Of a stretch of 64,000 bases of DNA, positions 1 to 64,000 are shown one piece after another; position 1 is the stretch's first letter; the number at the start of each line of letters is the position of its first letter. Under the pieces are notes generated by a model, which worked only from the letters and a program-made list of their open reading frames with translations, searched no databases and was not told the origin of the DNA. The translations under genes were made by a program, and so were the position numbers. This DNA is from an uncultured Planctomycetia bacterium. Its GTDB lineage: Bacteria; Omnitrophota; Gorgyraeia; Tantalellales; Tantalellaceae. The stretch covers positions 25,258 through 89,257 of the forward strand of contig CAZNEE010000003.1 in assembly GCA_964572255.1 (NCBI GenBank). The letters run 5' to 3'.

Positions 1-516
1 AGCAAACGTCTTCTCATGCTTCTGGGGAATAAAAAGAGGATCGTATCCGAATCCGCTTCTGCCTTTAGGGTTAAACGCTATTTTCCCTTTAGCTATCCCC
101 TCAAAATTCCCAAGCAGTATCCCGTCTTTAGCCAAAGCGATGTTGCAGACGAATTTTGCGCGCCTTTTTTTCTCGGAAGTATTTCCGAGAAGATTAAGGA
201 GTTTTTGGTTATTTTCCTTATCGGTAGCGTTTTTTCTTACAAACCTGGCGGATCTTACCCCCGGCCTGCCGCCGAGTGCTTCTACTTCAATCCCGGAATC
301 ATCCGCAAGGACAAGCCCATCAAAAAATCTCGATATAGTGACGGCTTTCTTGACCGAATTCTGGCGGAAGGTTCTCCCGTCTTCAACAATAATAGGCGGT
401 AAGACATCGAGGTCATCAAGATTCATGACTCTTATCCCTTTGAATTCTTTCAAAAGCGCTTTGATCTCGCTTCTTTTCTTACTGTTATGCGTAGCCACTA
501 ATATCTTTGTCTTCAT
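1..516 (-). CDS. rdgB: dITP/XTP pyrophosphatase RdgB/Ham1 (3' end outside window)
   Basis: Reverse-strand translation starts [22 protein letters not shown] and contains FGYDPLFIPQ, the Ham1 family signatures. It overlaps the rph stop by one nucleotide (ATGA), and rph-rdgB is a classic gene pair. Confidence 0.85.
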   Translation of the reverse strand, partial: MKTKILVATHNSKKRSEIKALLKEFKGIRVMNLDDLDVLPPIIVEDGRTFRQNSVKKAVTISRFFDGLVLADDSGIEVEALGGRPGVRSARFVRKNATDKENNQKLLNLLGNTSEKKRRAKFVCNIALAKDGILLGNFEGIAKGKIAFNPKGRSGFGYDPLFIPQKHEKTFA

Positions 517-1241
517 CAAAATACTCCTTTCAACGCTTCTTTTTGCTTGCTTATCAAGCTCTTTATCCCTTTTTGCGCTAAGCTCAACATACCATCCATT
601 TTATCAGAAGTGAAAGGTTCTCTTTCAGCCGTACCCTGCACCTCTATGAACTTGCCCTCTCCTGTCATGACAACATTCATGTCCACTTCAGCCTGTGAAT
701 CTTCATCATAAGTAAGATCAAGATAACTTTTATCTTCCACCACGCCAACGCTTATAGCGGCAACATAATCATTAACCGGTAGAGCATCAAATAATCCTTC
801 TTTTTTAAGCTTGTTAAGCGCCAGGCTCAACGCCACGAAACTGCCTGTAATACTCGCGCAACGCGTACCGCCGTCAGCTTGTATCACATCGCAGTCAAGC
901 CATATGGTCCTTTCCCCGAGCGCATCCAAGTCAACAACGCTTCTCATCGACCTGCCGATAAGCCGTTGTATCTCATGAGTCCTTCCGCCTGTCTTCCCTC
1001 TTGATGATTCTCTCATAACCCGCGTCTTGCATGAACGCGGGAGCATACCATACTCCGAAGTTATCCATCCTGTCTCCTGCCCGCGCAAAAAAGGCGGCAC
1101 GCCGTCCTCGATGCTGGCAGTACATATAACCTTGGTATTACCGATCTCTATAAGGCATGAACCTTCGGCATACTTTGTATAATTAGTTTTTATTGACACC
1201 TTCCGTATGCCGTTCGCCAGTCTTCCGTCGCTACGCATCAA
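516..1241 (-). CDS. rph: Ribonuclease PH
   Basis: The 241-aa ORF carries RNase PH motifs such as [31 protein letters not shown] and [13 protein letters not shown]. Confidence 0.9.
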
Positions 1242-1250
1242 ACCTCTCCT

Positions 1251-1835
1251 TTATATATCCCGGTAAATATCCCGGCCCTTTGAATCGATCCCTACTATAA
1301 CAGGAAAATCTTTTACTTCCAATCTATATATCGCTTCCGGCCCGAGATCACTAAACGCGACTACTTCGCTTTTTTTTACTTTCGTGCTCAAATAAGCACC
1401 CGCTCCCGCAGGCGCAACAAAATAAACAGCCTTATGTTTTTTTATGGAATTCCTCACCTCATCCGATCTTTTCCCTTTGCCGATCAACCCTTTGGCGCCT
1501 AATGAAAGGATCTTCGGGGTAAAAGGATCCATCCGGCCCGAAGTTGTAGGCCCGCAAGAACCGATGGGCCTATTGCGTGAAGGCGCCGGGCCGCAATAAT
1601 AAATGATCTGTCCTTCCAGATCGAACGGAAGTTCTTTTTTATTTTCCATCAGTTCGCACAACCTGAGATGCGCCTGATCTCTTGCGGTGTATATCGCGCC
1701 TGAAAGCAAAGCTTCATCCCCTGCCCTCAACGAGGAAATAGTTTTGTAGTCTAAAGGCGTTTGTATGTGTTTTACGTCTTTCATTTTTATGATTATTACA
1801 GTTTCCTGCTTGCGCTTCTCAGGGCATGGCAGCAT
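1251..1835 (-). CDS. Class I Fe-S fumarate hydratase (hydro-lyase), beta subunit
   Basis: Tartrate/fumarate-type Fe-S hydrolyase beta-region motifs are present (GQIIYYCGPAP, GKGKRSDEV, VYFVAPAGAGAYL). The true start is probably the internal MKDVKH near 1784, because the listed start overlaps the alpha subunit by 40 nt. Confidence 0.8.
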   Translation of the reverse strand: MLPCPEKRKQETVIIIKMKDVKHIQTPLDYKTISSLRAGDEALLSGAIYTARDQAHLRLCELMENKKELPFDLEGQIIYYCGPAPSRNRPIGSCGPTTSGRMDPFTPKILSLGAKGLIGKGKRSDEVRNSIKKHKAVYFVAPAGAGAYLSTKVKKSEVVAFSDLGPEAIYRLEVKDFPVIVGIDSKGRDIYRDI

Positions 1836-2638
1836 ATATTTATAGTTATCGGCAGACCCGCTATATGTGTCGGGGCTTCCAATATACCAACACCCAAAAC
1901 TGTTGCGCCCCCGCCAAGACCCATTACGCCTATATTAAGAGCATTGCACTTATCTTTTATCTCTTTTTCCAGTTCGGCGATATGCTCTTTAGGGTTAGCT
2001 TCATCAATAGATCTTAAAAGCGCTTTTTTTGCCAGGTAAGCGCTCATCTCCATTGTCCCGCCCAAGCCTATACCCATGACATACGGAGGGCATGCATCAG
2101 GACCAGCTGTTTTTACGGTTTCTACGCAAAAATCCACTATCTCTTTTTTGCCTGCTGTGGGATTCAACATGGCCATTTTACTTTTATTCTCCGCGCCAAA
2201 CCCCTTAGGTATAACAGATATCTCTATCTTTTCTCCGTCAACGATCTCTGTATGCAGAACGGCAGGCGTGTTATTGCCGGTATTTTTTCGTTTAATAGGA
2301 TCCTCAACAACAGAATTTCTGAAACACCCTTCAGCATATGCTTCGGAAACCCCTCTATTGATGGCATCATTAAGATTACCGCCTTTAATGGCCACGTCTT
2401 TGCCTATTTCCAAAAATATGGCTACCATGCCGGTATCCTGGCAGATAGGAAGCATTTCTTTTTCCGCTATTTCAGCATTTTCAAGAAGTATGCCGAGCAT
2501 TTCCCTGGCTTTTTCCTCGGTCTCTTGATCGTAAGCATTTTTAATGGCTTTTAACATATCGTTTCTTAAAACAGTATTAGCCTTTATGCAGAGATCTTTG
2601 ACTTCTTTCTCTATAACTGATACATCGACATCACGCAT
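1796..2638 (-). CDS. Class I Fe-S fumarate hydratase, alpha subunit
   Basis: The 280-aa ORF contains LPICQDTGMVAIFLEIG and other cysteine-ligand motifs of the FumA/TtdA N-terminal catalytic domain, and it sits adjacent to the beta subunit. Confidence 0.8.
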   Translation of the reverse strand: MRDVDVSVIEKEVKDLCIKANTVLRNDMLKAIKNAYDQETEEKAREMLGILLENAEIAEKEMLPICQDTGMVAIFLEIGKDVAIKGGNLNDAINRGVSEAYAEGCFRNSVVEDPIKRKNTGNNTPAVLHTEIVDGEKIEISVIPKGFGAENKSKMAMLNPTAGKKEIVDFCVETVKTAGPDACPPYVMGIGLGGTMEMSAYLAKKALLRSIDEANPKEHIAELEKEIKDKCNALNIGVMGLGGGATVLGVGILEAPTHIAGLPITINICCHALRSASRKL

Positions 2639-3446
2639 AATTATATAGATCCACCCTTTTTATATCGATCTTCTCTCTTAAGAATATATGAGCGACCTTG
2701 CGGAAAGCCTTTGGATCATCACTCACATAATAAACCGCTTTCCCTCTTTTCTTATTCCTGTCCGACTGCATATTCTTTGAGATAAGGATCTCCTTTACTC
2801 TTTTGGCCACAGCAGTTGAAGAGTCCACAAGTTTCACTCCTTTCATCGTCCTCCCGATAAGGCCTTTAAGAAGAGGATAATGCGTACAGCCGAGAATAAG
2901 AGCATCAATATTTTTTTTCATCAACGGTTTTAAGTATTTACGCACGACCTGTTCGGTAATCTCGCCATTAAGGAATTTATTTTCAACCAGCGGCACGAAA
3001 AGCGGACAGCTGGCTGAAAAAAGTTTATAGGATCTGCCGAGCCTCTTGAGCTCTTTATTATACGAACCGCTGGAAATAGTTGAATCTGTTCCTATAACAC
3101 CGATGCGCTTACTTTTTGTTGCAGCAATAGCTTCCTTAACTCCCGGATTTATAACACCTACGACCGGTATCGGGTAATGGCTCTTTAAAACGGATAAACT
3201 CAAGCTTGATGCGGTATTACAAGCCACGACTGCCATCTTAACCCGTTTCTTCATCATGAATTCCATTATCTCACGAGAAAAACGTATAATGGTCGAACGT
3301 GACTTGTTGCCGTAAGGAACTCTCGCAGTATCTCCAAAATATATAATATCCTCATTGGGAAGATACCTGCGTACGCTTTTAGCAACTGTCAACCCGCCGA
3401 CACCCGAATCGAATATACCGATCGGCCTGTTCCTTCCAGATTTCAT
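2631..3446 (-). CDS. murI: Glutamate racemase
   Basis: IGIFDSGVGGLTV, VVACNTAS and LGCTHYPLL are hallmark MurI motifs. Confidence 0.9.
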   Translation of the reverse strand: MKSGRNRPIGIFDSGVGGLTVAKSVRRYLPNEDIIYFGDTARVPYGNKSRSTIIRFSREIMEFMMKKRVKMAVVACNTASSLSLSVLKSHYPIPVVGVINPGVKEAIAATKSKRIGVIGTDSTISSGSYNKELKRLGRSYKLFSASCPLFVPLVENKFLNGEITEQVVRKYLKPLMKKNIDALILGCTHYPLLKGLIGRTMKGVKLVDSSTAVAKRVKEILISKNMQSDRNKKRGKAVYYVSDDPKAFRKVAHIFLREKIDIKRVDLYNYA

Positions 3447-3541
3447 TGGTTTATTATAATATAGGATATGTAAGAGGTAAAGGATATATAAGAATATAAG
3501 CGACGGGAGATTTGCTTAAGGCGATTATATCTTTTTCCGTT

Positions 3542-4204
3542 CTAAAGTTTCCGGTGCTTGACTACCTTTGCCTGGACCATGTATATGACGTCTTCGGCTA
3601 TGTTTGTGGCATGATCGCATATTCTTTCAAGGTGTCTCGCGACCAAAAGAAGCGGCACTGCCCTTGTAGCAGTTGTTCCGTCTTTGACCATATAATCGTT
3701 GATAAGTTCTTCCTGTACGGCCTTTTTCAGCGCGTTGGCTCGCGGATCCATCAGAATTATCTCTTTTGCAAGTTTCTCATCCATATTCACGAACGCATCT
3801 ATAGCGCCTTTTATCATTTTTCTTGCCATTTCCGATAGTTTAGGAATATCTATCATCGGTTTAAGTAAAGGTTTGTCGGCTATTTCTACAGCACGCTGGG
3901 CTATATTGACAGCCAGGTCCGCCATTCTTTCAAGTTCGGCGTTTATCTTCATCCCGGTGGTTATGAACCTGAGGTCCACGGCCATCGGCTGTCTTAATGC
4001 CAATAGTTCTATAGCGTTTTCCTCTATGATGTTTTCCATCTCATCTATCCTGTTGTCTCCGTCAATGACTTCCCGGGCCAGGAGTTTATCTCTGTTCTTT
4101 ATGGCTTCCACGGATTTATAGATAGCCTCCTCTACAAGGGAGTCCATCTTCATGAGGTTCATCTTGAGTTTTGTCAGTTCCTCGTCGAAATGTCTTTCTG
4201 CCAT
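3542..4204 (-). CDS. phoU: Phosphate transport system regulator PhoU
   Basis: The 220-aa ORF has the duplicated PhoU repeat architecture (DLRFITTGMKINAELERMADLA ... ARHLERICDHATNIAE). It lies directly downstream of pstB. Confidence 0.9.
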   Translation of the reverse strand: MAERHFDEELTKLKMNLMKMDSLVEEAIYKSVEAIKNRDKLLAREVIDGDNRIDEMENIIEENAIELLALRQPMAVDLRFITTGMKINAELERMADLAVNIAQRAVEIADKPLLKPMIDIPKLSEMARKMIKGAIDAFVNMDEKLAKEIILMDPRANALKKAVQEELINDYMVKDGTTATRAVPLLLVARHLERICDHATNIAEDVIYMVQAKVVKHRKL

Positions 4205-4236
4205 TATCCACCTGCCTTTTTAAAATGCCCGATAGG

Positions 4237-4995
4237 TCATCCGAACCTTCCGGTAATATATTCTTCTGTTATCTTTTTGGAGGGGCTGGTAAACATCTTG
4301 CTTGTGGCATCATATTCTACCAGTTCTCCCATCATGAAAAAAGCCGTATAATCCGAGATCCTTGCCGCCTGCTGCATGTTATGCGTGACTATGACTATAG
4401 TGTATTTTTCCTTAAGCTCCTGTATAAGTTCTTCTATCTTGGCGGTCGCGGTCGGATCGAGAGCGGACGCGGGTTCATCCATAAGGATGACTTCCGGCTC
4501 AACGGCTAAAGCCCTCGCTATACATAGCCTCTGCTGCTGCCCTCCAGAAAGATCAAAGGCGCTTTTATCTAGCCTGTCCTTCACTTCGCTCCAGAGAGCC
4601 GCGTCTTTAAGACTTTTTTCTACCCTCTCCGCGATGAAATTTTTGTCTTTCTTTCCGTTGATCTTAAGGCCATAAGCCACATTCTCAAAAATACTTTTCG
4701 GGAAAGGATTGGATTTTTGGAAAACCATTCCTACTTTGCGCCTTATCTCAACTACATCCACCCCGGGGTCGAATATATTCTGCCCGTCAAGTAGAACGGT
4801 CCCTTCATATCTTGACCCAAGTATCACATCGTTCATCCTGTTAAGACTCCGTAAAAACGTCGATTTCCCGCATCCTGACGGACCGATAATGCCCAATACT
4901 TTGTTCTTATAAATATCCACCGAGACATCAGAAAGGGCCTTATGGTCTCCGTAATAAAAATTAAATTTCTCGGCTTTTATCTTGGTGTCTTCCAT
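4237..4995 (-). CDS. pstB: Phosphate ABC transporter ATP-binding protein PstB
   Basis: Walker [10 protein letters not shown], signature [14 protein letters not shown], and the PstB-specific N-terminus. Confidence 0.92.
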
Positions 4996-4997
4996 GT

Positions 4998-5852
4998 CTA
5001 TTCCTTTTTTACTTTTCTTAGACGGTATCTCAACACTATCGCGAACAGGTTCATGGAAAATATAAGCGCAATAAGGACAAGCGCTGTCGCGTACGCAATG
5101 GGCCTCACTTGAGATATCGCGTGATGCTGGGTCGCCATTATATACAGGTGATACGGAAGCGCCATGAACTGGTCAAATAGCGACCTGGGCAGAAACGGCA
5201 GAAAAAAAGCCGCACCCGTAAACAGTATTGGAGCTGTTTCTCCGGCGGCGCGCGCCAAGCCCAGAATAGTCCCGGTAAGCATACCCGGCACCGCGTACGG
5301 CAATACATTCGTCCTTATAGCTTTCCATTTCGTAGCCCCTAATGCCAGAGCGCCGTCCCTGTAAGATTGAGGAACATTCTTAAGCGCTTCTTCACTTGCC
5401 GTAATCGTCCAGGGCAATGTCATGAGACCCAAAGTCAATCCTGCCGCCAGAACACAGGTCCCAAGATGCATAAGCTGTACAAAAAGAACTACGCCAAAAA
5501 GACCGTATACGATCGACGGCACTCCTGATAAGTTCCTTATGGACATCCTTATAAGCCTTGTCATTTTGCTGTCCCTGGCATATTCGTTAAGATAAATGGC
5601 GCATCCCATCCCCATCGGAACAGCCAAAAACGCGGTTATGACGGTTACCAGAAAAGTGCCAACTATCGCAGGTAAGATCCCGCCTTCGGTCATGCCTTTT
5701 CTCGGCGGTTCGGTCAAAAATTCCCAGCTTATTTTGCCTGCGCCTTTCGTTACTATGTCGAACAAGATGATCAAAAGAGCAATAACAACTATCCCCATGC
5801 ATAGCCTCAATATATTAAAACCGATATTTTCCGATATTCTTTTCCTGTTCAT
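4998..5852 (-). CDS. pstA: Phosphate ABC transporter permease PstA
   Basis: Polytopic permease with the ABC TMD EAA-like motif ([21 protein letters not shown]). It sits between pstC and pstB. Confidence 0.85.
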
Positions 5853-6733
5853 CGCACTTTGACCTTATATTTATGCAGTACAATATCCGAGACCATATTG
5901 ACCGTGAAAGTAATAATAAAAAGTACAAGTCCGACGCCAAAAAGCGCGTAATAATGCGTTGTATAGTAAGGCACTTCTCCCAGTTCAATAGCTATTGTGG
6001 ACGTCATAGTCCTTACGGAATCAAGGAAACCCCTTGGCATCGCCGGAGCGCAGCCGGTAGCCATTAAAACGGTCATGGTTTCTCCGACGGCTCTGCCCAT
6101 GCCCAGCATACATGCGGCGAAGATCCCGGATATTGCCGCCGGGATCTTGACTTTGATAATGGTCTGCCAATGACTGGCTCCCAAAGCAAGGGAAGCTTCA
6201 GTAAAAGATTTTGGCACACTGCCCAGCGCGTCCTCGGATATGCTTATGATGGTAGGCAGTGCCATGATAGCAAGAAGTATTGCCCCGTTCAATGCGTTCA
6301 GTCCGTTGGATATACCGAACACCTTTGCGATTACCGGCCCGACAAGCACTATGCCTAAAAACCCTATAACGACCGAAGGTATTCCGGCTAATATCTCGAT
6401 TACCGGTTTCGCTATTTCTCTCACTCTTGCGCTTGCTATGTCCGAAAGATACGCGGCTGTCCCTATTCCGAGCGGGATGGCGATAATAAGAGCGCCTACC
6501 GTTACCATGAAGGTGCTTACCAGCATGGAAACAATACCGTATGAGGACTTGACATATGAAGTCGGGTTCCAATCCGTGCTCGTAAAGAACTCTTTCAAGC
6601 TGATCTCCATGAAAGCCGGGACCGAAGTAAATACCAGGAGCGCAAATATACCGACGAGCACGATCACCACCAGTAAGCCGTTGAAAAAAAAGAGGCCGTG
6701 GATCATTTTCTCTTTAAATCTCTTTACCATCAC
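5849..6733 (-). CDS. pstC: Phosphate ABC transporter permease PstC
   Basis: The 294-aa polytopic permease carries ASLALGASHWQTIIKVKIPAA and overlaps the pstA start by 4 nt. Confidence 0.85.
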   Translation of the reverse strand: MMVKRFKEKMIHGLFFFNGLLVVIVLVGIFALLVFTSVPAFMEISLKEFFTSTDWNPTSYVKSSYGIVSMLVSTFMVTVGALIIAIPLGIGTAAYLSDIASARVREIAKPVIEILAGIPSVVIGFLGIVLVGPVIAKVFGISNGLNALNGAILLAIMALPTIISISEDALGSVPKSFTEASLALGASHWQTIIKVKIPAAISGIFAACMLGMGRAVGETMTVLMATGCAPAMPRGFLDSVRTMTSTIAIELGEVPYYTTHYYALFGVGLVLFIITFTVNMVSDIVLHKYKVKVR

Positions 6734-6757
6734 GGCCTCCTTCTTCCCTTACGCTGT

Positions 6758-7642
6758 TTAATGCCCTATAGTCTCTTTATTGAAATTGACGTACTCCTGC
6801 GATACCGAAACCGGAAAAAAACCCTCTTCTTCCACTATTCTTTGCCCCTCGGAGCTGAGCTCGAATTTAATAAAATCAAGAACATCTCCTGTCGGGTTTC
6901 CGTTTACATACTGATTAAGGGGTCTGGTCACCGGGTATTTCCCGCTCTTGACATCCTCTATATTAAGCGGACTTCCGTAAGGACCGGCCGTGCTGGAAGC
7001 AACTTTCAATATGGTCACTCCTTTCGCGGTCTTCACGTACCCTACGCCTACATAACCTACGCCTGTTCCATCTGACTTAACAGCTTCTACTATCTGCGCA
7101 TTCCCGTTCATTCTTCTCATCCGCGAAGAATGATCCCCCTTAAGCACCATTTCAACCATAAAGTCAAATGTACCGGAATTAGACTGCCTCCCGTAAAGCG
7201 TGATCGGTTTATTATCCCCCCCGACTTCTTTCCAGTTAGTGATCTCCCCCCTGAAGATCTTCCCTATCTGACCTACCGTAAGCTGTGTGACGGGATTATT
7301 CTCATTAACGATAATGCTTAGGCCGTCTATGGCTACCACTACCCTTTTCGGGGTTATGCCCGCATCAAGCGCCATGGTGACCTCTTTCGACTTCATGAGC
7401 CGTGACGCATCGGCTATATCGCATTTACCGTTAAGAAGAGCCGCTATTCCCGTTCCGGATCCGCCTCCGGTAACCGAGATATATTTACCGGGGTTCTCGC
7501 CCATATAGACCTCGCTCAGCCGCTGCACAAGATTTATCAGCGTGTCAGAACCTTTTATCTGTATCATATCCCTGGCATGCCCTTCCCCGCATAGGAAAAA
7601 GGTCAATGCCGCTACCAACATTAATCGCATATACCCTTTCAT
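6758..7642 (-). CDS. pstS: Phosphate-binding periplasmic protein PstS
   Basis: Signal peptide followed by GSDTLINLVQ ... VTGGGSGTGIAALLNGKCDIADASR, typical of the PstS/PBP superfamily. Confidence 0.88.
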   Translation of the reverse strand: MKGYMRLMLVAALTFFLCGEGHARDMIQIKGSDTLINLVQRLSEVYMGENPGKYISVTGGGSGTGIAALLNGKCDIADASRLMKSKEVTMALDAGITPKRVVVAIDGLSIIVNENNPVTQLTVGQIGKIFRGEITNWKEVGGDNKPITLYGRQSNSGTFDFMVEMVLKGDHSSRMRRMNGNAQIVEAVKSDGTGVGYVGVGYVKTAKGVTILKVASSTAGPYGSPLNIEDVKSGKYPVTRPLNQYVNGNPTGDVLDFIKFELSSEGQRIVEEEGFFPVSVSQEYVNFNKETIGH

Positions 7643-7689
7643 CGGTCCTCTCCTTTGTTATATATTTTAATATAATTATGTTTCTTGCC

Positions 7690-7721
7690 GGTTACAGTTA
7701 TGTGAACTTTATGTGAACTTA
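7690..7721 (-). promoter_or_regulatory. Pho-box-like array upstream of pstS
   Basis: Seen directly: TGTGAAC at 7701-7707 and 7712-7718, with a weaker third copy GTTACAG at 7691-7697, i.e. 7-nt half-sites at 11-bp periodicity. This sits about 45-75 nt upstream of the pstS ATG in the position expected for PhoB operators. Confidence 0.6.
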
Positions 7722-9050
7722 AAATTTTGTCTTAATATCCAGCTGCATAAGCTGGTACGGTTCATCATAGTCATTCGTTAATCCCTTGTTGATGCTTATG
7801 GGCTCCATCCAGTAGTATTCCGCGGAAAGAACCGTATTCTTGAATATCGCATAGTCAATCCCGCAATTTATGCCCTGGCCGCCGGTACCGCCAGCCCGTG
7901 GTCTACCCTGGGGAGTGAATCCATAGAAATCGGAGTCAGGCATAAAATCAGGCACTGCGTCGCGTTCTATATACCTGTATTCCCCCCAGAGCTTCCAATC
8001 TCCCGGCTTTTTCGGCTTTTTAGTGCCGAGATAACATCCAAGCTGCCAGGCAAGTTGATTTTTCGCAGCTTCGGTATTCCAGATAAAATCACCGTAAAGC
8101 CCGTGCCCTAATTCAAAATCAAACAGTTTCTTGCTGTCATAATTAAAGATGAGATCCAGCATGTGGAAGTCATACCTGTAAGTGTTTCCGAGAGCTCCTC
8201 CCCAGAGAGTATTAGTACCTGCCGAATAGTCGTAACCATAACTCTGGTTCCCCTTGATGTTAGCCAACCCGTAATATGCTGTCCCCAGGTTCAATGTCGC
8301 GTCCCAATCCTTTATTATGTCCATTTTCAGGCCGCCCTGCACAACCCACATTAAAGGATCCCTCTGGGAAGTCCCTATCTCGTCCAACCAGAACATTGCG
8401 CCATTGGCATAAAGGTTTGTAGGCACTTCACCGAAATTAAAATTAGGAGACATGTATTGCACAGCTACACCGCCCGGGCAGATATCTCCGTCCCAAAGAA
8501 GTTCTGACTTGACTAACGGATTCCCAAATTTTCCCAGCCAGAGATCACCTGTACCAACTCCTTCGGTAAGTTCCGGCGTCCAATGGATGTAATACTGATC
8601 CAAACGGAAATCGTATGTTTCGAAATCATCGTCCAGTGTCTGGTTGGTAGACCTTGGATCGTTATTTCCGGTTACGGCCAGAATGCCGGCAGACACCTGC
8701 TCGTTGACCTTCCCTTCAACGCCTAACCTGGCTCTTACTCTTTCCCTTATTCTCTCATGCGCAGGGCCCAGTCCTTTACCCCAGTCCGTCTGGGTCCTGA
8801 ACCTCACATCTCCTTTCAACTTTATTTTCTGTGTCCATTCAGGTGCCGTTATTGCCTTGCCTTCCGCCAACTCCTTGGCAGCTTCCTCTTTTGCCTGCGC
8901 CTTCAATATCTGGGCCTCGTATGGAGTAAGAATGCCCTTTTCCACAAGTTTATTAACCAGAATATCCATCTCGCTGGCCCGCGCGCTGCCCGAGCAGAAT
9001 CCAATAATTGAAACCAAAATAAGCATCATGATCGCAATTTTCCTCTTCAT
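7719..9050 (-). CDS. Outer-membrane beta-barrel porin, putative phosphate-selective (OprO/OprP-like)
   Basis: Signal peptide, about 440 aa, an aromatic-rich beta-strand pattern and a C-terminal F. It is located inside the Pho regulon between pstS and phoR. The N-terminus carries one KGILTPxEAQxLKAQ motif. Confidence 0.5.
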   Translation of the reverse strand: MKRKIAIMMLILVSIIGFCSGSARASEMDILVNKLVEKGILTPYEAQILKAQAKEEAAKELAEGKAITAPEWTQKIKLKGDVRFRTQTDWGKGLGPAHERIRERVRARLGVEGKVNEQVSAGILAVTGNNDPRSTNQTLDDDFETYDFRLDQYYIHWTPELTEGVGTGDLWLGKFGNPLVKSELLWDGDICPGGVAVQYMSPNFNFGEVPTNLYANGAMFWLDEIGTSQRDPLMWVVQGGLKMDIIKDWDATLNLGTAYYGLANIKGNQSYGYDYSAGTNTLWGGALGNTYRYDFHMLDLIFNYDSKKLFDFELGHGLYGDFIWNTEAAKNQLAWQLGCYLGTKKPKKPGDWKLWGEYRYIERDAVPDFMPDSDFYGFTPQGRPRAGGTGGQGINCGIDYAIFKNTVLSAEYYWMEPISINKGLTNDYDEPYQLMQLDIKTKF

Positions 9051-9086
9051 TTCTCTCCTTCCTTTTTTTGACGTTTTTCTGTCTTT

Positions 9087-9407
9087 TTATTTTTGCGCAC
9101 AAAGTTCCTTTTTTTTCAACTCTATTTGTGTACAGCTTTTTTCAAAATCCGCATATGTGAACTCGTTGGAACTGTCAATACCGAATATTCCCGGTTGCAG
9201 ATCTGGCCAGTTATCACCCCCTTCCTTTTCTGTGTCATTGCGGAATTTAATCGCGTTTATAAGATCTTCCGATATTTTTTTGCAATACCTAAGGTAGCCT
9301 ACCCCTGTAGCCAGAAATGCCAGTATAACGATTGCCGCGAAAAATCCATACTTTGCGGCGCTATACCACAAATGAAAATCTTCCACCCTGCAGATATTAA
9401 ACATTCC
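9087..9407 (-). CDS. Small membrane protein, hypothetical (Pho-box preceded)
   Basis: The ORF has one predicted TM helix (FFAAIVILAFLATGVGYL). AAGGAGGG precedes an internal MGMFNI start at about 9407. No family was recognised. Confidence 0.4.
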   Translation of the reverse strand, partial: GMFNICRVEDFHLWYSAAKYGFFAAIVILAFLATGVGYLRYCKKISEDLINAIKFRNDTEKEGGDNWPDLQPGIFGIDSSNEFTYADFEKSCTQIELKKKELCAQK

Positions 9408-9480
9408 CATTTTTTCCCTCCTTATATTGATGGTTCTCATCGAATTTCGCTTAAATTGTACATTTTTAATGTGGAGGATT

Positions 9481-9511
9481 TTTTACAAAAAAGTGAACTA
9501 TAAGTGAATTA
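9481..9511 (-). promoter_or_regulatory. Pho-box-like array upstream of small membrane protein gene
   Basis: AGTGAAC at 9492-9498 and AGTGAAT at 9503-9509, plus a weaker TTTTACA at 9481-9487, with 11-bp periodicity. This is the same TTCAC core (minus-strand sense) found upstream of pstS and phoB. Confidence 0.5.
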
Positions 9512-9567
9512 AAATACGGGCATATTTCACCCTGAGGGAAGTGAAAAGCATTAAAAAGATGATGGAA

Positions 9568-11340
9568 TTACGCTTTGGGAAGCGTAAAAGTGAAGGTGGA
9601 ACCCTGGCCAAGTATACTCTCAACGGAAACCTGGCCGCCGTGTTCCTCGACTATATGCTTGATTATCGAGAGGCCGAGCCCTGTCCCGCCGGCCTGACGG
9701 GAACGTGTTTTATCGGCGCAATAGAAACGTTCAAAAATACGGGGCAGGTCCTTTTCAGATATACCTACGCCATTGTCGGATATGCTGACCGTCACAAAAC
9801 CCGCCTGTTCCTTCGCGGTAAGCTTTATGAACCCGCCATTATCCGTGTATTTTATCGCGTTGTCTATCAGGTTATAAAAGACCTGCGCGATCATAGGCTC
9901 ATCGACCATTATATCCGGGATATCTTTATCCATGTTGTTCTCTATGTTTATGGATTTCTCTTTGGCCGCATTTTCCAGATCTTTTATCACTTTATCCGCG
10001 ATCGTACGCAGGGAACAGGATCTGAAATCTAATTTCAATTTTCCCGTTTCTATCTTTGAAAGGTCCAGAAGATCATCTATAAGCCTTACGAGCCTCTCGG
10101 CGTTCGCCTCTATTATCTTCACAAAGTCTTTGGCATGCTCTTTGTCTTCCAAGGCGCCGGCGCCAAGGGTTTCGGCAAAACCTTTTATATTGGAAGCCGG
10201 TGTCCTGAGTTCATGGGAAACATTAGCCACAAAATCTTTGCGGATATTTTCAAGACGCCTTATCTCCGTTATATCATGGAAAACAAGCACAGCTCCCTCT
10301 ACCTTGCCGTCCCGTATTACAGGTGTCCCGTGTATCATCAGTGCTTTCTTCTCCGGCATTAAAATAGATATTTCCCTCGACTCCATGCCGCTTGTCATTT
10401 TTAAAAGCCTGTCCACGGTTTCCTGCACTTCGATATTGCGTATGACCTCAAGAGGTTTCCTGCCGACGGGATCCTTACTTACCATGAACATGTCCTGAAG
10501 GGCTTTGTTCATGAGTAATATAGCGCCTTTTGCGTCAACGACTATCAACCCGTCAAACATGCTCAGAAAGACTGCCTCCAGCCTGGCTTTGTTGCCGGTG
10601 ATCTGGTCTATTTTTGAACGTATTTCTTCGGCCATATAGTTAAAACTAGCGGCAAGATCCCCGATCTCGTCGTTTGTCCTGATGAATATTTTTTTAGCGA
10701 GATTACCCTTGGCTATATCAGCCGCGGCAGTCGATATGTCCTTTATGGGTTTAGAGATAAAGAATGACGCGAAAAAACTTACCAAAACAGATACAAGGAA
10801 CGCTATCAATAAAGCATATAACAGCATCCTCTTGAGCTTGGCTGATACCATGTCCACATCCGATAGCGGCAGGGACATCCTTACGATCCCCTGAGGCTTA
10901 TCTTTTCCGAACACTGCCGCGATATACAGCATGTCCTTCTGAACGGTAGTGCTGAAACGCCTGCTTTTTCCTATACCCGATCTGAAGGCTTCCTGCACTT
11001 CCGGACGGTTGAAATGATTCTCCACAGCCTCAAGTTCAGCTCCGTTTAGGTCCGAATCGCCCAGGACCGTGCCGTCAAGACCTATTATCGTCACCCTTGT
11101 TTCAAGCTTCTCGCCCGCCCTGTCGGCTATATCATCTATTTCTTGTAAACGCGGATATCCGTGGAAATCTTTCTCCAGAAAAAGTTTGGCCAGCAAGACC
11201 TCTTTAGTCAAAGCAGTCTTTATCCTGGAGTAAATGTAATCTTTTAACGTGGTATTGAGGTACGAAAAGACCCCGATCAAAATGACGGCAAGTATCAGAC
11301 AGAAAATAATGGTTATTTTATAATGGATATTTATTCTCAA
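9568..11340 (-). CDS. phoR: Phosphate regulon sensor histidine kinase PhoR
   Basis: N-terminal TM helices, a PAS-like region, H-box HELRTPASNIKGFAETL and a HATPase_c G-box (GGTGLGLSIIKHIVE). It overlaps phoB by 4 nt. Confidence 0.85.
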   Translation of the reverse strand: MRINIHYKITIIFCLILAVILIGVFSYLNTTLKDYIYSRIKTALTKEVLLAKLFLEKDFHGYPRLQEIDDIADRAGEKLETRVTIIGLDGTVLGDSDLNGAELEAVENHFNRPEVQEAFRSGIGKSRRFSTTVQKDMLYIAAVFGKDKPQGIVRMSLPLSDVDMVSAKLKRMLLYALLIAFLVSVLVSFFASFFISKPIKDISTAAADIAKGNLAKKIFIRTNDEIGDLAASFNYMAEEIRSKIDQITGNKARLEAVFLSMFDGLIVVDAKGAILLMNKALQDMFMVSKDPVGRKPLEVIRNIEVQETVDRLLKMTSGMESREISILMPEKKALMIHGTPVIRDGKVEGAVLVFHDITEIRRLENIRKDFVANVSHELRTPASNIKGFAETLGAGALEDKEHAKDFVKIIEANAERLVRLIDDLLDLSKIETGKLKLDFRSCSLRTIADKVIKDLENAAKEKSINIENNMDKDIPDIMVDEPMIAQVFYNLIDNAIKYTDNGGFIKLTAKEQAGFVTVSISDNGVGISEKDLPRIFERFYCADKTRSRQAGGTGLGLSIIKHIVEEHGGQVSVESILGQGSTFTFTLPKA

Positions 11341-12032
11341 GCTTTTTCCTTGTCGCTGAAACGATACCCGACCCCTCTCACCGTTTCTATAAGAGAACCG
11401 GCCTTGCCCAGTTTTTCCCGAAGCCGTTTAATATGCGTGTCTACCGTGCGGGTCGTAACATCGGAGGCTATATCCCATACGTCTTGCAGAAGTTTTTCTC
11501 TCGATTGCACGCGTCCTTTCCTCTGCATAAGGACAACGAGCAGTTTGAACTCCATTGAAGTAAGCTCTATCTCTTTCTTATCGACAGTTACTTTATGCCG
11601 CGGCATATCAATCATGAGTTTTCCGGCCGCAAGCTTGTCTTTCTCGGGCTCCTCCGGCTTTTGCCTTCTCAATATCGCTTTTATGCGTAAGATAAGCTCC
11701 CGCGGACTGAAAGGTTTAACTATATAATCATCCGCTCCGAGTTCAAAGCCGACAATTCTATCCACTTCTTCCCCTTTAGCGGTAAGCATAATAATGAGCA
11801 TATCGGAAAGCGTCTTATTCTGCTTGATCTGTCTGGCCACCTCAAGACCGTCTATCCCGGGGAGCATTATATCAAGTATGACAAGATCAAAAGAATCTTT
11901 ATCCAGGATTTTCAATGCTTCTTCCCCGTTGAAACATGCCGTACAATGAAACCTTTCTTTTTCCAGATTATATTTGATCAATTTAGATATATTCTTGTCA
12001 TCCTCAACGATCAGCACTCTTTCTTTGGCCAT
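11337..12032 (-). CDS. phoB: Phosphate regulon response regulator PhoB (OmpR family)
   Basis: REC domain (ERVLIVEDD ... D in VILDIMLPGIDG) plus an OmpR-type winged helix (TRTVDTHIKRLREKL). Confidence 0.88.
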   Translation of the reverse strand: MAKERVLIVEDDKNISKLIKYNLEKERFHCTACFNGEEALKILDKDSFDLVILDIMLPGIDGLEVARQIKQNKTLSDMLIIMLTAKGEEVDRIVGFELGADDYIVKPFSPRELILRIKAILRRQKPEEPEKDKLAAGKLMIDMPRHKVTVDKKEIELTSMEFKLLVVLMQRKGRVQSREKLLQDVWDIASDVTTRTVDTHIKRLREKLGKAGSLIETVRGVGYRFSDKEKA

Positions 12033-12082
12033 TGTCCACTTCCTCCCGTTTATTTTATTTTACAACTAAATCTTACATTTTT

Positions 12083-12127
12083 TAAGTGAATTCGTCGTGA
12101 AAATATCGTGACTTTTTTGTGAAACCT
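12083..12127 (-). promoter_or_regulatory. Pho-box array (4 half-sites) upstream of phoBR
   Basis: AGTGAAT 12085, CGTGAAA 12097, CGTGACT 12108 and TGTGAAA 12119, spaced 12/11/11 bp, lying 50-95 nt upstream of the phoB ATG. This is consistent with PhoB autoregulation. Confidence 0.6.
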
Positions 12128-12265
12128 ATGCGACGGTTAAAATGCCCCAGGGCTGGAGACACCGGTAAAAACCCGCGTCGTTAACGGGGGCTTTAGCTTT
12201 TAAATGGCGGAGGTGCCGTAAAATGGGCACCATTTGGGCGCACGGATCAACCTCACTTGTCAGGG

Positions 12266-12736
12266 TTAAAGCCACATCCCTACAAACTTTTCAGCTATCT
12301 CTGCGAACTTTCTATTATTTATAAAATATACTCTATAAAAACTTATTCCATATTTGTCAGCAATTCCCCTAAAAACTCTGTTACTGTCTTCTTCCGTATA
12401 AGGTGGTGGGAGTCTTTGTCCTATCACGGCTAATAGTTGCCTGTCCCAGTCTGTGAGCTCATACGCGTTGGCCCTGTTTATGATGTTCTCAAGTTCACCA
12501 GGTGCAAGTCCATATTTTTGAGATACTTTTATATCTATCTCTTTATACCCTTCGTCCAGCAATCTAAAATACTCTTCATCGTCCTCCATAGTGTCGTCGA
12601 TATCCAAGGCTTCTGTTTCCTTGGTCCATTCGTGATATATCATCAACTCTCTATCTGTAAATGCTTTTGCCTGCGCAAAAGAATTATTTGTGAACATAAG
12701 AACAGATATTGCCAGTAAACTTATTATTTTATTCAT
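12266..12736 (-). CDS. Secreted hypothetical protein
   Basis: Signal peptide MNKIISLLAISVLMFTNNSFAQA and an acidic 156-aa body, preceded by an RBS AAGTGAGGTTGA. No family was recognised. Confidence 0.5.
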   Translation of the reverse strand: MNKIISLLAISVLMFTNNSFAQAKAFTDRELMIYHEWTKETEALDIDDTMEDDEEYFRLLDEGYKEIDIKVSQKYGLAPGELENIINRANAYELTDWDRQLLAVIGQRLPPPYTEEDSNRVFRGIADKYGISFYRVYFINNRKFAEIAEKFVGMWL

Positions 12737-12784
12737 TCAACCTCACTTGTTGGTTTTTAATAACTTGGAATTGGACAAAAAAAA

Positions 12785-12801
12785 TGGTGGAGGTGCCGGG
12801 A
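12785..12801. repeat. 17-bp direct repeat identical to tmRNA 3' end (candidate attR of ssrA-integrated islet)
   Basis: TGGTGGAGGTGCCGGGA at 12785-12801 is identical to 20237-20253, the reverse complement of the tmRNA T-arm/acceptor/CCA end. The orientation is that expected for an element integrated at the 3' end of ssrA. Confidence 0.55.
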
Positions 12802-12832
12802 CTATCGGATTTCGTGCTCAAATCGCCCTTTT

Positions 12833-12855
12833 CACCACGATTCCACCACGATTTG
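12833..12855. repeat. Tandem 11-bp direct repeat CACCACGATT x2 (copy A)
   Basis: TTCACCACGATTCCACCACGATTT. A near-identical tandem pair recurs at 20073-20096. Both lie just inside the islet's direct repeats. Confidence 0.6.
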
Positions 12856-12868
12856 TTCACTAATTTTG

Positions 12869-13351
12869 CTATTTTATCCTTGTCTTTGGTGGAATCTTGC
12901 CTTTTTTGAAATGCTTTTCCACCCAGCCGTTCTTAACACCGGTCCGGCTATCAAAATAGCCGATATAGGGCTTGATATCCAAAAGAGGCGTTCCGTCAAG
13001 GATGTCCACTTCAGAGAAAATGATTTCGGAACCTTTTACCTTTTTGAGTTTCACTATTGAGAACCCGATATGATTAGGACGATGCGGGCTTCTTATGGCG
13101 AATATCCCATGCACCACATCCTCAAGGAACGGTTTTCCAGAGAGCTTTTCTTCTTTCGATCGGTTAAAATAATATATCAGTATGACATGGGAAAACCTTT
13201 CGATATCCTTTAACCCCGCCTTATATTCCGGAAATATCCTGGCAGTACCGGTAACTCCCTTTTTAAACTTACCCTGAATAGGCATGCCCTTCGGTTCTTT
13301 ATACGGCGTATTGATGACACCTATGGGCTTGATCGTAATAGGTTTCTTCAT
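12869..13351 (-). CDS. TsaA/YaeB-like SAM-dependent tRNA methyltransferase family protein
   Basis: RSPHRPNHIGFSIVKL and GTPLLDIKPY match the TsaA (UPF0066) signature region, and the length fits at about 160 aa. Confidence 0.6.
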   Translation of the reverse strand: MKKPITIKPIGVINTPYKEPKGMPIQGKFKKGVTGTARIFPEYKAGLKDIERFSHVILIYYFNRSKEEKLSGKPFLEDVVHGIFAIRSPHRPNHIGFSIVKLKKVKGSEIIFSEVDILDGTPLLDIKPYIGYFDSRTGVKNGWVEKHFKKGKIPPKTRIK

Positions 13352-13368
13352 TTAAAACACTCATCTTC

Positions 13369-13701
13369 CTATTTATGCCGATATTTTATTACCCTGACCT
13401 TTTCAAGGGTGATCAGTCCTTCCAGCACAGTTTCATCCAAAAAAGGCAAGAGCTTGTTTAAATTCTCTTCGGTATCCACAAGCTCAATAACTATGGGAAG
13501 GTCCTCGGAAAGTCTGAGAATCTTGGCCGAATGCATACGGCTATCCGCGCCAAAACCCATCAGGCCCCTCAAAACTGTGGCTCCGGCCAAGTGAAGTTCT
13601 CTGGCTTTCAAAACGATCTGCTCATATAACGGCTTGCCCTCGTATTTATCAGATTCCCCTATGAATATCCTCAGCAATGTTCCTTCTTCAGGCAATTTCA
13701 T
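13369..13701 (-). CDS. DUF190 (PII-like) protein, CrcB-associated
   Basis: GATVLRGLMGFGADSRMH matches the DUF190 motif. The gene sits immediately downstream of crcB, as is common in fluoride-riboswitch regulons. Confidence 0.65.
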   Translation of the reverse strand: MKLPEEGTLLRIFIGESDKYEGKPLYEQIVLKARELHLAGATVLRGLMGFGADSRMHSAKILRLSEDLPIVIELVDTEENLNKLLPFLDETVLEGLITLEKVRVIKYRHK

Positions 13702-13715
13702 GATCAGTCCCTCCT

Positions 13716-14102
13716 TTAACGCGCTATGTTAAACAAAAAACGGCTTAAAAAATAACCGGCAAATACAAGCGCTATGCCAAGTATAAAGCTCGATACTATG
13801 TTCGCGAAGAAAAGGCTGTATTCACCGTCCCGGATCAAATGAAAGCTTTCAAGCGAAAACGTTGAGAATGTTGTGAAAGAACCGAGAATTCCGATAAAAA
13901 TCAAAATTCGCGTATTCTGGGAAACAATTACGGATTCAAACATTCCCCATAGAAAACCTATGAGAAACGACCCTGTCAGGTTGACACTCAATGTCCCCCA
14001 CGGAAAACTACTACCTCCGATCCTGTGTGCTAACCCTGAAGCCCAATACCGTAACAAAGCTCCCGAGGCACCCCCTACAGCAATATAAAAAAACCTCGAC
14101 AT
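13716..14102 (-). CDS. crcB: Fluoride ion channel CrcB/Fluc
   Basis: The 128-aa four-TM protein carries GTLSVNLTGSFLIGF and GILGSFTTFSTFS (Fluc signatures). Confidence 0.88.
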   Translation of the reverse strand: MSRFFYIAVGGASGALLRYWASGLAHRIGGSSFPWGTLSVNLTGSFLIGFLWGMFESVIVSQNTRILIFIGILGSFTTFSTFSLESFHLIRDGEYSLFFANIVSSFILGIALVFAGYFLSRFLFNIAR

Positions 14103-14126
14103 AAACAGATACCTCCTTTCGTTTAA

Positions 14127-14174
14127 GTAGGAGTTATCAGCCGGTTGAGGCGGTTAACGGCGAACCCCATCGCC
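14127..14174 (-). ncRNA. Fluoride riboswitch (crcB motif)
   Basis: Minus-strand sequence GGCGATGGGGTTCGCCGTTAACCGCCTCAACCGGCTGATAACTCCTAC matches the conserved crcB-motif core (GGCGAUGG..UUCGCC..AACCGCC..CUGAUxACUCCUAC) immediately 5' of crcB. Confidence 0.85.
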
Positions 14175-14181
14175 AATTCAA

Positions 14182-14502
14182 TCAAAACGTCACTACCTTC
14201 TCGGATTCTTTAACAATATCGTACATATCTTTCATTGTAGATATGGGACACAGATCAGAACCTTCCTGCTCTCTTGATTTGATACAGCTCCCACAGGCAT
14301 AGATCTTCCCGCCTGCCTGAATAAGCTTTTCCGCCTGCTCAATTGTGTTAAATTTATCCATACTGATCTGCTGATACTCAACGCCCTTGCCCATGAAAAA
14401 TACTTTTACATCATCTTTTTGTGCCAGAGCAAAGTTGGCGTACCTTAAAGCGTTCCAACAGGTTTCCGCGTCATTGCTCGCGATAACAATTCCTATTTTC
14501 AT
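14182..14502 (-). CDS. DsrE/DsrF-like (YchN-like) family protein
   Basis: The 106-aa ORF begins MKIGIVIASNDAETCWNALRYANFAL and contains a YACGSC cysteine motif, the pattern of DsrE-fold proteins. Confidence 0.5.
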   Translation of the reverse strand: MKIGIVIASNDAETCWNALRYANFALAQKDDVKVFFMGKGVEYQQISMDKFNTIEQAEKLIQAGGKIYACGSCIKSREQEGSDLCPISTMKDMYDIVKESEKVVTF

Positions 14503-14528
14503 GATAGCGTCTCCTTTAAGAGCCTGTT

Positions 14529-15050
14529 TTACAACTTAACAAGTAGGCCTAACATTATACCACCGATTACGGTGAAGATAGGGTTAATCCTGAAGACCGC
14601 TGTTAACACAATAACGATAACAGCGATAAGAGCGGCCCTTACGTCCGTAATTGAAGTTTTAAATAATTTTAAAATAGCTACCGTAATGAATCCTATAGCC
14701 ATGGGCCGCGCAACCCTCATTATCCTCTGGATCACGGCATATTCCTTGAACTTATCGTAGTGGATCGAAATTATATAAAGACAAAGAAAGGGTATCGCTA
14801 CAAGCCCTACTGTCGCGCATATAGCTCCCTTCAGTCCGGCTACCCTCGAACCGACGAACGTAGCAAGGTTTATCATGATAGGTCCGGGGGTGACCTCAGC
14901 TACCGATACGACATCCGTAAACTCTTCCATTGTCAGCCACCGGTAGTTTTCGACTATATATCGTTGGGCAAGAACCAGCATCGAGTACCCGCTGCCAACG
15001 GTAAAAAGGCCTACTTTTACGAATGTAATGAACAACTTAAGCAGGATCAT
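14529..15050 (-). CDS. chrA: Chromate transporter ChrA (short single-domain form)
   Basis: FVKVGLFTVGSGYSMLVLAQ ... EVTPGPIMINLATFVG matches the CHR-family motif region, and the 173 aa length fits a half-size ChrA. Confidence 0.7.
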   Translation of the reverse strand: MILLKLFITFVKVGLFTVGSGYSMLVLAQRYIVENYRWLTMEEFTDVVSVAEVTPGPIMINLATFVGSRVAGLKGAICATVGLVAIPFLCLYIISIHYDKFKEYAVIQRIMRVARPMAIGFITVAILKLFKTSITDVRAALIAVIVIVLTAVFRINPIFTVIGGIMLGLLVKL

Positions 15051-18000
15051 GCCCGTACTCCATGAAAAACCGTATAAACGCTCGGGATCACAAACAAAGT
15101 CAGGAACATTGAAACGGCCAGGCCTCCGACTACGGTTATCGCCAAAGGTCTAAGCATCTCAAGACCCTCCCCCCATCCCACGGCCAGAGGAAGAAGTCCG
15201 ATTATCGTGGTCAAACTTGTCATCAGGATAGGCCGGACTCTCAGTGACGCCCCTTCGATAACCGCTTCTTTTACGGAAAGCCGCCCTTCCTTCCTGAGAT
15301 TGTTAATATACTCTACAAGCACGATGGCGTTATTGACGACGATCCCGACCAAAAGGATAAGACCCAGGAAAACCGTGGCGCCAAAAGGAGTTCCTGTAAC
15401 GGCCAGGAATAAAAGCGACCCCATGACAGCTAAAGGGAGGGTGACCATTATGATAAGCGGATCTATTAAAGATTCATATTGCACCGCCATTACAACGAAC
15501 ACGAGGAATATCGCGATCAGTATTACCATCAAGAGCTGTAAGTTTGATTCTTTTGCCGCTTCCTCTTCTCCCCCGTACTCCAGAAAATATCCGTCAGGCA
15601 ACGATATATCTTTAAGCCGGTCTCTGACCGCATCGGTTACCTTGCCCACATTCATCCCGACGGCATCTCCCGTTACCTCAATAAGACGCACCTGGTCTTC
15701 TCTGTTTATCTCGACCGGGCCTTCAGATATCTTCACGCGCGCTACCTCTTTGAGCTTTACGGGAACTCCGCTTGGAGGATAGAGCGGGGTGTCTTCTATC
15801 GCTTCTTTCGTGCTTATAACAAAAGGATCCGCCATAACTCTGATATCATAATCGACATTCCGTTCTGTATCCGTAAACTGCGTATTCACAAGGCCATCCA
15901 CGGAAGCCCGCATAACATCAGTAACGTCTTTCGCGCTAAGACTGAAATCATTCAATCTTTCCCTGTCAAGGAATATGTGTATCTCCGGCCTCGAGAAATC
16001 TATCGAAATATCCAGGTTCCCCAACCCATGCACACCTGATATCCGCGACCTTATATCTTTAGCGAGGCCAAAAAGCCTGTCTAGATTGTGTCCTCGTATA
16101 CGTATGTCCACATCTGAAGTGGATGTTTTTTTAATTCCCCTTAAGGGGGTTTTCATGACTTTTATCCGGGCTCCCTTTACAGGATCGTCTTTTATCGATC
16201 TCTGGAGTTTTCTGATAAAATTATCGGTTGAGACAGGCCGTGCGGATTTTTTAACAAGCTCTATCGTTATGTCAGCTTCATTGGCCTTTTCGTATACATT
16301 CTTTCTCTGCCAATACCCTCCTACCATGGAATACACTTTCGCGACACCGGGCATACCATTGATCCTGTTTTCGAGTTCTTTTACGACCATATCGGTCTTT
16401 TCAACGGCCGAACCGACAGGAAGCTTCACCTTTACCGTGACCCTTCCGTCGTCTATCTGCGGCAGGAATTCCCGCCCGAGCTTTCCCGCCAGTATTATGC
16501 TGATCACAAACAATGCCGCTACAAGGCCACCTATGGCTACTCTATGCCCAAGAGCCCGGGTAAGGATCTTTCTGTATATAACTATGCTCTTGTCAATGAG
16601 CTTTTTAGTAAGATCGTTCTCAACGGAAGATCGTTTGAATTTAAACCAGTGCGCGGACAGGCAGGGCACAACAGTAAGGCTCACTATAAGTGAAATAACG
16701 AACGCCACCGAGATGGTCACGACCATATCCCTGAAAAGTAGTGACGCTATCCCCGAAATAAAAAAGAACGGTATTATCGCCGCCAGGTTCGTCAGAGTGG
16801 ACGCTGTTAACGCGCTGGTGACCTCTCCGCTGCCTATATGCGCGGCTTCTTCCATACAGGAAGCGTCTTTCTGATGCCGTGTTATGTTTTCAAGCATCAC
16901 TATGGAGTTATCGAGAAGCATGCCTACCGCGAGAACGAGCCCGCCGAGCGAGAATATGTTCAGCGTGACATCCGCCAGCCCCATCAGGATAAAAGTTCCC
17001 AGGATACTTACCGGCACGGCTATAGCTATTATGACAGTCCTCTTTAAATTATGAAGAAAAAACCAGATCATCAGCATGGCCAGAAACCCGCCTATTATGG
17101 CCGTAATACCCACATTTTTTATCGAGTTCTCTATGTAAACCGCCTGGCTTGACGCGACATCGCTTCTTACGTCTTCCGGTATTATCTTCTTTACGATAAG
17201 TTCCCTCGTGCGCTTGTTGATGTTTGATACTATCTCGACCGTATTAGCGTTGGGCTGTTTCAGGAAACTCAGCATAACACAGGGCTTTCCATTGAAACGG
17301 GTTAAGATCCTTTGCTCTTCATAGGCGTCGGCGACCCGGGCCACGTCTTTTATCTTTAAGAAACGTCCCTCACGATTAGCAATTATAATGTTCTCTATTT
17401 CAGCCACATCCTTGAACTTGGCAAGTATCCGAACACTGTATTCCTTTTCAGTATCCGTTATCCTTCCGGCGGGAAACTCCGTATTCTCCTGGCTTAAAAT
17501 ATCAAGTATCCTGCCGGTTGAAAGCTCGTACGACTCGACTTTCTGCCTGTCGAAAAGGATCTGTATCTCCCTGACCCTGCCGCCCGAAGTTACAACAGCT
17601 CCGAGTCCCGGTATGCCCAGATAATAATTGCTAAGATCGTTCTCAGCCCAGTCGCGAAGCTCCCTTTCGCCCTTTGTCCCAGAGGAAAGGGCGATTTCTA
17701 TTATGGGAAGCTGGGAAGGGTCCGCCTTGTATATTTTAGGTTCATCGGCGTCAGGAGGAAGATCGTTCCTCACAAGATCAAGCTTGGCCCGGGTATCGGC
17801 GAGCGCCGCATCCATGTCTTTCCCGTACTCGAAATAGACTTCTATCGAGGCGTTCCCTTCTATCGCGGAAGATATAACCTGTATGGCGTCTTCGGTCGTG
17901 GCTACGCTGGACTCCACCCTCTTTAGAATATTTTCCTCGATCTCTTCGGGGCTTGCGCCTTTCCAATCGATAACAATACGGACCAGTGGATAGGTTATCC

Positions 18001-18115
18001 TGGGAAGGAGGTCAACTGAAAGGCTTTGCAGAAAAAAAAGCCCAAGGACTACCACCATCAAGGTAAGCACAAAAACACCAACGGGCCTTTTTATGGAAAT
18101 ATCACTTAACGTCAT
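15047..18115 (-). CDS. RND family efflux transporter (AcrB/HAE-like)
   Basis: The 1022-aa ORF has a 12-TM topology with two large periplasmic loops, and contains MLLDNSIVMLENI and AITVVGGLAVSMFLTLFVIP, which are characteristic of RND pumps. Confidence 0.85.
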   Translation of the reverse strand: MTLSDISIKRPVGVFVLTLMVVVLGLFFLQSLSVDLLPRITYPLVRIVIDWKGASPEEIEENILKRVESSVATTEDAIQVISSAIEGNASIEVYFEYGKDMDAALADTRAKLDLVRNDLPPDADEPKIYKADPSQLPIIEIALSSGTKGERELRDWAENDLSNYYLGIPGLGAVVTSGGRVREIQILFDRQKVESYELSTGRILDILSQENTEFPAGRITDTEKEYSVRILAKFKDVAEIENIIIANREGRFLKIKDVARVADAYEEQRILTRFNGKPCVMLSFLKQPNANTVEIVSNINKRTRELIVKKIIPEDVRSDVASSQAVYIENSIKNVGITAIIGGFLAMLMIWFFLHNLKRTVIIAIAVPVSILGTFILMGLADVTLNIFSLGGLVLAVGMLLDNSIVMLENITRHQKDASCMEEAAHIGSGEVTSALTASTLTNLAAIIPFFFISGIASLLFRDMVVTISVAFVISLIVSLTVVPCLSAHWFKFKRSSVENDLTKKLIDKSIVIYRKILTRALGHRVAIGGLVAALFVISIILAGKLGREFLPQIDDGRVTVKVKLPVGSAVEKTDMVVKELENRINGMPGVAKVYSMVGGYWQRKNVYEKANEADITIELVKKSARPVSTDNFIRKLQRSIKDDPVKGARIKVMKTPLRGIKKTSTSDVDIRIRGHNLDRLFGLAKDIRSRISGVHGLGNLDISIDFSRPEIHIFLDRERLNDFSLSAKDVTDVMRASVDGLVNTQFTDTERNVDYDIRVMADPFVISTKEAIEDTPLYPPSGVPVKLKEVARVKISEGPVEINREDQVRLIEVTGDAVGMNVGKVTDAVRDRLKDISLPDGYFLEYGGEEEAAKESNLQLLMVILIAIFLVFVVMAVQYESLIDPLIIMVTLPLAVMGSLLFLAVTGTPFGATVFLGLILLVGIVVNNAIVLVEYINNLRKEGRLSVKEAVIEGASLRVRPILMTSLTTIIGLLPLAVGWGEGLEMLRPLAITVVGGLAVSMFLTLFVIPSVYTVFHGVRA

Positions 18116-19400
18116 ACCCTCTTCCTGATATTTTCTCTATCTCCGCCTTTGCGAGGCGCATCTCCAGAATAGACAACGCGTACCTGACCTGTGCGAGTGA
18201 AAACGCTTTTTGAGCGTCAAGAAGGTCAAGACTGGTAACAAGCGTATCCCTGTAACGCGCTTCGAATATGTTCAGGCTCTCACGAGCCTTCTCAAGGCTT
18301 TTACGTGCTATCTCGAAGCTTTTCCGTGCCGCCTCGCCCTTAAGGCGTGCCGCCTCTAGATCCAGATCAAGCTGTTGTTCCACAAGTTTCTCATACGAAT
18401 CAAGTTCTTCTTTGTAGGCCTTAGCCTCTCTTACCTCGGCCATGGTCTTACCCCAGTCCCATACATTGAGATCTACAGCTATCCCGGCCGCCCAGTCATT
18501 ATCCCCTCCGGGTAATCTTGCCCATTCGTATCCATACCTGTAATACGAGTTGACCTGGGGGAAAAACCCGCTTCTCGCGGATATTATCATCTCTTCGGCC
18601 GCTTTTTTATCCATGGATATTCTGCGAATCTCCGGATTTTCATACAAATTTACAGTCCCGCGATCATCAAGTACCGGCTCGTCTTTGATATCTTTTATCT
18701 CTATCTCGGCGTTAAGATCGAGACCCATCGCGTTGAGAAGGGTCTTTCTTGATATACCTAAACTCTCCCTCGCCGAGATTAATTCCTGTTCTACCTCGTT
18801 TACCTGGACCTCAAGCCGCAAAAGGGTCTCCTGTCTGGGGACTTTTGTCCGCCTGTTAAGATCGACAGCCGTGTCATATGACGACCTTGTGTATTCAAGA
18901 AGCTCTTCCTTGCTCAGCACTATATCCCGGGCGAAAAGCATCTTGTAATACGCCTCTTTCACGTTAAAGATAACATCTTCCCTGGCGGCAAGGTATCCCT
19001 GTTCCGCGGCGTCAACAGCGTATCTCGCCGACTTCTGTTCAGAAAATATCTTCCCTCCGGTAAACAGGGGCTGGGTAACCTCCATGTACGCCTGGAAATC
19101 GTCTTTTGAATCACCGAGATAACGTTTTTTCCCGGGAATTACATAAGACAATCTGTCATAACTGAAAGTAGCGTCGACCCGTGGAAGATTATCGGAAGTG
19201 ACAGCGCGCAGGTTCTCTTTTTTCTGGTCGGTCTTGTGGTCGTAAATCCCCAGCTTTGGATGCTTTTTAAGCGCTTCCGATATACACTCTTCCAGGGATA
19301 ACGTGTCCTGTTCAACGTAATTTTCCTGCGAATGCGAAATACCCGCGGCAAACAGGGCAAAACCGATCATTAAAAGACATATACTTGCTTTCTTATTCAT
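18102..19400 (-). CDS. Outer membrane efflux protein (TolC-like OMF)
   Basis: It has a signal peptide (start likely MNKKASICLLMIGFALFAAG at about 19400) and the repeated coiled-coil/beta pattern of the OEP family. It is adjacent to the RND pump. Confidence 0.7.
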   Translation of the reverse strand: MNKKASICLLMIGFALFAAGISHSQENYVEQDTLSLEECISEALKKHPKLGIYDHKTDQKKENLRAVTSDNLPRVDATFSYDRLSYVIPGKKRYLGDSKDDFQAYMEVTQPLFTGGKIFSEQKSARYAVDAAEQGYLAAREDVIFNVKEAYYKMLFARDIVLSKEELLEYTRSSYDTAVDLNRRTKVPRQETLLRLEVQVNEVEQELISARESLGISRKTLLNAMGLDLNAEIEIKDIKDEPVLDDRGTVNLYENPEIRRISMDKKAAEEMIISARSGFFPQVNSYYRYGYEWARLPGGDNDWAAGIAVDLNVWDWGKTMAEVREAKAYKEELDSYEKLVEQQLDLDLEAARLKGEAARKSFEIARKSLEKARESLNIFEARYRDTLVTSLDLLDAQKAFSLAQVRYALSILEMRLAKAEIEKISGRGYDVK

Positions 19401-19788
19401 GTTTGGCATGTTTATCATAAAACCTGAGAAACCTCCCAAGGGAATCACGGTTGGCTTTTATAACCCTCACCCAGTCCCGCAAAAACCTTTTCCCCGACGG
19501 AGTTATCTCATATATCCTTTTGGCCGCACCTTTCTGTCCGGTATCCCACTTTGACCTTACAAGACCTTCTTTTTCGAAGGCCCTGAGCGCCCGGTATACC
19601 GCTCCCGCGTCCGGGTCCCTTTTCAGGAAACCTTTTTTCTTTAAATCGTCCATCAGTTCATATCCATGTGACGGGCGGCATAGTAATAACGCCAGAAGAC
19701 AAGGCTGTATAAAACGGCGGGTTCTGCCCGAAGTGGCTCCGGAGACAGCTTTCAGGGTAAAGCGTGATACCTTTTCCTTCATGAACAT
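19393..19788 (-). CDS. PadR family transcriptional regulator
   Basis: LLALLLCRPSHGYELMDDLKK ... GAVYRALRAFEKEGLV is the PadR winged-helix signature. Confidence 0.8.
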   Translation of the reverse strand: MFMKEKVSRFTLKAVSGATSGRTRRFIQPCLLALLLCRPSHGYELMDDLKKKGFLKRDPDAGAVYRALRAFEKEGLVRSKWDTGQKGAAKRIYEITPSGKRFLRDWVRVIKANRDSLGRFLRFYDKHAKHE

Positions 19789-20072
19789 CTCCTCAATAAG
19801 TTCTGCATATATATGTTTTTAACATATATATTGAGAAAAGTCAACCATGTTCACTTTAATACTTGCTTACCCGGTATAAAGTTGTTTTTTCTGACATACA
19901 ATCACCCTCTTCTTTTTTCTTTAGTAACTGCCCATCATTATCTCAGACCTTATTTATTACGGATAGAAAGAATTAAATACCTTTGACCAAATTGTGACTA
20001 TAGAGAAGTGAATTTGAGTTGATAGGACAATAGCGATAGGAATTAACATCATGTTGTTCGTTTATAATAAAT

Positions 20073-20096
20073 TCCACCACGATTTCACCACGATTT
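20073..20096. repeat. Tandem 11-bp direct repeat CACCACGATTT x2 (copy B)
   Basis: TCCACCACGATTTCACCACGATTTT, in the same orientation as the copy at 12833-12855. It lies 140 bp inside the tmRNA-proximal repeat. Confidence 0.6.
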
Positions 20097-20189
20097 TTCT
20101 TAAAAATGACCATTTTACCACTGACTATAACTGACGGTGTCTGTACATATATTCTTATCTATGTGCCTGTGATTTAAGGCATTTACAGC

Positions 20190-20225
20190 AAAAAAGGCGA
20201 CTCTATATTCAGAATCGCCTTTATG
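20190..20225 (-). terminator. Rho-independent terminator 3' of tmRNA
   Basis: Minus-strand sense GCATAAAGGCGATTCTGAATATAGAGTCGCCTTTTTTGCTG: a GGCGA...TCGCC stem followed by T6. Confidence 0.65.
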
Positions 20226-20236
20226 CTAAAACAAGG

Positions 20237-20623
20237 TGGTGGAGGTGCCGGGATTCGAACCCGGGTCCATGAACTCGAACCTGACAGTATCTACATGCTT
20301 AGTCTACCTTTGATCTTTTTCCCGAAATGTCCGATAGGCGGGAAATTCCGGGAAGCAATCCCCTGATACTACCTGAGGTTAGGAGATATTACCCCAGGAG
20401 TCCTTGCGTAGCTTAAGTCCTATTAGTATCCCAAGGCACTTACTAATGGACCGGTTCCTGCAAATTGAGGAACACTTAACGCATCCTCAGCCAAAATAGC
20501 TTCGGCTTCGGCTACTGGATTGTATCCTGCGTTTATGTTTTTGCCAGGTTTTTAAAGAGGCCGCCTGACAACCTCTGCATGCTGCTCCCAAGTTAAAAGA
20601 ACATGTCGAGACCTTTCACCCCC
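20237..20623 (-). ncRNA. ssrA: tmRNA (ssrA)
   Basis: The reverse complement ends GGACCCGGGTTCGAATCCCGGCACCTCCACCA (T-arm, acceptor, CCA) and begins GGGGGTGAAAGGTCTCGAC. A 7-bp acceptor stem pairs the 5' GGGGGUG with the 3' CACCUCC. It sits immediately 3' of smpB. The tag reading frame was not resolved. Confidence 0.85.
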
Positions 20624-20624
20624 A

Positions 20625-21083
20625 TTATCTCTTGCGCTTGCGGTGGAGTTCTCGTTCTGTCTCTTTCTTGACTTGTTTTTCTTTTAGAGCCATTCTCTTA
20701 TCAAAGAGCTTTTTGCCTCTTGCTATGCCGACTTCCACTTTAGCGTATCCGCGCTTGAAATATATCTTTAAAGGAACTAACGTGAACCCTTTTTGGGACA
20801 GATTGGTTTCGATCTGTCTTATCTGCATCTTGTGCAAAAGAAGTTTTCTCGGCCTTAAAGGATCATACTCGTCACGTGAAAACTTATAAGGGCTTATGTG
20901 TAAATTATAAAGGAATAACTCGCCCGCTTCAATTCTCGCGAAACTTCCTTTTAAATTGGCTTTCCCGGCGCGTAATGATTTTACCTCAGAACCTATAAGC
21001 TTCAGCCCCGCCTCATAAGTCTTTTCAATATGATAATCCCTGAAAGCCTGGCGGTTTGTTACAACAACCCGTTCTTCTTGCAT
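20625..21083 (-). CDS. smpB: SsrA-binding protein SmpB
   Basis: FRDYHIEKTYEAGLKLIGSEVKSLR ... LLLHKMQI match SmpB family motifs, and the basic C-terminal tail is present. Confidence 0.9.
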   Translation of the reverse strand: MQEERVVVTNRQAFRDYHIEKTYEAGLKLIGSEVKSLRAGKANLKGSFARIEAGELFLYNLHISPYKFSRDEYDPLRPRKLLLHKMQIRQIETNLSQKGFTLVPLKIYFKRGYAKVEVGIARGKKLFDKRMALKEKQVKKETERELHRKRKR

Positions 21084-21148
21084 ATATTTCTACCTTTATT
21101 ATAACATAATCTTTTACTGTATTTCAACTTAGTCAAATTTGCAAATAA

Positions 21149-21227
21149 AGAGTACAGTATACTTCCTACCAGGGCCCCTCCGCCCGGTGTGGATCCTCCC
21201 TGTACGGAAGCATACTGTACTCTTAAA
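21149..21227. repeat. Extended imperfect inverted repeat (18-bp arms) embedding a 38-bp element that recurs at 35754-35791
   Basis: AAGAGTACAGTATACTTCC (21149-21167) pairs with GGAAGCATACTGTACTCTT (21206-21224). A GC-rich segment of about 38 nt lies between the arms. The region is upstream of smpB. Confidence 0.5.
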
Positions 21228-21294
21228 AAGCAAAATTTCCTATTAATTGACTCAGATAACACTTTATAGTATAATTCAGTTTGCCAAATGTCAA

Positions 21295-21381
21295 GCGGGC
21301 GTGGCGGAATTGGCAGACGCGTATGGTTCAGGTCCATATGGAGGAAACTCCTTGGGGGTTCAAGTCCCTTCGCCCGCACCA
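21295..21381 (+). tRNA. tRNA-Leu (anticodon CAG)
   Basis: The sequence folds by eye as a cloverleaf with acceptor GCGGGCG/CGCCCGC, D-arm TGGCGGAATTGGCAGACGCG, anticodon loop TTCAGGT, a long variable arm and T-arm GGGGGTTCAAGTCCC. CCA is encoded. Confidence 0.8.
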
Positions 21382-21404
21382 AAAAATCCCCATCCCAGAA
21401 ACAC

Positions 21405-22262
21405 TTACCCTTCTACCGCTTCTTTATGTGTAATAAGCTGAATTCCCGAAGAGTCTACAGATCTTTTAAATCCCGGATCTTTTAGTATTTCCAACTCTAC
21501 AGCGCCGTTGCGGTACCATGGATATTTTTTAAAAAATTCTTCAGATCCCACGCATGGATGGACAGCGAGCTCATTGACCCCGTCATTTAATTTATTCAAA
21601 GTATATCTGAATACCTCTTCATTCAAACGTCCGGCATGAAAATGCCCGAAAAAGGCATCATTGCTTTTAAGTCCTAAATTTAAAATATTCTTTTTCCTGC
21701 CCGCGGTGAATACTTTTAATGAAACATGCCTGAAAAGATCACGTGCGGCGAATTGCTTGAAAATAACAGAGGTTTTTTCCAAAGGCAGTCTTACGTAAGG
21801 TATTCCAAGTTCACAAGCGATCCGTAAAACTACTTTAAATATCCTCGGGAACATGTGAACATGTTCGTGGCTATCGAGATGCGTGACCCTAAAGCCTTCA
21901 TCCAGCACTTTTCTCGCCTGGGAAGAAAGTTCTCTATAAAGTTCATCTTCCCTGATGCCTTTAAGAAAATATCTCGATGCCAGATCTTTAAATCCATTAA
22001 AAAAATTTTTATCTTTATCGACCAGTGACTTTATCTCTTCCGGATCTTTTGTAGCGGGGGCAAGTTTCCCTGTAAGCGTAAGATGCACGCCCGCTTCAGT
22101 CCTCCCCATTTGGCGCAGCATGGAAACAGCTTCCCGGAAACAGTCCCCGCACGCCATGATGCTTACGCCGGTAACAGCCCCTCCAAGAAGACACTCCTCT
22201 ATGCCTTTATTTATTTCGTCGGAAAATCCAAGGTCATCTGCGTTAATAATAAGTTTTTTCAC
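21405..22262 (-). CDS. YdjC/ChbG-like carbohydrate deacetylase family protein
   Basis: The N-terminal INADDLGFSDEINKGI and HLDSHEHVH match YdjC-family metal-binding motifs. Confidence 0.7.
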   Translation of the reverse strand: MKKLIINADDLGFSDEINKGIEECLLGGAVTGVSIMACGDCFREAVSMLRQMGRTEAGVHLTLTGKLAPATKDPEEIKSLVDKDKNFFNGFKDLASRYFLKGIREDELYRELSSQARKVLDEGFRVTHLDSHEHVHMFPRIFKVVLRIACELGIPYVRLPLEKTSVIFKQFAARDLFRHVSLKVFTAGRKKNILNLGLKSNDAFFGHFHAGRLNEEVFRYTLNKLNDGVNELAVHPCVGSEEFFKKYPWYRNGAVELEILKDPGFKRSVDSSGIQLITHKEAVEG

Positions 22263-22296
22263 TTTCTCCTCACCTGTAACTTGCGGCTTACTTTAT

Positions 22297-22995
22297 CTAT
22301 CTTGATAAAAACCACACCTTGATCATATCGACCAGTGTAGCCCATACGATAGACGGGTGCGCAATATGCGATCTTCCTGCAGTGCGGGAAATAAAAATGA
22401 GCGGATATTGATATATTCGCCCTTTCTTCTTTTTGGCATGAAGAAAAAGTTCAACATCAACGAACGGACTGTGAGAGATAAATTTAATGTCTTTAATAAA
22501 ATCTCGTTTTATTATCTTATACCCTGAATTTATATCTACTATATCCAGGTTGAAAAATATCTGTACGAGTAAATTATATGTTCCGGAAATAATTTTCCTC
22601 TTAAGCGTATCACCTTTTCTTATTTTACTGCACCCTGTCACTATATCATGTTCTTTAATGAGCGGCAGAGAATCTTTAATGTCCTCGATCCTGACAGGCA
22701 TATCCGAATCCATGTAAATTATGATGTCCTTTGTTGAGCGGCGGAAACCTTCAGCGAACGCCCCGCCGAACCTTGTGTTCTTTTTCATGTGGAAAGATCT
22801 TACCAGAGGATCATGCAGGGCCATTTCATCGATGATCTCGCCGCTTCCGTCCGTGGAGGCGTCATCGACTATGATGATCTCATATTCATCCGTAAGTTCA
22901 CGGGCTATGGATCTCATCGCACTGACCGTGTTATCGATATTATCCTTCTCGTTAAACATCGGAAGTACAAATGATATACTGTAAATTTCCTTCAT
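22297..22995 (-). CDS. Family 2 glycosyltransferase (polyprenyl-phosphate sugar transferase, ArnC/DPM1-like)
   Basis: SFVLPMFNEKDNI ... IIIVDDASTDGS ... YMDSDM (a DXD-type motif) indicates a GT-A fold GT2 enzyme. Confidence 0.75.
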   Translation of the reverse strand: MKEIYSISFVLPMFNEKDNIDNTVSAMRSIARELTDEYEIIIVDDASTDGSGEIIDEMALHDPLVRSFHMKKNTRFGGAFAEGFRRSTKDIIIYMDSDMPVRIEDIKDSLPLIKEHDIVTGCSKIRKGDTLKRKIISGTYNLLVQIFFNLDIVDINSGYKIIKRDFIKDIKFISHSPFVDVELFLHAKKKKGRIYQYPLIFISRTAGRSHIAHPSIVWATLVDMIKVWFLSR

Positions 22996-23000
22996 ATGTT

Positions 23001-24605
23001 TTATCTTACTTCTGCAGATTCGTTTGAAATAATAATATAGTCCCCGGCTTCAAATAGAGGCTCAGAGACAAGCTCAGGTTTATTTTCTTTTATCTGCTGG
23101 TAATGTTTTTTCTGGATCACTCCCCACACACGTTTTTCGCTTGAAAGAAAACTTATAAGATCATTATAAGAATGGATATCCGCCACATTTACTCTGTCAG
23201 AATAAAAAGCTATCCCCCGCCTGTGATCACATTCTCCTCCAATAGCCTCGTCCTTGCCAGCCAATTCCTTTAATTTATATGAAATGGCTTTGCTAGTTTC
23301 AAATTCCTCTATTACTGGAAGAACAAAAGCGACTATTGGTACTATTGAAATAGCACCAGATAAAATTAAAATATAAAAAGAGACCAGGAACTTTTTTCTT
23401 ACATATAAAACAATAGAAATACCTGCAAAGGCAATAAAAAACACACTGGCAATCAATGCTCCCTTAAGAACCTGCGGATATACTGTTTGTATAACAAAAT
23501 AACCGCCTACAAAAGCAAGAACACAAACCAAAGCAAAAAGAACATATGAATAATTCATTAAACGCCTCAGGTGTATATCCTGGTCATTTTCCAGAAACCT
23601 TTCCCAGAACCTACCTATCACGATAGATAGCACGGGAAAAAGCGGAAATACATATGTTACAAGTTTTGTGCTGCTTGCAGAAAAGAATAAAAATATAAAA
23701 AAGAACCATAAAGCAAGGAACAACCTCGGGGCTTTTATGGCTGACTCACCCACCTCACTTTTAACCATATACCATGTGCCGAAGATAAGAAAAGGTGTCC
23801 ACGGCAGGAAACCGCCAAGAATAGCCGGTATATAAAAAAACGGTGAACTGCCTATTCTATGTTCGGGTTCCAGAAAACGAATTATATTATGAAGGCCGAA
23901 AAACTCACTTGTAAAAGCACTCCCGTGTAATTTAAAAACAATAATATACCAGGGTAAACTGATCGCAAGAAAAACCAAGATACTAAGAATAAATGGGATT
24001 TTCTTAAAAGCTTCCCACTGTCTAGTAAAGATCATATATAAACCTATAATAACAGCAGGAATAAAAACTCCTATAGGCCCTTTCGTTAAAACGGCTAAAG
24101 CTGCCATTACCGCAGAAATTATATAAAAAAGCTTATTTTCTTTTTCAAGGCCGAGTAAAAAGAACAGAAAACATAATGTTATAAATGCAGTTAGGACCAC
24201 GTCTGTTACGCAGGCCCTTGTAATTATAATGTACTGTGTGCATGTTGCTGTAAAAAGGCTAGCAATCAAACCGCTCAAGGAGGAAAATAATATCCTGCCT
24301 ATAAAGTATATTGCCAAACAGCCGATTATACCGAATAAGGCTGAAGGAAACCTTGCAGCAAACTCGTTTACCCCAAAAAACTTAAAGCTTAATTCCACCA
24401 ACCAGTAATATAGGATAGGTTTTTCAAATTGAGGTTTTCCGAATATTAAAGGGGTAATCCATTCATTAGCTTTTAACATCTCTTTTGCGGTTTCGGCATA
24501 AAATGTCTCATCCGGATCGGTCAAGGCCATGTTGCCGAGGCCATAAAAAAAGATGAATATACAAACAATGGTAAGTATGATTATATTCCGGGAATCCCGC
24601 ATCAA
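23001..24605 (-). CDS. GT39/ArnT-like membrane glycosyltransferase (polyprenyl-P-sugar dependent)
   Basis: The 534-aa polytopic membrane protein has an N-terminal LTDPDETFYAETAKEML motif of the PMT_2/ArnT family. Its stop overlaps htpX. Confidence 0.7.
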   Translation of the reverse strand: MMRDSRNIIILTIVCIFIFFYGLGNMALTDPDETFYAETAKEMLKANEWITPLIFGKPQFEKPILYYWLVELSFKFFGVNEFAARFPSALFGIIGCLAIYFIGRILFSSLSGLIASLFTATCTQYIIITRACVTDVVLTAFITLCFLFFLLGLEKENKLFYIISAVMAALAVLTKGPIGVFIPAVIIGLYMIFTRQWEAFKKIPFILSILVFLAISLPWYIIVFKLHGSAFTSEFFGLHNIIRFLEPEHRIGSSPFFYIPAILGGFLPWTPFLIFGTWYMVKSEVGESAIKAPRLFLALWFFFIFLFFSASSTKLVTYVFPLFPVLSIVIGRFWERFLENDQDIHLRRLMNYSYVLFALVCVLAFVGGYFVIQTVYPQVLKGALIASVFFIAFAGISIVLYVRKKFLVSFYILILSGAISIVPIVAFVLPVIEEFETSKAISYKLKELAGKDEAIGGECDHRRGIAFYSDRVNVADIHSYNDLISFLSSEKRVWGVIQKKHYQQIKENKPELVSEPLFEAGDYIIISNESAEVR

Positions 24606-25441
24606 GCCATACTCCTAAGCCTTTTGACCCTCTCCTCTGTCGGCGGATGGGTGGAGAACAGCCCCGCTACAAAACTTCCCCTTAAAGGGGATACGATAAA
24701 TAGATGCGCTGTTTGCGGCGCCGCATCAAACTTGTAACGCTTGGATACTTTTGACATGCTTTCAAGCGCGCTTGCCAGCCCTAAAGGGTTCCCGGCTATT
24801 TTTGCGCCTGTCGCGTCAGCTCCGTATTCACGGGAACGCGAGATCGCCAACTGAACGAGTAAAGCCGCCATAGGCGCGATTATGCTTACGGCAAGAAGCC
24901 CTATTATGTTGCCGGAATCCCTGCGATTCCTGTCAAATCCCCCCAAAATAGCACCCCAGCGCGCCATGTTAGCTATCAGCATGATAGCGCTTGCGAGGGC
25001 GGCAGTAACCGTCATGATGAGGGTGTCCCTGTTGCGTATATGCGCTAATTCATGCGAAATGACCCCCCGGATCTGGTCTTTATCCAAAAGTTCAACAATA
25101 CCTCTTGTCAGGCATAAAACACCTTTTTCGGGGTTTCTGCCGGTAGCAAAAGCGTTGGGAACACCTGTTTCAACCATGTATATCCTTGGGCACGGAATAC
25201 CTGCATTCTTACTCAAGTCCCCAACCATCTCATAGATTTCATTAAATCTTTCACGCTCAAGTTCATGGGCCTTATACATCGCCAAAACTATCTTGTCGCT
25301 ATACCAATAGCTGACCCCATTAAGAACTAATGCGAACATGAACGCTATTAACGCGCCCCGGGCGCCTCCCAATAAGCTGCCCATCCATACCAGCAGTAAA
25401 GACAATATGACCAAAAGTAAAGCCGTTTTTGTGTAATTCAT
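24602..25441 (-). CDS. htpX: Zinc metalloprotease HtpX (M48)
   Basis: HELAHIRNRD zincin motif, N-terminal TM helices and C-terminal GLFSTHPPTEERV. Confidence 0.85.
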   Translation of the reverse strand: MNYTKTALLLVILSLLLVWMGSLLGGARGALIAFMFALVLNGVSYWYSDKIVLAMYKAHELERERFNEIYEMVGDLSKNAGIPCPRIYMVETGVPNAFATGRNPEKGVLCLTRGIVELLDKDQIRGVISHELAHIRNRDTLIMTVTAALASAIMLIANMARWGAILGGFDRNRRDSGNIIGLLAVSIIAPMAALLVQLAISRSREYGADATGAKIAGNPLGLASALESMSKVSKRYKFDAAPQTAHLFIVSPLRGSFVAGLFSTHPPTEERVKRLRSMA

Positions 25442-25586
25442 AAGTAACCCTCCCGTTGGAATAAGTATAATATATAATAACCCCCCGTTAAGTCAATCCT
25501 TATTTACCTTGACTAAGCAATTGTTGTAATATAAACTATAAAACGTTTATCATCCTTATTCAAACCTGTTAATAAAAAGTAAGATA

Positions 25587-25871
25587 ATGAGTTTCTTAAA
25601 GAATATTTCCGGGATTTTCAGAAGAAAAAAAGGCTCCAGGTTCGGAGAGATCGCCGTCAAAAAGGGGCTTGCCTCAGAAAAAGACATCGAGGAAGCTCTC
25701 AAGGCGCAGCGGGAATACGACCAAATGCATAAGACCCATAAAAAGATCGGAGCGATCCTCACGGAAAAAGGGATCCTTACTCCCGATGATGTCACGCTGA
25801 TCCTGGAAGAACAGAGGAAAGACCAGAGCCTAATGGCCTGGTTTTACGCTTTCTTTAATCTTAGTCATTGA
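25587..25871 (+). CDS. Small protein with two MshEN/T2SSE_N-like motifs (putative c-di-GMP-binding fold), hypothetical
   Basis: Two copies of the G(E/A)I(A/L)xxKG(L/I)x(S/T)xxD(I/V)xxxLxxQ pattern (FGEIAVKKGLASEKDIEEALKAQ and IGAILTEKGILTPDDVTLILEEQ) resemble the tandem 24-residue MshEN motif. Confidence 0.4.
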   Translation: MSFLKNISGIFRRKKGSRFGEIAVKKGLASEKDIEEALKAQREYDQMHKTHKKIGAILTEKGILTPDDVTLILEEQRKDQSLMAWFYAFFNLSH

Positions 25872-25940
25872 CATTTTTTTATTTTGCTATAAACTTAATA
25901 GTAATTACCTTAAGTAAAGAACTATAAATAGGAGGACAGG

Positions 25941-26819
25941 ATGAAAAAATTAGGTATTTTATTATTAGCAGCGTTAATCACTTTTTTCTTCACCGCTACT
26001 TCTTATGCAGGACCATGGACTCTCAATAAGGGAAAACTATGGACAGAAGTATTCACGAGATACTATTTCGCTAAGGAAAAATTCGACTCAGAAGGGAACA
26101 GAAGCCGCTGGCCTAACGACGGACATTCCAGGATATATGACCTTGAAGGTAAGGCTGAATATGGTTTAACAGACAGGCTTAACCTGCAGCTCGGCGTTCC
26201 TTATGCCTGGTCCCGTTGGAGCAATGATTACGGCAAACTCAAACATGAAGGATTTAAAAGGATAAATATCGGCGCCAAATATAAATTCATGGACAATCCT
26301 GTCTGCGCGGCGATCCAGGCCAAGGCTATGATCCATCCCGGTGATGTCGATAAGGTTAAACAACCCGACCTTTTTGAATACGGCAGCGCTCTTGAAGCCC
26401 GTCTTATGGTCGGTAAATCCTTCAGCGTTTTCAAAAGACCCAGCTATTTCTCCACAGAAGTCGGTTATGAGTTAAAATCAAACTGGATAAACGAAGCCGA
26501 ATATGGAAATAAGGTCCCGATCTTCGCCGAACTCGGTTTCTCCCCTTTTGACTGGCTTATGCTTAAGGGCGAAATTGATATTTCAATAACACATCGCGGT
26601 ACAGGTAAGATCAAAGACACTTATACATGGCGCGCCGGCCCGATCATAAATTTAATGGGCAAAGGATTCAGCAGTATTGAAAAAGGCGGCGATTCCAGTT
26701 TGAACGTGGAATTTTTATATGGCCGTACTTTTTACGGGCAGGGAGATGAATCTTACGCGAAGTATCGCGACGTAAGCGCCGCTGATGAATACATAGCAAA
26801 AGTTCAAGTACTTTGGTAA
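25941..26819 (+). CDS. Outer-membrane beta-barrel protein, hypothetical (MetA/phenol-degradation-like transporter fold suspected)
   Basis: Signal peptide MKKLGILLLAALITFFFTATSYA, alternating aromatic/hydrophobic strands and a C-terminal W. Confidence 0.45.
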   Translation: MKKLGILLLAALITFFFTATSYAGPWTLNKGKLWTEVFTRYYFAKEKFDSEGNRSRWPNDGHSRIYDLEGKAEYGLTDRLNLQLGVPYAWSRWSNDYGKLKHEGFKRINIGAKYKFMDNPVCAAIQAKAMIHPGDVDKVKQPDLFEYGSALEARLMVGKSFSVFKRPSYFSTEVGYELKSNWINEAEYGNKVPIFAELGFSPFDWLMLKGEIDISITHRGTGKIKDTYTWRAGPIINLMGKGFSSIEKGGDSSLNVEFLYGRTFYGQGDESYAKYRDVSAADEYIAKVQVLW

Positions 26820-26842
26820 TTTTGCAAATTTTATATCACATA

Positions 26843-26878
26843 AAAAAAAGAGGCTGTTTAGAACAGCCTCTTTTTTTA
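26843..26878. terminator. Bidirectional rho-independent terminator between convergent genes
   Basis: AAAAAAAAGAGGCTGTTTAGAACAGCCTCTTTTTTTAT: a perfect 8-bp stem flanked by an A-run and a T-run. Confidence 0.8.
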
Positions 26879-26904
26879 TCCAAATATCATTTTTGAAAAA
26901 GGGA

Positions 26905-28143
26905 TTACTTTCGTGCCTTATCGATCTCTTTCTGCATCTCGATCGTAGCTTTCTTGAGTTCAGTTTCAGCGTCCGCTTTCTTCAAGATCACCATCTGAAC
27001 AGCATGATTGACAAATCTTGTCGCCGCATCCCATCCCAAGACCGGAGGAGGCCCTTTTGAATCCATAGCTTGTAATTCTAAAACACGCTTGAATTCATAA
27101 TCCATCGGCAGGTCCTTCCACGTATCCATATTCGGAGGAAGATAAGCGTCCTCTTTTTCAAGAGAAGATTCGTATATCTTTATCTGATTTTCGGGTTTGA
27201 ACAGGAATTTTATAAATTCCCAGGCTTCCTGTTTCTTGGATGATCTTGAAAATATGCCCATTATCCTGCCGCCTATAAAAGCGGTATGTTTGCCTGAGGG
27301 GCCTTTGGGAAGGGTCGCGATCGCCCACTTGCCCTCTATTTCAGGCGCTCCCACGGAAAGGCTGATGATCTTCCAGTTCCCTGACATCGCCATGGGATAA
27401 TCGCCCGTTCTCATGCCCTGTTCTATCGGCACCGCAGTTTTAGGTACGCCTTCAGAATACAAGGTCGCAAGAAAATTCAGAGCTTCAGCGGCTTGAGGGG
27501 TATCTAAAGTGACTTTGGAATAATCGGCGTTAAAATAATCTCCTCCGGCCTGCCAAAGAAAAGGCGAATACCCTATCCAGTCAAGTGATCCCCAGTCTAT
27601 GATCATACCTTTATTTCGCGCTTTCAGATCACGCAGGACTTTTAAGAGTTCATTCCAGGTTCTGGGAGGGTCCGGGATTATATCGCTGCGATAATAAATA
27701 ATATGTTCAGTTAGATCAAAGGGTATACCATAGACTTTATCTTTCAATTTGGCAGATCTTAGAATGCCGGGGAAAATTTTTGCTTCAAGTGCGGCAACAT
27801 CTTCAGGGAATTCTGTACCAAGCTCTACCATGGCACCAAGTTCGCCGAATTCCATCCCCCACGTTAAACCCATCGTACCGATATCAGGCGTTACATCGCC
27901 TGCTATCGACGTAAGATATTTACTGTGAGCGTCTCCCCAGGAAATAGCCTGACACACGACTTTTACGCCGGTTGCTTGGGTGAACTCCTCTGAGATCCTC
28001 ATTATGGTCTTTGCCTGCGCTTCGGACCCGACCAGCCACATTATGAGTTCATTTTTTCCTGCCCCAACGCCGCCGCATCCTGAAACACCGAGCGCATAAA
28101 CTGCAACAAGCGCTAAAGCTAACGCCCTCTTGAAAACTTTCAT
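26905..28143 (-). CDS. ABC transporter extracellular solute-binding protein (family 1, carbohydrate)
   Basis: Lipoprotein signal peptide (LGVSGCGG) and the SBP_bac_1 pattern. Confidence 0.75.
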   Translation of the reverse strand: MKVFKRALALALVAVYALGVSGCGGVGAGKNELIMWLVGSEAQAKTIMRISEEFTQATGVKVVCQAISWGDAHSKYLTSIAGDVTPDIGTMGLTWGMEFGELGAMVELGTEFPEDVAALEAKIFPGILRSAKLKDKVYGIPFDLTEHIIYYRSDIIPDPPRTWNELLKVLRDLKARNKGMIIDWGSLDWIGYSPFLWQAGGDYFNADYSKVTLDTPQAAEALNFLATLYSEGVPKTAVPIEQGMRTGDYPMAMSGNWKIISLSVGAPEIEGKWAIATLPKGPSGKHTAFIGGRIMGIFSRSSKKQEAWEFIKFLFKPENQIKIYESSLEKEDAYLPPNMDTWKDLPMDYEFKRVLELQAMDSKGPPPVLGWDAATRFVNHAVQMVILKKADAETELKKATIEMQKEIDKARK

Positions 28144-28187
28144 AAATCTCTTTCCCGCTTATTATCGCAGCTGAACTGCCGCCAAAT

Positions 28188-29447
28188 TTACATATTGATA
28201 AACATATCCTGAGCAATAACCGCCGCTGCTCCTATAGCTACAGCATCTTCACCCAGACTGGTTGGAAGTATTTTTGAAACTTTTACCGATTCTTCATATC
28301 CCCATCTGCGGACTGTTTTTCTTACCGATGAGAGAAAAATATCGCCTGCCTTTTCAATGCCTCTTCCGATAACCACGATCTCCGGATTGAAGAGATTGAT
28401 AAGAAAAGCTATTTTTGTCCCAAGATATTCCCCCGCTGAATCAAGAGTATTCTTTGAGACTTCATCTCCTTTTTCGGCCGCATCGACTATCATTTCAAAA
28501 TTTATCTTTTGAGGATCTCCCCCCGCGGCATCCTTCGCGGCTGATGTTTCATCAGGATGTTCGGAAATGTACCTCTTTACCCTGTCAATTATACCGAGAT
28601 CCAATCCCCTGGAACGCAAGCAGCACCCATAATCATAAGTCGCCCAGCAGGTTTCGGGGTTTGCTTCTTCCCCCGGACGAGGCGGATTAATGTTAAGCTC
28701 TCCCGCGCTCTTGCTTGCGCCGTTATAAAGCTCTCCCTTTATGATAAGACCGCAGCTCGAATCAGAACACATGAAAACCATGTTCTCAGCAGCGCTTGAC
28801 GCGCCTATACCGGACCATTTTTCCCCGAACGCCGCCAACGCCGCATCATGCTCTATGGCAACAGGCATACCGAACTCGTCTTCAAGCTGGTTTAAAAGGT
28901 TTGTGTAACTTATTATCTGCTCTTCCTCGATCGCATATCTGACCATCCCGCGGTATCTATCCAACACGCCCCAAATACCTACACCGATACCTTTTATAGA
29001 CGCATGCGGGATGCCTGAACTGGCGATAAGCTTCTCCGTCATCTCAACAACTCTCTCCGATAACTTTTCAAAAGATTCCTTTTGCTTCAGGAATTTTTCT
29101 TTTGCTACAACCTTGCCGTTGATATCCAATATCACGCCTATAACAGACGCTCCTATCGTCAGATGCGGAGCTCCCAGATCTATGCCTATGGTATAAGCAT
29201 ATTCGCGATTTAGCATCAATAGCTCCGGCCTTCTTCCTCCTGAGGAAATATCCAATCCCGTCTCCAGGACTAGTTTATCTTTCACATATTTAGTGACATA
29301 GTTAGAAACCGTAACTATATTTAGATCTGTTAATTTTGATATCTCGGCGCGGGATATTTCATTGTTCCTGCGTATCGAATCAAGTATGCTGAGATTTCTC
29401 CGCTGCTTCTCAGATAATCTATTTTCTTTAAAAATAAGTTCTTTCAT
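28188..29447 (-). CDS. ROK family transcriptional regulator (NagC/XylR-like)
   Basis: N-terminal winged HTH (ISRAEISKLTDLNIVTVSNYV) plus a ROK sugar-kinase-like domain with a Zn-binding HxxxxCxCGxxGC-type cysteine cluster (HASIKGIGVG ... CSDSSCGL). Confidence 0.75.
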   Translation of the reverse strand: MKELIFKENRLSEKQRRNLSILDSIRRNNEISRAEISKLTDLNIVTVSNYVTKYVKDKLVLETGLDISSGGRRPELLMLNREYAYTIGIDLGAPHLTIGASVIGVILDINGKVVAKEKFLKQKESFEKLSERVVEMTEKLIASSGIPHASIKGIGVGIWGVLDRYRGMVRYAIEEEQIISYTNLLNQLEDEFGMPVAIEHDAALAAFGEKWSGIGASSAAENMVFMCSDSSCGLIIKGELYNGASKSAGELNINPPRPGEEANPETCWATYDYGCCLRSRGLDLGIIDRVKRYISEHPDETSAAKDAAGGDPQKINFEMIVDAAEKGDEVSKNTLDSAGEYLGTKIAFLINLFNPEIVVIGRGIEKAGDIFLSSVRKTVRRWGYEESVKVSKILPTSLGEDAVAIGAAAVIAQDMFINM

Positions 29448-29480
29448 TTCGGCACTCCTTCTATCCGGGTATGTGCTGCT

Positions 29481-30569
29481 TCAGCGCTTTGCGCTTTTGG
29501 AATACCATTCCTTAATAACCTGCTCTGCAGGTTTATTCTGCGGAGTAAAACCTCGATTATGTTTACCGCCCATATTAACATTTGTTCCCCAGTACCACCA
29601 ATAGAGGCCGTAAAACCATTCCTTTTCCCAGAAAGTCTCTACAAGCGCTTTGTAAAAATCTTTCTGAAGCCTGAGATTAACTTCTTTTCTCGGGGCATGT
29701 TCCCAGGGCCTTATTGCGGCTCCGTCCGCCGAATTACATCCGGCTTCCGGAAATATGATAGGCTTGCCTACTTCTATCTGAAAGGCCTCTATTTCATCAA
29801 GCCATTTATCCCAGGCCTCCTTCAATTCCATGTACGATGGGTCCATCTCCTGCGTCAAAGGAAAATACGCGTTGACCCCCACATAGTCTAAAAGATCCCA
29901 AAAGCGTATATCAAGATACCTGTCCCAATGAGCCGCATAAGTAAGAAGTCCCGGGTATTTTGATCTTACCTTCTTTATAAGACCCCTCCAAAGATATCCT
30001 TTAGAGGTCGCTGTTGTTGAAAGTTCTGTACCTATACAGATCATCTCAACTCTTTCTTTTTTTGCTATGTTTACGTAATACATAATATATTCTTCATACT
30101 GACGGAACCAATCTTCCCAACCGGCTTCTTTCAGGCAACCTATCTCACCCCTCCAGCTGCCGTCGGAAGTATCCAAAAGATCAAGATGGGGCTTAAGCAT
30201 GACTTTAAGGCCCAATTCGTGCGCTTTACGAATAGCGTGAATAATGGATTCATCCGAAGGAGTTCTATTGGTTCTGTGTATATCGTTCGACCAGCAGTTG
30301 GTCTGATACCACGTCACGAGAATACTCACCCAATCCGCACCCAACTCTTTCACCTGCGCCAATGATTCATCTGACTCTGGATTGATATACCCCTCCATTG
30401 ACCACGTTACATAGCCTATGCCCTTTTGAAACTCAATTTCGTATCTTGGCTGCATGAAATACTTAGCTCCGAATATCGCGGCAGCAGCAACAAGGGCAAT
30501 AACAATAATTATGCCGATGAACCTTCCGGGACCTTTTCCAGCACTTTTTGACGATTTACTCTTTGCCAT
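29481..30569 (-). CDS. Clan GH-A TIM-barrel glycoside hydrolase (GH5/GH113/GH26-like, possible beta-mannanase), membrane-anchored
   Basis: N-terminal TM anchor, candidate acid/base ICIGTELS and candidate nucleophile IIFPEAGC on beta-strands. It is paralogous to the catalytic domain at 32166-33827. Confidence 0.55.
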   Translation of the reverse strand: MAKSKSSKSAGKGPGRFIGIIIVIALVAAAAIFGAKYFMQPRYEIEFQKGIGYVTWSMEGYINPESDESLAQVKELGADWVSILVTWYQTNCWSNDIHRTNRTPSDESIIHAIRKAHELGLKVMLKPHLDLLDTSDGSWRGEIGCLKEAGWEDWFRQYEEYIMYYVNIAKKERVEMICIGTELSTTATSKGYLWRGLIKKVRSKYPGLLTYAAHWDRYLDIRFWDLLDYVGVNAYFPLTQEMDPSYMELKEAWDKWLDEIEAFQIEVGKPIIFPEAGCNSADGAAIRPWEHAPRKEVNLRLQKDFYKALVETFWEKEWFYGLYWWYWGTNVNMGGKHNRGFTPQNKPAEQVIKEWYSKSAKR

Positions 30570-30619
30570 TTTTCTCTCCCTTTCTTTTTAAATTATAAAA
30601 GGTTTAATAAACAATGATT

Positions 30620-30697
30620 TATCAGACGATTTTAAACGCAGATACCCAAATATCAGACGCATATTTACCTTGCGAAAGATTAGTGAATATCTGCGTT
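30620..30697. promoter_or_regulatory. Candidate operator region upstream of GH gene (inverted and direct repeats)
   Basis: Inverted repeat AACGCAGATA (30635-30644) / TATCTGCGTT (30688-30697), plus direct repeat TATCAGACG at 30620 and 30651. The region is 5' of the 29481-30569 gene in a locus encoding a ROK regulator. Confidence 0.3.
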
Positions 30698-30714
30698 AAC
30701 TGTTATTCTTAAAT

Positions 30715-31476
30715 TTACCTACCAACCCTCACATTGTCAATATAAATGGGGCCGGTATATTTAGGTTTTCTGTTAGACTCTACTCTTATTGCTATTTTTC
30801 TTACATCTTCGGCAAACTTTGCATCCGGTACGACTCTTTTCCAGTCGTAACTGCCCGGTTCTATAACACCTGTAACAGTAACCCATTCTCCCGGAACAAG
30901 AGGCACGCTGCGGCTCATCTCAACGAACTTCCAGTTATCGCCGACGGTAAGTATTATCTTAGCCTTAAGCCCGACAGGGGCATCTTCCGGGATGTACATG
31001 TCAAGGCTGATAACGCGATAAGAGCTGAGATCAAGATACTGCTGTATTTCCACCAAAGAAGCAGTCCAAGTGCCGCCCGGAAAATCTGACATTACCTTCA
31101 ACGAAGCGCTGCCTTTAGAAGCGACATCCTTGGATACCATGATATCCTGGGCGACATAATCGGTTTTTCCTTCTGTCCAAGTGGGTATCTCCCAGCCGGA
31201 GAGGTTTCTTTCAAAATCATAATAGGTTCTTTCTTCTGTAATAGGCTCATCGGAAGGAGTTGGAACTGCTTCTTCCATGACTTCAGCAGCTTCTTTAACG
31301 ACAGGAGTAAAGGCCCTTTTCCCTTCTTCGGGTTTTCCGCACCCATAAAGACCAAGCATAATAACACAAAACCCAACCACGAGCAGCCCAAGAGTACTTG
31401 TACGGAGATACCTCATCATTCTTCCTTTCATTTTAGGCAGAAGGTAATAGGTAAAAGGTTGCAAGACTCTGAACAA
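30715..31476 (-). CDS. Secreted lipoprotein with CBM-like beta-sandwich domain (paralog 1)
   Basis: Probable real start MMRYLRT ... LYGCGK (lipobox) near 31419. The C-terminal 170 aa are highly similar to the product of 31535-32125 (GWEIP.W ... MYIPEDAP.GLKAKIILTVGD.WK.VEMSRS ... IRVESN..P.YTGPIYIDN.RV). Confidence 0.55.
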   Translation of the reverse strand: MFRVLQPFTYYLLPKMKGRMMRYLRTSTLGLLVVGFCVIMLGLYGCGKPEEGKRAFTPVVKEAAEVMEEAVPTPSDEPITEERTYYDFERNLSGWEIPTWTEGKTDYVAQDIMVSKDVASKGSASLKVMSDFPGGTWTASLVEIQQYLDLSSYRVISLDMYIPEDAPVGLKAKIILTVGDNWKFVEMSRSVPLVPGEWVTVTGVIEPGSYDWKRVVPDAKFAEDVRKIAIRVESNRKPKYTGPIYIDNVRVGR

Positions 31477-31534
31477 CTCGAGCCCGCTTCCCTTTACCTA
31501 TTATATTGCCCCTCAACCAAATATTTTAAATCGA

Positions 31535-32125
31535 TTATTCTATGACTCTTATATTATCGATATAGATCGGTCCGGTGTATGCAGGACGATTGTTCGATTC
31601 TACTCTGATGTCGATCTTTCTTACATCCTGTCTGAAAGCGTCATCAACCTGCACCCTTCTCCAATCGATACTTCCTTCTTTTAGATCGGCTTCTACTGTT
31701 ACCCACTGGCCGGGCTTTAAAGCATAGGATCTGCTCATCTCTACCCATTTCCAGGAATCTCCAACAGTCAATATGATCTTCGCTTTAAGACCAAGCGGTG
31801 CATCTTCAGGTATGTACATATCGCATGCCAATCCGCTGAAATCTGTCCAATCAAAATACTGCATTATCTCGATAATGGCACCGGTCCATCTGCCGCCCGG
31901 AAAATCGACCATGATCTCAAGGCTGCTTTCACCCTGGCTCGCAAAATTATTGGAAACATTGATCTCTTGCTGCACGTGATCCGGTTTTTCATAAGCCCAA
32001 TCCGGGATTTCCCATCCCTGTAAACCGTCCTCAAAATCAAAAAGAACAGTTTGCTGTGCAAAACCAAGAGCCGCTCCGCTGAAAACCAAAAGCGCAGCTG
32101 AAATCGCTAATAGTACTTTCTTCAT
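31535..32125 (-). CDS. Secreted CBM-like beta-sandwich domain protein (paralog 2)
   Basis: Signal peptide, then a domain about 55% identical to the C-terminal domain of 30715-31476. The pattern resembles non-catalytic carbohydrate-binding modules of glycanases. Confidence 0.55.
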   Translation of the reverse strand: MKKVLLAISAALLVFSGAALGFAQQTVLFDFEDGLQGWEIPDWAYEKPDHVQQEINVSNNFASQGESSLEIMVDFPGGRWTGAIIEIMQYFDWTDFSGLACDMYIPEDAPLGLKAKIILTVGDSWKWVEMSRSYALKPGQWVTVEADLKEGSIDWRRVQVDDAFRQDVRKIDIRVESNNRPAYTGPIYIDNIRVIE

Positions 32126-32165
32126 CTTAACTCCTCCTCTTTTTTAGTTTAAAACCTTATTTATA

Positions 32166-33827
32166 TTATAACTTTTTTAGCCAATTTTTTACAACATTTT
32201 CTGCTTTTTTATCATTAAGCGTAAATCCTAAAGGACTCCAGCGTTTTTGAGGGAAATATTGCCATATATAGTAGCCTTTGAACCAGGGACGCTTCGAAAG
32301 CACCTGAAAAAGAGCCTCAAAACAGTCTGCCTGCTCCTGCTGATCTTCTATCCTGCTTATAGCGACCCAAGGCTGACGATTAGTGCCATCAGTTGAGGTA
32401 TATCCTATCTCGGTCAAAAGAATACCTTTTTCCGTTAAACCCTTCTCATTTAGCCAGGCCTCTATCTCGTCAGCCTGAGCGTTCCATGCCGCTATAAGAT
32501 CTTCCAGGGTAGGATCATCTTCACCGGTTAACGGGAAATATGCGTCTATACCGATGAAGTCCATTTTATCCCAAAACGGCACTTCTTTATATTCCGTCCA
32601 GTTAGCCGAATAAGTGAGTACGCCGTCATACACTTCCTTGGTCTTATCTATTACTCTATTCCATCTTTCCGCCCACGCGGAAAAGGTTGTCGCTTCGAGC
32701 TCTGTTCCTATGGAAAACATCTCTACATTATTCTCCTGGGAAAATACAGCATACCTTAAAATAAACTCCTCATAAGAATCGAACCATGCTTCTGACGGCA
32801 TTATGTTTATGCGCGCTTCATCTGTTCTTGGGTCAACATGAGGTTTTATCATGACTCTAAGGCCTATCTTATGACATGTTTCAACAGCATGCTTCAGGGA
32901 TTCCATTGTAGGGGTATCTCCGCCCGGTTCATCGTTTGTAAATATCACTTCGGAATCAAGATCATCCTGATATGCGGGAACCATGATAGCTACCGTATCA
33001 AACCCTATTTCTTTAATTCCAGCAAGAGTCAGGTCGGATGCCACTGAATCTAATTCATCTGCCATCCATGATGTATAAACTATGCCATGCTGGAATACTT
33101 TATCTTTAATCGGAATGGGCGCTTGAGCAAGACTATCAAGAATTTTTTTCACTTTTTCTTTCTCTTCCTCCTCCTCACCTTTACCTAAATATGCTGCTTT
33201 TGTAGCTATTGCATGAGGATTCTGACTGGAAGGACCGTATATTTCTACCTCCCATATAGATATTCCCCAATTATCCTCAACTCTCTCAAGGCCGAGTATT
33301 TTTATGTATCTGCATTTAACCGGCGTGAAATCAGCTTCCATTCCTCCGCCTTGCCCGTTTTTTTCATGATACACTTCTTTCCATGTCTGGGCATCATTTG
33401 AAACCAGTATCTTATAATCTGTCGCATACGCTCTTTCCCATCTGATGATAATATTGGAAACCGCGCTTTCTTCTCCAAGATCAAAGTATATCCATTGCTC
33501 ACCGGCTTCATAACTGCTCGACCAACGTGTAAGCATGTCGCCGTCAACCGGTGCCATCGGGTTAGGTTCGGGAGCCCAATCGGGAGTTTCATCAAAACTT
33601 GAAGCTTCCGCGGCTACAACCTTAATATACGCAAGTTCATCTCCTTCAGCCACTTCAACTGTTTCTACTTCCTCGTCTATTTCAACTATGTCAACAGCAG
33701 CACCGGTTTTTTCAGCCGGCTTCCCGGCCTCTTTTTCGGCTTCCGGGGTTTTTGCCACGCCGCAACCCGCTATTAAGTTGACCGATAAAAATAAAATAAC
33801 CAATAATCCGAAAATTTTTCTCATCAT
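32166..33827 (-). CDS. Lipoprotein: F5/8 type C (discoidin) domain + clan GH-A glycoside hydrolase
   Basis: Lipobox LIAGC; a discoidin-like segment (DGDMLTRWSS ... YKILVSNDAQTWKEVYHEKNG ... WEVEIYGP); then a TIM barrel with IGTELE and LTEIGYTS motifs homologous to 29481-30569. Confidence 0.6.
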   Translation of the reverse strand: MMRKIFGLLVILFLSVNLIAGCGVAKTPEAEKEAGKPAEKTGAAVDIVEIDEEVETVEVAEGDELAYIKVVAAEASSFDETPDWAPEPNPMAPVDGDMLTRWSSSYEAGEQWIYFDLGEESAVSNIIIRWERAYATDYKILVSNDAQTWKEVYHEKNGQGGGMEADFTPVKCRYIKILGLERVEDNWGISIWEVEIYGPSSQNPHAIATKAAYLGKGEEEEEKEKVKKILDSLAQAPIPIKDKVFQHGIVYTSWMADELDSVASDLTLAGIKEIGFDTVAIMVPAYQDDLDSEVIFTNDEPGGDTPTMESLKHAVETCHKIGLRVMIKPHVDPRTDEARINIMPSEAWFDSYEEFILRYAVFSQENNVEMFSIGTELEATTFSAWAERWNRVIDKTKEVYDGVLTYSANWTEYKEVPFWDKMDFIGIDAYFPLTGEDDPTLEDLIAAWNAQADEIEAWLNEKGLTEKGILLTEIGYTSTDGTNRQPWVAISRIEDQQEQADCFEALFQVLSKRPWFKGYYIWQYFPQKRWSPLGFTLNDKKAENVVKNWLKKL

Positions 33828-33840
33828 ATCCTTTCTTTTT

Positions 33841-34713
33841 TTATCCTTTTAGTCCGATCATCGCTATACCTCTAATAAAATATTTCTGGAACACCAGATA
33901 CACAACAAGCATGGGAAGCGTAGCCACGACCGCTCCGGCCATGACCATACCAAAGTTCGCTCCGAACTGCCCCGTCAAGACCGCTAAGGCAAGCGGGATG
34001 GTCCTCATGCTGCTGGTATGAATAATTACTAAAGGCCAAACAAAGTTATTCCACTGCTGCAAAAACGTGAAGACAGCCAAAGTGGCAATAACGGGTTTTA
34101 TCAAGGGTAAAATAACATGCAAGTATATCCTGAACTCATTACATCCGTCTATTCTCGCAGCATCGATAAGATCATCCGGGATGCTATATATGTACTGCCG
34201 GTTGAGGAATATTCCGAACGCGCACCATGCCATCGCGGGGATAATAAGACCCTTATAAGTATTAAGCCATCCTAAATTCTTTACAATAACAAACCCCGGA
34301 ATTATATTTACCTGCCAGGGGATCATGAGTGACCCTAAAAATATAAAGAAAAGTTTATCCCTGCCCCAGAACTTATGTTTTGCGAACGCGTAACCCGCAA
34401 GTGAGGTCGCAAAAACATTAAAAATGGTAATAGATCCCGCGACAAAAACACTGTTAAACAGGACCCTGACCATGGGTACCATGCGGAAAAGATCCGTATA
34501 AGGTTCTATGGTAGGATCCTTAACGATGAAGCTCGGCGGATAAGACTGTATTTCCGAAAGAGGTTTAATTGATGTAACGAACATCCATACATAAGGAACA
34601 GCCATTGTAAGCGCCCCTATAATAAGGAAAGCGTATATGAAAGTCTTTATAATGGCCGGATCTTTTCTTATTCCTGCCCCGCGAGATAGATCTGTTTTTT
34701 CTGTTTCAAGCAT
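33841..34713 (-). CDS. Carbohydrate ABC transporter permease (MalG-like)
   Basis: Six TM helices and an EAA-like motif DAARIDGCNEFRIYLHVILPLIKP. Confidence 0.8.
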   Translation of the reverse strand: MLETEKTDLSRGAGIRKDPAIIKTFIYAFLIIGALTMAVPYVWMFVTSIKPLSEIQSYPPSFIVKDPTIEPYTDLFRMVPMVRVLFNSVFVAGSITIFNVFATSLAGYAFAKHKFWGRDKLFFIFLGSLMIPWQVNIIPGFVIVKNLGWLNTYKGLIIPAMAWCAFGIFLNRQYIYSIPDDLIDAARIDGCNEFRIYLHVILPLIKPVIATLAVFTFLQQWNNFVWPLVIIHTSSMRTIPLALAVLTGQFGANFGMVMAGAVVATLPMLVVYLVFQKYFIRGIAMIGLKG

Positions 34714-34726
34714 ATTCTTCCTATTA

Positions 34727-35638
34727 TTAGTAATCTACGGTCGTTCTCATCAAGCGCTTATTGATCATCGTAAGCATAAAAATGCAAAGGAAAATGATAT
34801 ACGCAAGAGCCGAAGCGTACCCCATCTGAAACTTCTGGAAGCCTTTGTCATAAAGATAAGCGACTATTGTAAGAGCGCTGTTAAGCACTCCGCCTATGCC
34901 GCCCTGCCCGCCTGTCATGATATATACCTGTTCAAATACCTGAAAACTGAATATAAAACTCATCATGGTAACAAATACGATCGTGGGCTTAAGAAGAGGA
35001 AGCGTCACCTTGAAAAACTTCGTCCAAAATCCCGCTCCGTCGATCTCCGCCACCTCATACATGACATGCGGTATGGTCTGAAGGCCCGCCAGAAAGAGTA
35101 TCATGTTATACCCTACACCGGCCCATATAGACATCATCATGATGGAAGGAAGCGTCCAGGCGGTGCTTGCCAGCCAATCAATAGGCTGGAACCCGAATTT
35201 CATTATAACATAATTTAAAAGACCATACTTTTCCCCCGCATAAAGCCATTTCCATATAACGGACACCGCTACGATCGCGGTAACGGTAGGCAGGAAAAAT
35301 ACGGACTTGAAAAAATTCTTTAATTTTATCTTCTGATCTATGGCGACAGCCAGAAGAAGTGATATGCATATGCCTATGGGAACAACTCCGATAACATAGA
35401 CTACCGTGTTCCTCATGGCCTTCCAGAAAAGAGGATCGTTGAACAGGATGCCGGTGTAATTTTTGAAGCCTACAAATTTCGGGGAATGGACGACATCGTA
35501 TTCGGTAAAAGACCAGAAAAAGGAGATAACTACAGGGGCTAATTGGAAGATGAAAAATAATAGAGCCGGCAATGCGATAAACAGGTATGAGACCTTCTGT
35601 TTGCTTAGCTCCTGCCAAAAAGACTCTGGTTTTTCCAT
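34727..35638 (-). CDS. Carbohydrate ABC transporter permease (MalF-like)
   Basis: Six TM helices and the motif EVAEIDGAGFWTKFFKVTLPLLKP. Confidence 0.8.
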   Translation of the reverse strand: MEKPESFWQELSKQKVSYLFIALPALLFFIFQLAPVVISFFWSFTEYDVVHSPKFVGFKNYTGILFNDPLFWKAMRNTVVYVIGVVPIGICISLLLAVAIDQKIKLKNFFKSVFFLPTVTAIVAVSVIWKWLYAGEKYGLLNYVIMKFGFQPIDWLASTAWTLPSIMMMSIWAGVGYNMILFLAGLQTIPHVMYEVAEIDGAGFWTKFFKVTLPLLKPTIVFVTMMSFIFSFQVFEQVYIMTGGQGGIGGVLNSALTIVAYLYDKGFQKFQMGYASALAYIIFLCIFMLTMINKRLMRTTVDY

Positions 35639-35753
35639 CCCACCTCGTTCGTTATATTTATAATATTAAGGAAAAGAACCTGAAAAAGGGTAGTCACATT
35701 TTACATAAATTTGACATTCCTGTCAAATAATTTACATTTGCTGAATTTTTATG

Positions 35754-35791
35754 TGGATCCTCCCTGTACGGAAACATACTGCACTCTTAAA
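35754..35791. repeat. Second copy of 38-bp conserved intergenic element
   Basis: TGGATCCTCCCTGTACGGAAACATACTGCACTCTTAAA matches 21190-21227 with 2 mismatches. It lies between the giant gene 1 stop and the ABC permease operon start. Confidence 0.55.
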
Positions 35792-35839
35792 TTCAAAATC
35801 AGCAAGATAAGTTGTGTTATTTACAGCTATGAGCAGCGA

Positions 35840-38800
35840 TTATGCTGACAATAGAAGCTGTCTTCTAGTATGAAGCCTGTCTTCCTTAAAAGGCCTTATC
35901 GGCATATTAAGCATAACGTTCCTGATAAGGAATAAAAGGTGCCCAAAAGCCTGGGCCTTAAGTTCTTCAGGAAGAATTTTCATGGCTCCGCTCGAAATTT
36001 CCTTGCGCGGCAGCATAAAATATAATGCCTCTCTTTTCATGGATCTGCCTGTCAACTGCTCTATGAATTTCTGAAGATCATCGGCAGCATTGCCTTCGTC
36101 TTTCTTGCTGATGTCTTCAGGCGTCACCGCCGCCAATAATATTGCCGTTCCCTCCACTTCTCTGGTGAAGTACCATCCTTTACCCTCGAGATCTTTCTCC
36201 TGATCGATATCCGGTATGACCAGTATTCTTATGTTGCCCTCCTCAAGCATCTCTCTGACTTCCGGATTTGTGCTGTTAACCGCATCCTGGATGTTGGCTT
36301 TAGTGCCTACCAGAACATTTATCTCGTCATCTTTCAGATCCATTTCAGCTACCTTATCAAGCCCTAACTTTGCCTGATAAGTCCTGATGGTAATGTTAGG
36401 ATTAACATTTTCTCTTAACTGCTGCTGCTCCCATTTATGCGAGCCCACATCATTTGAATCATCTCCCGGCGCGAACATCTCAACAGGCTGGATCAAGTTT
36501 ATTGTCTTGCCGGCCGTGACCGAGACATGTTTTCTGAGATTTTCATACGATGTATATACTATATTCTCATCTCTTGTTTTTTCATACATCACTTTAACTA
36601 CGGCACGTTCCGTTCCGGTTTCAGGCTTTATTATATAATCCTGATCCTGCGGTATATTATACTTACCTATAGCCACCGGCTCTATGGGTGTGCCTTCCGG
36701 CGTCTCTACTTTTATCTTACCTTTTTGAACAATCAGACTGTGAGCTCTCGCGGCTAAAATCTCCGGCCTCCCAACAGGTTTTATGATATCGAGTCTGTCA
36801 AAAGTATCGCCGTTCTTCAAAAACACTATTTTTTCCAGCCATTCAAATTCATCTACTGCAGGCACCTCGGGCCCTTTAGCCATAGGTTTCGGGAATTCAC
36901 GCTCTTCCAGCTGCGGCGTGAAAACATCGACGATCTTTGTTCCCGCCTCGGCTATGATCTTATAACCACCGGCGCTCGCAGGCACGAACAACATGCCTTT
37001 CCCTGGAACGGCGCGCGGTATATGATAAGCTGTGCCATCTACTCCTGCCACGCTGGCTTCGCCGCCCTCAATGAGCCAAAATCTATGCAGGCTGGCAATA
37101 TCGGAAACTTCTATTACGCCTGATCCGGTAAAAGTTATTACATGCGCTTCCAAACCCTTGCTTTCAAAATTGCCCGGCATGCGTTCGATCTTGTATGTAT
37201 CAGTAGCCTCGATAACTTCCATGGACGTTATCTTGCCGACCACCGGTATAGATTCATGGATCCTGTCAAGATCAAGACCTTTTTTAGCTTCGGGATACCA
37301 TGAACGATACCTTAATCTGTCAAAATCATCAGTTGATTGAGTCGTGCCGGGGATCTGCGGCTCTACGACCGTGACTCCCGGACCAAGAGCATGCAGCATC
37401 CCGGCTTTTACGGGAATAACATCGCCCGGTTTCACTTCAACATAGTTGTAAAATTTTTCCATCTCATTCCGTAAAACTTCTATAGTTTTTATATGCACAC
37501 CGAGATGTTCGTTTTTAGGCGAAGAGGCTCTTGCCATTCTGGCGACAGGAAGGACCCTGCCGACTTTCTCAAGCTGTTTTTCATATCCCAAGTGTACGAG
37601 AACTTCGTAAAGATCTTTTAATTTACTATCGTACGCATTTGCTATGTTCTGATAAGCCTCGCTGACGCCGATCTTTTGGCCTTCGTGTTCCTCTATTGCT
37701 TCTTCGCTGAAACCGAATATGATCCTGGCTCCCTCTTCCGCTTCCGTAACAAGCCAGGATTCATTCTTTGTTTCGTGGAACTGGACTGAAAGCCATTCCT
37801 GCGGTGTAAGGAGTTTTACCAGCGGCATTTCAGCGCCATAATCCATTACGGGTTTTTCGCCAAGTGCTTCTTTTGGAACTTGAGCAATAACACCGAACAT
37901 GGGAGCTGCCTCATCCTCTATTTTCAACAAAGCGGTCTTAGGTGCCATGAAACCGTCCCAATATTCTCCTATTTTGACGCTGACTATCTGATCTTCTCTT
38001 CCCCATTCCTTGGCTTCCCTGTAAGGTTCGCTGTAAACCGGTTTACCTTCTTTAAGCGCAGTAGCTATAAGGCCTTCAGGCGTGTTTTCATCAATTGTCC
38101 TTGCGGCCCAAACGCCGGGTGATTGTGTTTGAGGCGGCGCATCTTTTTTAAGCGCCTTATCGACCATCTTTTGTACGATCGCGACTCTCTTAGCAAGCAT
38201 TTCCGTACAGCGATCCGATGTTTTTGCGCCTACATAAAATCTGAAAATGGGTTCATTGCCCGAAGGACGCAAATGAACAACATCGTCATTGGCGAATGTC
38301 ATCCTTATTCCGTCAATAAGGTTCAACATCACGATCTCATCTTCAAATCCCATTTCGCTTGTGAAATAACCTTTAATGTTCTTTCTGATCTCCAAAAGCT
38401 CATCGAGCTCATCATCTGTAAGTTTATATTCAGCCTCATCTTTATCTATCGCAGTAACGCCTTTTTCGTCATCAAACTTTACCTCACCTATTTTACTTTT
38501 CTTATCTTTCGGAGAAAACATCGCCACTATCGCTTTCCCGACATCAGGAGTATATTCCGGTATTTCCCCTTTTTCAATAATATTGCCGCTCTTATCTTTT
38601 TTGTCGCCTGAAACTTTGCTTGCGTCAGTTTGATAAGAAGCAAGCCTTGAGGCTATGAGTTCTGAAGCTTTCTGGCCCTCAGCGATCTGTCCTATAGCAA
38701 GAAGAAGCGGAAGCGCGGCATCCCGTGATGGGATCGGAAGCAGTTCTTTATTGCCTCCGGGGATCTTGAAATTGGTTGCCGTGAGAAAACCTCCGTTCGA

Positions 38801-41800
38801 TTCCCAGCTGATAACTTTTGCTTTCTTCTTGTCTTTATCGGAAAGCGGAACACGATAATCATTCATGGCTTTAATGACATACGGCGAACCGATCTTTGTT
38901 CTTTTCACTTTTATTTTTTTACCTTTAGCGGATTTCATGTTTTTAAGATCTTTAACCATCTCCGGATTAGCGCTTGTGGCTATCGCTATAAAGTCCGGTT
39001 TTAGAAACTGTGCGGCTAAAGCGCCGAGTTTATCGCCCGGCAGGAAATTCCCGTTCTCATCCGCGAAAAGAGGCCTGTCAGAATCACCGTCTGTTGAAAT
39101 AATAACATCCGGGCTATACTCCTCTGCAAACTGTTTAAGAAGATCCCTTGTTTCGTCCGAAAGCTTTTCCGTATCAACAGGAATAAATTTATCATCACTT
39201 CTTTCAACAGGTATAATCTCAGCACCTAAAGCCGCCAATATTTTCTCTAATATATCCCTGCCGACGGCTGAATGCTGGTAAAGCACTATTCTTTTGCCTT
39301 TCAAGAAATCTGCCGGGAATGAATCAATATAACGCTGTATATAAGCTTCTCTTGCCTTCTCATTCACGGATTTAAACTCGGCAGGAGCCATCTTAAATAT
39401 GCCGTCTCCGCTGAACTGGAGTTCATCCCAGTCTTTAGCGTATATTTTCTTTCTTATATTTTTAACATTCGCAAGAATGCCCGCCTCGTCGTCTTTTAAA
39501 ACCTCGCCGTTTGGTTTGACGAACTTGATCCCGTTCCTATCATCGGGAATATGGCTTCCTGTTACCATGATACTCGCGCGTCCGTTCTGCATCCCCCAGT
39601 AAGTAATTGCAGGCGTCGGCAGTTCGCCGCAATAATCGACCGCGCAACCCGCCTCTTCTATAGCTTTAGCGACCGCTTTAAGGATCCTGCCGGTACTTGA
39701 ACGGCGGTCTCCGGCGATGGAAATGGTATCGCCGCGTTTTATATCCTCAGAATTTATAAGATACTCGATGTAACCGCGTGTGTTGATATAACACTCCATG
39801 TCGGTCATATTAACGACTTCATCCCTCAACCCGCTTGTCCCGAAGGTGAGTGTTTTAAATTTTTCCATTTTTTCATCAATTCTTGCGATCTCCCCCAGCG
39901 CTTCCTGACGTCTCCTTTCGAGTTCTTCCATGCTTACGCCCGCCATGACCTCATGCGTTTCTTTGAATGACAATTCATTGTTATATATAGGTACATTGTA
40001 AGTGTTATTTTTATCTCTCAGATTGGTGTCTTCGGAAACCATCATACCGACAGGCCCATTATCTGTCAAGACAGTTCCATGCCTCATTTTTTCATCAAGC
40101 GCGAGATCATCCAGCTTGCTGCCCAACGATTTATAGATACCACTATGCTGGTTTAGAACAGTTTTTCCTGTTCTGGAACTGGATACAGCAAAAGAATCCG
40201 TTATCTCCACATCCCCAAGCGTGGAGTCCTTAATTACACTTCCGTTTACTTTGCCCGCACCCGTGATCTTGCTGTTTATGATAACGGAATTTCTGACCTT
40301 AACATCTTCGCTTATCTCTGAATTAATTATGATATTGCCGTTTGCATCCCTTACTCCGGAAATACCTTCGATCTTACGCGCAACAATGCCGTCCGGACCG
40401 TCGTCATTTATAGCCAGATATTTTTCTCTCATGGCTTCATGCTGACCTATATCGGGCCAGTAAACATTATCCCCGAGATCGAATATTTTTAGACTTAACT
40501 CTCTGCCGTATTTTTCTTTGAATATTTCTTTTACTCTTTGCACTTTTTCAAAGAACCAGGGAACCATCTTAACAAGTTCCTCTAGTTTTCCGTCAGCTTC
40601 AACAGCCTTGCCCCACTTATCAGTATCATTATCCATCGCAAGCGCCATCAAAAAATAAGGATCAAAATCAAAATATACTCCATCCTTTTTTATCTCTTTA
40701 TCAAAAACCTCTGAAGCGATGTCAAGCACATCATATGACACGGCTACAGGCCCAAGACTTATGCCGACTCTATCCGAATCAATGCCAAGCTCCTGCATTT
40801 TAGCTTTCAGGTCTTCGCGCAAAGCCTCAGCTCCATTCGGATTACGAGCCACCTGCGCCAGCATGTTGCCTTGCTCGTCAAAAATAACCCAATCCTTTTG
40901 CTTCGCTTTTTCATCGGAGATCTCATCAAGTTCCATTACCGAAACAACTTTCATCACGTCTCTTTCGGCCAGCGATTCGCCTTCTTCCGGGGCCGCAAAA
41001 AGATCGACCGAAGCGACCTGGGTTTCATCTCCCCATTTATCAAGTATGCCCCTGAATCCTCTTGCCTCAAGATATTTAGCCACAGGACCAAAATACAAAA
41101 GCGCTTCCTCAATGGCTGATATGGACTCTTTGGATCCATCAATATCCATGCTTGCCGCGGTGGAAGCGATAGCCGGTTTACGCACAGCCTCTACATCCGT
41201 AAAAGGCGACATCCTCTCGCCCTGGCCGAAAAGCATGCCTATTAAAGTCACATAATCCCTATAATTGATCTTAGCTTTTTTAGCCGCTTTTTTAATGTAG
41301 TCATAAGCGAGCAGTGTGCCTAAAAAGTTCCCCTCTCTTGTCTTTTTTTCTATTTTTCCTTTTTTTGTCTTTGTTTCTATTTGTTCCTTCAACGCGAGCA
41401 TCAAAGTGCTGTTATCGCTGTTAAACAGGCTTTTGGCCGTCTGGTCAAACCTTTCCTGCCAATCTTTTTGGTCACGTTCCATGGAAACAACAGCGACGAT
41501 CTTCACATTATCGTTCGCTTTAATGGCTTTATGAGTGTTGTCTATATTTTGAAGATTTGTCCTAAGCCCGGAATTTTCAGCTATTAATCTCTCTTCGTCC
41601 AACTTCGTCCTTTCTTCAGCTTCTTTTTTCCTTTTTTCGCCTATCTTTCGGCGTATGTCCATGATATTGACTTTCTCACGGACTTCCTTCTCTGTCATCC
41701 CATATACTATATGATAAATTTCGTGTAATGCCAAGCGCTGAATTTCATCCTCTGTCAGAATTTCGAAATCTTCGGCATCCATGTACATGTTAGGGGTCAA

Positions 41801-44128
41801 AGATGTGTGGCCCGGAAAACGTCCGGGATGAGCTATCAGGTCGAGCGGGATCTTATCTTCGTCATTTTCGACCGCTTCATTGAATTTTTCATATATTTTC
41901 AACAGCCCGGGGATAGAATATAACTTGATGCTGATATCCTTGACCGTATGGTTCTTGACATTTACATCGATTTCCTGAACATCATCATCGTACCCCAGGT
42001 CCCGGCCAAGGCCCTGACTTAACATGCCGCCGAGCACAACATTAATATTTTTATGCTGTTTATCGGTAAGAGCTTCTACCCTGACAAGAACACTCGCGGC
42101 TTCATTGCCCGGTGAAAATCTGTTCTTGAATACCACCCTTATAACATTTTTGGTCGCTTCGCTGAGCTCATGTCCTGTCCATTCAGCACTGATCTCGCAC
42201 TTACGGATGTATGCTTTTAAAATATCTTTCCATTCATCCGACGCTTTCTGCCAAACTCCCGGATCGGCGTTCTTCTCTACTTCTTTAAGCCATTCCTCCA
42301 CCAGTTTTATTACCACACCGTCATGGAAGTCTTTGGCTATTTTTTCATAAGGTATAACTTCTTCGCCGGCCTGCTGCATCTTTTCATAAACATCCTTGAG
42401 CTCCTCGTCTATTTCTTTAAGCTGATCAGGATGTTCAAGAAAAAGCGGTGTAAGATAGACCGCTCTCATCAAGGGGTTCATCATTCCGCTTTCCGGCTTG
42501 GCAACCTCTTCACTTGATTTTTTGACGTCGCTCATGCCGGCTATCGCGGCGCTTTCAGTGATAATATCTTCAATGGAAGTTCTCTGGTTAGTAAGTACTT
42601 TTATGTAAGGAGTTTCAACATCTTTTGTGATCTTGGGAGTAATAACAACGTAAGATATGCCTTTTTTCTCGAGTATATCTTTCATGCCTCTTGTGTGGAA
42701 CCCTCCAGCTATCATGACACATGCATTTTCTCCGGATTTTTCCATTTCCTTAAGGGTGTTCTCGATCAGTACATTGTCTCTTTTCATCGCTATCTCGTAA
42801 AAACTTACCATGTCAGGAAGATTTTCACTGACCTGAAGAGGTATCCCGTTCAGGGAATAATTCAGCGCATATTTATTGCACAGATCCCCAATAAAAGCGG
42901 CAACGTCATCTAGAGTAAATTCATCCTGATATTTTTTGAAAGTGTCATAATCGCCGTTGGTAAGTTCGATATTCACAAGATCCAGATACAGATCGATCAT
43001 GTGCGCGTATTTATCAAGCGTTCGCTGCGCCTCATCGGTAAATAATTTGTCTTTGATCCTTGTTTTCGCGATCTCTATCTCATGAAAAAGCCCTTCATTA
43101 TCGATCATGTCATAAAGTTTGGTGTAAAGGTAATAGTAAAAAAGATTGGGATATTCCTGGACTATCGGCAGATTATGTGTTTTGGCAAGTTCTCTTAAAT
43201 AAGTGTAAAATTCAACCGCCTTTATGTGCCCCTTTTTGAATCTTATGCTCTCTCCGACAAGCGCTGTCATCTCTTCTTTGGTGAGTTTATCGCTTAAAGC
43301 GTCGATATAACGGCTTCTTTCCTGATCGACTATATCAAAATCTATTTTTTGTTCATATTCCAGAGTCTCTATGAGCTTTTTTAAATTGGCAAGATCTTCC
43401 AGTTTAACGCCTTTTTTCGACGCATTCTTATAGAGATAATCCGCGAACGCGCTAAGTTCCAGTTCCTTTTCTCCAAACGCCGTGATTCTCTGGTCAAGCT
43501 CTTTTAATTTTGGAGGATAAATAATTGATTTGAGCCTGCTTACTACTGTCTTTAGATCGGTAAAATAATTCTCTATATTATTTTTATGAGGGTAAACTTT
43601 GGTGAAGGCTTTAAGGTTCTTAATGTAATAATCTCTCGTTTCAGCACCGAATATCGTGCCGTTATAATTTGATGTGATCGAATAAAACTCCGTACCGGTT
43701 ATCTCGCCTTTTTTCATGAAATAATCGGCGACTTCCTTGCGGATCTCAGCATCCGGAAAGGCCCTGAACCAGCTTGTATCTACCAGGCCTTCGGCACCTT
43801 CCACTGAAATAACATCAACACCGCATTCGGTATGAAGCTGATCGAGCATTTTGTTGATATTGTGCTGGGCTTCATAATTACAGTGGGCATCCTGGATGTG
43901 AATTATGATCTTGTCTGTCTTACCTTCGAATTTTTCCTTAACAATCCCGTAATCAAGAGCAACTCCGATATCCTCAACAGTAAGCTTATCTGTTATCTCT
44001 TGAACTTCGGGCGCGGTTACTTTGTTTTCCGGCACCGTGTAACCGATACTGTAGAAAGAAAATGTAAATAAGACAAAAAATGTCGCAAGTTTAAATAATA
44101 ATGTTTTTTTCATCCCTTCACCAAACAT
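35840..44128 (-). CDS. Giant multidomain protein 1 (2762 aa)
   Basis: Single uninterrupted ORF; the likely start is MKKTLLF at about 44113 after GGTGAAGGG. Domains in order: N-terminal signal/TM; a TraB/GumN/Tiki-like module (nt 42540-43920); a GMP-like nucleotidyltransferase tail (YWPDIGQ) with left-handed beta-helix repeats (about 40200-41000); a four-domain phosphohexomutase (FGTSGLR, TGSHIP, DGDSDR, RPSGNEP; 38200-39845); a type-I mannose-6-phosphate isomerase cupin (GDVIPVKAGMLHALGPG; 36900-37900); and a C-terminal region of unknown function. Confidence 0.75.
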   Translation of the reverse strand: MFGEGMKKTLLFKLATFFVLFTFSFYSIGYTVPENKVTAPEVQEITDKLTVEDIGVALDYGIVKEKFEGKTDKIIIHIQDAHCNYEAQHNINKMLDQLHTECGVDVISVEGAEGLVDTSWFRAFPDAEIRKEVADYFMKKGEITGTEFYSITSNYNGTIFGAETRDYYIKNLKAFTKVYPHKNNIENYFTDLKTVVSRLKSIIYPPKLKELDQRITAFGEKELELSAFADYLYKNASKKGVKLEDLANLKKLIETLEYEQKIDFDIVDQERSRYIDALSDKLTKEEMTALVGESIRFKKGHIKAVEFYTYLRELAKTHNLPIVQEYPNLFYYYLYTKLYDMIDNEGLFHEIEIAKTRIKDKLFTDEAQRTLDKYAHMIDLYLDLVNIELTNGDYDTFKKYQDEFTLDDVAAFIGDLCNKYALNYSLNGIPLQVSENLPDMVSFYEIAMKRDNVLIENTLKEMEKSGENACVMIAGGFHTRGMKDILEKKGISYVVITPKITKDVETPYIKVLTNQRTSIEDIITESAAIAGMSDVKKSSEEVAKPESGMMNPLMRAVYLTPLFLEHPDQLKEIDEELKDVYEKMQQAGEEVIPYEKIAKDFHDGVVIKLVEEWLKEVEKNADPGVWQKASDEWKDILKAYIRKCEISAEWTGHELSEATKNVIRVVFKNRFSPGNEAASVLVRVEALTDKQHKNINVVLGGMLSQGLGRDLGYDDDVQEIDVNVKNHTVKDISIKLYSIPGLLKIYEKFNEAVENDEDKIPLDLIAHPGRFPGHTSLTPNMYMDAEDFEILTEDEIQRLALHEIYHIVYGMTEKEVREKVNIMDIRRKIGEKRKKEAEERTKLDEERLIAENSGLRTNLQNIDNTHKAIKANDNVKIVAVVSMERDQKDWQERFDQTAKSLFNSDNSTLMLALKEQIETKTKKGKIEKKTREGNFLGTLLAYDYIKKAAKKAKINYRDYVTLIGMLFGQGERMSPFTDVEAVRKPAIASTAASMDIDGSKESISAIEEALLYFGPVAKYLEARGFRGILDKWGDETQVASVDLFAAPEEGESLAERDVMKVVSVMELDEISDEKAKQKDWVIFDEQGNMLAQVARNPNGAEALREDLKAKMQELGIDSDRVGISLGPVAVSYDVLDIASEVFDKEIKKDGVYFDFDPYFLMALAMDNDTDKWGKAVEADGKLEELVKMVPWFFEKVQRVKEIFKEKYGRELSLKIFDLGDNVYWPDIGQHEAMREKYLAINDDGPDGIVARKIEGISGVRDANGNIIINSEISEDVKVRNSVIINSKITGAGKVNGSVIKDSTLGDVEITDSFAVSSSRTGKTVLNQHSGIYKSLGSKLDDLALDEKMRHGTVLTDNGPVGMMVSEDTNLRDKNNTYNVPIYNNELSFKETHEVMAGVSMEELERRRQEALGEIARIDEKMEKFKTLTFGTSGLRDEVVNMTDMECYINTRGYIEYLINSEDIKRGDTISIAGDRRSSTGRILKAVAKAIEEAGCAVDYCGELPTPAITYWGMQNGRASIMVTGSHIPDDRNGIKFVKPNGEVLKDDEAGILANVKNIRKKIYAKDWDELQFSGDGIFKMAPAEFKSVNEKAREAYIQRYIDSFPADFLKGKRIVLYQHSAVGRDILEKILAALGAEIIPVERSDDKFIPVDTEKLSDETRDLLKQFAEEYSPDVIISTDGDSDRPLFADENGNFLPGDKLGALAAQFLKPDFIAIATSANPEMVKDLKNMKSAKGKKIKVKRTKIGSPYVIKAMNDYRVPLSDKDKKKAKVISWESNGGFLTATNFKIPGGNKELLPIPSRDAALPLLLAIGQIAEGQKASELIASRLASYQTDASKVSGDKKDKSGNIIEKGEIPEYTPDVGKAIVAMFSPKDKKSKIGEVKFDDEKGVTAIDKDEAEYKLTDDELDELLEIRKNIKGYFTSEMGFEDEIVMLNLIDGIRMTFANDDVVHLRPSGNEPIFRFYVGAKTSDRCTEMLAKRVAIVQKMVDKALKKDAPPQTQSPGVWAARTIDENTPEGLIATALKEGKPVYSEPYREAKEWGREDQIVSVKIGEYWDGFMAPKTALLKIEDEAAPMFGVIAQVPKEALGEKPVMDYGAEMPLVKLLTPQEWLSVQFHETKNESWLVTEAEEGARIIFGFSEEAIEEHEGQKIGVSEAYQNIANAYDSKLKDLYEVLVHLGYEKQLEKVGRVLPVARMARASSPKNEHLGVHIKTIEVLRNEMEKFYNYVEVKPGDVIPVKAGMLHALGPGVTVVEPQIPGTTQSTDDFDRLRYRSWYPEAKKGLDLDRIHESIPVVGKITSMEVIEATDTYKIERMPGNFESKGLEAHVITFTGSGVIEVSDIASLHRFWLIEGGEASVAGVDGTAYHIPRAVPGKGMLFVPASAGGYKIIAEAGTKIVDVFTPQLEEREFPKPMAKGPEVPAVDEFEWLEKIVFLKNGDTFDRLDIIKPVGRPEILAARAHSLIVQKGKIKVETPEGTPIEPVAIGKYNIPQDQDYIIKPETGTERAVVKVMYEKTRDENIVYTSYENLRKHVSVTAGKTINLIQPVEMFAPGDDSNDVGSHKWEQQQLRENVNPNITIRTYQAKLGLDKVAEMDLKDDEINVLVGTKANIQDAVNSTNPEVREMLEEGNIRILVIPDIDQEKDLEGKGWYFTREVEGTAILLAAVTPEDISKKDEGNAADDLQKFIEQLTGRSMKREALYFMLPRKEISSGAMKILPEELKAQAFGHLLFLIRNVMLNMPIRPFKEDRLHTRRQLLLSA

Positions 44129-44341
44129 GATTATCTCCTCTCATTATATACGTTTATGTAGTTTACTATTAATATATACAAGATAAAATCACCCCAAAAA
44201 GTAGTATTCTGACTTTTTTTTATGTTTACATTTGTTAGATGTATTATATAAGAAAACCATGTTAAAGTCAATATTATATACTCTAACTATTTTATATCTT
44301 AATACCAGTTTTGTTTGTTTAACTTTATATAAATAAAGAAC

Positions 44342-47300
44342 TTACATACTTATTAATGCAGCTTCATAGCTCATTCTTTCCGCTTCAAGTTCTTCATCAA
44401 TAGCTATCGGCTTTATTCGGAAAATATAATAGCCTAATATATCCTTTTCCAGGACGGCATTCTTGTTCATGAATTCCGGAATTTTGTTATCATTTACCAT
44501 TAGTGAAATGATCACGTTGTAAAGCTGGGATTCCAGGCCTTTTTCCATCTTGACAAAAAGCATCTTGTCCTCGTTCAAAAGGTGCATACCTTTTTCGTCA
44601 TTCTGTAGCATAAGATCCCTTGTGTCGCCTATCGCTATATCTTTTGCTTCGGCCCCGTATTTTTCATTTATAAGGGTATAGATCTTGCTCACGCTGTCTG
44701 AGTCCCTGAACGAAATATCATCTTTTGATATAACATCATCCACTCCGGCCAGCTTGAGAATCCCGTCAATATTATCTTTCGTAATATCTTCACCTTCCAG
44801 TCTTTCGCGCAGTTCCCCTGCTATTCTTATATGGAGTTTTACGGGATATTCGCCTTTGCCGAGTTTCCTGTAATCATCGATCGCTTTTCTATGCTCGTTG
44901 GCAAGCCAGCGAAGCCCGTTAATATCTTTAACTCTGAATGTAGCTATCTTTGTGCCCTCAAGCTTTGATAGTTTTGCTTGAAGGTTCTCTGCGTCTTTTG
45001 CCTGAAGCCTGTTCATCTCGGCGATCCTGTCAAATTTATACTCATATACCTTTAAGTCCGAGGACCTTAAAGACCTTAATACCGCAAAGCGGTTTGATAT
45101 GATATCCAAGACTTGCTGAATTTCGCCCATGCTTTTTCCGCTAAGTGAGGTCATTTCCGGACTTCTATTAAATTCGCTTATAAATTTTGCCTTATCTTTC
45201 TCTTCAATATCCGTTATAAATTCATGTAATACTTCCTGGAAATCTCCTTCCGCGCCCTGGATCAAACCGGCGGTATACGCACCGTACTCCCTCCTGAATG
45301 CTTCTAATTTTTCCAGATTTTCTTCCTCGCTGCCTGCGCTTAAAGCCACGCCTTTTATGCCTCCTATATTGCTTTTGAGCATTTCTTCATCTATTCTCTC
45401 CTGCGAAACTCCGATAACTCCGATAACTATGCCGATCGATTCTTTCTGATGAATATAGTCATTTATTTCTTTAGGCAATTCATCGTATTTTGGACAATGG
45501 ATGCCATTAGCTATAAGGCCTATTTTTTCATGAGCTACAAGAGCTTTTCCGAGATTATAAAGTCCTTCCATCTCTGCACCGCGCTGAAGGGCTAACTTTA
45601 TGAAATCTCCTCTTAACGTGCCCGGAGCCGCTTCGAAAGCCTTGGTCGCGCCTACGACAACCCTTTTGAAGATGTCCTGGAAGGGGATGGATTCAAGCTT
45701 TTCATCATCAGGATATTCCGAATCGGCGCCAAAATCTCTAACAAGCTGTCTGCGGGATACACGCGACCTAAGAATCACCATCTCAACGCCGCGGTTAAGG
45801 CATTCTATCGAGTATTTCAGCAGCCTTACTGATTCAAGATCAGGATGTTCTTTATCCACCTTCATGAACCACGTGTAGAACTTTTCTCCGTTTCCTGTTT
45901 CAAGGGCTTCTCTTGCGTCTTTTACATCAATACCCTCTTTTTCGATATCATTAACGGAATATTCAAGTCCGCTGCCCGCGCCCCAACGTTTCAACACTTC
46001 ATCCATTCCTATAGGGCCGATCTTCTTTCCTACGCGCCCTACGTCAAAACCTTTTTCTTCCAAGTATCGTACGATACGCAGGCGAAGTTCTTCCGGTATC
46101 CCCATCTTGAACAGCATGACCGCATGATTTTCTTCTCCTGGATCTTCCTCAAGGCCTTCCCGCAAGGTTTTGTTCAAGATCTCCGCTTTGTCCTGGTCTG
46201 TGGAATATATCTCTTTTTTTAATCTCTCGAGAACATCTTTTTCAGTTACGGTTTCACCGTCGATAACACTGCCGTATGAAGATATGATCTCCCTCAGAGC
46301 TTCTTTTTTCTTCTTAAAAAGATCCACGGTTTCAGATCTCGAAAATGAATCCACAAAAAGAAGATAAATATCCGCGAACAGATCATCCGAAAGTTCTATC
46401 CCTTCCGGGAATTCAATTTCCCTTCTCACCTCAAAAAACAAAAAATCCTCAAAATCGCTTACGCTCAAAAGGACTTTTTCCGCATTTAAGAACGACGGCT
46501 GTATCTCGTTGGTTTCCTCTAGGATCATATCGTTATAGAACTTCTCGCGGTCATTCTCAGACATGCTGCGTGTTATTCTGTTCGTGCGAAGACGGCGCAT
46601 CAATTTTACTTTTCTCATTTGAGACCTGGTCCACACGGCAACTAGACTATCGAACAGTTTCTCTCGTTCCCCTTCAAGAAACGCTTCATTACTGCCGAAA
46701 AGGCGTCCGGTGATAATATAGACATCTTTCTTGTTCGGTATGATCTTCTCGACGAAATCACCTGTAATGAAAGTCCCGTTCTTTCTCTCCGTAATATCAA
46801 CATACAGGTTTTTCCTGTCAAATTTTCTGTCACTGTACTTTTCAATATCTTTTATTCTTTGGACCACTTGTTCCTTGAGGGCTTTATCTTTTACAAGCCA
46901 ATTGCCTTCCTCATCAAATAGCTGCTGCAGGAGCAGGGTCTCTTTGACCCTTATGACCCGCGCTCCGTTTTTCTTAAGATCGTCAACCAATTTCCTTATA
47001 GCCTCGGTAAGCTCTTTCTCTTTCACCTTGCCTGACCCGTCTAAATACGCGTTCGATCCTATAGTGTCTATAATGCGGATCCTCTTGCTCTCTTCCGGAA
47101 CGTAAAAAGGCATGAAAAGCTCGTCATGACCGCCGCGGCCATTTCTTAGGTTGTGTATGAAGCTCCTGAATCCAAGAGTTCCTTTGAAGCCGAATTTCCC
47201 GGAAATCCCCAAAGGCGTCTCTCTTCGCGAGTGATCCAACAGCCATCCCGATTCCATGGAAATGCGGTTGACTTTAACACTGTCCCCCATTTTTTCCTTC

Positions 47301-50300
47301 AGTTTATGGGCTATACAATTAGATACGTATTCCTTTCCTACGTCACGGCCGCCGAACAAGCCGATTATAGTAACCCTCCCCTCGTTAAGATTGGTCTGGT
47401 AAGAATTTTCGACCTCTTTCACTATATCCTCTATTCCCTCATCAAAATCGTTTTCGCTTATCTTTCTAAGAACGCTGGACTCATGTAAAAGACCCGCTAT
47501 TTGCTCTTCCAGCGTAAGGGATTTATCCGCATCGTAGAAAAAATCCTCGTGGAGTTCTGCCAGTCTTTTCAGCACAAGACGTCTAACTTCAGAATACGGG
47601 CTTTTTGCGGCCTGCATAAAGATAGGTATGCTTTTATAAAGCCCCTTGACCTCCGCCTTGACCTCCTCTTTGTTTTGCTCCTTACTTTCCTCGATATTAC
47701 GGGCCACCTGGCGTTCTATTATATCGGATACGGATCTGCTTGCCGCTTCCAGGACCGACTTGTCTTCCTCGGTACCGGCTATTTCATTGAGAACTTCCTT
47801 GGCTTTTTCCTCGAATATCTCCACATCTACTTTCGATAAAGCCAAGGCAGCGGCTTTACGGATCTCCGGACTCGGGTCCTCCTTCAGGAGTTTTTCCAGA
47901 GGATAAAAAACTATCAGATCATGATATTCAAGTAATCCGTTTATGCCCAACAAAGCATTTAAGAAGCTGCTTACAAGAACGTCGCTCTCTTCCAATCTTA
48001 TCCGGAACCTGTTCTTGGTTGCCGGTATCTTGGCATTATGGTGTACCATAACGGGATGAGGCTGAAAATCGGCAAGTTTTGAAACCGCGGTTTTGATCCT
48101 TCGCGCTCTCTCGCTTACCATGCCGTAATCTCTTTCGATTATATCCTGCTGCAAGACCGGATATTCGCGCAGGTTTTCGCGCGCATCCCCTATAAATATA
48201 TCTACATAGATCGGCGCGACAACGGCCTTCACTTTGGCTTCGGCCTCTTCTCTGGACTCTTTATATTTATCCATGCGGAACTGGATCGAATCCTCCCGCT
48301 TTTTAATGGATTCTTCCAGGCTCTTCTTTTCAACGATATATTTGAACATATAGTCATATGTCCCCACCGCTATTTCATCCACCACGCTGATATGTTCTCC
48401 GTATTTTACTCCATTCAGTATCCCTGACGTTTTAAGCTGCCACCAGATCCCGTCGAGGACTTCCCGCCACCGTTCTTCTCCTGACGTGTATTTTTGGTCC
48501 AGGTCCTCTAATACCTTTTTTTCAAGTTCGGGATAAATACCCTCATATTTATCCTCTTCTTCCCTGATCTCTTTTAAAGAACTTATGACAAAATGTCTGT
48601 ATTCATAATAATCGCCTAAAGTGTCGCGCGAAATGAAGAACATCTCATGGTTTGATTTTTCCTCACCGCGGATCTGATCCATTATAAAAGCGGTCTGGAA
48701 AACGCTTCCCGCGGCCCTTGCAAGATACACCCATTTTTTTATGCCTTTAACTTCTTTTACGGTTTTAGATGCATATTCTCCCTCAGGATTAAAGTAATAG
48801 GTCCTGTAAAAGCTCCCATCGGCCCTTTTAGCGACATAAGACCTTAAATACCAGTCTTTTTCTATATTTTCCATGAAATGTGTAAAATACGGGTTGGAAC
48901 GAGTGACCCTGACTATATCATTAAAAGAACAAAGCGGGGTCATTTTCCATTTCTCGCCCGAATCCTCGACTACCGTTCTTTCGATCGATTCGGTCCTTAT
49001 AATAGGGGAATTGCCGTAACTTATATATTTTTCCCCGTCTATCATTGTGATCATCGAATCGACGCCGTAATGCGTTCTTTTGTACCATTTATATTCCTTG
49101 TCGCTCAAAGGACGCAATTGGTCGGGATGCTTTATGATATTTATAAGTCCGGGATTGGTTTCCGTACCGTCCCCGTAAACAAAAAATTTAAGATCACGAT
49201 ACTCGTTATACTTCTCTTCATAAAGATCAGGATCTTTATCCATAACCCCGTTTGATTCCATTTCCAGCAGCTCTATTTCCAGACCATCAAGGAACATATC
49301 GGCCCTTTTTTCCACCTTCTCCACTATCTCGTACATTGTGAAAGGCCTGTAGTATTTACCGTCTTTAGTGAACCTAAAATCCAGGCTTCCCAGTGCTCGC
49401 CAGAATTTCGTTAGATTTTCAGAATAAGGATCTATCTTTACCCCTATCATGTTCGAGGAATGGCTCATTTCGACCACAACGCCCGCTTTCTTGAAATCCT
49501 TGCCTATCTCATTTTTAAGATCTTCAATGCCTATCGGCAGGTCTTCGGGATCTAATTCTATTTTTATTTCGTGATAAGGCCCGATGATCCTGGATTTTTT
49601 TCTTAAACCGTACTTTTCCAGGCGTTTATTGATTATCCCCATTATACTTGAAGGGCTTTTTTCCGCATCTTTCTTGGGCAGGGGAACTCTTTTAAGCTCC
49701 GCCAGGGCTTCGATGATCTCTATTTTTATCTTATTATTTATATTTACATCGCTAAGCGCTTTTATCAGTTCAGATATGGCCTCCGGCATGCCCAATGCCT
49801 TAAGCGCTCTTGCCCCTTTGATCTTTTTCTTTTCGTCGCTGCTTTTCAGGTTTTTAACAGCATTGTTAAACTTCCTTTTATTCGACTGTATCTTTTTCTT
49901 CTCTTCCTCGGCCGATAATGCCCCAAGAGCTACGAGTCCTCCCAGCGAAAAAATTCCCGCAAAAAGATCCGGATGATCAGCTTTTAATTTTTCGATGCGG
50001 CTCTTATATTTTTCTCTTATTACCTTGTCTTTCAGGCAATCTTCGAGCATTTCTTCTACCAAAGGATATAACCAGCCCTTGCCTGTCTTGAATTCAAGAT
50101 ATCTTAAAAGAAAATGTGCAGCCTCCTCCTTTTTACCTTCAGAATAATAGCGTTCAGCACAAATATAGCATGAAAATGATGCTCTGCGGGGATTACCCTT
50201 AATCATCTCTATAGCCTTTTTTCTATCTTCAATTACGCCTTTATCAGAATAAATCTTCCAAAATATGAAAGTATCGCTTTTTTCTAGGGCTTCCCTTATT

Positions 50301-53300
50301 TTTTTCATTCTTTCTTGTATATCCTCAACCCTGTTAAATTTTCTATAACAATTAAGAAGAAATGAGTTGGACACTATATAAGTTTCTATAAGCCACTTGC
50401 TCTCTCCGCTTTTGCGTTTTTCCAACAGTTCGACAGCTTTCTCATAATCTCCCATAATAAAATAACTAATGCTTACCGCCATAACAATTGCGTGGTGATC
50501 TTTTACATTTACATCCGTTATTTTATTATACTCATCAATACATTCCTGATAACGCCCACGCAAAGCAAGTATTTCAATATTCCCCCATTTACATATTTGA
50601 TCATTATTTTCACTACGCGGATATTTTTCTTTATCATCAAGAACTTCTTTGAATACTTTTTTCGCTTCATCTAATTCAAAATTATTCGACATCCACCACC
50701 CCATATATGCTTTCATTCTATTGACCTCATATAAATCTTCTGGGGGATACTCGAGGTACTTTTTAGCTATCCGAATAGCATCTGATAAATTATTATTGTA
50801 TGAAAATTCAAAAGCAATTTTTTCATAAAACATACTTAATTCTTTTCTTACTTCATTATTATCTTTATATTTTTCTTCAATTAAATCCGCACATTTCAAC
50901 GCTTCCTCAACATTCTTCTGTTTGTAATAAATCTTTGCCAGATGTAAAAGTGCGTGAGGGGCAAATTCCTCACCCGGATGGTCCTGAGATAATTTTTTAA
51001 ATGTATCGATGGCATCCTGTTCCGATCCTATTTCCAGATACGCAAGTCCCATATTGTAAGCCGCGTATACGGCAAAATCTGTACCCGGATATGCCATGAT
51101 TATCTTCTTGCATTCGGTAATCGCCTCATCATATTTTTTATCTTTAATAAAATCCTCTATTTTGCCTTCAAGCTGAAGACGTTTAATGCGTGCTTCTTCT
51201 TCAAGTTTTTTGCGTTCTTCTGCAATACGCTGCCTTTCTTTTTCGGCTTCCTCAGCGGTTTTTCTTTTTTCTTCTTCAAGACGTTTTTGCTCTTCCTGCA
51301 AAGCAAGTTCCTTTTGTTTTGCTTCTTCAGTTTCTTTCTTTATGTAAATAAACGTACTTATGCCTGCTATAATCACCGCAATAAACAGAATTAATCCGGG
51401 AATAAAGAGTTTTTTATTTCTTTTTAGATACCGCTTGAATTTTTCTCCTCTTGATAAAGGCCTTGCTTTGATCTCACGGCCTGCCAGATACCGTTGGATG
51501 TCTTCCGCTGCTTCCTGCGCGGTCTGATAACGGTCCTCCGGGAACTTCTCTATCATTTTCATGATAATAGTGTTCAGGTCCTCATCCTTCCTTATCCCCC
51601 TGTAAATCCTGCTTCTTCTTTTTTTTACAGGAACCGGTTCTTCGTGTAAGATCTTGTTTAAAACCTCCATGACTTCTTTCCCTACAAAAGGCGGATGACT
51701 TGCGAACATTTCATATAGCATCGCACCGGTTGAATAGATGTCATTCCTCCGGGTCGGATCATTGCCTCTTGCCTGCTCCGGAGGCATATAGGAAGGCGTG
51801 CCCATTGCTGAACCTGTTTGGGTAAGCTTTACGGATGATTCGATATTTTTAGCCAGACCGAAATCCATTATCTTGATCTGACCTTTTTTATCTATGAGTA
51901 TATTGGACGGCTTTATATCGCGATGGATTATCCCCTTGCTGTGCGCGTATTCCAGCGCCTCCAAAACATCAACTATTATATTCAAAACCTGTTCTTTGCT
52001 TTCAAGCTCCTTATTTTCCATCAACTTATCCAAAGTGGTTCCTTCCACATATTCCATGGTAAAATACGGATACTCGTTGCCGTTATCTCTCAAGGTACCG
52101 AAATCATAGATCTGAACGATCCCGGGATGGGTCAATTTCGCTACCGATTGAGCTTCTTCTATGAATCTTGCGATATCTTTTTCGCTCGCATTTTCAAGGT
52201 TTTTCATCAGTTTCAACGCCACGTAACGGTCCAGTTTCGGATCATACGCCTTATAAACCACGCCCATTCCGCCTTCACCCAGTTTTTGAACAAGCTCATA
52301 CTGGCCTAACTGGCCTATTGATTGAACGTGCTTGCTTGTTGTGCGCCGGTATTTATCCAATATAGTTCCGCCGGGCGTTTCTTTAAGGTGCCTTTCTGAA
52401 GCAGGTGTTTCATCCGCCATTGTAGCGTCCGGATCACGGACTATGGTCTCTGTGAAACCGACACTTGCTTCAAATTGTTTTTTGCAGCCGGGGCAAGTGA
52501 AATTCTTGCCGATATCAGATGATTTTATACGGAGTAATTTGTCGCAATGCGGGCAATTGATGTTTATTTTCTCCGGAGCAGCCGGTTTTTGGACAGCAGC
52601 TTCTACGAACTGCTGATCTTGGGCTTCATCTTCTCTTATCCTGGTAAGCGCTGCGTCTTCACCTTTAGTTTCGGGAACCTTTTGCTCGCCCAGAACAAAT
52701 GGTTCATGGCATACAGGGCACTCCGCCTGCTGTCCTAATAGTTCCTTTTTTACGGAAAGTTTTTTCTCGCAATGCGGACATTCTATCTGGACTTTTTCCT
52801 CTCCGACCGGTTTCTGTTGAACCGGCTTCTGTTTTTGTTGTACCGGTTGTCCCGGCTTGAACCTGGTTTCAACGAACCTGCGCATTGTATCATTCGCTTT
52901 ATGGCTATCACGTATTGCGACTCTCTTGCCCAGTTCCTGTTCTTTATCATATTTTGTTGTTGCGTGCCTCTTCTCATCATGAATGAGCTTTCTTAAAAAC
53001 TTTTTATCATTTTCAGAGGAAGACATAGCTAAACTTCTGAAAGCCTTCTCGCTAAGGTAAATATATTTACCCCGAGGTTTTTTTGTCTTCGGGTCAAATC
53101 GTGCGCCAGCATGTGAAAATACCCATTTGTCCTGAGCGGGATCCACAAGTATAAAATTCGGGTCCGTAAGCGACTTGCTCTCTATTAAAATCACGCTTAT
53201 ATCGCTCGGAAGTTCTGTATACAAGTCTTTTCCGTACAGTTCTATAAGCATATTTGTAAGGCCCAGATCGCTGGAAGTATATTTATTTTGAGCGATCCCT

Positions 53301-55555
53301 TCTCCCCAGATCTCTCTTTTTGCGGCCTGCTGAATGATCCTGTTGATCTCCTGGTGAGTTTCCGGATCATACGAATTTGTTGAGCCGAGATTGGTTGAAG
53401 AGATCTCCTCTTCTCCGCCTTCGGCCGCAGTTCCGCGCTCAAGGCCTGATCCCTTGTCCTGTTCAGGAACATTCTTCTCCGATCCCCTCTCTTTTCCTCT
53501 TATACGTTCGATCCTCTCGAGGATTTCACGTCCCTGGCTGGACGATATTTCTTCATAACCCCGGCGAAGCGGCGATCCCTGGGGGGATTCCATTTTTCCG
53601 CTATCGCCGGGTTTTGAAACAAAATAGGTAACATTGCCGTCTTTTGTTCTGACCATCAGAAAAGACCCGTCTTCCACGACATAACCATCTTCCAACCTCA
53701 TTTTCTTTAACCTTATACGTTCCAGTTGCCCTCGACCCCTATATTCTTTTACGCCGAGTATCCTGGCGGCCTTAGCAGGATGGATCGTGTTAGCAATTTT
53801 CTCCGGCGAGATTTTTTCGTCCGCGAAATACTGTTTCGCATATCCGTCAAGCCATGTTTCGGCTTCACGAGACCAGCTGCCCATATCCCGCGCTTCTTTA
53901 CCCGGAAGCCAGCGAAATGCCAGGTCCAAAAGATCTTCCTCGCCGATATCCCCGGAATAAGGCTGGGCCGCAAGCTGGTATTTCCCGGTTTCTAAAAGTT
54001 TCTGGTAGGGTTTCTTCTTGTTGGTAAGAATAGCTATGTAAGGTCTTTCAGTATTATCTTCGAACTTAGGCGATACGATTAAGTAAGACAGTTTATTCTC
54101 ACGCATGAGCTTAGCAAGCCCCTTGGAGTGATAACCTCCCGTTACAAGCACAGCTACATGTTTTCCCTCTTCATGCATGCGTCTGAGTGTGTTAGAGAGC
54201 ATTGCTGAATCACGTGACTCCGCAATACGGTAAAATTCCAAAGCCTTGCTTATCCCTTTAAAAATATTGCCGAGATCATACCCCTCTTCTATTGAAACAA
54301 CGTACTTACGGCATGTTCCTTTTATGAATTCAGCGCATTTTTCAGAATTAAACTCATCCCTTTGCACCGTTAAACTTAAATATCCATCATTGTCAAGCTC
54401 TGCGCTGTAAAGGCCTTTTAATAACCCCGCGAATCTGATCCATTCGCTTAAGCGCCTTTCGTCGTTATTTCGATATAGCTTGCTTCTAATGTTCTCTTCC
54501 AGACCGGAGATCTCTTTATAAAGCGAAAAGATATCGATCTGTTCATATGATGAAACATACTTAACAAACTTTGCGAGATCTTCATAACCATCGGCATTTA
54601 ATCCGTAGGAGGAAGCGAGATTTATCAAGTGCCAGTGAAAATCGGCCTGGGAGATCTTGTTCTGCTTGAATTGAATGGATTCCAGGACAAGGATCTCAAG
54701 GTCTTTTTTATTAAGGGTGCCGCTTAACTCATCGATAAGCCTTTTTCTTTCATTATTCGCCTTGATGAAATTTATCTCTTTCTCGGCCTTTATGGTCTGG
54801 ATAAGTCTGGTGATGTTGGTATATTTTTCCGTAGAGATGCCTTTTTTTGCCGCTATTTTCTCGATGGTGCCCCAATAGTCCGAAAACCCTATTCCGCCTT
54901 CTTTATGCAGTTTTGATGCATCTTCGAGTGCTTTTAATCCGCTGCTGTAAACCTTCTTGGAAAGCTCTTCCAGCTGGAAAAGCAAATTATCGACCTGGCT
55001 TACATAAAATGCGCGCTCCTCGACGATCTTTCTGAAACTTTCAACATTTTTGTTATAAAGTTCCTCATTTTCCACACCATAAAGCGCGATATCATCTTCA
55101 TCCGAGATTATCGTGAAAAATTCACCCGCGCTCATTCTGCCTTCAGCGAGAAGCTCCCCGGCGATCCTTTCTCTCGCATCCTTATCGGGTATGGCTTTGA
55201 TCAAAGACGTGTTTAAATACCCTTCCGCGCCCTCCAAAGCAATGAGCTTTACGTCGTAATTTGCCACCAGTTCATCAATTATCTGTGTTATTGAATACTG
55301 CGCTGAAAGTGACGCGTGTGCATCCTGTATGTTTATGATAGTATCCTTACCGCCGTTAAGTAAGATCTCATTTACCTTGCCGGCATTATAAGAAATATCT
55401 ATGTGATTTGAGTTTGATTGTGTTTGGAGGTTGTAAAAACTCTTAAGATCTGACCAAACCGGCTGCCCTTCTTGCACCCAGCCGATCTGCTCATGAGTGA
55501 AGACCAGTATTATTATTATAGATATTATTCTAAAGAGTTTGCTTCTTCGAAGCAT
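44342..55555 (-). CDS. Giant multidomain protein 2 (3737 aa)
   Basis: Single ORF. Domains in order: N-terminal TM; a TraB/GumN/Tiki-like module homologous to giant 1 (nt 53995-55345); a low-complexity linker; a double zinc ribbon (CPHCEKK..CPVC and CPHCDK..CPGC; 52480-52800); a Hanks-type kinase (GEGGMGVVYKA, HRDIKPSNIL, DFGLA, GTPSYMPPE; 51480-52310); a TM helix; a K/E coiled coil; TPR-like repeats; and about 1800 aa of unknown function. Confidence 0.75.
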   Translation of the reverse strand: MLRRSKLFRIISIIIILVFTHEQIGWVQEGQPVWSDLKSFYNLQTQSNSNHIDISYNAGKVNEILLNGGKDTIINIQDAHASLSAQYSITQIIDELVANYDVKLIALEGAEGYLNTSLIKAIPDKDARERIAGELLAEGRMSAGEFFTIISDEDDIALYGVENEELYNKNVESFRKIVEERAFYVSQVDNLLFQLEELSKKVYSSGLKALEDASKLHKEGGIGFSDYWGTIEKIAAKKGISTEKYTNITRLIQTIKAEKEINFIKANNERKRLIDELSGTLNKKDLEILVLESIQFKQNKISQADFHWHLINLASSYGLNADGYEDLAKFVKYVSSYEQIDIFSLYKEISGLEENIRSKLYRNNDERRLSEWIRFAGLLKGLYSAELDNDGYLSLTVQRDEFNSEKCAEFIKGTCRKYVVSIEEGYDLGNIFKGISKALEFYRIAESRDSAMLSNTLRRMHEEGKHVAVLVTGGYHSKGLAKLMRENKLSYLIVSPKFEDNTERPYIAILTNKKKPYQKLLETGKYQLAAQPYSGDIGEEDLLDLAFRWLPGKEARDMGSWSREAETWLDGYAKQYFADEKISPEKIANTIHPAKAARILGVKEYRGRGQLERIRLKKMRLEDGYVVEDGSFLMVRTKDGNVTYFVSKPGDSGKMESPQGSPLRRGYEEISSSQGREILERIERIRGKERGSEKNVPEQDKGSGLERGTAAEGGEEEISSTNLGSTNSYDPETHQEINRIIQQAAKREIWGEGIAQNKYTSSDLGLTNMLIELYGKDLYTELPSDISVILIESKSLTDPNFILVDPAQDKWVFSHAGARFDPKTKKPRGKYIYLSEKAFRSLAMSSSENDKKFLRKLIHDEKRHATTKYDKEQELGKRVAIRDSHKANDTMRRFVETRFKPGQPVQQKQKPVQQKPVGEEKVQIECPHCEKKLSVKKELLGQQAECPVCHEPFVLGEQKVPETKGEDAALTRIREDEAQDQQFVEAAVQKPAAPEKININCPHCDKLLRIKSSDIGKNFTCPGCKKQFEASVGFTETIVRDPDATMADETPASERHLKETPGGTILDKYRRTTSKHVQSIGQLGQYELVQKLGEGGMGVVYKAYDPKLDRYVALKLMKNLENASEKDIARFIEEAQSVAKLTHPGIVQIYDFGTLRDNGNEYPYFTMEYVEGTTLDKLMENKELESKEQVLNIIVDVLEALEYAHSKGIIHRDIKPSNILIDKKGQIKIMDFGLAKNIESSVKLTQTGSAMGTPSYMPPEQARGNDPTRRNDIYSTGAMLYEMFASHPPFVGKEVMEVLNKILHEEPVPVKKRRSRIYRGIRKDEDLNTIIMKMIEKFPEDRYQTAQEAAEDIQRYLAGREIKARPLSRGEKFKRYLKRNKKLFIPGLILFIAVIIAGISTFIYIKKETEEAKQKELALQEEQKRLEEEKRKTAEEAEKERQRIAEERKKLEEEARIKRLQLEGKIEDFIKDKKYDEAITECKKIIMAYPGTDFAVYAAYNMGLAYLEIGSEQDAIDTFKKLSQDHPGEEFAPHALLHLAKIYYKQKNVEEALKCADLIEEKYKDNNEVRKELSMFYEKIAFEFSYNNNLSDAIRIAKKYLEYPPEDLYEVNRMKAYMGWWMSNNFELDEAKKVFKEVLDDKEKYPRSENNDQICKWGNIEILALRGRYQECIDEYNKITDVNVKDHHAIVMAVSISYFIMGDYEKAVELLEKRKSGESKWLIETYIVSNSFLLNCYRKFNRVEDIQERMKKIREALEKSDTFIFWKIYSDKGVIEDRKKAIEMIKGNPRRASFSCYICAERYYSEGKKEEAAHFLLRYLEFKTGKGWLYPLVEEMLEDCLKDKVIREKYKSRIEKLKADHPDLFAGIFSLGGLVALGALSAEEEKKKIQSNKRKFNNAVKNLKSSDEKKKIKGARALKALGMPEAISELIKALSDVNINNKIKIEIIEALAELKRVPLPKKDAEKSPSSIMGIINKRLEKYGLRKKSRIIGPYHEIKIELDPEDLPIGIEDLKNEIGKDFKKAGVVVEMSHSSNMIGVKIDPYSENLTKFWRALGSLDFRFTKDGKYYRPFTMYEIVEKVEKRADMFLDGLEIELLEMESNGVMDKDPDLYEEKYNEYRDLKFFVYGDGTETNPGLINIIKHPDQLRPLSDKEYKWYKRTHYGVDSMITMIDGEKYISYGNSPIIRTESIERTVVEDSGEKWKMTPLCSFNDIVRVTRSNPYFTHFMENIEKDWYLRSYVAKRADGSFYRTYYFNPEGEYASKTVKEVKGIKKWVYLARAAGSVFQTAFIMDQIRGEEKSNHEMFFISRDTLGDYYEYRHFVISSLKEIREEEDKYEGIYPELEKKVLEDLDQKYTSGEERWREVLDGIWWQLKTSGILNGVKYGEHISVVDEIAVGTYDYMFKYIVEKKSLEESIKKREDSIQFRMDKYKESREEAEAKVKAVVAPIYVDIFIGDARENLREYPVLQQDIIERDYGMVSERARRIKTAVSKLADFQPHPVMVHHNAKIPATKNRFRIRLEESDVLVSSFLNALLGINGLLEYHDLIVFYPLEKLLKEDPSPEIRKAAALALSKVDVEIFEEKAKEVLNEIAGTEEDKSVLEAASRSVSDIIERQVARNIEESKEQNKEEVKAEVKGLYKSIPIFMQAAKSPYSEVRRLVLKRLAELHEDFFYDADKSLTLEEQIAGLLHESSVLRKISENDFDEGIEDIVKEVENSYQTNLNEGRVTIIGLFGGRDVGKEYVSNCIAHKLKEKMGDSVKVNRISMESGWLLDHSRRETPLGISGKFGFKGTLGFRSFIHNLRNGRGGHDELFMPFYVPEESKRIRIIDTIGSNAYLDGSGKVKEKELTEAIRKLVDDLKKNGARVIRVKETLLLQQLFDEEGNWLVKDKALKEQVVQRIKDIEKYSDRKFDRKNLYVDITERKNGTFITGDFVEKIIPNKKDVYIITGRLFGSNEAFLEGEREKLFDSLVAVWTRSQMRKVKLMRRLRTNRITRSMSENDREKFYNDMILEETNEIQPSFLNAEKVLLSVSDFEDFLFFEVRREIEFPEGIELSDDLFADIYLLFVDSFSRSETVDLFKKKKEALREIISSYGSVIDGETVTEKDVLERLKKEIYSTDQDKAEILNKTLREGLEEDPGEENHAVMLFKMGIPEELRLRIVRYLEEKGFDVGRVGKKIGPIGMDEVLKRWGAGSGLEYSVNDIEKEGIDVKDAREALETGNGEKFYTWFMKVDKEHPDLESVRLLKYSIECLNRGVEMVILRSRVSRRQLVRDFGADSEYPDDEKLESIPFQDIFKRVVVGATKAFEAAPGTLRGDFIKLALQRGAEMEGLYNLGKALVAHEKIGLIANGIHCPKYDELPKEINDYIHQKESIGIVIGVIGVSQERIDEEMLKSNIGGIKGVALSAGSEEENLEKLEAFRREYGAYTAGLIQGAEGDFQEVLHEFITDIEEKDKAKFISEFNRSPEMTSLSGKSMGEIQQVLDIISNRFAVLRSLRSSDLKVYEYKFDRIAEMNRLQAKDAENLQAKLSKLEGTKIATFRVKDINGLRWLANEHRKAIDDYRKLGKGEYPVKLHIRIAGELRERLEGEDITKDNIDGILKLAGVDDVISKDDISFRDSDSVSKIYTLINEKYGAEAKDIAIGDTRDLMLQNDEKGMHLLNEDKMLFVKMEKGLESQLYNVIISLMVNDNKIPEFMNKNAVLEKDILGYYIFRIKPIAIDEELEAERMSYEAALISM

Positions 55556-55726
55556 CTAATCCCCCCAGTTAAGGAAAAATGGTTATATCTTGCTCTTTAT
55601 TATTTTAACTTCTTAGGTATATATAATATAATAAATACTAAGTTTTGTCAATTCTAATCTATCTAACTTTTTTAATACTTAATATAGCTTATCTCCTTCT
55701 AAATAAAGTACTTACATAAAACGTCC

Positions 55727-55772
55727 CTATCTCCGGCCGCTTGGCATTACCGAAGAATAGGGACGCTTTTGG
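55727..55772 (-). terminator. Rho-independent terminator 3' of giant gene 3
   Basis: Minus-strand sense CCAAAAGCGTCCCTATTCTTCGGTAATGCCAAGCGGCCGGAGATAGGGACGTTTTATG: an 8-bp stem GTCCCTAT/ATAGGGAC followed by a T-run. Confidence 0.5.
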
Positions 55773-55877
55773 GGGTTGGGTCTTCTATATTTCTTTATTT
55801 CCCCTCGGGTTTTTGGCCCTCAACCAAATTATCTATCTAACCGATCCCAGACCCCGTTCGGGATCGAATTTCTAACA

Positions 55878-58800
55878 TTACGCCATGATGGCTAACTGTT
55901 CGTATATCTCCTTCTCTTCATCAAGTCTCTTCATGTCGATCTTTTCGATATTCGGCAGATATACGTACCAGCTGTCGTATCCTTGCTTCTGGATGACCCG
56001 ACCCAAACTTGCAGGTATCTTGCCGTCATTGGCTATGATCTCTATGGCTGTAAAGAGAAGCTGTGATACTATTCCGGCACCCTGCATCTGGACATATACA
56101 GGTTTCTCCTGTTTCAGTATATTGAAGTCGGTCTGCGACACCAGGAGATTCTCGGTATCGGCTATAATAACATCGCTTGCATCCTTAACGTTAAATCTTC
56201 CCTTCGCAAGTTCCAAAGTCCTCTCAAGCGTCATGTCCTCTTTAGTCACTATCGTCACATTTGATATATCCAGGTACATATCCAGCTCTGTTGATTTCAT
56301 GGCACCGGCAAGGTTCTTATCGGTTATATTTTCATCCAGGATCCTTACCTGTATGAACTCTGATGCAGCTTCTTTAGTGATGCCCATGTCTTTTATGGCC
56401 TGTCCGATGAACCTCATATCTGCTCCGCTCTTGGCCAGGATGCTTATATAGTTGGCTTCTCCGTCATTTGGCCCTTGAACGGCGTATCTTTCAGCTTCGC
56501 TTGAGATCTCATATCTTGAAAGCACTTTGCCGTGTATATTGTTGAACCTGAGGTCATAGATGTTCTTCTTGGCCACGCCGTAAGAGACCGCCTCAGGCAT
56601 TACTATTGTATAAGCTTCCAATATATTCTTTATCTCTTCTTCCAGCTCGTCGATCTTCTTGAGCTTTTCGTTTATCAGCTGTGTCGTTAAGTTGAAAACA
56701 GCCGGGTTGACAAGCGTGAATACGGCCCTGAGTAAAGGAGCTGCCGCTTCAAGAGATTTTTCAAGCTCCTGGAGTTCTTCCATCTTGCCTGCGATCTCTT
56801 CCGGTGAAAGCTCGAATACATCGGGGTGTCCAAGGACATAAGCGTTCCTTTTAACATCCCGGGCTTTCGTGATAAGTTCAGCCGCGATATCGATCACTTC
56901 CTTGTCTTCAAGATTATCGAAATCGGTATCAAGAAGAACACCGACACCGTTCTTCGCGCTTATGTCTTTTTTCTGCATGAGGACCCTGAGATTTTCCATC
57001 ATCTCTTCTGCATCAGCACCGGCAACTCTCACAACCTCAATAACCCCGTTCATGTCCCTTATTCCCTTTACTATATCTTCTTTGACATCCGCGTTTTCGG
57101 AAATAGCGACTATTACAGGGAATTCCGGCATGGATCCTTTAGTCCTGATGCCTGCCGCGGCAAACGGAGCAAATACACCTATGCCTATGCTTGCGATAAT
57201 TATGTCGATTATATCTCCGTTTGTATCGTACTCTATAGTTTGAATAAGAGTGCCTGTATCGTCATATTCGTATTGAAAATGCACCTGCTGGGCATCCGGA
57301 TCGGGATAATACTCAAACGTCCTGTAAGTGTTATCGGGCCTTGTTTCCTGCTGGAGCCTTCCGTACCACTCGCCTGTATCCGGATTCTGGAAGAAATCCT
57401 CATCTATGTGAAGATATACCGTACCGTCCGCAAGGGTTGTTGTCTCGACACGGCCTGACGGATAATAGGTATATAACCTGTCCGCTAAAAAGTCCTGCAC
57501 GTTATTTATCGAACCGTCATTGTTATATTCTATGATCTTGACAAGCGTGCCGTCGGCGGCATACTCCCTTTCATACTGTTTCTGGGCATCATCCGGAAAC
57601 GGGAAGTATTCGAACGTCCTGTAAGTGCCGTCGGTCCTTGTCTCCCGCTGGAGCCTTCCGTACCATATGCTCGTATCGGGATTCTCATAAAAATCCTCAT
57701 CCAAATATCTATGGATCGTTCCGTCGTCAAAAGTCGTGCTCTGAATGCGTCCTGAAGCGTAATATGTATATATCTGATTTAACGTAAGGTCCTGCACGCT
57801 GTTTATTGTTCCGTCCGGATTATACACGATCACTTTCAGGAGATTATCGACCGCATCGTATTCTCTTTCGATATAGATCTGGTCAGTTCCTACATAGTAT
57901 TCAAATGTCCTGTAAGTGTTGTCGGGCCTTGTCTCCCGCTCAAGCCTTCCGTACCAGATCCCTGTATCCGGGTTCTGATAGAAAGCTTCATCCATGTGAA
58001 GATATACCGTACCGTCCGCAAGGGTTGTTGTAGCAATGAGGCCTGATACCGGATAATAGGTATATACTCTGCCCGCCAACAGATCCTGCACGCTGATTAT
58101 CGAACCGTCTGTATCATACTCGGTGATCTTGACAAGCGTGCCGTCGGCGGCATAATCATACTCGAAATGCGCCTGATGGGCATCCGGATCGGGATAATAT
58201 TCAAATGTCCTGTAAGTGCCGTCGGGCCTGTTCTCTCTTTCGAGTCTTCCGTACCAAACTTCCGTATTCGGATCCTGGTAGAAAGCTTCGTCTATGAGTA
58301 TATGTACGGTGCCGGCCGCTATATCATCAGTCGTACCGAAAACCAGGTCAATACCCGGGTCATCAACATGGTAAGTGATACTCTGTATGCGCCTTGAACC
58401 AAAATAATACTGGATCGTCCTTTCATGCGTACCACCAGCAGTATATAAGTTTTCTTGGTATATATGGTCGGTCCTTTTGCCCGTAGTAGGATGACTGTAA
58501 TATGTAAATGTATTATAAGTACCGTCCGGATTGATTATCTTTGTAATCCGGCCGTATCCGTCATTGTAGAAGTCATAGTCTTCACGGTAGATAACGGTGC
58601 CGTCCGGATGTTCTTCCTTTCTTACCAGGCCGGAATCGTAAAGATGGTACGTGATGCCGTTTTCCGTGAAAGTCTTGGCTTTCCACTCACCGTAATCTCC
58701 ATCACAACCGAACGGGAACGGTGCTCTACCGTCTCTCATGATCATTGCCGGAGCTACGATGAAGAAGTAAACTATTAAGAACAATCTGCTGAGAGTCCTT

Positions 58801-61800
58801 GTCGGGTTGCCGCTGGTTTTAGCGACTTTGTATATCGAATATCCTAAAAGACTTACGCCGGCAATACCTAAGCCTACGTACCATGAACCGGCAAGCACGG
58901 CCGCTGTAACACCTGAGATCGCAGCTACCGCCGCAAGAAATCCAACACGCACAGATCCTTTCTCGCCAGCTTTTGCATCCGGGCTCGTTTCTGTCTTTTC
59001 CTCAACCCTTCCGTACCGGTCGCCTGTATCCGGATCCTGGTGAAAATCTTCATCTTTAAATTTATAAGTTGTCCCGTCCTCGATCTCTTCCTTTTCCTCT
59101 TTTTCTTTTTCATCCATCTTTTCAAGCTGATCCAGGGTCTTTATGAGGAGAGATCTTCCTTCGCCTGAATAGATATCATAACCGAGATCCCAGATCTTCT
59201 TTATTCTTTTCTTAAGCTCATCTGCGGATATCTCCTCCGAAGCGAGGATGTTCTTTATATATTTCGGAGCCTCTTCGCTTGTGTTGACCCCTATGATCTT
59301 TAAGATCTCCTCTTTTGTCTCGGCTCTTGCAACCTGTTCCTCTTTCTCTAAAGGTATAACAGCTTCGGCGCCGGCTTCCTTCAAAAGCGCGATGACCTTG
59401 TTTTCTATATCCTTCTTTAAAGCGTTATAGCTGGCTTCCGACATCGTAAGGTTCTTCAGGTTGCCCAATATGACAAATTCCACCGGATATGTCTTATCAG
59501 AAAAAACCTCCAGGAATCGCTTCTGCGTCCTTGTATTGAACGCGACCATGTCATCTTTTCTTTCGGCGATCCTATCAAGCTGTTCCGGTGTCTTTGAAAG
59601 AAGCGTTCTTCCTTCGGCTTTTTCGTATATCTTGTAGCCAAGATCGGCTATCTTTGTTATTCTCGTCCTCAGGTCATCGACCGTGACCGCATCTGAGGCC
59701 AGCAATTCCTTGATGTAATTCGCGGCGTTCTCGCCTGTCTCTATCCCCAAATCCTGGAGGACCTCTTCTTTGGTCAGTGCTCCTTCAATAAGCTGTACGG
59801 CTTCTTCTTTAGAGACATATGCATCTTCTTCGATCATCTTGAATGCCGGGACCCGCTTATCAAGTGAAGGTCCCTGCTGAATGCGCGGAGCTTTGACCTC
59901 CACATATCCTTCATACTTTCCTCTGGTGTATGTGCCCACGCCTATCTTTATCTTGACCCATTTAACTTTGGACGGATCGAACCGGCTGTCTTCCTTGACC
60001 TGGGGCTTGATCCTCAGAATAACCCATTTGTTGACGTTGTCCCTGTCGATCTCGATAACGTCGCCGTAATCTTCCTCGTAATCTTCGTCAACGGTAACAA
60101 CATGCATCCAATTCCTCTGGCCGTCCAGATCATTAAGGAATGATTCAGGGACTCTGACGAAACAGATATATTCTTTACCGGTCATGTCGATAGAAGGTTT
60201 GCCAAAATCATAAGTAGCATAACCGGCTCTTTTCTCTTCGTCTGCGGCATCAAGTTTCACTTCCAGCTTGAACTTATCGCTCGCCGTCGTGGTCACGATG
60301 CTTGAGACAGCTTTATCGCCTTCGGTGGAATTTGTCCAACCGCTTGCGTCTAAAGTATTTGTGATATTGATGTCCAGCTGTTCATTAAACTTCTCGCCCG
60401 CTTTTATGGATTCCATGAGTTCTGACACAGCGCCCACAGCCGTAGAGTACTGGCGTTCCGCTTCGGTCCTTGTAATATTGCCTTCGAGAAAAGTATGGTC
60501 GACCCTTTCTAAAAGAAGCTTCCTGAAATCCTCAAGCGCCATGTTGAGTATTTCCCACTGGGATTTTGCATACTCGGGATTCCTGTTTACGTTCTTCTTA
60601 CACTCTTGTGCCTGGGAAATTATCCATCCCATATAATAGCTTGTGGATTTTCCCGTAACTTTGAGAACCAACATGTCTTCCCATGTCCTCAATCCTTCTT
60701 GAGTCCTTCCTATCGCGTAGTCTTTATTTTTCTGGGCCTTTTCAATATATTCGATCTCCTCCGGAGAAAGAGCTCTCTGATTTCCGATGCCGAACCTCAC
60801 TCTGGCGGCATCCGTGGAACCCTTGCCTTCAATGTAGGCATCGACGTAGGGCTGGACCTCCTGGCCGTATTTGAGATCCATGTATTCGTTCACAGACCAC
60901 TTATATCCCGGCCAAAGCGCAATAATATAGAAAGGTATGAATATGAACATTATCCACAACCAGCCTCTTTGGCCCTGCCATTCTTTTTCCTCCATGAAAT
61001 AATGATTTACAGAATTGGTCCATTTGCTGATTTTACCCGGCACATCTTTCAGCCATCTGAATGTAATGATGCACCATAAAAAGCTGAATGAGCCTTTAAG
61101 CCTGTCGGTTATTTTTTCAGCAAAAGACCTTTGTTTGATCAACTTTTCGACCCTTTTCAGTTCTTCTTTAAGATCATCTATCAGATCTTGGGTTATGCCC
61201 TCATAAACGCCTTCCGGCACAGCGGTTCTCTGCTCGAGCTTACGTAAGCGTTTTTCCAGAACTTTTATGGCTTTCTTGTTATAACTTATGTCGCCGAAGA
61301 ACCCTCTTACTTTATAGACTTCGTTAGCGGCTACCGCGGCTTTTATGTTCGCGAATTTATTCCTTACCCTCTTCATCATTCTTTCTGAGAATGTCTTGCT
61401 TATACGCACCTTCTGGGCGCCTAACTCTTTCTCAACCGGTGTATGGCTGGTCTTGGGCCAATAGCCGTCATCGACATCCTTGCTTAAGATCTGGTGCAGT
61501 GTGATGATGGACGACGGTAAAGCGTTCAGATAATACTTGGGAGTAAAGAATGCGTTCAAAGTGTAATACAGCCTGTAATACGCGACGGAGCCGACCTTGA
61601 GCCCCAGGTATCTGTCAAGTATCCTGCCTAACCACGGGATCCTCCCCATCAAGTATAAAACGGTCGTTATCGCATAAAGCGCGCATAAGGTGCCGCCTAT
61701 ACCCAAAAGGGCTATTGAGGCGAAAAGGCCTACAGGCCCGAACATCGCTATCAGGAAAGTCGTGTACTTTACGCCTAAAAAGAGCATGATGCCGCCGTAA

Positions 61801-64000
61801 AATGCCGGCCTCCATATAAGGTACACCTTTCCTTTTAATATCCTGTCATTTCTTTTAAGCGTTCTGTTTATCTCTTTTCTGACCTCTTTGAGGAGTACGA
61901 TCATCTCCGGATCCTGTTCCCTGTTAGAATTGCTTTTGCTAAGTTTTTTATCGATAAGCGCGATGATATACCTTGCCACGCTTTCTATTTCTTCGTAAGG
62001 AACAGTGGTTTCCTCTTTTGACTTGTTCTTCGCTATGATGCGCTTTAGAGATTCGACCTTGTAATTATCATCTTTTAAGATATACGGCAATATCTTGTTC
62101 TTTTTGGGCCTGGTCGGATCGCTTTCCCAGTCTTTATCCGCAAGATGCGATAAAGTATCCTTCAGCCCCTGGCTCAGTCCTTCTCTTATCAGTGCATCGT
62201 CATCCGGTGCTTCCTTTAATGTCGCGATCACGGCCATGACGATCTGAATTACCGGAAAAAGAACGAACAGGACAACACCGACCAAAGTTGTCGGGATCCA
62301 TCCCAGGACCTGCGGAATCACCGTCTTGAGCCATACCGCGAGAGAAGCCAGCATCGGGCCTATACCGCCCATGTTGGGTAAAATGGGGAATATCGTTATG
62401 GCCAGAAAGTAAGCTATTGTTATACCGAATGTTACGGCCGTAAAGAGGCCCATCGCCTTACCGCTTATAAGGTACACTGAATGGAAAAAGTTTATCGGGC
62501 CCATCTGCCTCACGGCGTCTCTCTGCCACTCTTCATTCTGTACCAGCGGTTTCATGCCTTGCGTCATGCCGAAAAGCTGGCCCAATGCCGTCCCGATAAG
62601 GCCCACTAATATAGAGCCGCCGAGAACGGCCAAAAGAGCGCCTAATACCGGAGCGAGGCCGATCGAAGCTATGGAAGCAACGCCTGACAATGCGGCAGTT
62701 ATAGCCGGAGCGGCCAATGTGTGCCCCAGAAAACCTCCGATGACGCCGAACACTGTACCGGAAACCACACCGGCAGCATTTAAACTCCAGCTTATCAATA
62801 ATCTATTGACGGCTCTTCCTAATTTATAGAACATGTAGCCGCCCAGGACAAAACCTATTAATGCGGCTATGATGCCTACTCCTATCAGGCCGGGTCCGCC
62901 GAAAACAGCCCAGGCCCATCCGGCAGCCAGATGTGCTCCCCACAACAACCATGCTGACGCTATGGACGCAATGATGACTGAAAGTGTCTGGAGCGTCTTC
63001 CAGCGTGAATCCTGCTTCCACCAGCCTGTTCCCTCCGGAGGCCTTGCATCTTCAAATGTCGAGGACCTGAATCCCAGAAGCCTGTAAACCCTCATACCGA
63101 CAACATCAGAGCCCGGTTTTGCCACAAATATAACGCCTGCCACAAATGCCATGCCGGCTCCAAGGATAACGAACGCAGGCAGTGAGATGACGCTTGAAAC
63201 AGCTGCCGCAACAACGGTAACCTGTGTAAGCAGGTACAATATCGATCCTATGAATCCGGAAAATATTAAACCGCCTAAAAATACGCCGATCTCATGCCAG
63301 AAGCCCTTGCCCAATCCGGGTAAGCCCTTTTCGCTTGCGTTCTGTCCGTGATCAGAGTCTTCGATAATGTTATATTGAGGATGATATCCCAAATGGCTGA
63401 GCCAGTTAAGATAATCCCGCAGCATTCTCTTTGCCGCGGCCATCTCCTTCTTCTCTGATCCTGCGATAAGCTGCTGGCCGCTCTGCTGCCTTTGCAGCCT
63501 TCTTTTTATCTCGACGATCTTATGGTCAAATTCGGCACGTTTTACATGGCCGTCCCGAAGCCTTCCATCCTGATCGGCAGCGGTCTTATGGCCGGTATAC
63601 ATATCCCATCTGAAAGTATTGGTCGTGCCGCCGAGGAAGAACACCGGCGAATATTGTATCCAGCCGATCTTCTTGCCTATGACCGCGCCTATAAATCCGC
63701 CGACAAACCCCGAAATTATAAGCCCTAAAATGACTGCTCCAGGCGGTGTAATGGCCGCGCCGAACAAAGCACAGCTTATAAATGCGCCTGTAACAGCGGA
63801 GACCAGGCCCATTATTACGGCAAGAGGCGTACGATGCGCCACTAACCCGTCCTGGACATCTTTCCATGTACGATAGTCCAGATTAGAAAGGGTGTTTTCC
63901 TGGAAAGGCAGAAGGTGCTGAACTCCCTGTGTGATCGCGGGAACGCATCTTACATCAAGTTCGCTCTTCACATACACATCCTCATCATGATATATGGATA
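55878..64000 (-). CDS. Giant membrane protein 3 (at least 2699 aa, N-terminus probably outside window)
   Basis: The reading frame stays open to the window edge upstream of the listed GTG start. It has more than 12 glycine-rich TM segments in two clusters, coiled-coil regions, and four tandem 100-aa repeats with YD/RHS-like spacing (TYRTFEYY ... EYDxxGTL). Confidence 0.7.
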   Translation of the reverse strand, partial: SIYHDEDVYVKSELDVRCVPAITQGVQHLLPFQENTLSNLDYRTWKDVQDGLVAHRTPLAVIMGLVSAVTGAFISCALFGAAITPPGAVILGLIISGFVGGFIGAVIGKKIGWIQYSPVFFLGGTTNTFRWDMYTGHKTAADQDGRLRDGHVKRAEFDHKIVEIKRRLQRQQSGQQLIAGSEKKEMAAAKRMLRDYLNWLSHLGYHPQYNIIEDSDHGQNASEKGLPGLGKGFWHEIGVFLGGLIFSGFIGSILYLLTQVTVVAAAVSSVISLPAFVILGAGMAFVAGVIFVAKPGSDVVGMRVYRLLGFRSSTFEDARPPEGTGWWKQDSRWKTLQTLSVIIASIASAWLLWGAHLAAGWAWAVFGGPGLIGVGIIAALIGFVLGGYMFYKLGRAVNRLLISWSLNAAGVVSGTVFGVIGGFLGHTLAAPAITAALSGVASIASIGLAPVLGALLAVLGGSILVGLIGTALGQLFGMTQGMKPLVQNEEWQRDAVRQMGPINFFHSVYLISGKAMGLFTAVTFGITIAYFLAITIFPILPNMGGIGPMLASLAVWLKTVIPQVLGWIPTTLVGVVLFVLFPVIQIVMAVIATLKEAPDDDALIREGLSQGLKDTLSHLADKDWESDPTRPKKNKILPYILKDDNYKVESLKRIIAKNKSKEETTVPYEEIESVARYIIALIDKKLSKSNSNREQDPEMIVLLKEVRKEINRTLKRNDRILKGKVYLIWRPAFYGGIMLFLGVKYTTFLIAMFGPVGLFASIALLGIGGTLCALYAITTVLYLMGRIPWLGRILDRYLGLKVGSVAYYRLYYTLNAFFTPKYYLNALPSSIITLHQILSKDVDDGYWPKTSHTPVEKELGAQKVRISKTFSERMMKRVRNKFANIKAAVAANEVYKVRGFFGDISYNKKAIKVLEKRLRKLEQRTAVPEGVYEGITQDLIDDLKEELKRVEKLIKQRSFAEKITDRLKGSFSFLWCIITFRWLKDVPGKISKWTNSVNHYFMEEKEWQGQRGWLWIMFIFIPFYIIALWPGYKWSVNEYMDLKYGQEVQPYVDAYIEGKGSTDAARVRFGIGNQRALSPEEIEYIEKAQKNKDYAIGRTQEGLRTWEDMLVLKVTGKSTSYYMGWIISQAQECKKNVNRNPEYAKSQWEILNMALEDFRKLLLERVDHTFLEGNITRTEAERQYSTAVGAVSELMESIKAGEKFNEQLDINITNTLDASGWTNSTEGDKAVSSIVTTTASDKFKLEVKLDAADEEKRAGYATYDFGKPSIDMTGKEYICFVRVPESFLNDLDGQRNWMHVVTVDEDYEEDYGDVIEIDRDNVNKWVILRIKPQVKEDSRFDPSKVKWVKIKIGVGTYTRGKYEGYVEVKAPRIQQGPSLDKRVPAFKMIEEDAYVSKEEAVQLIEGALTKEEVLQDLGIETGENAANYIKELLASDAVTVDDLRTRITKIADLGYKIYEKAEGRTLLSKTPEQLDRIAERKDDMVAFNTRTQKRFLEVFSDKTYPVEFVILGNLKNLTMSEASYNALKKDIENKVIALLKEAGAEAVIPLEKEEQVARAETKEEILKIIGVNTSEEAPKYIKNILASEEISADELKKRIKKIWDLGYDIYSGEGRSLLIKTLDQLEKMDEKEKEEKEEIEDGTTYKFKDEDFHQDPDTGDRYGRVEEKTETSPDAKAGEKGSVRVGFLAAVAAISGVTAAVLAGSWYVGLGIAGVSLLGYSIYKVAKTSGNPTRTLSRLFLIVYFFIVAPAMIMRDGRAPFPFGCDGDYGEWKAKTFTENGITYHLYDSGLVRKEEHPDGTVIYREDYDFYNDGYGRITKIINPDGTYNTFTYYSHPTTGKRTDHIYQENLYTAGGTHERTIQYYFGSRRIQSITYHVDDPGIDLVFGTTDDIAAGTVHILIDEAFYQDPNTEVWYGRLERENRPDGTYRTFEYYPDPDAHQAHFEYDYAADGTLVKITEYDTDGSIISVQDLLAGRVYTYYPVSGLIATTTLADGTVYLHMDEAFYQNPDTGIWYGRLERETRPDNTYRTFEYYVGTDQIYIEREYDAVDNLLKVIVYNPDGTINSVQDLTLNQIYTYYASGRIQSTTFDDGTIHRYLDEDFYENPDTSIWYGRLQRETRTDGTYRTFEYFPFPDDAQKQYEREYAADGTLVKIIEYNNDGSINNVQDFLADRLYTYYPSGRVETTTLADGTVYLHIDEDFFQNPDTGEWYGRLQQETRPDNTYRTFEYYPDPDAQQVHFQYEYDDTGTLIQTIEYDTNGDIIDIIIASIGIGVFAPFAAAGIRTKGSMPEFPVIVAISENADVKEDIVKGIRDMNGVIEVVRVAGADAEEMMENLRVLMQKKDISAKNGVGVLLDTDFDNLEDKEVIDIAAELITKARDVKRNAYVLGHPDVFELSPEEIAGKMEELQELEKSLEAAAPLLRAVFTLVNPAVFNLTTQLINEKLKKIDELEEEIKNILEAYTIVMPEAVSYGVAKKNIYDLRFNNIHGKVLSRYEISSEAERYAVQGPNDGEANYISILAKSGADMRFIGQAIKDMGITKEAASEFIQVRILDENITDKNLAGAMKSTELDMYLDISNVTIVTKEDMTLERTLELAKGRFNVKDASDVIIADTENLLVSQTDFNILKQEKPVYVQMQGAGIVSQLLFTAIEIIANDGKIPASLGRVIQKQGYDSWYVYLPNIEKIDMKRLDEEKEIYEQLAIMA
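57150..58500 (-). repeat. Four tandem about 300-bp coding repeats inside giant gene 3
   Basis: Near-identical DNA blocks (for example CGAACGTCCTGTAAGTG..GTCGG.CCTTGT.TCC.GCTGGAGCCTTCCGTACCA) recur at 57311, 57611, 57911 and 58211. They encode the repeat DE(A/D)FYQ(D/N)P(D/N)T..WYGRL.RE.R.D.TYRTFEY. Confidence 0.8.

Follow-up and report, generated by a model that had tools for sequence, protein, structure and literature searches.

An integrase-less islet bounded by copies of the tmRNA gene 3′ end is polymorphic in an uncultured Omnitrophota population

Integrase-less, att-flanked islets at ssrA are already known from other phyla. Cis-mobilizable elements (CIMEs) were defined for the ICESt1-related islands of Streptococcus thermophilus (reviewed in PMC5704250); they occupy the 3′ end of a conserved gene, flanked by attL and attR and in tandem with other elements at that site, have lost their integration and transfer genes, and are thought to derive from integrase-bearing elements by deletion. 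Some ssrA-specific genomic islands of Dehalococcoides also have no integration module and have been proposed to be CIMEs (PMC3146451), and tmRNA is the most enriched target of Islander-type islands (PMC4383910). The islet described here resembles CIMEs in retaining attL and attR, in lacking genes for integration, excision and transfer, and in lying in tandem with another unit. It occupies the tmRNA locus of an uncultured Omnitrophota bacterium, in a 64-kb stretch of DNA called the window below. Omnitrophota are uncultured, tiny and probably host-dependent bacteria; to our knowledge, little is known about their gene exchange.

The islet (12802-20236, ~7.4 kb) lies downstream of ssrA, with smpB, tRNA-Leu and ydjC upstream of the array. 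Its boundary features are:

20237-20623, minus strand: ssrA (tmRNA gene), the integration target (ARAGORN; Rfam RF00023, 150.4 bits, model positions 1-374 of 374)
20237-20253, minus strand: ssrA-proximal att core, formed by the last 17 bp of ssrA and reading TCCCGGCACCTCCACCA on the minus strand (motif count; relatives' repeats)
20066-20236, minus strand: ssrA-proximal arm, conserved non-coding, ~170 bp (alignment A1, terminator scan, motif count)
19881-20065, minus strand: spacer found only in the window-type islet (blastn breakpoints)
12802-12873, minus strand: distal arm, conserved non-coding, 72 bp (alignment A2, motif count)
12785-12801, minus strand: distal att core, a displaced 17-bp copy of the ssrA 3′ end (motif count)

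The first-pass annotation had noticed a 17-mer that occurs only twice, in one orientation, and a motif count across the 64 kb agrees: TGGTGGAGGTGCCGGGA has exactly two copies, at 12785-12801 and 20237-20253, both on the plus strand, even when up to two mismatches are permitted (chance expectation, 0.01). Because the tmRNA lies on the minus strand at 20237-20623, the 17-mer is the reverse complement of the tmRNA 3′ end, TCCCGGCACCTCCACCA, which by direct reading runs from the final base of the T-loop through the 3′ T-stem, 3′ acceptor strand and discriminator base to CCA. The repeat measures exactly 17 bp, since the neighbouring bases on either side differ. An intact tmRNA gene, encoding the tag peptide VPQFAGTGPLVSALGY, thus marks one end of the islet, and the other end is marked by a displaced fragment of its 3′ terminus that has the same orientation. 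Repeats of the identical 17-mer also occur downstream of ssrA in five relatives, including L003, L016 and L017.

Same-species metagenome contigs provide the empty site (L041/L084, L085, L089, L091 and L092). In these, both flanks are 99.8-100% identical to the window, smpB-ssrA is followed directly by the 156-aa gene at 12266-12736, and the islet is missing to the base; the stretches that align with the left and the right flank of the window have exactly 17 bp in common, so that the distal core and the ssrA core are represented by a single 17-mer, the arrangement expected of an empty attB in a close relative. The first-pass annotation had proposed looking for this adjacency and had named the lack of an empty site as an outcome that would refute its reading; the result is in its favour. 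Together with integrase-bearing elements that use the same 17-bp core in relatives, the empty sites also support its proposal that the duplicated ssrA 3′ end is the signature of an integrated island. The occupied allele is likewise represented by independent assemblies drawn from JGI, ENA and Logan, three of which span the left junction, up to 1.4 kb into the islet, and five the right junction. The islet is therefore polymorphic, present or absent, within one natural population.

The arms had escaped the first-pass annotation, as had the CACCACGATT repeat pairs that they contain (12833/12844 and 20075/20086), these four copies being the only ones in the window. From the core inwards, the ssrA-proximal arm consists of the ssrA intrinsic terminator (20193-20222), which is thus supplied by the islet, a conserved block CACAGGCACATAGATAAGAATATATGTACAG..TCAGTTAT.GTCAG..TAAAATGG, and a pair of AATCGTGGTG repeats with 11-bp spacing (20086-20095 and 20075-20084). 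The distal arm carries AATCGTGGTG repeats at 12844-12853 and 12833-12842, followed by ..GATTTGAGCACGAAA..GATAG adjoining the core. Both arms match the family consensus in alignments of 15 ssrA-proximal ends from different loci (A1) and 13 distal ends (A2); in both, conservation extends from the core to the repeats and ends past them. Between species the arms are 70-84% identical; the corresponding figures are 81-83% for ssrA, in all but one of the six relatives examined, and 66-70% for smpB DNA. The same arms flank unrelated cargo in ~20 related Omnitrophota loci, often as tandem arrays downstream of ssrA.

The genes between the 17-mer copies are as follows:

19393-19788, minus strand: padR-family regulator, first gene of the cargo operon (Pfam PadR, E=1.5e-16)
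18102-19448, minus strand: outer-membrane efflux protein, OEP (Pfam OEP, E=5.8e-57)
15047-18115, minus strand: RND inner-membrane transporter, AcrB family (Pfam ACR_tran, E=1.3e-248)
14529-15050, minus strand: chromate-transporter family gene, half-size (Pfam Chromate_transp, E=1.4e-45)
14182-14502, minus strand: DsrE-family protein (Pfam DsrE, E=5.2e-13)
14121-14183, minus strand: fluoride riboswitch upstream of crcB (Rfam RF01734, 59.4 bits)
13716-14102, minus strand: crcB fluoride channel (Pfam CRCB, E=5.1e-29)
13369-13701, minus strand: DUF190 protein (Pfam DUF190, E=3.4e-40)
12869-13351, minus strand: TrmO_N-domain protein, last cargo gene (Pfam TrmO_N, E=2.4e-38)

Pfam confirmed every gene call of the first-pass annotation in this block, in the order padR-OMF-RND-chrA-dsrE-riboswitch-crcB-DUF190-trmO-like, with all genes on the minus strand and the chrA start overlapping the RND stop. 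That these genes share one orientation may mean no more than that the entire window has a strong strand bias. The cargo had been described as a coherent toxic-ion and efflux set, which holds only in part: the ORF list of the islet contains no adaptor (MFP) gene for the RND pump, chrA is a single half-size gene, and dsrE and the trmO-like gene, which occur as a pair in other Omnitrophota, are widely conserved genes of this group and not resistance genes. In another species (L096), dsrE-crcB-DUF190-trmO is followed directly by phoB-phoR-pst, with neither core nor arms, so that some of the cargo genes may have adjoined the Pho cluster for a long time and may not have arrived recently. The suggested comparison of GC content and codon usage was uninformative, since islet and flanks hardly differ.

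No Phage_integrase or other recombinase domain was detected by Pfam in the islet ORFs or in window ORFs 16-44128, and neither an integrase-like ORF nor a tblastn match was found anywhere in the 64-kb window. The absence of an integrase is thus borne out, by Pfam on all eight islet ORFs and by ORF and tblastn searches of the window. There is also no Xis-like small ORF in 19780-20240, no relaxase domain in the islet, and no integrase-bearing element adjoining it in the window. Among the ~20 related arm-sharing Omnitrophota loci none has a full integrase; an autonomous element with AATCGTGGTG arms was found neither there nor in IMG/VR, and no excised circle (attP junction) was observed. Integrase-bearing elements on the same 17-bp core do occur in five relatives (L006, L014, L077, L098 and L100). 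Their recombinases are tyrosine integrases, and they share the geometry of the islet, the core being followed after ~90 nt by a pair of direct repeats with 11-bp spacing and then by int; the sequence of the repeats varies by subgroup and differs from that of the islet. Related ssrA elements carry int, a D5-like primase, HTH_17 and a small terminase, the tyrosine recombinase being combined with a replication module in L098 and L100/P0051. Remnants of integrases are found at the left end in several related islets (L016, L007, L072 and L101/L103), and full-length relatives exist (P0247, 363 aa, Phage_integrase).

A sibling islet occurs in a different array (L101 type) and is ~99% identical to the islet of the window and identical in its interior. 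In L101/L103, a Phage_integrase fragment covering profile positions 64-170 of 172 lies 94 bp upstream of padR, and the contigs begin inside it. This fragment, together with the integrase-bearing elements on the same core, supports the earlier suggestion of a decayed or mobilisable islet. The two types diverge at their ends. By blastn, breakpoints fall at reverse-complement positions 44121/44138 (window 19880/19863), and the interval corresponding to the spacer holds other sequence in sibling copies L101/L103 and L102, namely the integrase fragment or ACR3-LMWPc; a mismatch map places a further sharp mosaic breakpoint at ~13061, in the TrmO_N gene. Left and right occupied junctions carry window-type variants that differ by 3.5-12% from the L101 type. 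Because the flanks of the empty and occupied alleles differ by no more than 0.1% while the window-type and L101-type ends differ to this extent, the integrase-less state appears to be older than the presence/absence polymorphism.

Eight related loci contain arrays of 17-mer-bounded, integrase-less islets with diverse cargo. The window itself has two units, one with a perfect and one with a degenerate core, and L003 and L017 have 3-5. The second unit of the window comprises:

12222-12784, minus strand: older, fixed one-gene cassette (present in both empty and occupied alleles)
12205-12221, minus strand: degenerate third core, TTACGGCACCTCCGCCA, with 3 mismatches (alignments with L017 and L003; terminator scan)

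The cassette gene (12266-12736) encodes a secreted-looking protein of 156 aa with no Pfam match, and GTGCCCAAA-type arm repeats are at 12222-12243. In L017, the third core and the next ~45 nt align with the 3′ end of the genuine ssrA and its flank, in L003 they align with post-core sequence at L003:3270, and an ancestral ssrA terminator follows the core (12172-12188, terminator scan).

On balance, 12802-20236 is probably a CIME-type, non-autonomous integrative islet that was recently gained or lost site-specifically through an integrase acting in trans. Its arms would then correspond to P and P′ of an attP site, with the AATCGTGGTG repeats, whose 11-bp spacing is one helical turn, as putative arm-type binding sites of a tyrosine integrase. 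Strand exchange must fall within the 17-bp identity (3′ strand of the T-stem to CCA), because the islet differs from ssrA immediately 5′ of it. Descent from an integrase-bearing element is suggested by the fragment upstream of padR in the sibling and by the remnants at related left ends. An integrase encoded by another element, or by some other part of the genome, may have driven the recent gain or loss; none able to act on these arms was found in the 64-kb window. Newer islets would enter beside ssrA and displace older ones outward, the 156-aa cassette with its eroded core being the displaced unit here, and cargo modules are also exchanged between arrays of co-occurring genomes by homologous recombination.

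A possible but unlikelier account is that the islet integrated with its own integrase and is now an immobile fossil, the alleles being an older polymorphism spread by homologous recombination in the flanks, with no present site-specific recombination. The integrase fragments in the sibling and related islets fit such a history, as does the failure to find a trans-acting integrase in the window, the ~20 loci or IMG/VR; the 156-aa cassette demonstrates that cores erode and islets become fixed, L096 has a fixed version of part of the cargo adjoining the Pho cluster, and the mosaic breakpoints are evidence of ongoing homologous recombination in these islets. A fossil would not, however, be expected to have two perfect cores and two arms that fit the family consensus, nor arms conserved across species at the level of ssrA itself. 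The flanks of the alleles, at 99.9-100% identity, also lack the linked divergence expected around an old indel, and the integrase-less left end seems older than the polymorphism, given its divergence from the sibling ends.

Accidental deletion between the 17-bp direct repeats, by slippage or short-homology recombination, would leave exactly one repeat, as seen, without any integrase. We consider this quite improbable as the origin of the empty allele: it leaves unexplained where the displaced ssrA fragment and the conserved arms came from, and why the same core-plus-arm structure surrounds different cargo in many genomes, and the empty allele occurs in at least five samples. Moreover, 17 bp is short for efficient RecA-dependent deletion across 7.4 kb. 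More improbable still is an assembly artefact in which an islet from another community genome was joined to this ssrA via the common 17-mer and arms. Assemblies do tend to break within the islet or at ssrA, and since the interior is identical to the copy in the L101 array, metagenome co-assembly could have contributed to the interior sequence of the window; yet the independent JGI, ENA and Logan assemblies give left and right junctions that both carry window-type variants.

Beyond being decayed islands, the AATCGTGGTG-armed islets might even form a dedicated integrase-less cassette system, in which an integrase encoded elsewhere inserts, excises and stacks small units with full attP-type arms and moves them from one co-occurring species to another. 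We regard this wider proposal as rather doubtful; if it were true, the shared truncation points of the integrase remnant in L016, L101 and L103 would mean that the non-autonomous form itself is spreading. The tmRNA gene of Omnitrophota is a busy and precisely used landing site. Small att-flanked units bring ion-homeostasis and resistance genes there (for fluoride, chromate, efflux and arsenic, and for transporters of Mg, K and Na), as well as genes of defence type, and one such unit is both polymorphic in a natural population and present at ~99% identity in another array. With the arm and core sequences, accessory genes can be mapped by a simple search of Omnitrophota metagenomes; these sequences also point to two families of tyrosine integrase whose attB is short and well defined.

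Integron cassette arrays also consist of small, recombinase-less cargo units each bounded by a recombination site, but at this locus there is no IntI gene with adjacent attI at the head of the array and no recombinase in the window, and in place of attI or evident attC sites the units are bounded by ssrA 3′-end copies that carry long, asymmetric arms with direct repeats. As in Islander-type tDNA islands (PMC4383910), island sequence restores the target gene, and the far end is recognisable by a displaced 3′ fragment; the Islander definition, however, requires an integrase gene inside the island. The tycheposons of Prochlorococcus (10.1101/2020.12.28.424599) are similar in using tRNA and tmRNA sites, in their partial tRNA repeats, in the tandem or degenerated copies that build islands and in their niche-adaptive cargo (nutrient and ion genes), and PICI-like relatives exist; unlike the islet, a tycheposon by definition has a tyrosine recombinase of its own and usually also a replication module. 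The ssrA-specific islands of Dehalococcoides (PMC3146451) likewise carry niche-adaptive cargo and lie in tandem downstream of ssrA with short direct repeats of its 3′ end, as found here. They have a serine recombinase DsiB module beside attL, genes absent from this locus, whereas the Omnitrophota integrases are tyrosine recombinases, the identity block starts at the T-loop/T-stem boundary and arm repeats are present. From CIMEs (PMC5704250), finally, the islet differs in having no adjacent integrase-bearing partner in the window and no known conjugation context, in its target, the tmRNA gene of uncultured Omnitrophota, and in belonging to a family of many small, often one-gene members with strongly conserved arms.

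There are exactly two copies of the 17-mer TGGTGGAGGTGCCGGGA (hereafter the core) in the window (12785-12801 and 20237-20253), and allowing up to two mismatches adds none (chance expectation 0.01). That one of only two copies is the 3′ end of ssrA, as the first-pass annotation had it, was confirmed by the window count, ARAGORN and Rfam. The genes lie as follows:

20237-20623, minus strand: tmRNA gene ssrA (ARAGORN and Rfam, 150.4 bits, model positions 1-374 of 374)
20625-21083: smpB, just upstream of ssrA

On the RNA strand the core reads TCCCGGCACCTCCACCA. As read off GGACCCGGGTTCGAATCCCGGCACCTCCACCA, it runs from the last base of the T loop through the 3′ strands of the T-stem and acceptor stem to the discriminator base and CCA. 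The flanking bases differ between the two copies, which limits the repeat to exactly 17 bp.

The islet between the cores (12802-20236) carries eight genes, all in the orientation of ssrA, and Pfam and Rfam upheld every call in the gene block proposed from sequence alone. Pfam found a recombinase domain in none of the eight, and an integrase was absent elsewhere in the window by Pfam on ORFs in 16-44128, a catalytic-motif screen and tblastn with three integrase families; the islet thus lacks an integrase, as had been suggested. The suggested comparison of composition with the flanks gave a difference too weak to count for or against an islet: GC is 45.7% vs 43.7% in the rest, tetranucleotide distance falls within the top 4.4% of same-size windows, and GC3 is that of the Pho genes. 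An exact look-up of the islet PadR protein returned no record. The efflux operon (14529-19448) pairs an outer-membrane factor with an RND pump, their ends overlapping, and has no membrane-fusion (adaptor) gene. chrA stands alone as a half-size gene (173 aa), its start overlapping the stop of the RND gene; short genes for chromate transporters are usually found as pairs.

The source is an Omnitrophota bacterium; the best SmpB matches in one-genome-per-species data are Omnitrophota MAGs (57-74% identical). Same-species contigs were retrieved by exact-protein look-ups. In the alignment to L041/L084, identity was 99.9% in the ssrA flank and 100% in the far flank, and the two alignments overlap by just the 17-mer, so that smpB-ssrA runs straight into the 156-aa gene (12266-12736, minus strand) and phoB; the 7,435-bp islet and one core are missing to the base. 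The attB junction of this empty allele is ..GGGTTCGAATCCCGGCACCTCCACCATTTTTTTTGTCC, and it is identical in contigs from other samples (L085, L089, L091, L092). The search for an empty site in relatives, proposed earlier, therefore succeeded, with ssrA followed by the 156-aa gene and a single core in all of these contigs. Other contigs carry the occupied left junction (L037, L038, L042) or the occupied right junction (L086-L088, L090, L093). These alleles support site-specific gain or loss of the islet within one population. Empty-site strains would be without the islet copy of the TrmO_N protein.

Just within each islet end lie two copies, 11 bp apart, of CACCACGATT (AATCGTGGTG on the ssrA strand), at 12833/12844 and 20075/20086, the only four copies in the window. 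Fifteen islets at different loci, aligned at their ssrA-proximal ends, have a conserved non-coding arm of ~170 bp, in the order core, terminator hairpin, conserved block and two or three AATCGTGGTG repeats; similarity ends right after the repeats, where each islet's own cargo starts. The hairpin is located thus:

20193-20222: terminator hairpin in the proximal arm, with compensatory changes among aligned ends

Likewise, 13 distal ends share a 72-bp arm consisting of two repeats, ..GATTTGAGCACGAAA..GATAG and the core, upstream of which no similarity was found among them. Arm identity between species is 70-84%, compared with 81-83% for ssrA (five of six relatives compared) and 66-70% for smpB DNA; the arms are thus conserved at about the level of ssrA, above smpB DNA. 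We infer from this layout that they would be the two arms of an attP site as left by integration, a reconstructed attP being the 72-bp arm, core and 170-bp arm with the predicted junction ..GATTTGAGCACGAAATCCGATAGTCCCGGCACCTCCACCACCTTGTTTTAGCATAAAGGCG. In the empty allele T8 directly follows ssrA without a hairpin (20237-20253 vs 12785-12776), and in the occupied allele the islet arm provides ssrA with a strong terminator (13-bp stem); insertion therefore alters the ssrA transcription end.

Gene order upstream of ssrA is constant among relatives (…ydjC, tRNA-Leu, smpB, ssrA) and varies downstream, where extra core copies occur: three in L003, four in L017 and one each in L009, L012 and L016. 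Those in L003 bound NhaP-EIIA, an FAD protein and CorA+MscS. Scanning metagenomes for the arm repeats brought in ~17 further loci with a core at the expected distance. Cargo across islets includes TrkH, CorA, MscS, ArsP, an ArsS-like radical SAM protein with a methyltransferase domain, MerR with a type I restriction system, Fic, AAA_14/DUF4143 ATPases and nucleotidyltransferase/HEPN. A full-length integrase was absent from every one of these core-bounded islets. An ORF of 390 aa that lies on the reverse strand between the core and the arm of L054/L101 was rejected as a candidate; it is an IS481-family DDE transposase, that is, an IS insertion. AATCGTGGTG pairs in high-GC non-Omnitrophota contigs (L044-L046, L051, L055-L062, L067-L070, L074, L076) were set aside as unrelated, with no tRNA, core or integrase nearby. 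Some unrelated, higher-GC metagenome contigs (L044, L057, L061; L058; L076) contain long tandem arrays of 11-bp arm-repeat-like units (CATTCGTGGTG / AATCGTGGTG), again with tRNA, core and integrase absent nearby. Gene-less mini-islets of 150-200 bp also lie between successive cores (L017 11103-11506 and 17638-17837, the latter a duplicate; L009 11284-11432; L003 3287-3480); they have in common a GTGTAG(R)CCCGGGG motif 40-60 nt ahead of the core and may be end remnants of another element family.

Tyrosine integrases of 342-344 aa (PF13102+PF00589) occur just downstream of ssrA in L006, L014, L005 and L077, the last a complete 8.7-kb element bounded by two perfect cores. The family, with 1,389 matches at E<=1e-10, is mostly from Omnitrophota. 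In the four elements just named, GTGCCCAAA repeats with 11-bp spacing lie at ~+90 relative to the proximal core; distally, one GTGCCCAAA lies at ~-149 before the L077 core, and a pair lies there in the integrase-less islets L003, L012 and L049. Other subgroups (L098, L100) have different 11-bp-spaced repeats, and one such subgroup is PICI-like (D5-type primase, HTH_17, small terminase). Because the layout is the same across subgroups, the geometry of core, arm and paired repeats is a property of ssrA integrases in the phylum. The PF13102+PF00589 ssrA integrases (L006, L014, L077 and others) were rejected as the cognate enzyme, since their own arms have GTGCCCAAA or other repeats, not AATCGTGGTG. 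The shared geometry supports AATCGTGGTG as putative arm-type sites of a further integrase; no integrase matching these arms was found in the window or among the islet loci searched. Members of the same family with GTGCCCA-type 11-bp-spaced repeats sit beside tRNA-Ser genes (L080 7082-7260, L083 7792-7975), so that at least two kinds of tDNA are targeted.

An exact look-up of the islet DsrE found the same gene block within another array (L101, contig ERZ27256796:k141_1391240; L103; L102). L101/L103 run padR…trmO, distal arm, core, IS481 insertion, nucleotidyltransferase/HEPN islet, another core and corA. In L102, which shares its sample with an empty-site contig, the padR-RND block is preceded at 120-1627 by DsbD, an arsenite carrier of the ACR3 type (SBF_like) and an LMW phosphatase (LMWPc, ArsC-like), which suggests a larger form of the islet, for resistance to metals and metalloids. 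Homology to the window sets in 75-92 bp before padR. Of 7,079 positions, 65 differ between window and L101: 33 are in padR and the 5′ part of the OMF gene, a 2.85-kb stretch of the interior has none, and the last 237 bp (trmO 3′ end and arm; 12% divergence) contain 28. Such clustering implies either that modules were swapped between arrays by homologous recombination or that the interior is a co-assembled consensus, a caveat on the islet interior sequence.

The 390 nt before padR in L101/L103 code for part of a tyrosine-recombinase catalytic domain, its C-terminal two-thirds (Pfam positions 64-170 of 172), and both contigs begin within this fragment. It recurs after ssrA in L016 (11042-11425), with a short remnant in L072, and L007 has a different integrase C-terminal remnant just past an AATCGTGGTG arm. 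These sequences support descent of the islets from what were probably integrase-bearing elements. The remnant sets in at nearly one codon (..AINIRAETTK) in L016 as well as in L101 and L103 (1-390), two independently assembled contigs that start there; this suggests either descent from one truncated ancestor or a breakpoint that recurs in assembly or recombination. A word-indexed search with the L016 remnant returned fragments only; the notion of a fossil family was dropped when an exhaustive search gave full-length relatives of 360-370 aa (P0247, 363 aa). A phage origin of the islet was rejected: in IMG/VR, arm sequences matched only once, by chance, within coding sequence (L036), and protein-level scans using the P0247 integrase family gave no match.

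Older layers lie beyond the distal core:

12222-12243: GTGCCCAAA-type repeats, before the degenerate core
12205-12221: degenerate core TTACGGCACCTCCGCCA, just past the 156-aa gene, three mismatches to the core
12172-12188: terminator, after the degenerate core

The three together line up with the true 3′ end of ssrA and its flank in L017, which makes the 156-aa gene an older cassette, now fixed; it is present in both empty and occupied alleles. In L001 murI-fumA directly follows ssrA, whereas in the window it lies beyond the Pho cluster, so that 3447-20236 is entirely variable relative to the L001 species. The complete Pho cluster (phoU-pstBACS, Porin_5 porin, phoR, phoB; 3542-12032), in which phoB is preceded by TCAC repeats with 11-bp spacing, sits between the ssrA array and murI and, given L001, may itself have been cargo of an old island; the phoU-murI interval showed no remnant of a core. 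In another species (L096) dsrE-tauE-crcB-DUF190-trmO runs directly into phoB-phoR-porin-pstSCAB-phoU without core or arms; either att remnants were deleted or some of the cargo has long stood next to the Pho genes. The trmO-like protein (12869-13351) is 74-83% identical over ~120 protein clusters, mostly Omnitrophota where the source names an organism, and is more conserved than SmpB; elsewhere trmO adjoins dsrE in a conserved DnaJ-methyltransferase-DsrE-TrmO neighbourhood (L094, L096, L097). At 35840-63977 the window also holds three consecutive giant minus-strand ORFs (2,762, 3,737 and 2,699 aa); the 2,762-aa ORF, the only one scanned, carries an embedded pair of phosphoglucomutase domains (I and II, residues 1428-1693).

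On balance we lean towards a non-autonomous att-flanked islet, recently moved by an integrase that, supplied in trans, would act by site-specific recombination at the cores. Its cores and arms are intact, and the flanks of the two alleles are virtually identical, which favours recent movement in trans. The 3.5-12% divergence between the integrase-less left end and that of its sibling means that integrase loss seems to predate the presence/absence polymorphism. The main rival, possible though doubtful, sees the islet as a relic that no longer moves, with homologous recombination shuffling its two alleles. Loss by deletion across the 17-bp repeats would yield the empty allele but leaves the arms and the islet family unexplained, and seems improbable; an assembly chimera is contradicted by independent junction contigs with window-type variants and is very unlikely indeed.

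A full-text literature search on Omnitrophota together with tmRNA or integrase, and one recent preprint about gene transfer in the phylum, yielded no account of such elements. An integron-like reading of the islet family is possible though doubtful. A CIME is defined by retention of attL and attR with loss of integration genes (PMC5704250), and the islet, with both att sites kept and those genes gone, fits this definition. It falls short of the Islander definition (PMC4383910) solely through its absent integrase. Parallels are found in the tycheposon islands of Prochlorococcus (10.1101/2020.12.28.424599) and in the tandem ssrA islands of Dehalococcoides (PMC3146451), although the latter use a serine recombinase.

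Follow-up and report, generated by a model that had tools for sequence, protein, structure and literature searches.

What is a short sequence doing in two intergenic places of one bacterial contig, once as half of a large hairpin upstream of smpB and once ahead of an ABC-permease operon? A preliminary description of this DNA had offered four answers, namely a small RNA, a transcription attenuator, a shared promoter or operator, and a miniature repeat element. We evaluated these answers across the window, by which we mean the whole stretch of 64,000 nucleotides analysed here, and across the many further copies that were found in other metagenome contigs and assemblies.

The two copies and their surroundings

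The recurrence itself was confirmed, as the 38-mer at 21190-21227 is found again at 35754-35791 with 2 mismatches (none of 100 shuffles gave a match), and both copies are indeed intergenic and on the same strand. The repeat common to the two is slightly longer, at 40 nt (21188-21227 and 35752-35791), with 38/40 positions (95%) identical. Copy 1 had been described as the right half of a hairpin with 18-nt arms; the hairpin stands, while its arms are 19 nt each and their coordinates move by 1-3 nt. The left arm, AAGAGTACAGTATACTTCC, lies at 21148-21166 and the right arm, GGAAGCATACTGTACTCTT, at 21206-21224, with 39 nt in between, and the single A.C mismatch of this inverted repeat on the plus strand is a G.U pair on the minus strand. 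RNA folding of the region, a check that the preliminary description had proposed, gave -48.8 kcal/mol for the minus strand and -42.6 for the plus strand, far more stable than shuffled sequences (z ~ -7.8; 0/200 equally stable). The 77-nt core hairpin at 21148..21224 scored 85 bits against the family covariance model R1, and it is tentatively placed on the minus strand because mismatches that are compatible with wobble pairing are in excess there across the family. Read on that strand, it folds into a 19-bp stem (P1), a 3x3 internal loop (GUA/GUA), a 5-bp helix (P2, CAGGG/CCCUG) and an apical domain. The 29-nt apex, GGGCCCCTCCGCCCGGTGTGGATCCTCCC, occupies 21172..21200, is nearly invariant across the family, and is listed without a strand. 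Short outer arms (TTTGC...GCAAA) extend the hairpin to an approximate inserted unit of ~ 99 nt at 21137..21235, corresponding to the ~ 100 nt that are missing from a close relative, and the inverted repeat can be followed as far as 21130-21242 at 76% complementarity.

Copy 2, on the minus strand at 35752..35791, consists of the 5' arm and half of the apex (TTTAAGAGTGCAGTATGTTTCCGTACAGGGAGGATCCACA). In the alignment, its minus strand ends directly after GGATCCACA, inside the apical loop. The partner arm is absent and copy 2 has no significant fold of its own, yet it is 97.5-100% identical to copies in L007 and L008, stretches of other metagenome DNA. Judged by its sequence, it is a copy of the element that was broken at the hairpin tip. 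A search of the whole 64,000-nt window with the R1 model and its filters off found no third copy.

Copy 1 sits in a compact divergent region, with the tmRNA gene ssrA (20237-20623) and smpB (20625-21083) on the minus strand to one side and tRNA-Leu(CAG) (21295-21381) on the plus strand to the other. Homologues of this SmpB assign the organism to Ca. Omnitrophota. Its hairpin lies between the -35 boxes of two promoter-like sites, each scoring 11/12, one for smpB on the minus strand (TTGAAA at 21127, TATAAT ending at 21098) and one for tRNA-Leu on the plus strand (TTGACT at 21247, TATAAT ending at 21275). The centre of the hairpin is ~ 60 nt from each box. On the window's minus strand, the hairpin is followed by UUUAUUU, and a terminator scan found no terminator-like site at this locus. 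Copy 2 lies 49 nt past the stop of the 2762-aa ORF at 35840-44128 and 26 nt upstream of the -35-like TTGACA at 35726, which belongs to the promoter-like site of the permease operon (TTGACA-17-TAAAAT, 35726-35698, minus strand). The distance from the shared arm to the -35 box is therefore 19 nt at the first locus (tRNA-Leu) and 44-65 nt at the second (permease). The interval between the copies holds a ydjC-GT2-PMT-M48 block and a mannan-utilisation operon (two GH113 genes, CBM proteins, ROK, a solute-binding protein and two permeases), and no integrase or other mobility gene was seen in it.

Several other features of this DNA are recorded here in their own right. A further minus-strand promoter-like site, TTGACA-17-TACTAT at 21294-21266, lies back to back over the tRNA-Leu promoter; both of its hexamers are retained in the relatives L129, L127 and L123, and an smpB transcript started from there, further upstream, could run through the inserted hairpin. 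The 3' end of the tmRNA gene carries an integrated 7.4-kb island (12802-20236), which is bounded by the 17-nt direct repeat TGGTGGAGGTGCCGGGA (12785-12801 and 20237-20253), and contig L001, otherwise 99.9-100% identical, is exactly without it. The island carries genes for TrmO-like, DUF190, CrcB and DsrE-like proteins, two chromate transporters, an RND pump, an outer-membrane factor and PadR, and no integrase was seen among them. Its crcB gene (13716-14102) is preceded by a fluoride riboswitch (14121-14183, minus strand, 59 bits), and there is a further direct repeat (ATTCCACCACGATTT..., 82%) immediately within each island end, at 12840-12867 and 20071-20098. An A/T-rich inverted repeat with 39-nt arms and a GC core (AACAGCCTC/GAGGCTGTT) at 26820-26900 has T-runs on both sides and convergent genes around it, and looks like a bidirectional terminator. 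The ORF next to copy 2 is the first of three consecutive giant minus-strand ORFs, followed by those at 44342-55555 (3737 aa) and 55878-63977 (2699 aa), the last of which contains internal repeats of ~ 297 nt at 57207-58319 and again near 58992. In L123, the 3' part of tRNA-Leu and its terminator are duplicated ~ 220 nt apart (3530-3620 and 3750-3840 of that contig), which suggests another element integrated at tRNA-Leu.

The family beyond the window

A pattern built over the window's three arms located full hairpins in 3 further stretches, from two other large metagenome contigs, namely L007 (which holds a second copy nearby), L008 and L009. These are 93-97% identical to copy 1 over 77 nt, and their flanks are unrelated. 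Since the loop was identical in all of them, species-representative genomes were scanned with its 20-nt core, CCCTCCGCCCGGTGTGGATC, which was found in at least 113 stretches; one match, in a coding region of a Bacillota genome of 73% GC, looks like chance, and the others belong to 34 assemblies. Many of these copies are related by descent, so the copy counts given here are not independent of each other. Among the matches listed, the host assemblies are mostly Ca. Omnitrophota, which are uncultured, very small and possibly host-dependent bacteria, with a minority placed by record label only in Planctomycetia, Deltaproteobacteria, Bdellovibrionota or plain "bacterium". The JBDRFA01 MAG has at least 39 exact-core copies in the loci fetched.

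Copies are intergenic and occur in either orientation. The unit measures ~ 80-235 bp (median ~ 104) and the hairpin spans a median of 86 nt, such that the family resembles MITEs in consisting of short (< ~ 300 bp), non-coding sequences with many dispersed copies. The GC content of the core-bearing assemblies ranges from 36% to 68%, and that of the arms tracks the host weakly (r = 0.45). The family is abundant enough to break assemblies: several copies stand at contig ends, and assembly L006 breaks inside the loop, as is expected of repeats. The element also offers a ready marker for strain typing and for following insertion events. Viral, phage and plasmid collections gave no match to it. In Rfam 15, no family matched the element at its gathering threshold when the whole window was scanned, and none did so at E-values up to 10 at the two loci or at four others, apart from chance-level resemblances to microRNA hairpins (~ 21-23 bits against thresholds of 62-98). 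We found no description of such an element in the literature on Omnitrophota or through a sequence-string search, nor any account of repeats in these bacteria.

Between subfamilies, the flanking stems of 15-30 bp are totally different and yet pair with themselves, while the apex is the same in nearly every copy. Three types of stem were seen. That of the window has a 3x3 internal loop (CCTACC...TGTACGG), a second is longer and contains an additional asymmetric loop (GCGGGTCCTGCC.../...GTCACCCGC), and a third, simple one occurs in MAGs labelled Deltaproteobacteria and Bdellovibrionota. The repeated GTACAG/CTGTAC hexamer, which had been offered as a sign of a promoter or operator, proved to be a stem feature of the window's subfamily that is not conserved across the family. 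In the alignment of 107 distinct copies from 34 assemblies (A2), 24 columns were invariant and 6 more were conserved in at least 90%, part of which is selection bias, as the central 20-mer of the apex served as the search pattern. The R1 model, run over 791 kb, gave 116 hits, nine of them without the exact 20-mer and differing from it by 1-3 nt. Of 21 copies whose detection did not depend on the pattern, 12 had the exact sequence and 9 differed by 1-3 nt; the tip is therefore strongly, not absolutely, conserved. It is as though something in these cells reads the 29-nt tip with great fidelity.

Covariation was counted on a three-helix model (P1, P2 and P3) over the 107 distinct copies. Both partners vary in each of the 15 P1 pairs and in the 2 outer pairs of P2, and most of these positions show every one of the four Watson-Crick types. 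Paired cells made up 88.6% of the total, against 63.9% in shuffles, and the covariation score of 0.567 (0.141 in shuffles) was reached by 0/500 of them; with the partner shifted by 1-3 columns, it fell to 0.10-0.15. In the core-selected copies, no variation was seen in the inner GGG/CCC of P2, in the apical helix UCCGC/GUGGA or in any loop, and since the core is the search pattern, its invariance says nothing on whether P3 forms. The covariation of the stems could also stem from intrastrand template-switch correction of palindromes instead of selection.

The two strands of the hairpin are not equivalent. We grouped the copies into 25 arm-families, of which 22 were informative, and mismatches that are compatible with G.U pairing were commoner on the G-rich strand, the window's minus strand (18 arm-families vs 4, p = 0.004). 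The minus orientation also folds more stably in 82 of 121 copies, and the 3x3 internal loop, taken on the G-rich strand, is GUA/GUA or UGA/GAA, i.e. tandem G.A pairs. Taken together, these observations make it seem that one strand matters as a single-stranded hairpin. The wobble pair of the apical helix UCCGC/GUGGA falls on the other, C-rich strand, so the strand evidence is not uniform. With respect to co-directional flanking genes, the element's orientation is even (25 vs 23), which, along with the position of copy 1 between divergent promoters, argues against a role in neighbouring mRNAs. The orientation data fit a single-stranded DNA intermediate or a self-contained transcript better. Across the family, the gene contexts were 48 co-directional, 14 divergent and 8 convergent, all of these counts resting on rough gene calls.

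One resemblance of the tip was not borne out. A possible mimicry of the 3' end of 16S rRNA (CGGTGTGGAT--CCTCC against CGGT-TGGATCACCTCC) turned out to be an ordinary match when the whole E. coli rrn operon was considered, as 137/500 shuffles did as well. Against the 40-nt tail alone, 11/2000 shuffles reach the score, which, coming from a post hoc test, is a lead only.

Insertion, mobility and the competing explanations

The suggestion of a miniature repeat element is the one that gained support, from the many dispersed copies elsewhere, from an empty site in a close relative and from truncated copies. The 685-nt contig L129, whose SmpB is 96% identical to that of the window and whose flanks are ~ 95% identical, is without the ~ 100 nt that hold the entire hairpin and has 12 unrelated nt instead; the orthologous site is thus filled in the window and empty in L129, a presence/absence polymorphism of the kind that MITEs display. 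Three further relatives (L123, L125 and L127; SmpB 68-74% identical) are also without the hairpin, and they retain the promoter boxes and the window's gene order (M48-PMT-GT2-ydjC-tRNALeu/smpB). Within one genome, units of 100-235 nt recur with 90-95% identity in unrelated flanks. Subfamily A of JBDRFA01, for example, is a 235-nt unit that has the ends TAATAC...GTATTA and is in most cases flanked by TA at either side. At the window locus and in the JBFZAV01 copies, a clean target-site duplication could not be made out. Broken copies were observed in the window (copy 2) and in L024, L106, L082 and L094.

At the orthologous site upstream of smpB in L127 (3925-3945), CAGTGCAGTATTGCCAGGAC shows a 17-nt match to the element's arm and the start of its loop, which may be what is left of an earlier insertion in this position or a chance match. 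Tandem copies 70-430 nt apart were also frequent (L041 2809/2916, L055 3382/3478, L094 4348/4393, L096 1347/1476 and L018 5460/5891/6100), with a truncated copy sometimes abutting a full one. Complementary locus-specific flanks show a small excess (7.98 vs 7.48 +/- 0.12; 8 copies where ~ 2 were expected) and occur in ~ 8% of copies, and, together with the tandems, this hints at insertion into or beside existing hairpins. Neighbouring copies were in the same orientation in 19 cases and in opposite orientations in 11 (p = 0.2).

Two simpler origins of the hairpins were rejected. Stems are not, as a general rule, derived from the target, given that whole units recur with identical stems. An assembly artefact in the form of an unremoved hairpin adapter is excluded because the stems end after 20-40 bp and the flanks enter different genes, and likewise by the conserved internal loops within the stems and by the presence of the same insertion in six independent assemblies.

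A gene that might move the element was not found beside it. Among the 25 commonest of the 221 Pfam families in the 150 nearest ORFs, there was no transposase, integrase or reverse transcriptase, and clustering of the 1057 ORFs within 2.5 kb yielded housekeeping families only, with no transposase. No gene keeps recurring beside the element, the largest neighbour cluster being a histidine kinase at 7 loci. In the low-copy assemblies L036, L046 and L097, where a "master" gene might stand next to the hairpin, only mfd, ligA, a thioesterase and purS/purQ were observed, and the 791 kb of DNA around the copies showed neither a Y1 nor a RAYT gene.

The reading that we consider probable is that of a non-autonomous palindromic repeat family, mobilised in trans, which resides in the intergenic DNA of Ca. 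Omnitrophota and of a few MAGs labelled as other phyla. Of the window's two copies, the intact one would have been inserted between the divergent promoters of smpB-ssrA and tRNA-Leu, and the other would have decayed. The element would act through its G-rich strand, which is the minus strand of the window, folded as a single-stranded hairpin; the tip would be the site read by a factor that is presumably encoded elsewhere in the genome, and that factor would copy or move the element. At the smpB locus, the element is most likely without a dedicated regulatory role, and any influence on the expression of smpB or tRNA-Leu is most likely a by-product of the insertion. Because the tip is nearly fixed, the stem varies from copy to copy and the element is scattered, it is not a regulator of smpB, and in annotation the hairpin upstream of smpB should not carry a regulatory-element label.

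The strongest competitor is a structured RNA family, either a small RNA or a cis-acting mRNA element whose dispersal would be secondary, possibly with its invariant purine-rich loop (GGA and GGAGG on the G-rich strand) bound by a conserved protein or by the ribosome; we judge it unlikely. The strong covariation of the stem would suit it, as would an apex kept in hosts of 36-68% GC, the one strand that G.U-compatible mismatches and tandem G.A loops favour, and that strand's more stable fold, and the promoter-like site at 21294-21266 could transcribe copy 1 from the minus strand. However, an RNA acting on its neighbours sits uneasily with an unbiased orientation to co-directional genes and with the position of copy 1 between two divergent promoters; an Rfam match is absent at any threshold, the element comes and goes between close relatives while broken copies persist, and its sole apical helix has the wobble pair on the C-rich strand. 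A structured-RNA role and mobility could coexist. Of the related suggestions in the preliminary description, nothing was found to favour a small RNA, as neither a match in Rfam nor a preferred orientation towards neighbouring genes was seen, and a transcription attenuator is at odds with a copy 1 that lies between two divergent promoter-like sites instead of in a leader and with a family that has no U-tract. That the hairpins are intrinsic, possibly bidirectional, terminators or stabilisers of mRNA 3' ends is improbable. They are very stable and intergenic, some stand exactly between convergent genes (L046) or just past a stop codon (copy 2 of the window, L064), and the window's hairpin does precede UUUAUUU on the minus strand. 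Yet a run of 5 or more T within the 9 nt beyond the stem, counting either strand, was present in only 11 of 117 copies. Convergent genes are the least frequent context, scanning the locus for terminators gave nothing, and an invariant 29-nt loop plays no part in intrinsic termination. We therefore rejected an intrinsic terminator, in which a G+C-rich hairpin runs directly into a U-tract, as the family shows no such tract.

The shared promoter or operator fared worse. As an operator or upstream promoter element, the repeat would co-regulate smpB-ssrA (or tRNA-Leu) and the ABC-permease/mannan operon, and it is true that both copies lie in the same orientation upstream of strong sigma-70-like promoters of minus-strand genes, with copy 1 centred at about equal distance from the two divergent -35 boxes. 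All four relatives (L129, L123, L125 and L127) keep these promoters, and the gene order upstream of smpB, without the element; its spacing to the -35 boxes is unequal, copy 2 is a mere fragment, and across 34 assemblies the element adjoins unrelated housekeeping genes. The empty site in L129 led us to reject this reading, which we hold to be very improbable. Least credible of all is that the two direct repeats are the attL and attR of a 14.5-kb integrated island. Same-orientation direct repeats beside tRNA-Leu and ssrA, both classical integration hot spots, with a genuine ssrA island adjoining, invite the comparison. It is contradicted by the lack of an integrase or mobility gene among the ydjC, GT2, PMT and M48 peptidase genes and the mannan-utilisation operon of the interval, and by the synteny of the ydjC-GT2-PMT-M48 block in relatives that have no repeat; moreover, the repeat is not part of the tRNA gene and identical sequence occurs at many unrelated loci. 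Repeats that bound an integrase-bearing segment absent from relatives were, in short, not what we found here.

Within the favoured reading of a repeat family mobilised in trans, the constancy of the tip calls for comment. A fixed tip in hosts of such divergent GC content, combined with arms that track host GC weakly, suggests long residence under strong selection, and a host-level function may therefore exist. Such a tip is unusual for a purely selfish repeat and would fit a host function too. As a more tentative proposal, the 29-nt tip could serve as cis-site to an undescribed system that is conserved across Ca. Omnitrophota and also present in some MAGs that bear the labels of other phyla. 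That system might consist of an enzyme that is specific for hairpins and uses a single-stranded intermediate to copy or move the element or, alternatively, of a conserved RNA- or DNA-binding protein for which the hairpins would be dispersed binding sites. If this is true, "tip fixed, stem free" would be the mark of a new class among bacterial repeats or non-coding RNAs, one that goes beyond the MITE, and finding the tip's reader could reveal a new mobilisation mechanism or nucleic-acid-binding system.

Comparison with known repeat families

Ordinary MITEs are conserved at their terminal repeats, to which the transposase binds, and not at their centre. In the present family, conserved terminal inverted repeats of the sort shared with an autonomous insertion sequence were not seen, as the ends differ between subfamilies and the centre is common. 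Because conservation in MITEs lies at the ends, the fixed tip is left unexplained by a standard cut-and-paste transposase. The Correia elements of Neisseria (CREE/NEMIS) are non-coding, non-autonomous, long imperfect palindromes of ~ 100-155 bp that are dispersed between genes and may point either way. Strains differ in the copies that they carry, insertion duplicates a TA, and transcripts of the elements form hairpins. The JBDRFA01 subfamily A, with TA mostly on both sides, is like them. Correia elements, however, conserve their terminal inverted repeats and are confined to one genus, whereas here the ends differ and only the central 29 nt are common to 34 assemblies. ERIC (IRU) sequences are intergenic imperfect palindromes of ~ 127 bp that are unexpectedly well conserved across genera, and to our knowledge they have no known transposase. 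ERIC is conserved over its full length, in contrast to the variable stems and fixed tip observed here.

The closest model for how the element may work is offered by the REP/REPIN sequences, served by RAYT (HUH Y1), whose gene typically has REPs on its flanks, and by the PATEs derived from IS200/IS605, in which hairpins are read as single-stranded DNA of one strand by an enzyme encoded elsewhere and no classical target duplication is made. The strand asymmetry would fit this model. In sequence, the conservation is reversed: REP elements are genome-specific, with a stem and a 5' GTAG that are both conserved, and in REPINs it is the loop or spacer that is conserved least, such that membership of the element in the REP/REPIN/RAYT class is not supported. 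A tip-fixed, stem-free pattern like that of the element is found in the origin hairpins of HUH Rep proteins and relaxases, where the loop is fixed because the enzyme reads or nicks it and the stem need only pair. Such origins occur once per replicon beside rep, in contrast to the dozens of chromosomal copies seen here with no rep gene nearby. The parallels with HUH origins and with REP/RAYT and IS200/IS605 would thus be analogies of mechanism, not of membership. Integron attC sites have R''/R' core sites (RYYYAAC...GTTRRRY) and a variable apex, and stand in arrays beside intI; the element ends in AAGAGT...ACTCTT without GTTRRRY, its apex is conserved, and its copies are dispersed with no integrase nearby.

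Pneumococcal BOX, RUP, SPRITE and other stem-loop sequence families, which have papers of their own (PMC3049150, PMC2267715), are small interspersed intergenic stem-loop repeats. They are species- or genus-specific families, and their sequences are unrelated to that of the element. We know of no description of BOX, RUP or SPRITE as tip-invariant, and a conservation pattern with a fixed tip and a free stem appears to be undescribed. The broad kind to which the element would belong, that of small dispersed palindromic repeats such as Correia, ERIC, REP and BOX/RUP, is a known one. What looks new is that the tip is conserved rather than the ends, and the conservation of that tip across many divergent genomes also sets the family apart.

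Follow-up and report, generated by a model that had tools for sequence, protein, structure and literature searches.

The three long genes that end the analysed stretch of DNA (64,000 nucleotides, hereafter the window), G1, G2 and G3, probably make up a lineage-typical long-protein locus of Omnitrophota, encoding modular, envelope-targeted proteins of which G1 is allied to a mannan system. What is new here is detail: a leader consisting of a signal peptide and an N-terminal module (N-module), an HExxH domain, a mannose-activation fusion beside a mannan operon, and a C-terminal module (C-module) common to G2 and G3. All named homologues belong to Omnitrophota, as the preliminary description had guessed, and the source organism is a member of this phylum, its closest relatives being Ca. 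Makaraimicrobium and Ca. Tantalella.

The ORF listing agrees with the preliminary description: three ORFs that all run along the minus strand, G1 with 2,762 codons, G2 with 3,737 and G3 with over 2,699, all free of stops, with spacers of 213 bp (G2–G1; 21.6% GC) and 322 bp (G3–G2; 35.4% GC). The G3 frame has no in-frame stop between positions 63977 and 64000, and its translation goes on upstream of the window in a related locus (L004). On the source contigs, G3 is a called gene of 9,042 aa, of which the window holds the C-terminal 30% only, and whatever precedes G3 lies about 19 kb past the window edge; the array is therefore about 47 kb long, not the 28 kb given earlier. At 44% GC, open ORFs of at least 2,700 codons should be impossible by chance, because stops would be expected at roughly one codon in 20. 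That chimerism, repeat collapse or overlooked frameshifts strung ordinary genes together is highly improbable. The sequences are all metagenomic in origin, and on one related contig with 2.27x long-read coverage (L007) the orthologue is split into several ORFs, a pattern that fits low-coverage long-read errors. Against such an artefact, exactly identical G1 protein is present on 8 contigs and identical G2 on 7 (among them ENA ERZ27256770 and ERZ27256783, JGI 3300029267 and Logan SRR14699969), drawn from at least four independent assemblies and samples; TRF found no tandem DNA repeats liable to collapse; in L011, from another species, a single tblastn HSP with 49% identity spans G1 aa 1–2761; and uninterrupted ORFs of 2,300–3,900 aa with the same leader occur in dozens of species. 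Together, these results effectively refute the artefact already, uphold the contiguity of the array and identify G1, G2 and G3 as real genes.

Table 1 Features of the long-protein locus and of the adjacent operon (positions in the window)
Feature	Position	Strand	Basis or remark
G1 ORF	35840..44128	(-)	2762 aa
G1 leader, aa 1-533	42530..44128	(-)	Sec-signal-like N-terminus aa ~1-31, then N-module
G1 putative HPG...HExxH domain, aa ~662-860 (HEIYH 802-806)	41549..42145	(-)	Alignment A4, selecase profile match
G1 predicted NDP-sugar pyrophosphorylase + left-handed beta-helix, aa 840-1425	39854..41611	(-)	AF2, Foldseek, alignment A2
G1 PGM/PMM domains I-IV, aa 1428-1979	38192..39847	(-)	Pfam, NCBIfam, motifs
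G1 type I mannose-6-phosphate isomerase-like cupin, aa 2046-2257	37358..37993	(-)	Weak concordant matches
G1-type C-terminal region, aa ~2440-2762	35843..36811	(-)	Always C-terminal in 24 ORFs
G2 ORF	44342..55555	(-)	3737 aa
G2 N-module, aa 1-521	53993..55555	(-)	BLASTP to G1 leader; member of alignment A1
G2 two zinc-ribbon repeats, aa ~920-1031	52463..52798	(-)	Pfam Zn_ribbon_4, DUF7836
G2 Hanks-type Ser/Thr kinase, aa 1086-1348	51512..52300	(-)	Pfam Pkinase, NCBIfam
G2 TM aa 1387-1405, coiled coil + TPR ~1465-1715, TM 1864-1882	49910..51397	(-)	Hydropathy, TPR families
G2 HEAT repeats, aa 2552-2608	47732..47902	(-)	Pfam HEAT_2 E 4e-13
G2 NDK-like motif PGTLRGDF ... NGIH, aa ~3298-3325	45581..45664	(-)	NCBIfam NDK E 0.0045; suggestive only
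G2 C-module, last 420 aa	44345..45604	(-)	Shared with G3
G3 ORF in window	55878..63977	(-)	2699 aa; frame open to window edge
G3 C-terminal 2,706 codons of 9,042-aa gene	55878..64000	(-)	Continues past window
G3 polytopic membrane region, window aa 61-1030	60888..63797	(-)	At least 12 hydrophobic segments; hydropathy
G3 ~five beta-rich ~100-aa repeats, YD/MORN-like (DUF2963)	57216..58658	(-)	Self-comparison, Pfam
G3 C-module, last 420 aa	55881..57140	(-)	Homologous to G2 C-module
Sigma-70-like promoter TTGACT-17-TATAAT, G2-G1 spacer	44243..44271	(-)	11/12; sequence
Sigma-70-like promoter TTGACA-17-TATTAT, G3-G2 spacer	55623..55651	(-)	11/12; sequence
Terminator-like hairpin then UUUUAU, ~110 nt past G3 stop	55718..55769	(-)	RNA fold
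Mannan-utilisation operon downstream of G1	26905..35726	(-)	Pfam; own promoter 35698..35726

The N-terminal module said earlier to be common to G1 and G2 was recovered by BLASTP, which aligned G1 aa 6–523 with G2 aa 2–521 at 29% identity (E = 1e-70). In G1 it comprises an alpha/beta core (aa ~60–165 and 465–500) and a helical insertion of about 300 aa. Residues Q79, D80, H82, Q88, E110, G111, G475, G476 and H478 are invariant in alignment A1 (39 sequences), and in the AF2 model of the leader (pLDDT 87) H82 (QDAH), E110 and H478 (GGFH) follow strands 74–80, 106–109 and 469–475, respectively. The modelled core appears Tiki/ChaN/TraB/EreA-like, with invariant His, Glu and His, and shows the trait of that superfamily, a conserved Glu together with a pair of xxxH motifs that follow beta-strands; from the order of the motifs, we infer that H82, E110 and H478 correspond to the catalytic positions. 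The module differs from the Tiki/TraB-PrgY/ChaN/GumN/erythromycin-esterase superfamily (RRSP and HopBA1 included) in lacking sequence-level membership, in its helical insertion and in its strictly N-terminal place on proteins of 0.5–5.6 kaa. No Pfam model exists for it, and PF04187 matched at GGFH below its cut-off (E = 0.12–0.15). Foldseek returned no significant match for the whole leader, in which the helical insert dominates; the nearest structural neighbours include the T3SS effector HopBA1 and the RRSP effector domain of a MARTX toxin, a similarity at the level of the fold only.

The N-module family counts 10,145 cluster representatives. In the best 150 of these the module lies at residues ~10–530 and never deep within a long chain, the single exception being a protein of 699 aa in which it begins at residue 187. 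The possibility that the three genes are a split super-giant with internal leaders was rejected, as the module is N-terminal in 149 of these 150 matches. In GTDB species representatives the module occurs at 425 loci; the 80 examined are nearly all from Omnitrophota, and most have 2,000–3,300 aa of cargo fused behind the module. These surveys show what appears to be a very large, almost Omnitrophota-specific and strictly N-terminal leader family with variable cargo behind it. The leader with its ~500-aa module is previously undescribed. Signal-peptide-like N-termini were found in 174 of 211 family members, with hydrophobic cores of 10–15 residues, a positive n-region (mean charge +2.9 before the core and −0.4 after it), commonly AXA-type c-regions and N-in orientation in 171 of 190; they are present also on cargo genes separate from the leader. 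These N-termini look like classical cleavable Sec signal peptides, as far as prediction goes.

Behind the leader, G1 carries, in this order, a predicted NDP-sugar pyrophosphorylase, a PGM/PMM, a PMI-like region and a conserved C-terminal region. Of 121 long proteins led by the N-module, 52 have an HExxH motif at the corresponding position, and in alignment A4 P107, G108, H141, E142 and H145 are invariant, with H106 in at least 90% of sequences. The profile matched selecase MJ1213 (4qhi) marginally (E = 8e-4), so that the domain is putatively a minigluzincin-like zinc peptidase; like the minigluzincins it is short, but it sits inside a long protein and has an extra conserved HPG motif. No HExxH domain was found in G2, whose mid-region shares no significant similarity with that of G1. 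The pyrophosphorylase block has the motifs LFGQGERMSPFT, KWGDE, DFDPY and YWPDIGQH, the first of which is invariant in alignment A2 and fits the GxGxR(L/M)xP(L/F)T signature. Its AF2 model (pLDDT 91.7) found the FKP GDP-fucose pyrophosphorylase as best fold match (9iit/9iis, E = 1.6e-10), along with ADP-Glc PPases (AGPases) and GMPPA/B (Foldseek probability 1.00). The block has no Pfam match and its family no Pfam model; stand-alone homologues are about 550 aa long, and 1 of 48 has a signal peptide. The phosphomutase matched PGM_PMM_I (E = 1.5e-19) and PGM_PMM_II (E = 1e-13), domains III and IV weakly, and NCBIfam Arch_GlmM (E = 3.5e-45). Its motifs TGSHIP, DGDSDR, ESNGG and RPSGNEP are intact, in keeping with the phosphoserine, Mg, sugar and phosphate loops of the four-domain alpha-D-phosphohexomutases. 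Matches of the PMI-like region, which has the motifs SVQFHE...E and AGMLHALGPG, are individually weak (NCBIfam manA, E = 3.5e-4; Pfam PMI_typeI_cat, E = 0.008; PDB 1qwr, E = 0.03), and searches of the C-terminal third of G1 against PDB and Pfam sequences gave nothing beyond them. The C-terminal region keeps its terminal place throughout 24 ORFs, orthologues or paralogues, including those with a shuffled interior. A relationship to the C-module of G2 and G3 was rejected (hhalign probability 0.2%), and these are therefore two different modules. The only hydrophobic segment of G1 is the N-terminal one.

Together, the G1 domains show a predicted complete three-enzyme route from Fru-6-P through Man-6-P and Man-1-P to NDP-mannose, catalysed by the PMI-like, PMM and pyrophosphorylase parts. 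Counterparts of these domains are known from ManA/ManB/ManC, from Bacteroides FKP (the pyrophosphorylase half of which is the best fold match) and from the PMI-GMP enzymes AlgA/XanB. In contrast to all of these, G1 joins the three on one chain behind a signal-peptide leader, adds about 1,300 aa of unassigned sequence and uses a predicted pyrophosphorylase of a family not modelled in Pfam. Relatives carry the same cassette as a separate gene without a signal peptide.

G2 runs from the leader through zinc ribbons (internal repeat of aa 906–953 and 981–1028), a Ser/Thr kinase, a TM helix, TPR and a second TM helix to HEAT and unmatched regions and the C-module. The kinase (Pkinase, E = 1e-58; NCBIfam PknB-type, E = 2e-95) retains VALK, HRDIKPSN and DFG and is active-looking. 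Past the second helix lie about 1,850 mostly unmatched residues that include HEAT repeats, with a further HEAT set at aa ~1901–1956. A nucleoside-diphosphate-kinase-like motif near the C-terminus is suggestive only: its top PDB matches are all NDKs but reach E values of just 0.07–0.8, and G2 tiles gave no other PDB or Pfam match. Like Hanks receptor kinases of the PknB/PknD type, G2 combines a kinase, a TM helix and a predicted extracytoplasmic TPR sensor, but it places about 1,085 aa of leader and zinc ribbons before the kinase, and a second TM helix and the ~1,850 residues after it. NCBIfam MADS6 and BREX PglW were rejected for G2, being kinase-domain matches only and far below cut-offs; NRPS/PKS, Rhs-toxin and defence-system readings of the locus likewise found no supporting domains.

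G3 is, as first described, a polytopic membrane protein, the part inside the window having 15 or more strongly hydrophobic segments. Its repeat units, 55–68% identical (Pfam DUF2963, E = 1.4e-8), lie between TM segments and are probably extracytoplasmic. An Rhs/YD-repeat polymorphic toxin was considered and dismissed: the matches are DUF2963 and a weak MORN_2, with no RHS_repeat or toxin domain, and the C-terminus is the C-module instead. No homologue was found at E ≤ 1e-5 for the 3,225 aa searched, only the C-module recurring at other loci, and the 5′ peptide from L004 found no relative among metagenome contigs; the searched part of G3 is a sequence-orphan. The C-module similarity between G2 and G3 (E = 5e-7) extends to about 400 aa in alignment A3. 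This module, which has no match in PDB or Pfam, is present also in many genes upstream of N-module genes; in G3 the charge after the last TM segment predicts that it is cytoplasmic. Hydropathy, Pfam, the FKP-like fold with PGM/PMM and the weak PMI matches bear out the earlier labels of membrane scaffold, kinase/TPR giant and nucleotide-sugar giant.

The preliminary description had treated the three genes as one unit, a claim that found no support. Each spacer contains a sigma-70-like promoter with 11 of 12 matching positions, a strong terminator-like hairpin follows G3 (−30.8 kcal/mol, z = −5.2; none of 200 shuffles reached this stability), and the arrangement of the three genes relative to each other varies by species. 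Orthologous G2 pieces lie upstream of G1 orthologues in L007, L013, L016, L020 and L053. The most conserved linkage lies outside the coordinates then considered. Downstream of G1 is an operon for two ABC permeases (BPD_transp_1), a GH113 with an F5/8-C domain, two CBM27/mannanase-GBD proteins, a second GH113, a ROK kinase and a solute-binding protein (SBP_bac_1). G1–operon synteny extends to six other species (L011, L014, L017, L033, L036 and L044), with permeases 66–86% identical (76–86% in five) and G1 orthologues about 45–50% identical, and in relatives too the cassette gene always stands directly upstream of a mannan ABC-import/GH113/ROK operon. By gene order, the most conserved linkage is that of G1 with the mannan ABC-import/GH113 operon.

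We propose that G1–G3 would be targeted to the cell envelope by Sec, where G3 and G2 would stay membrane-embedded as scaffold or adhesin and as sensor kinase, while G1 and the adjacent mannan system would turn mannose, whether imported or captured, into its activated form or into Fru-6-P. The two hydrolase-like domains of the leader may serve to anchor the long chains or to mature them by proteolysis, a role proposed earlier for the C39/S8 peptidase domains of larger Omnitrophota giants. Against export stands the chemistry: NDP-sugar synthesis, phosphomutase and kinase need cytoplasmic nucleotides, and G1 is signal-led with no other TM segment. The localisation is paradoxical because nucleotide-dependent chemistry sits behind a signal peptide.

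This paradox would resolve if the proteins were secreted MARTX-like multi-effector polyproteins, delivered into a host or prey cell and autoprocessed by the Tiki-like and HExxH domains of the leader, whose kinase, NDK-like domain and sugar-nucleotide enzymes use the ATP/GTP of that cell and rewire host metabolism. We consider this unlikely. It would suit the family-wide conservation of signal-peptide-like N-termini, also on leader-less cargo genes, the structural neighbours HopBA1 and RRSP, and a phylum inferred to be host-dependent or predatory (West-Roberts 2023, Seymour 2023). However, the likeness to those effectors is confined to the fold and no host is known, the window yielded neither a translocation apparatus nor a pore-forming region, and stand-alone cassette homologues lack signal peptides. 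The place of the cassette beside the cell's own ABC importer and ROK kinase argues for self-metabolism. We are equally doubtful that the leader is the mark of over 10,000 exported polyproteins, a class found across the phylum, that deliver enzymes to the periplasm-like interface with a host or prey cell or into its interior, and give as little credence to leader hydrolases cutting the cargo into effectors in a MARTX-like strategy of ultra-small epibionts.

Alternatively, the N-terminal segment might only tether the proteins to the inner membrane, leaving a metabolon on the cytoplasmic face, next to the ABC importer, that channels imported mannose to Fru-6-P or NDP-mannose; this is a possibility we rate as rather low. 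Its enzyme types and zinc ribbons are normally cytoplasmic, the importer is syntenic with G1, and the stand-alone homologues fit it as well. An equally tentative addition is that the G2 kinase regulates it, with the TPR region as a sensor in the periplasm: the charges on either side of the TM segments at aa 1387 and 1864 predict the canonical topology of kinase in, TPR out and C-terminus in. The signal-like N-terminus of G2, in contrast, predicts the kinase outside, whereas the charges around aa 1387 predict it inside, and hydropathy found no hidden TM segment between the two. Against mere tethering, the N-termini resemble cleavable signal peptides, their N-in orientation puts the next domain outside, and ChaN, Tiki and PrgY, relatives of the leader fold, are extracytoplasmic. 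Envelope targeting is the reading we retain as probable.

The novelty of the locus had been overstated, as multi-enzyme proteins of long or giant size that are membrane- or signal-led, with SBPs, permeases and glycoside hydrolases behind them, are already on record for Omnitrophota (West-Roberts 2023, Nielsen & Lui 2026, Seymour 2023). G1 and G2 lie below every size threshold in those catalogues. Archaeovorin-type giants, named after the protein of Velamenicoccus archaeovorus, are defined by a gene of more than 90 kb, a protein of more than 30,000 aa with numerous TM regions, divergent SecA-DEAD/SecA preprotein-binding domains, a C39 or S8 peptidase near the N-terminus, an upstream T2SS/T4P-like secretion cluster, and downstream SBPs, BPD permeases and glycoside hydrolases (West-Roberts et al. 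2023, bioRxiv 10.1101/2023.11.21.568195). The present locus comes from the same phylum and shares membrane or signal association, HEAT, TPR and PGM/PMM-type enzymes, peptidase-like domains near the N-terminus and the puzzle of 'cytoplasmic' enzymes predicted outside; BPD_transp_1 (two), GH113 (two), SBP_bac_1 and ROK lie directly downstream, and TM segments number at least 15 in G3, two plus the N-terminal one in G2 and the N-terminal one only in G1. Unlike that type, its proteins have 2,762, 3,737 and 9,042 aa, its genes are 3–30 times shorter with the content spread over three of them, and the N-terminal hydrolase-like module is Tiki/ChaN/EreA-like plus HExxH. Pfam gave no SecA-DEAD, SecA preprotein-binding, C39 or S8 match, and no glycosyltransferase or NUDIX domain, in G1, G2 and the window part of G3, and the entry for the whole 9,042-aa product on the source contigs lists no Pfam match. 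The 'multi-enzyme metabolic cluster' class comprises Omnitrophota proteins of at least 10,000 aa and its description does not mention the leader module (Nielsen & Lui 2026, bioRxiv 10.64898/2026.06.07.730766). Shared with it are many enzyme and scaffold Pfams of which none dominates, seen in the G1 and G2 domain maps, the sugar module (PGM/PMM, ROK), kinase and HEAT/TPR content, and the SP+TM and SP-only topology classes; all three proteins, the largest at 9,042 aa, fall below its 10-kaa cut-off.

A large part of the small Omnitrophota genomes is given over to giant and long genes, none of which, to our knowledge, has a demonstrated function. The locus offers a tractable small version, with proteins of 2.8–3.7 kaa that are expressible, as against the 40–150 kaa of published giants, a testable enzymatic cargo in the PMI/PMM/NDP-sugar pyrophosphorylase cassette and a conserved partner operon for mannan import. 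Its conserved leader could explain how such long proteins are targeted or processed, and the locus bears on the main question raised by both giant-gene preprints, the placement of signal-led enzymes inside or outside the cell.

The three long minus-strand genes, G1 (nearest the mannan operon), G2 and G3 (at the window edge), are arranged exactly as the preliminary description had it, three co-directional ORFs separated by spacers of 213 bp (G1–G2, 21.6% GC) and 322 bp (G2–G3, 35.4% GC). Its array size of ~28 kb did not stand. A stop scan found the G3 frame open to base 64000, translation runs on upstream of the window in a related locus (L004), and on the source contigs G3 is called as a gene of 9,042 aa of which the window holds just the last 30%, so the array spans ~47 kb.

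Positions of the three long genes, the mannan operon, candidate promoters and the parts of G2
Feature	Position	Strand	Remarks
G1 ORF	35840..44128	(-)	2,762 aa; ORF listing
G2 ORF	44342..55555	(-)	3,737 aa; ORF listing
G3 ORF, window part	55878..63977	(-)	2,699 aa counted from first GTG; ORF listing
Mannan-utilisation operon	26905-35726	(-)	directly downstream of G1, same strand; Pfam
Sigma-70-like promoter before G2	55651..55623	coding strand	11/12 consensus
Sigma-70-like promoter before G1	44271..44243	coding strand	11/12 consensus
Sigma-70-like promoter before permease operon	35726..35698	coding strand	11/12 consensus
G2 leader	aa 1-521		then acidic low-complexity stretch
G2 two zinc ribbons	aa ~920-1031		Pfam, internal repeat
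G2 Hanks-type kinase	aa 1086-1348		Pkinase E 1e-58; catalytic motifs present
G2 first TM helix	aa 1387-1405		hydropathy; then coiled coil and TPR region
G2 second TM helix	aa 1864-1882		hydropathy
G2 remainder	~1,850 residues after second TM		two HEAT blocks, possible NDK-like motif, 400-aa C-terminal module

Eight contigs from independent assemblies encode a full-length protein identical to G1, and seven encode one identical to G2 (including ENA ERZ27256770 and ERZ27256783, JGI 3300029267 and Logan SRR14699969). The full contig, available as ENA ERZ27256770 k141_541867 or JGI 3300029267 Ga0310068_1000029, measures 217 kb. Relatives of the G1 N-terminal module occur at 425 loci in GTDB species representatives and, among the 80 of these that were retrieved, the module usually heads an unbroken ORF of 2,300–3,900 aa. 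One tblastn HSP at 49% identity matches G1 residues 1–2761 in L011; the sole fragmented orthologue (L007) comes from a long-read contig at 2.27x. The base composition and skews of the G1–G3 region are like those of the remaining window, and TRF detected no DNA tandem repeats in it. Together, the identical copies across assemblies, the uninterrupted relatives, the full-length HSP and the lack of tandem repeats effectively exclude an assembly artefact, be it chimerism, collapsed repeats or hidden frameshifts.

G1 and G2 begin with a common leader, a signal-peptide-like N terminus and a module of ~500 aa (G1 residues 6–523 versus G2 residues 2–521, 29% identity, E = 1e-70). An exhaustive profile search retrieved 10,145 cluster representatives of this family, 7,050 of them at E ≤ 1e-30. 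Among the best 150 of the 10,145 matches, which are 0.5–5.6 kaa long, 149 have the module starting within residues 1–62, the exception carrying it at residues 187–663 of a 699-aa protein. Distant members are stand-alone genes of 520–570 aa, and some stand-alone leader genes directly precede long genes, as in L008, where 20 bp separate a 512-aa gene from the 2,792-aa gene that follows it. A hydrophobic core is present in 174 of 211 leader N termini, with a mean charge of +2.9 ahead of it and −0.4 behind it, and AXA-like c-regions are common; by these features the N termini look like classical Sec signal peptides. The confident AlphaFold2 model of the leader (pLDDT 87) begins with a helix and a disordered linker, followed by an alpha/beta core (residues ~60–165 and 465–500) with a helical insertion of ~300 aa. 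Alignment with 37 homologues gave the invariant residues Q79, D80, H82, Q88, E110, G111 ... G475, G476 and H478, and the motifs follow the order strand-QDAH, strand-E, strand-GGFH, which we take to be the two-His-plus-Glu pattern of the Tiki/TraB/ChaN/EreA superfamily. Support for placing the core in this superfamily is moderate; the leader reached E 0.12–0.15 against Pfam PF04187, below that family's cut-off, and Foldseek with the whole module returned nothing significant. Several genomes have at least two leader genes within 10 kb (L010, 1526–10098; L088; L013; L053; L024; L029), each then followed by a signal-peptide-led gene, which suggests tandem arrays of leader units with or without cargo. 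The related metagenome contig L008 also carries, at 1–773, a 2,218-aa SpvB/TcdB/RHS/YD-shell toxin-like gene ~9 kb upstream of its stand-alone leader gene.

In G1, the leader is followed after ~270 aa by the motif HEIYH (residues 802–806), in a domain of ~150 aa whose invariants are P-G, with a nearly invariant His ahead, and H-E-x-x-H. Of 121 long proteins with the leader, 52 have HExxH at the same place, and the domain profile matched selecase (MJ1213, 4qhi), a minimal metallopeptidase, at E = 8e-4; comparison of the mid-regions of G1 and G2 did not support an equivalent in G2. G1 residues 840–1425 resemble a family of stand-alone ~550-aa proteins without a Pfam model, found in Omnitrophota, some Spirochaetales MAGs and Pacearchaeota. 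The AlphaFold2 model of this block (pLDDT 91.7) matched, in Foldseek, the GDP-fucose pyrophosphorylase half of FKP (E = 1.6e-10) as well as ADP-glucose pyrophosphorylases and GMPPA/B, and the alignment has the family-invariant nucleotidyltransferase signature LFGQGERMSPFT. Residues 1428–1979 translate into a four-domain PGM/PMM with all four catalytic loops intact, and residues 2046–2257 gave three weak, concordant matches to type I mannose-6-phosphate isomerase (PMI), with the metal-ligand motifs present. These domains identify the G1 cargo as enzymes, and G1 therefore appears to fuse on one chain the whole route from Fru-6-P through Man-6-P and Man-1-P to NDP-mannose, for which we infer the nucleotide and sugar specificity. 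Four pyrophosphorylase relatives (P0247, P0248, P0265 and P0268) from Spirochaetales MAGs and Pacearchaeota (DPANN archaea) are 35–47% identical, a distribution that suggests transfer of the family between uncultured lineages.

In L013, L014, L016, L027, L033, L034, L036 and L080, the same cassette of pyrophosphorylase, PGM/PMM and PMI-like domains (query residues ~840–2400) forms a gene of its own that follows a shorter leader protein, and L022 has the cassette twice. Fused in G1 yet separate or doubled elsewhere, it therefore points to ongoing domain shuffling between leader and cargo genes. The mannan operon is complete, encoding two ABC permeases, two GH113 enzymes (one of them with an F5/8-C domain), two CBM27/mannanase-GBD proteins, a ROK kinase and a solute-binding protein, and six other species show it in synteny with their G1 orthologues. 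The permease pair and GH113 stand behind the cassette in L011, L014, L017, L033, L036 and L044, whatever the gene arrangement. The permeases at the six syntenic loci are 66–86% identical (76–86% at five of the six), and full-length G1 orthologues (such as L011, L022 and L024) are ~45–50% identical. No other functional link in the region is as strong as this synteny of cassette and mannan operon, which lies outside the coordinates of the preliminary description.

G2 combines its leader with a Hanks-type kinase and a TPR region, the NDK-like motif being suggestive at most; in L007, L013, L016, L020 and L053, the G1 orthologues have G2-orthologous pieces upstream of them. The window part of G3 has at least 15 hydrophobic segments, a soluble stretch of ~650 aa and, between TM segments, about five beta-rich, YD/MORN-like (DUF2963) repeats of ~100 aa that are 55–68% identical to one another. 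The 3,225 available G3 residues found no homologue at E ≤ 1e-5 among 5.8 billion proteins, and the complete 9,042-aa product has no recorded Pfam match, in keeping with the report that most long Omnitrophota proteins have unique sequences (Nielsen & Lui 2026). Both G2 and G3 end in a common C-module of ~400 aa, which also forms the C termini of genes upstream of leader genes in at least ten other loci and for which no PDB or Pfam relative was found; the conserved C terminus of G1 is a different module.

A stable hairpin followed by UUUUAU lies ~110 nt past the G3 stop (−30.8 kcal/mol, z −5.2). With the consensus promoter matches in the spacers, it indicates that the three genes are probably separate, or at least separately promoted, transcription units. 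Gene order varies: in L022 and L030, a G3-type C terminus immediately precedes the G1 orthologue. A further 11/12 sigma-70-like match inside G1 (40041–40069, minus strand), just upstream of the PGM/PMM block, could be chance or an internal start for a cargo-only transcript.

All named homologues belong to Candidatus Omnitrophota or to MAGs mislabelled 'Planctomycetia', the closest relatives being Ca. Makaraimicrobium thalassicum and Ca. Tantalella remota; Makaraimicrobium has been treated among the Gorgyraia and Velamenicoccia acetogens (Seymour et al. 2023). Leader genes also occur in L084 (JAJCYG010000042.1) and in many 'uncultured Planctomycetia' binchicken MAGs. Because their proteins are 60–69% identical to those of Omnitrophota, these contigs, labelled Actinomycetes or Planctomycetia, are probably mislabelled or misbinned Omnitrophota. 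The other window genes are those of an ordinary chromosome (Pst/PhoU/PhoRB, porin, fumarase, AcrB/TolC, SmpB with tmRNA, YdjC, GT2, PMT_2 and M48 peptidase). Minus-strand genes at 21405–24605 encode a YdjC-like deacetylase, a GT2 of 232 aa, which we take to be the size of polyprenyl-phosphate-mannose synthase, and a PMT_2/GT39-like mannosyltransferase; speculatively, they could use the activated mannose that G1 could make. A fluoride riboswitch (14121–14183, minus strand; Rfam RF01734, 59 bits) precedes a stretch with short ORFs only (13351–14121), presumably a crcB-type gene. The tmRNA directly adjoins smpB (20237–20623 and 20625–21083, both minus strand), and its ARAGORN tag peptide, VPQFAGTGPLVSALGY, is without the usual ...ALAA end, so that either the tag is unusual or the resume codon was mis-called. 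The sole sizeable plus-strand gene nearby (25941–26819, 292 aa), flanked by the mannan operon and the M48 peptidase gene, had no match in a Pfam search.

The modular anatomy of G1–G3 is conserved, and we propose that the proteins would be Sec-targeted to the cell envelope, with G3 as a membrane scaffold bearing surface repeats, G2 as a kinase sensing through its TPR region, and G1, with the adjacent mannan system, acting on mannose phosphates and activated mannose. The hydrolase-like leader domains may anchor the long chains or mature them by proteolysis, comparable to the role that C39/S8 domains have been proposed to play in larger giants (West-Roberts et al. 2023). Localisation is the central problem of this mechanism. 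Beyond its leading signal peptide, G1 has no TM segment, yet the chemistry of its cargo requires nucleotides; stand-alone homologues of its pyrophosphorylase are without signal peptides, but long cargo genes separate from the leader are signal-led as well. For the G2 kinase, the signal-like N terminus predicts one side of the membrane and the charges around the TM helix at residue 1387 predict the other, and hydropathy revealed no hidden TM segment between the two. [quoted passage not shown] The same paradox has been noted for larger Omnitrophota giants (West-Roberts et al. 2023; Nielsen & Lui 2026).

Omnitrophota are already known for long or giant multi-enzyme proteins that bear a signal peptide or TM segments, contain HEAT, TPR and PGM/PMM domains, and have solute-binding proteins, permeases and glycoside hydrolases encoded downstream (West-Roberts et al. 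2023; Nielsen & Lui 2026; Seymour et al. 2023), and the G1–G3 locus is of this described type. G1–G3 are too short for the Archaeovorin class as defined (West-Roberts et al. 2023) and, unlike its members, G1, G2 and the window part of G3 have no SecA-DEAD, C39 or S8 domains in Pfam; all three proteins also fall under the 10-kaa cut-off of the later catalogue (Nielsen & Lui 2026). The locus that the preliminary description had singled out as rare in bacteria is real, but this headline feature is less remarkable because tandem giant genes are expected in this lineage. The leader module is not mentioned in the West-Roberts et al. 2023 or Nielsen & Lui 2026 preprints. As far as checked, what the locus adds to the biology of Omnitrophota is a strictly N-terminal leader family of more than 10,000 clusters that no Pfam model covers, the combination of this leader with a selecase-like domain, the C-module common to G2 and G3, and an NDP-mannose cassette that is fused in G1 and shows conserved synteny with a mannan importer.
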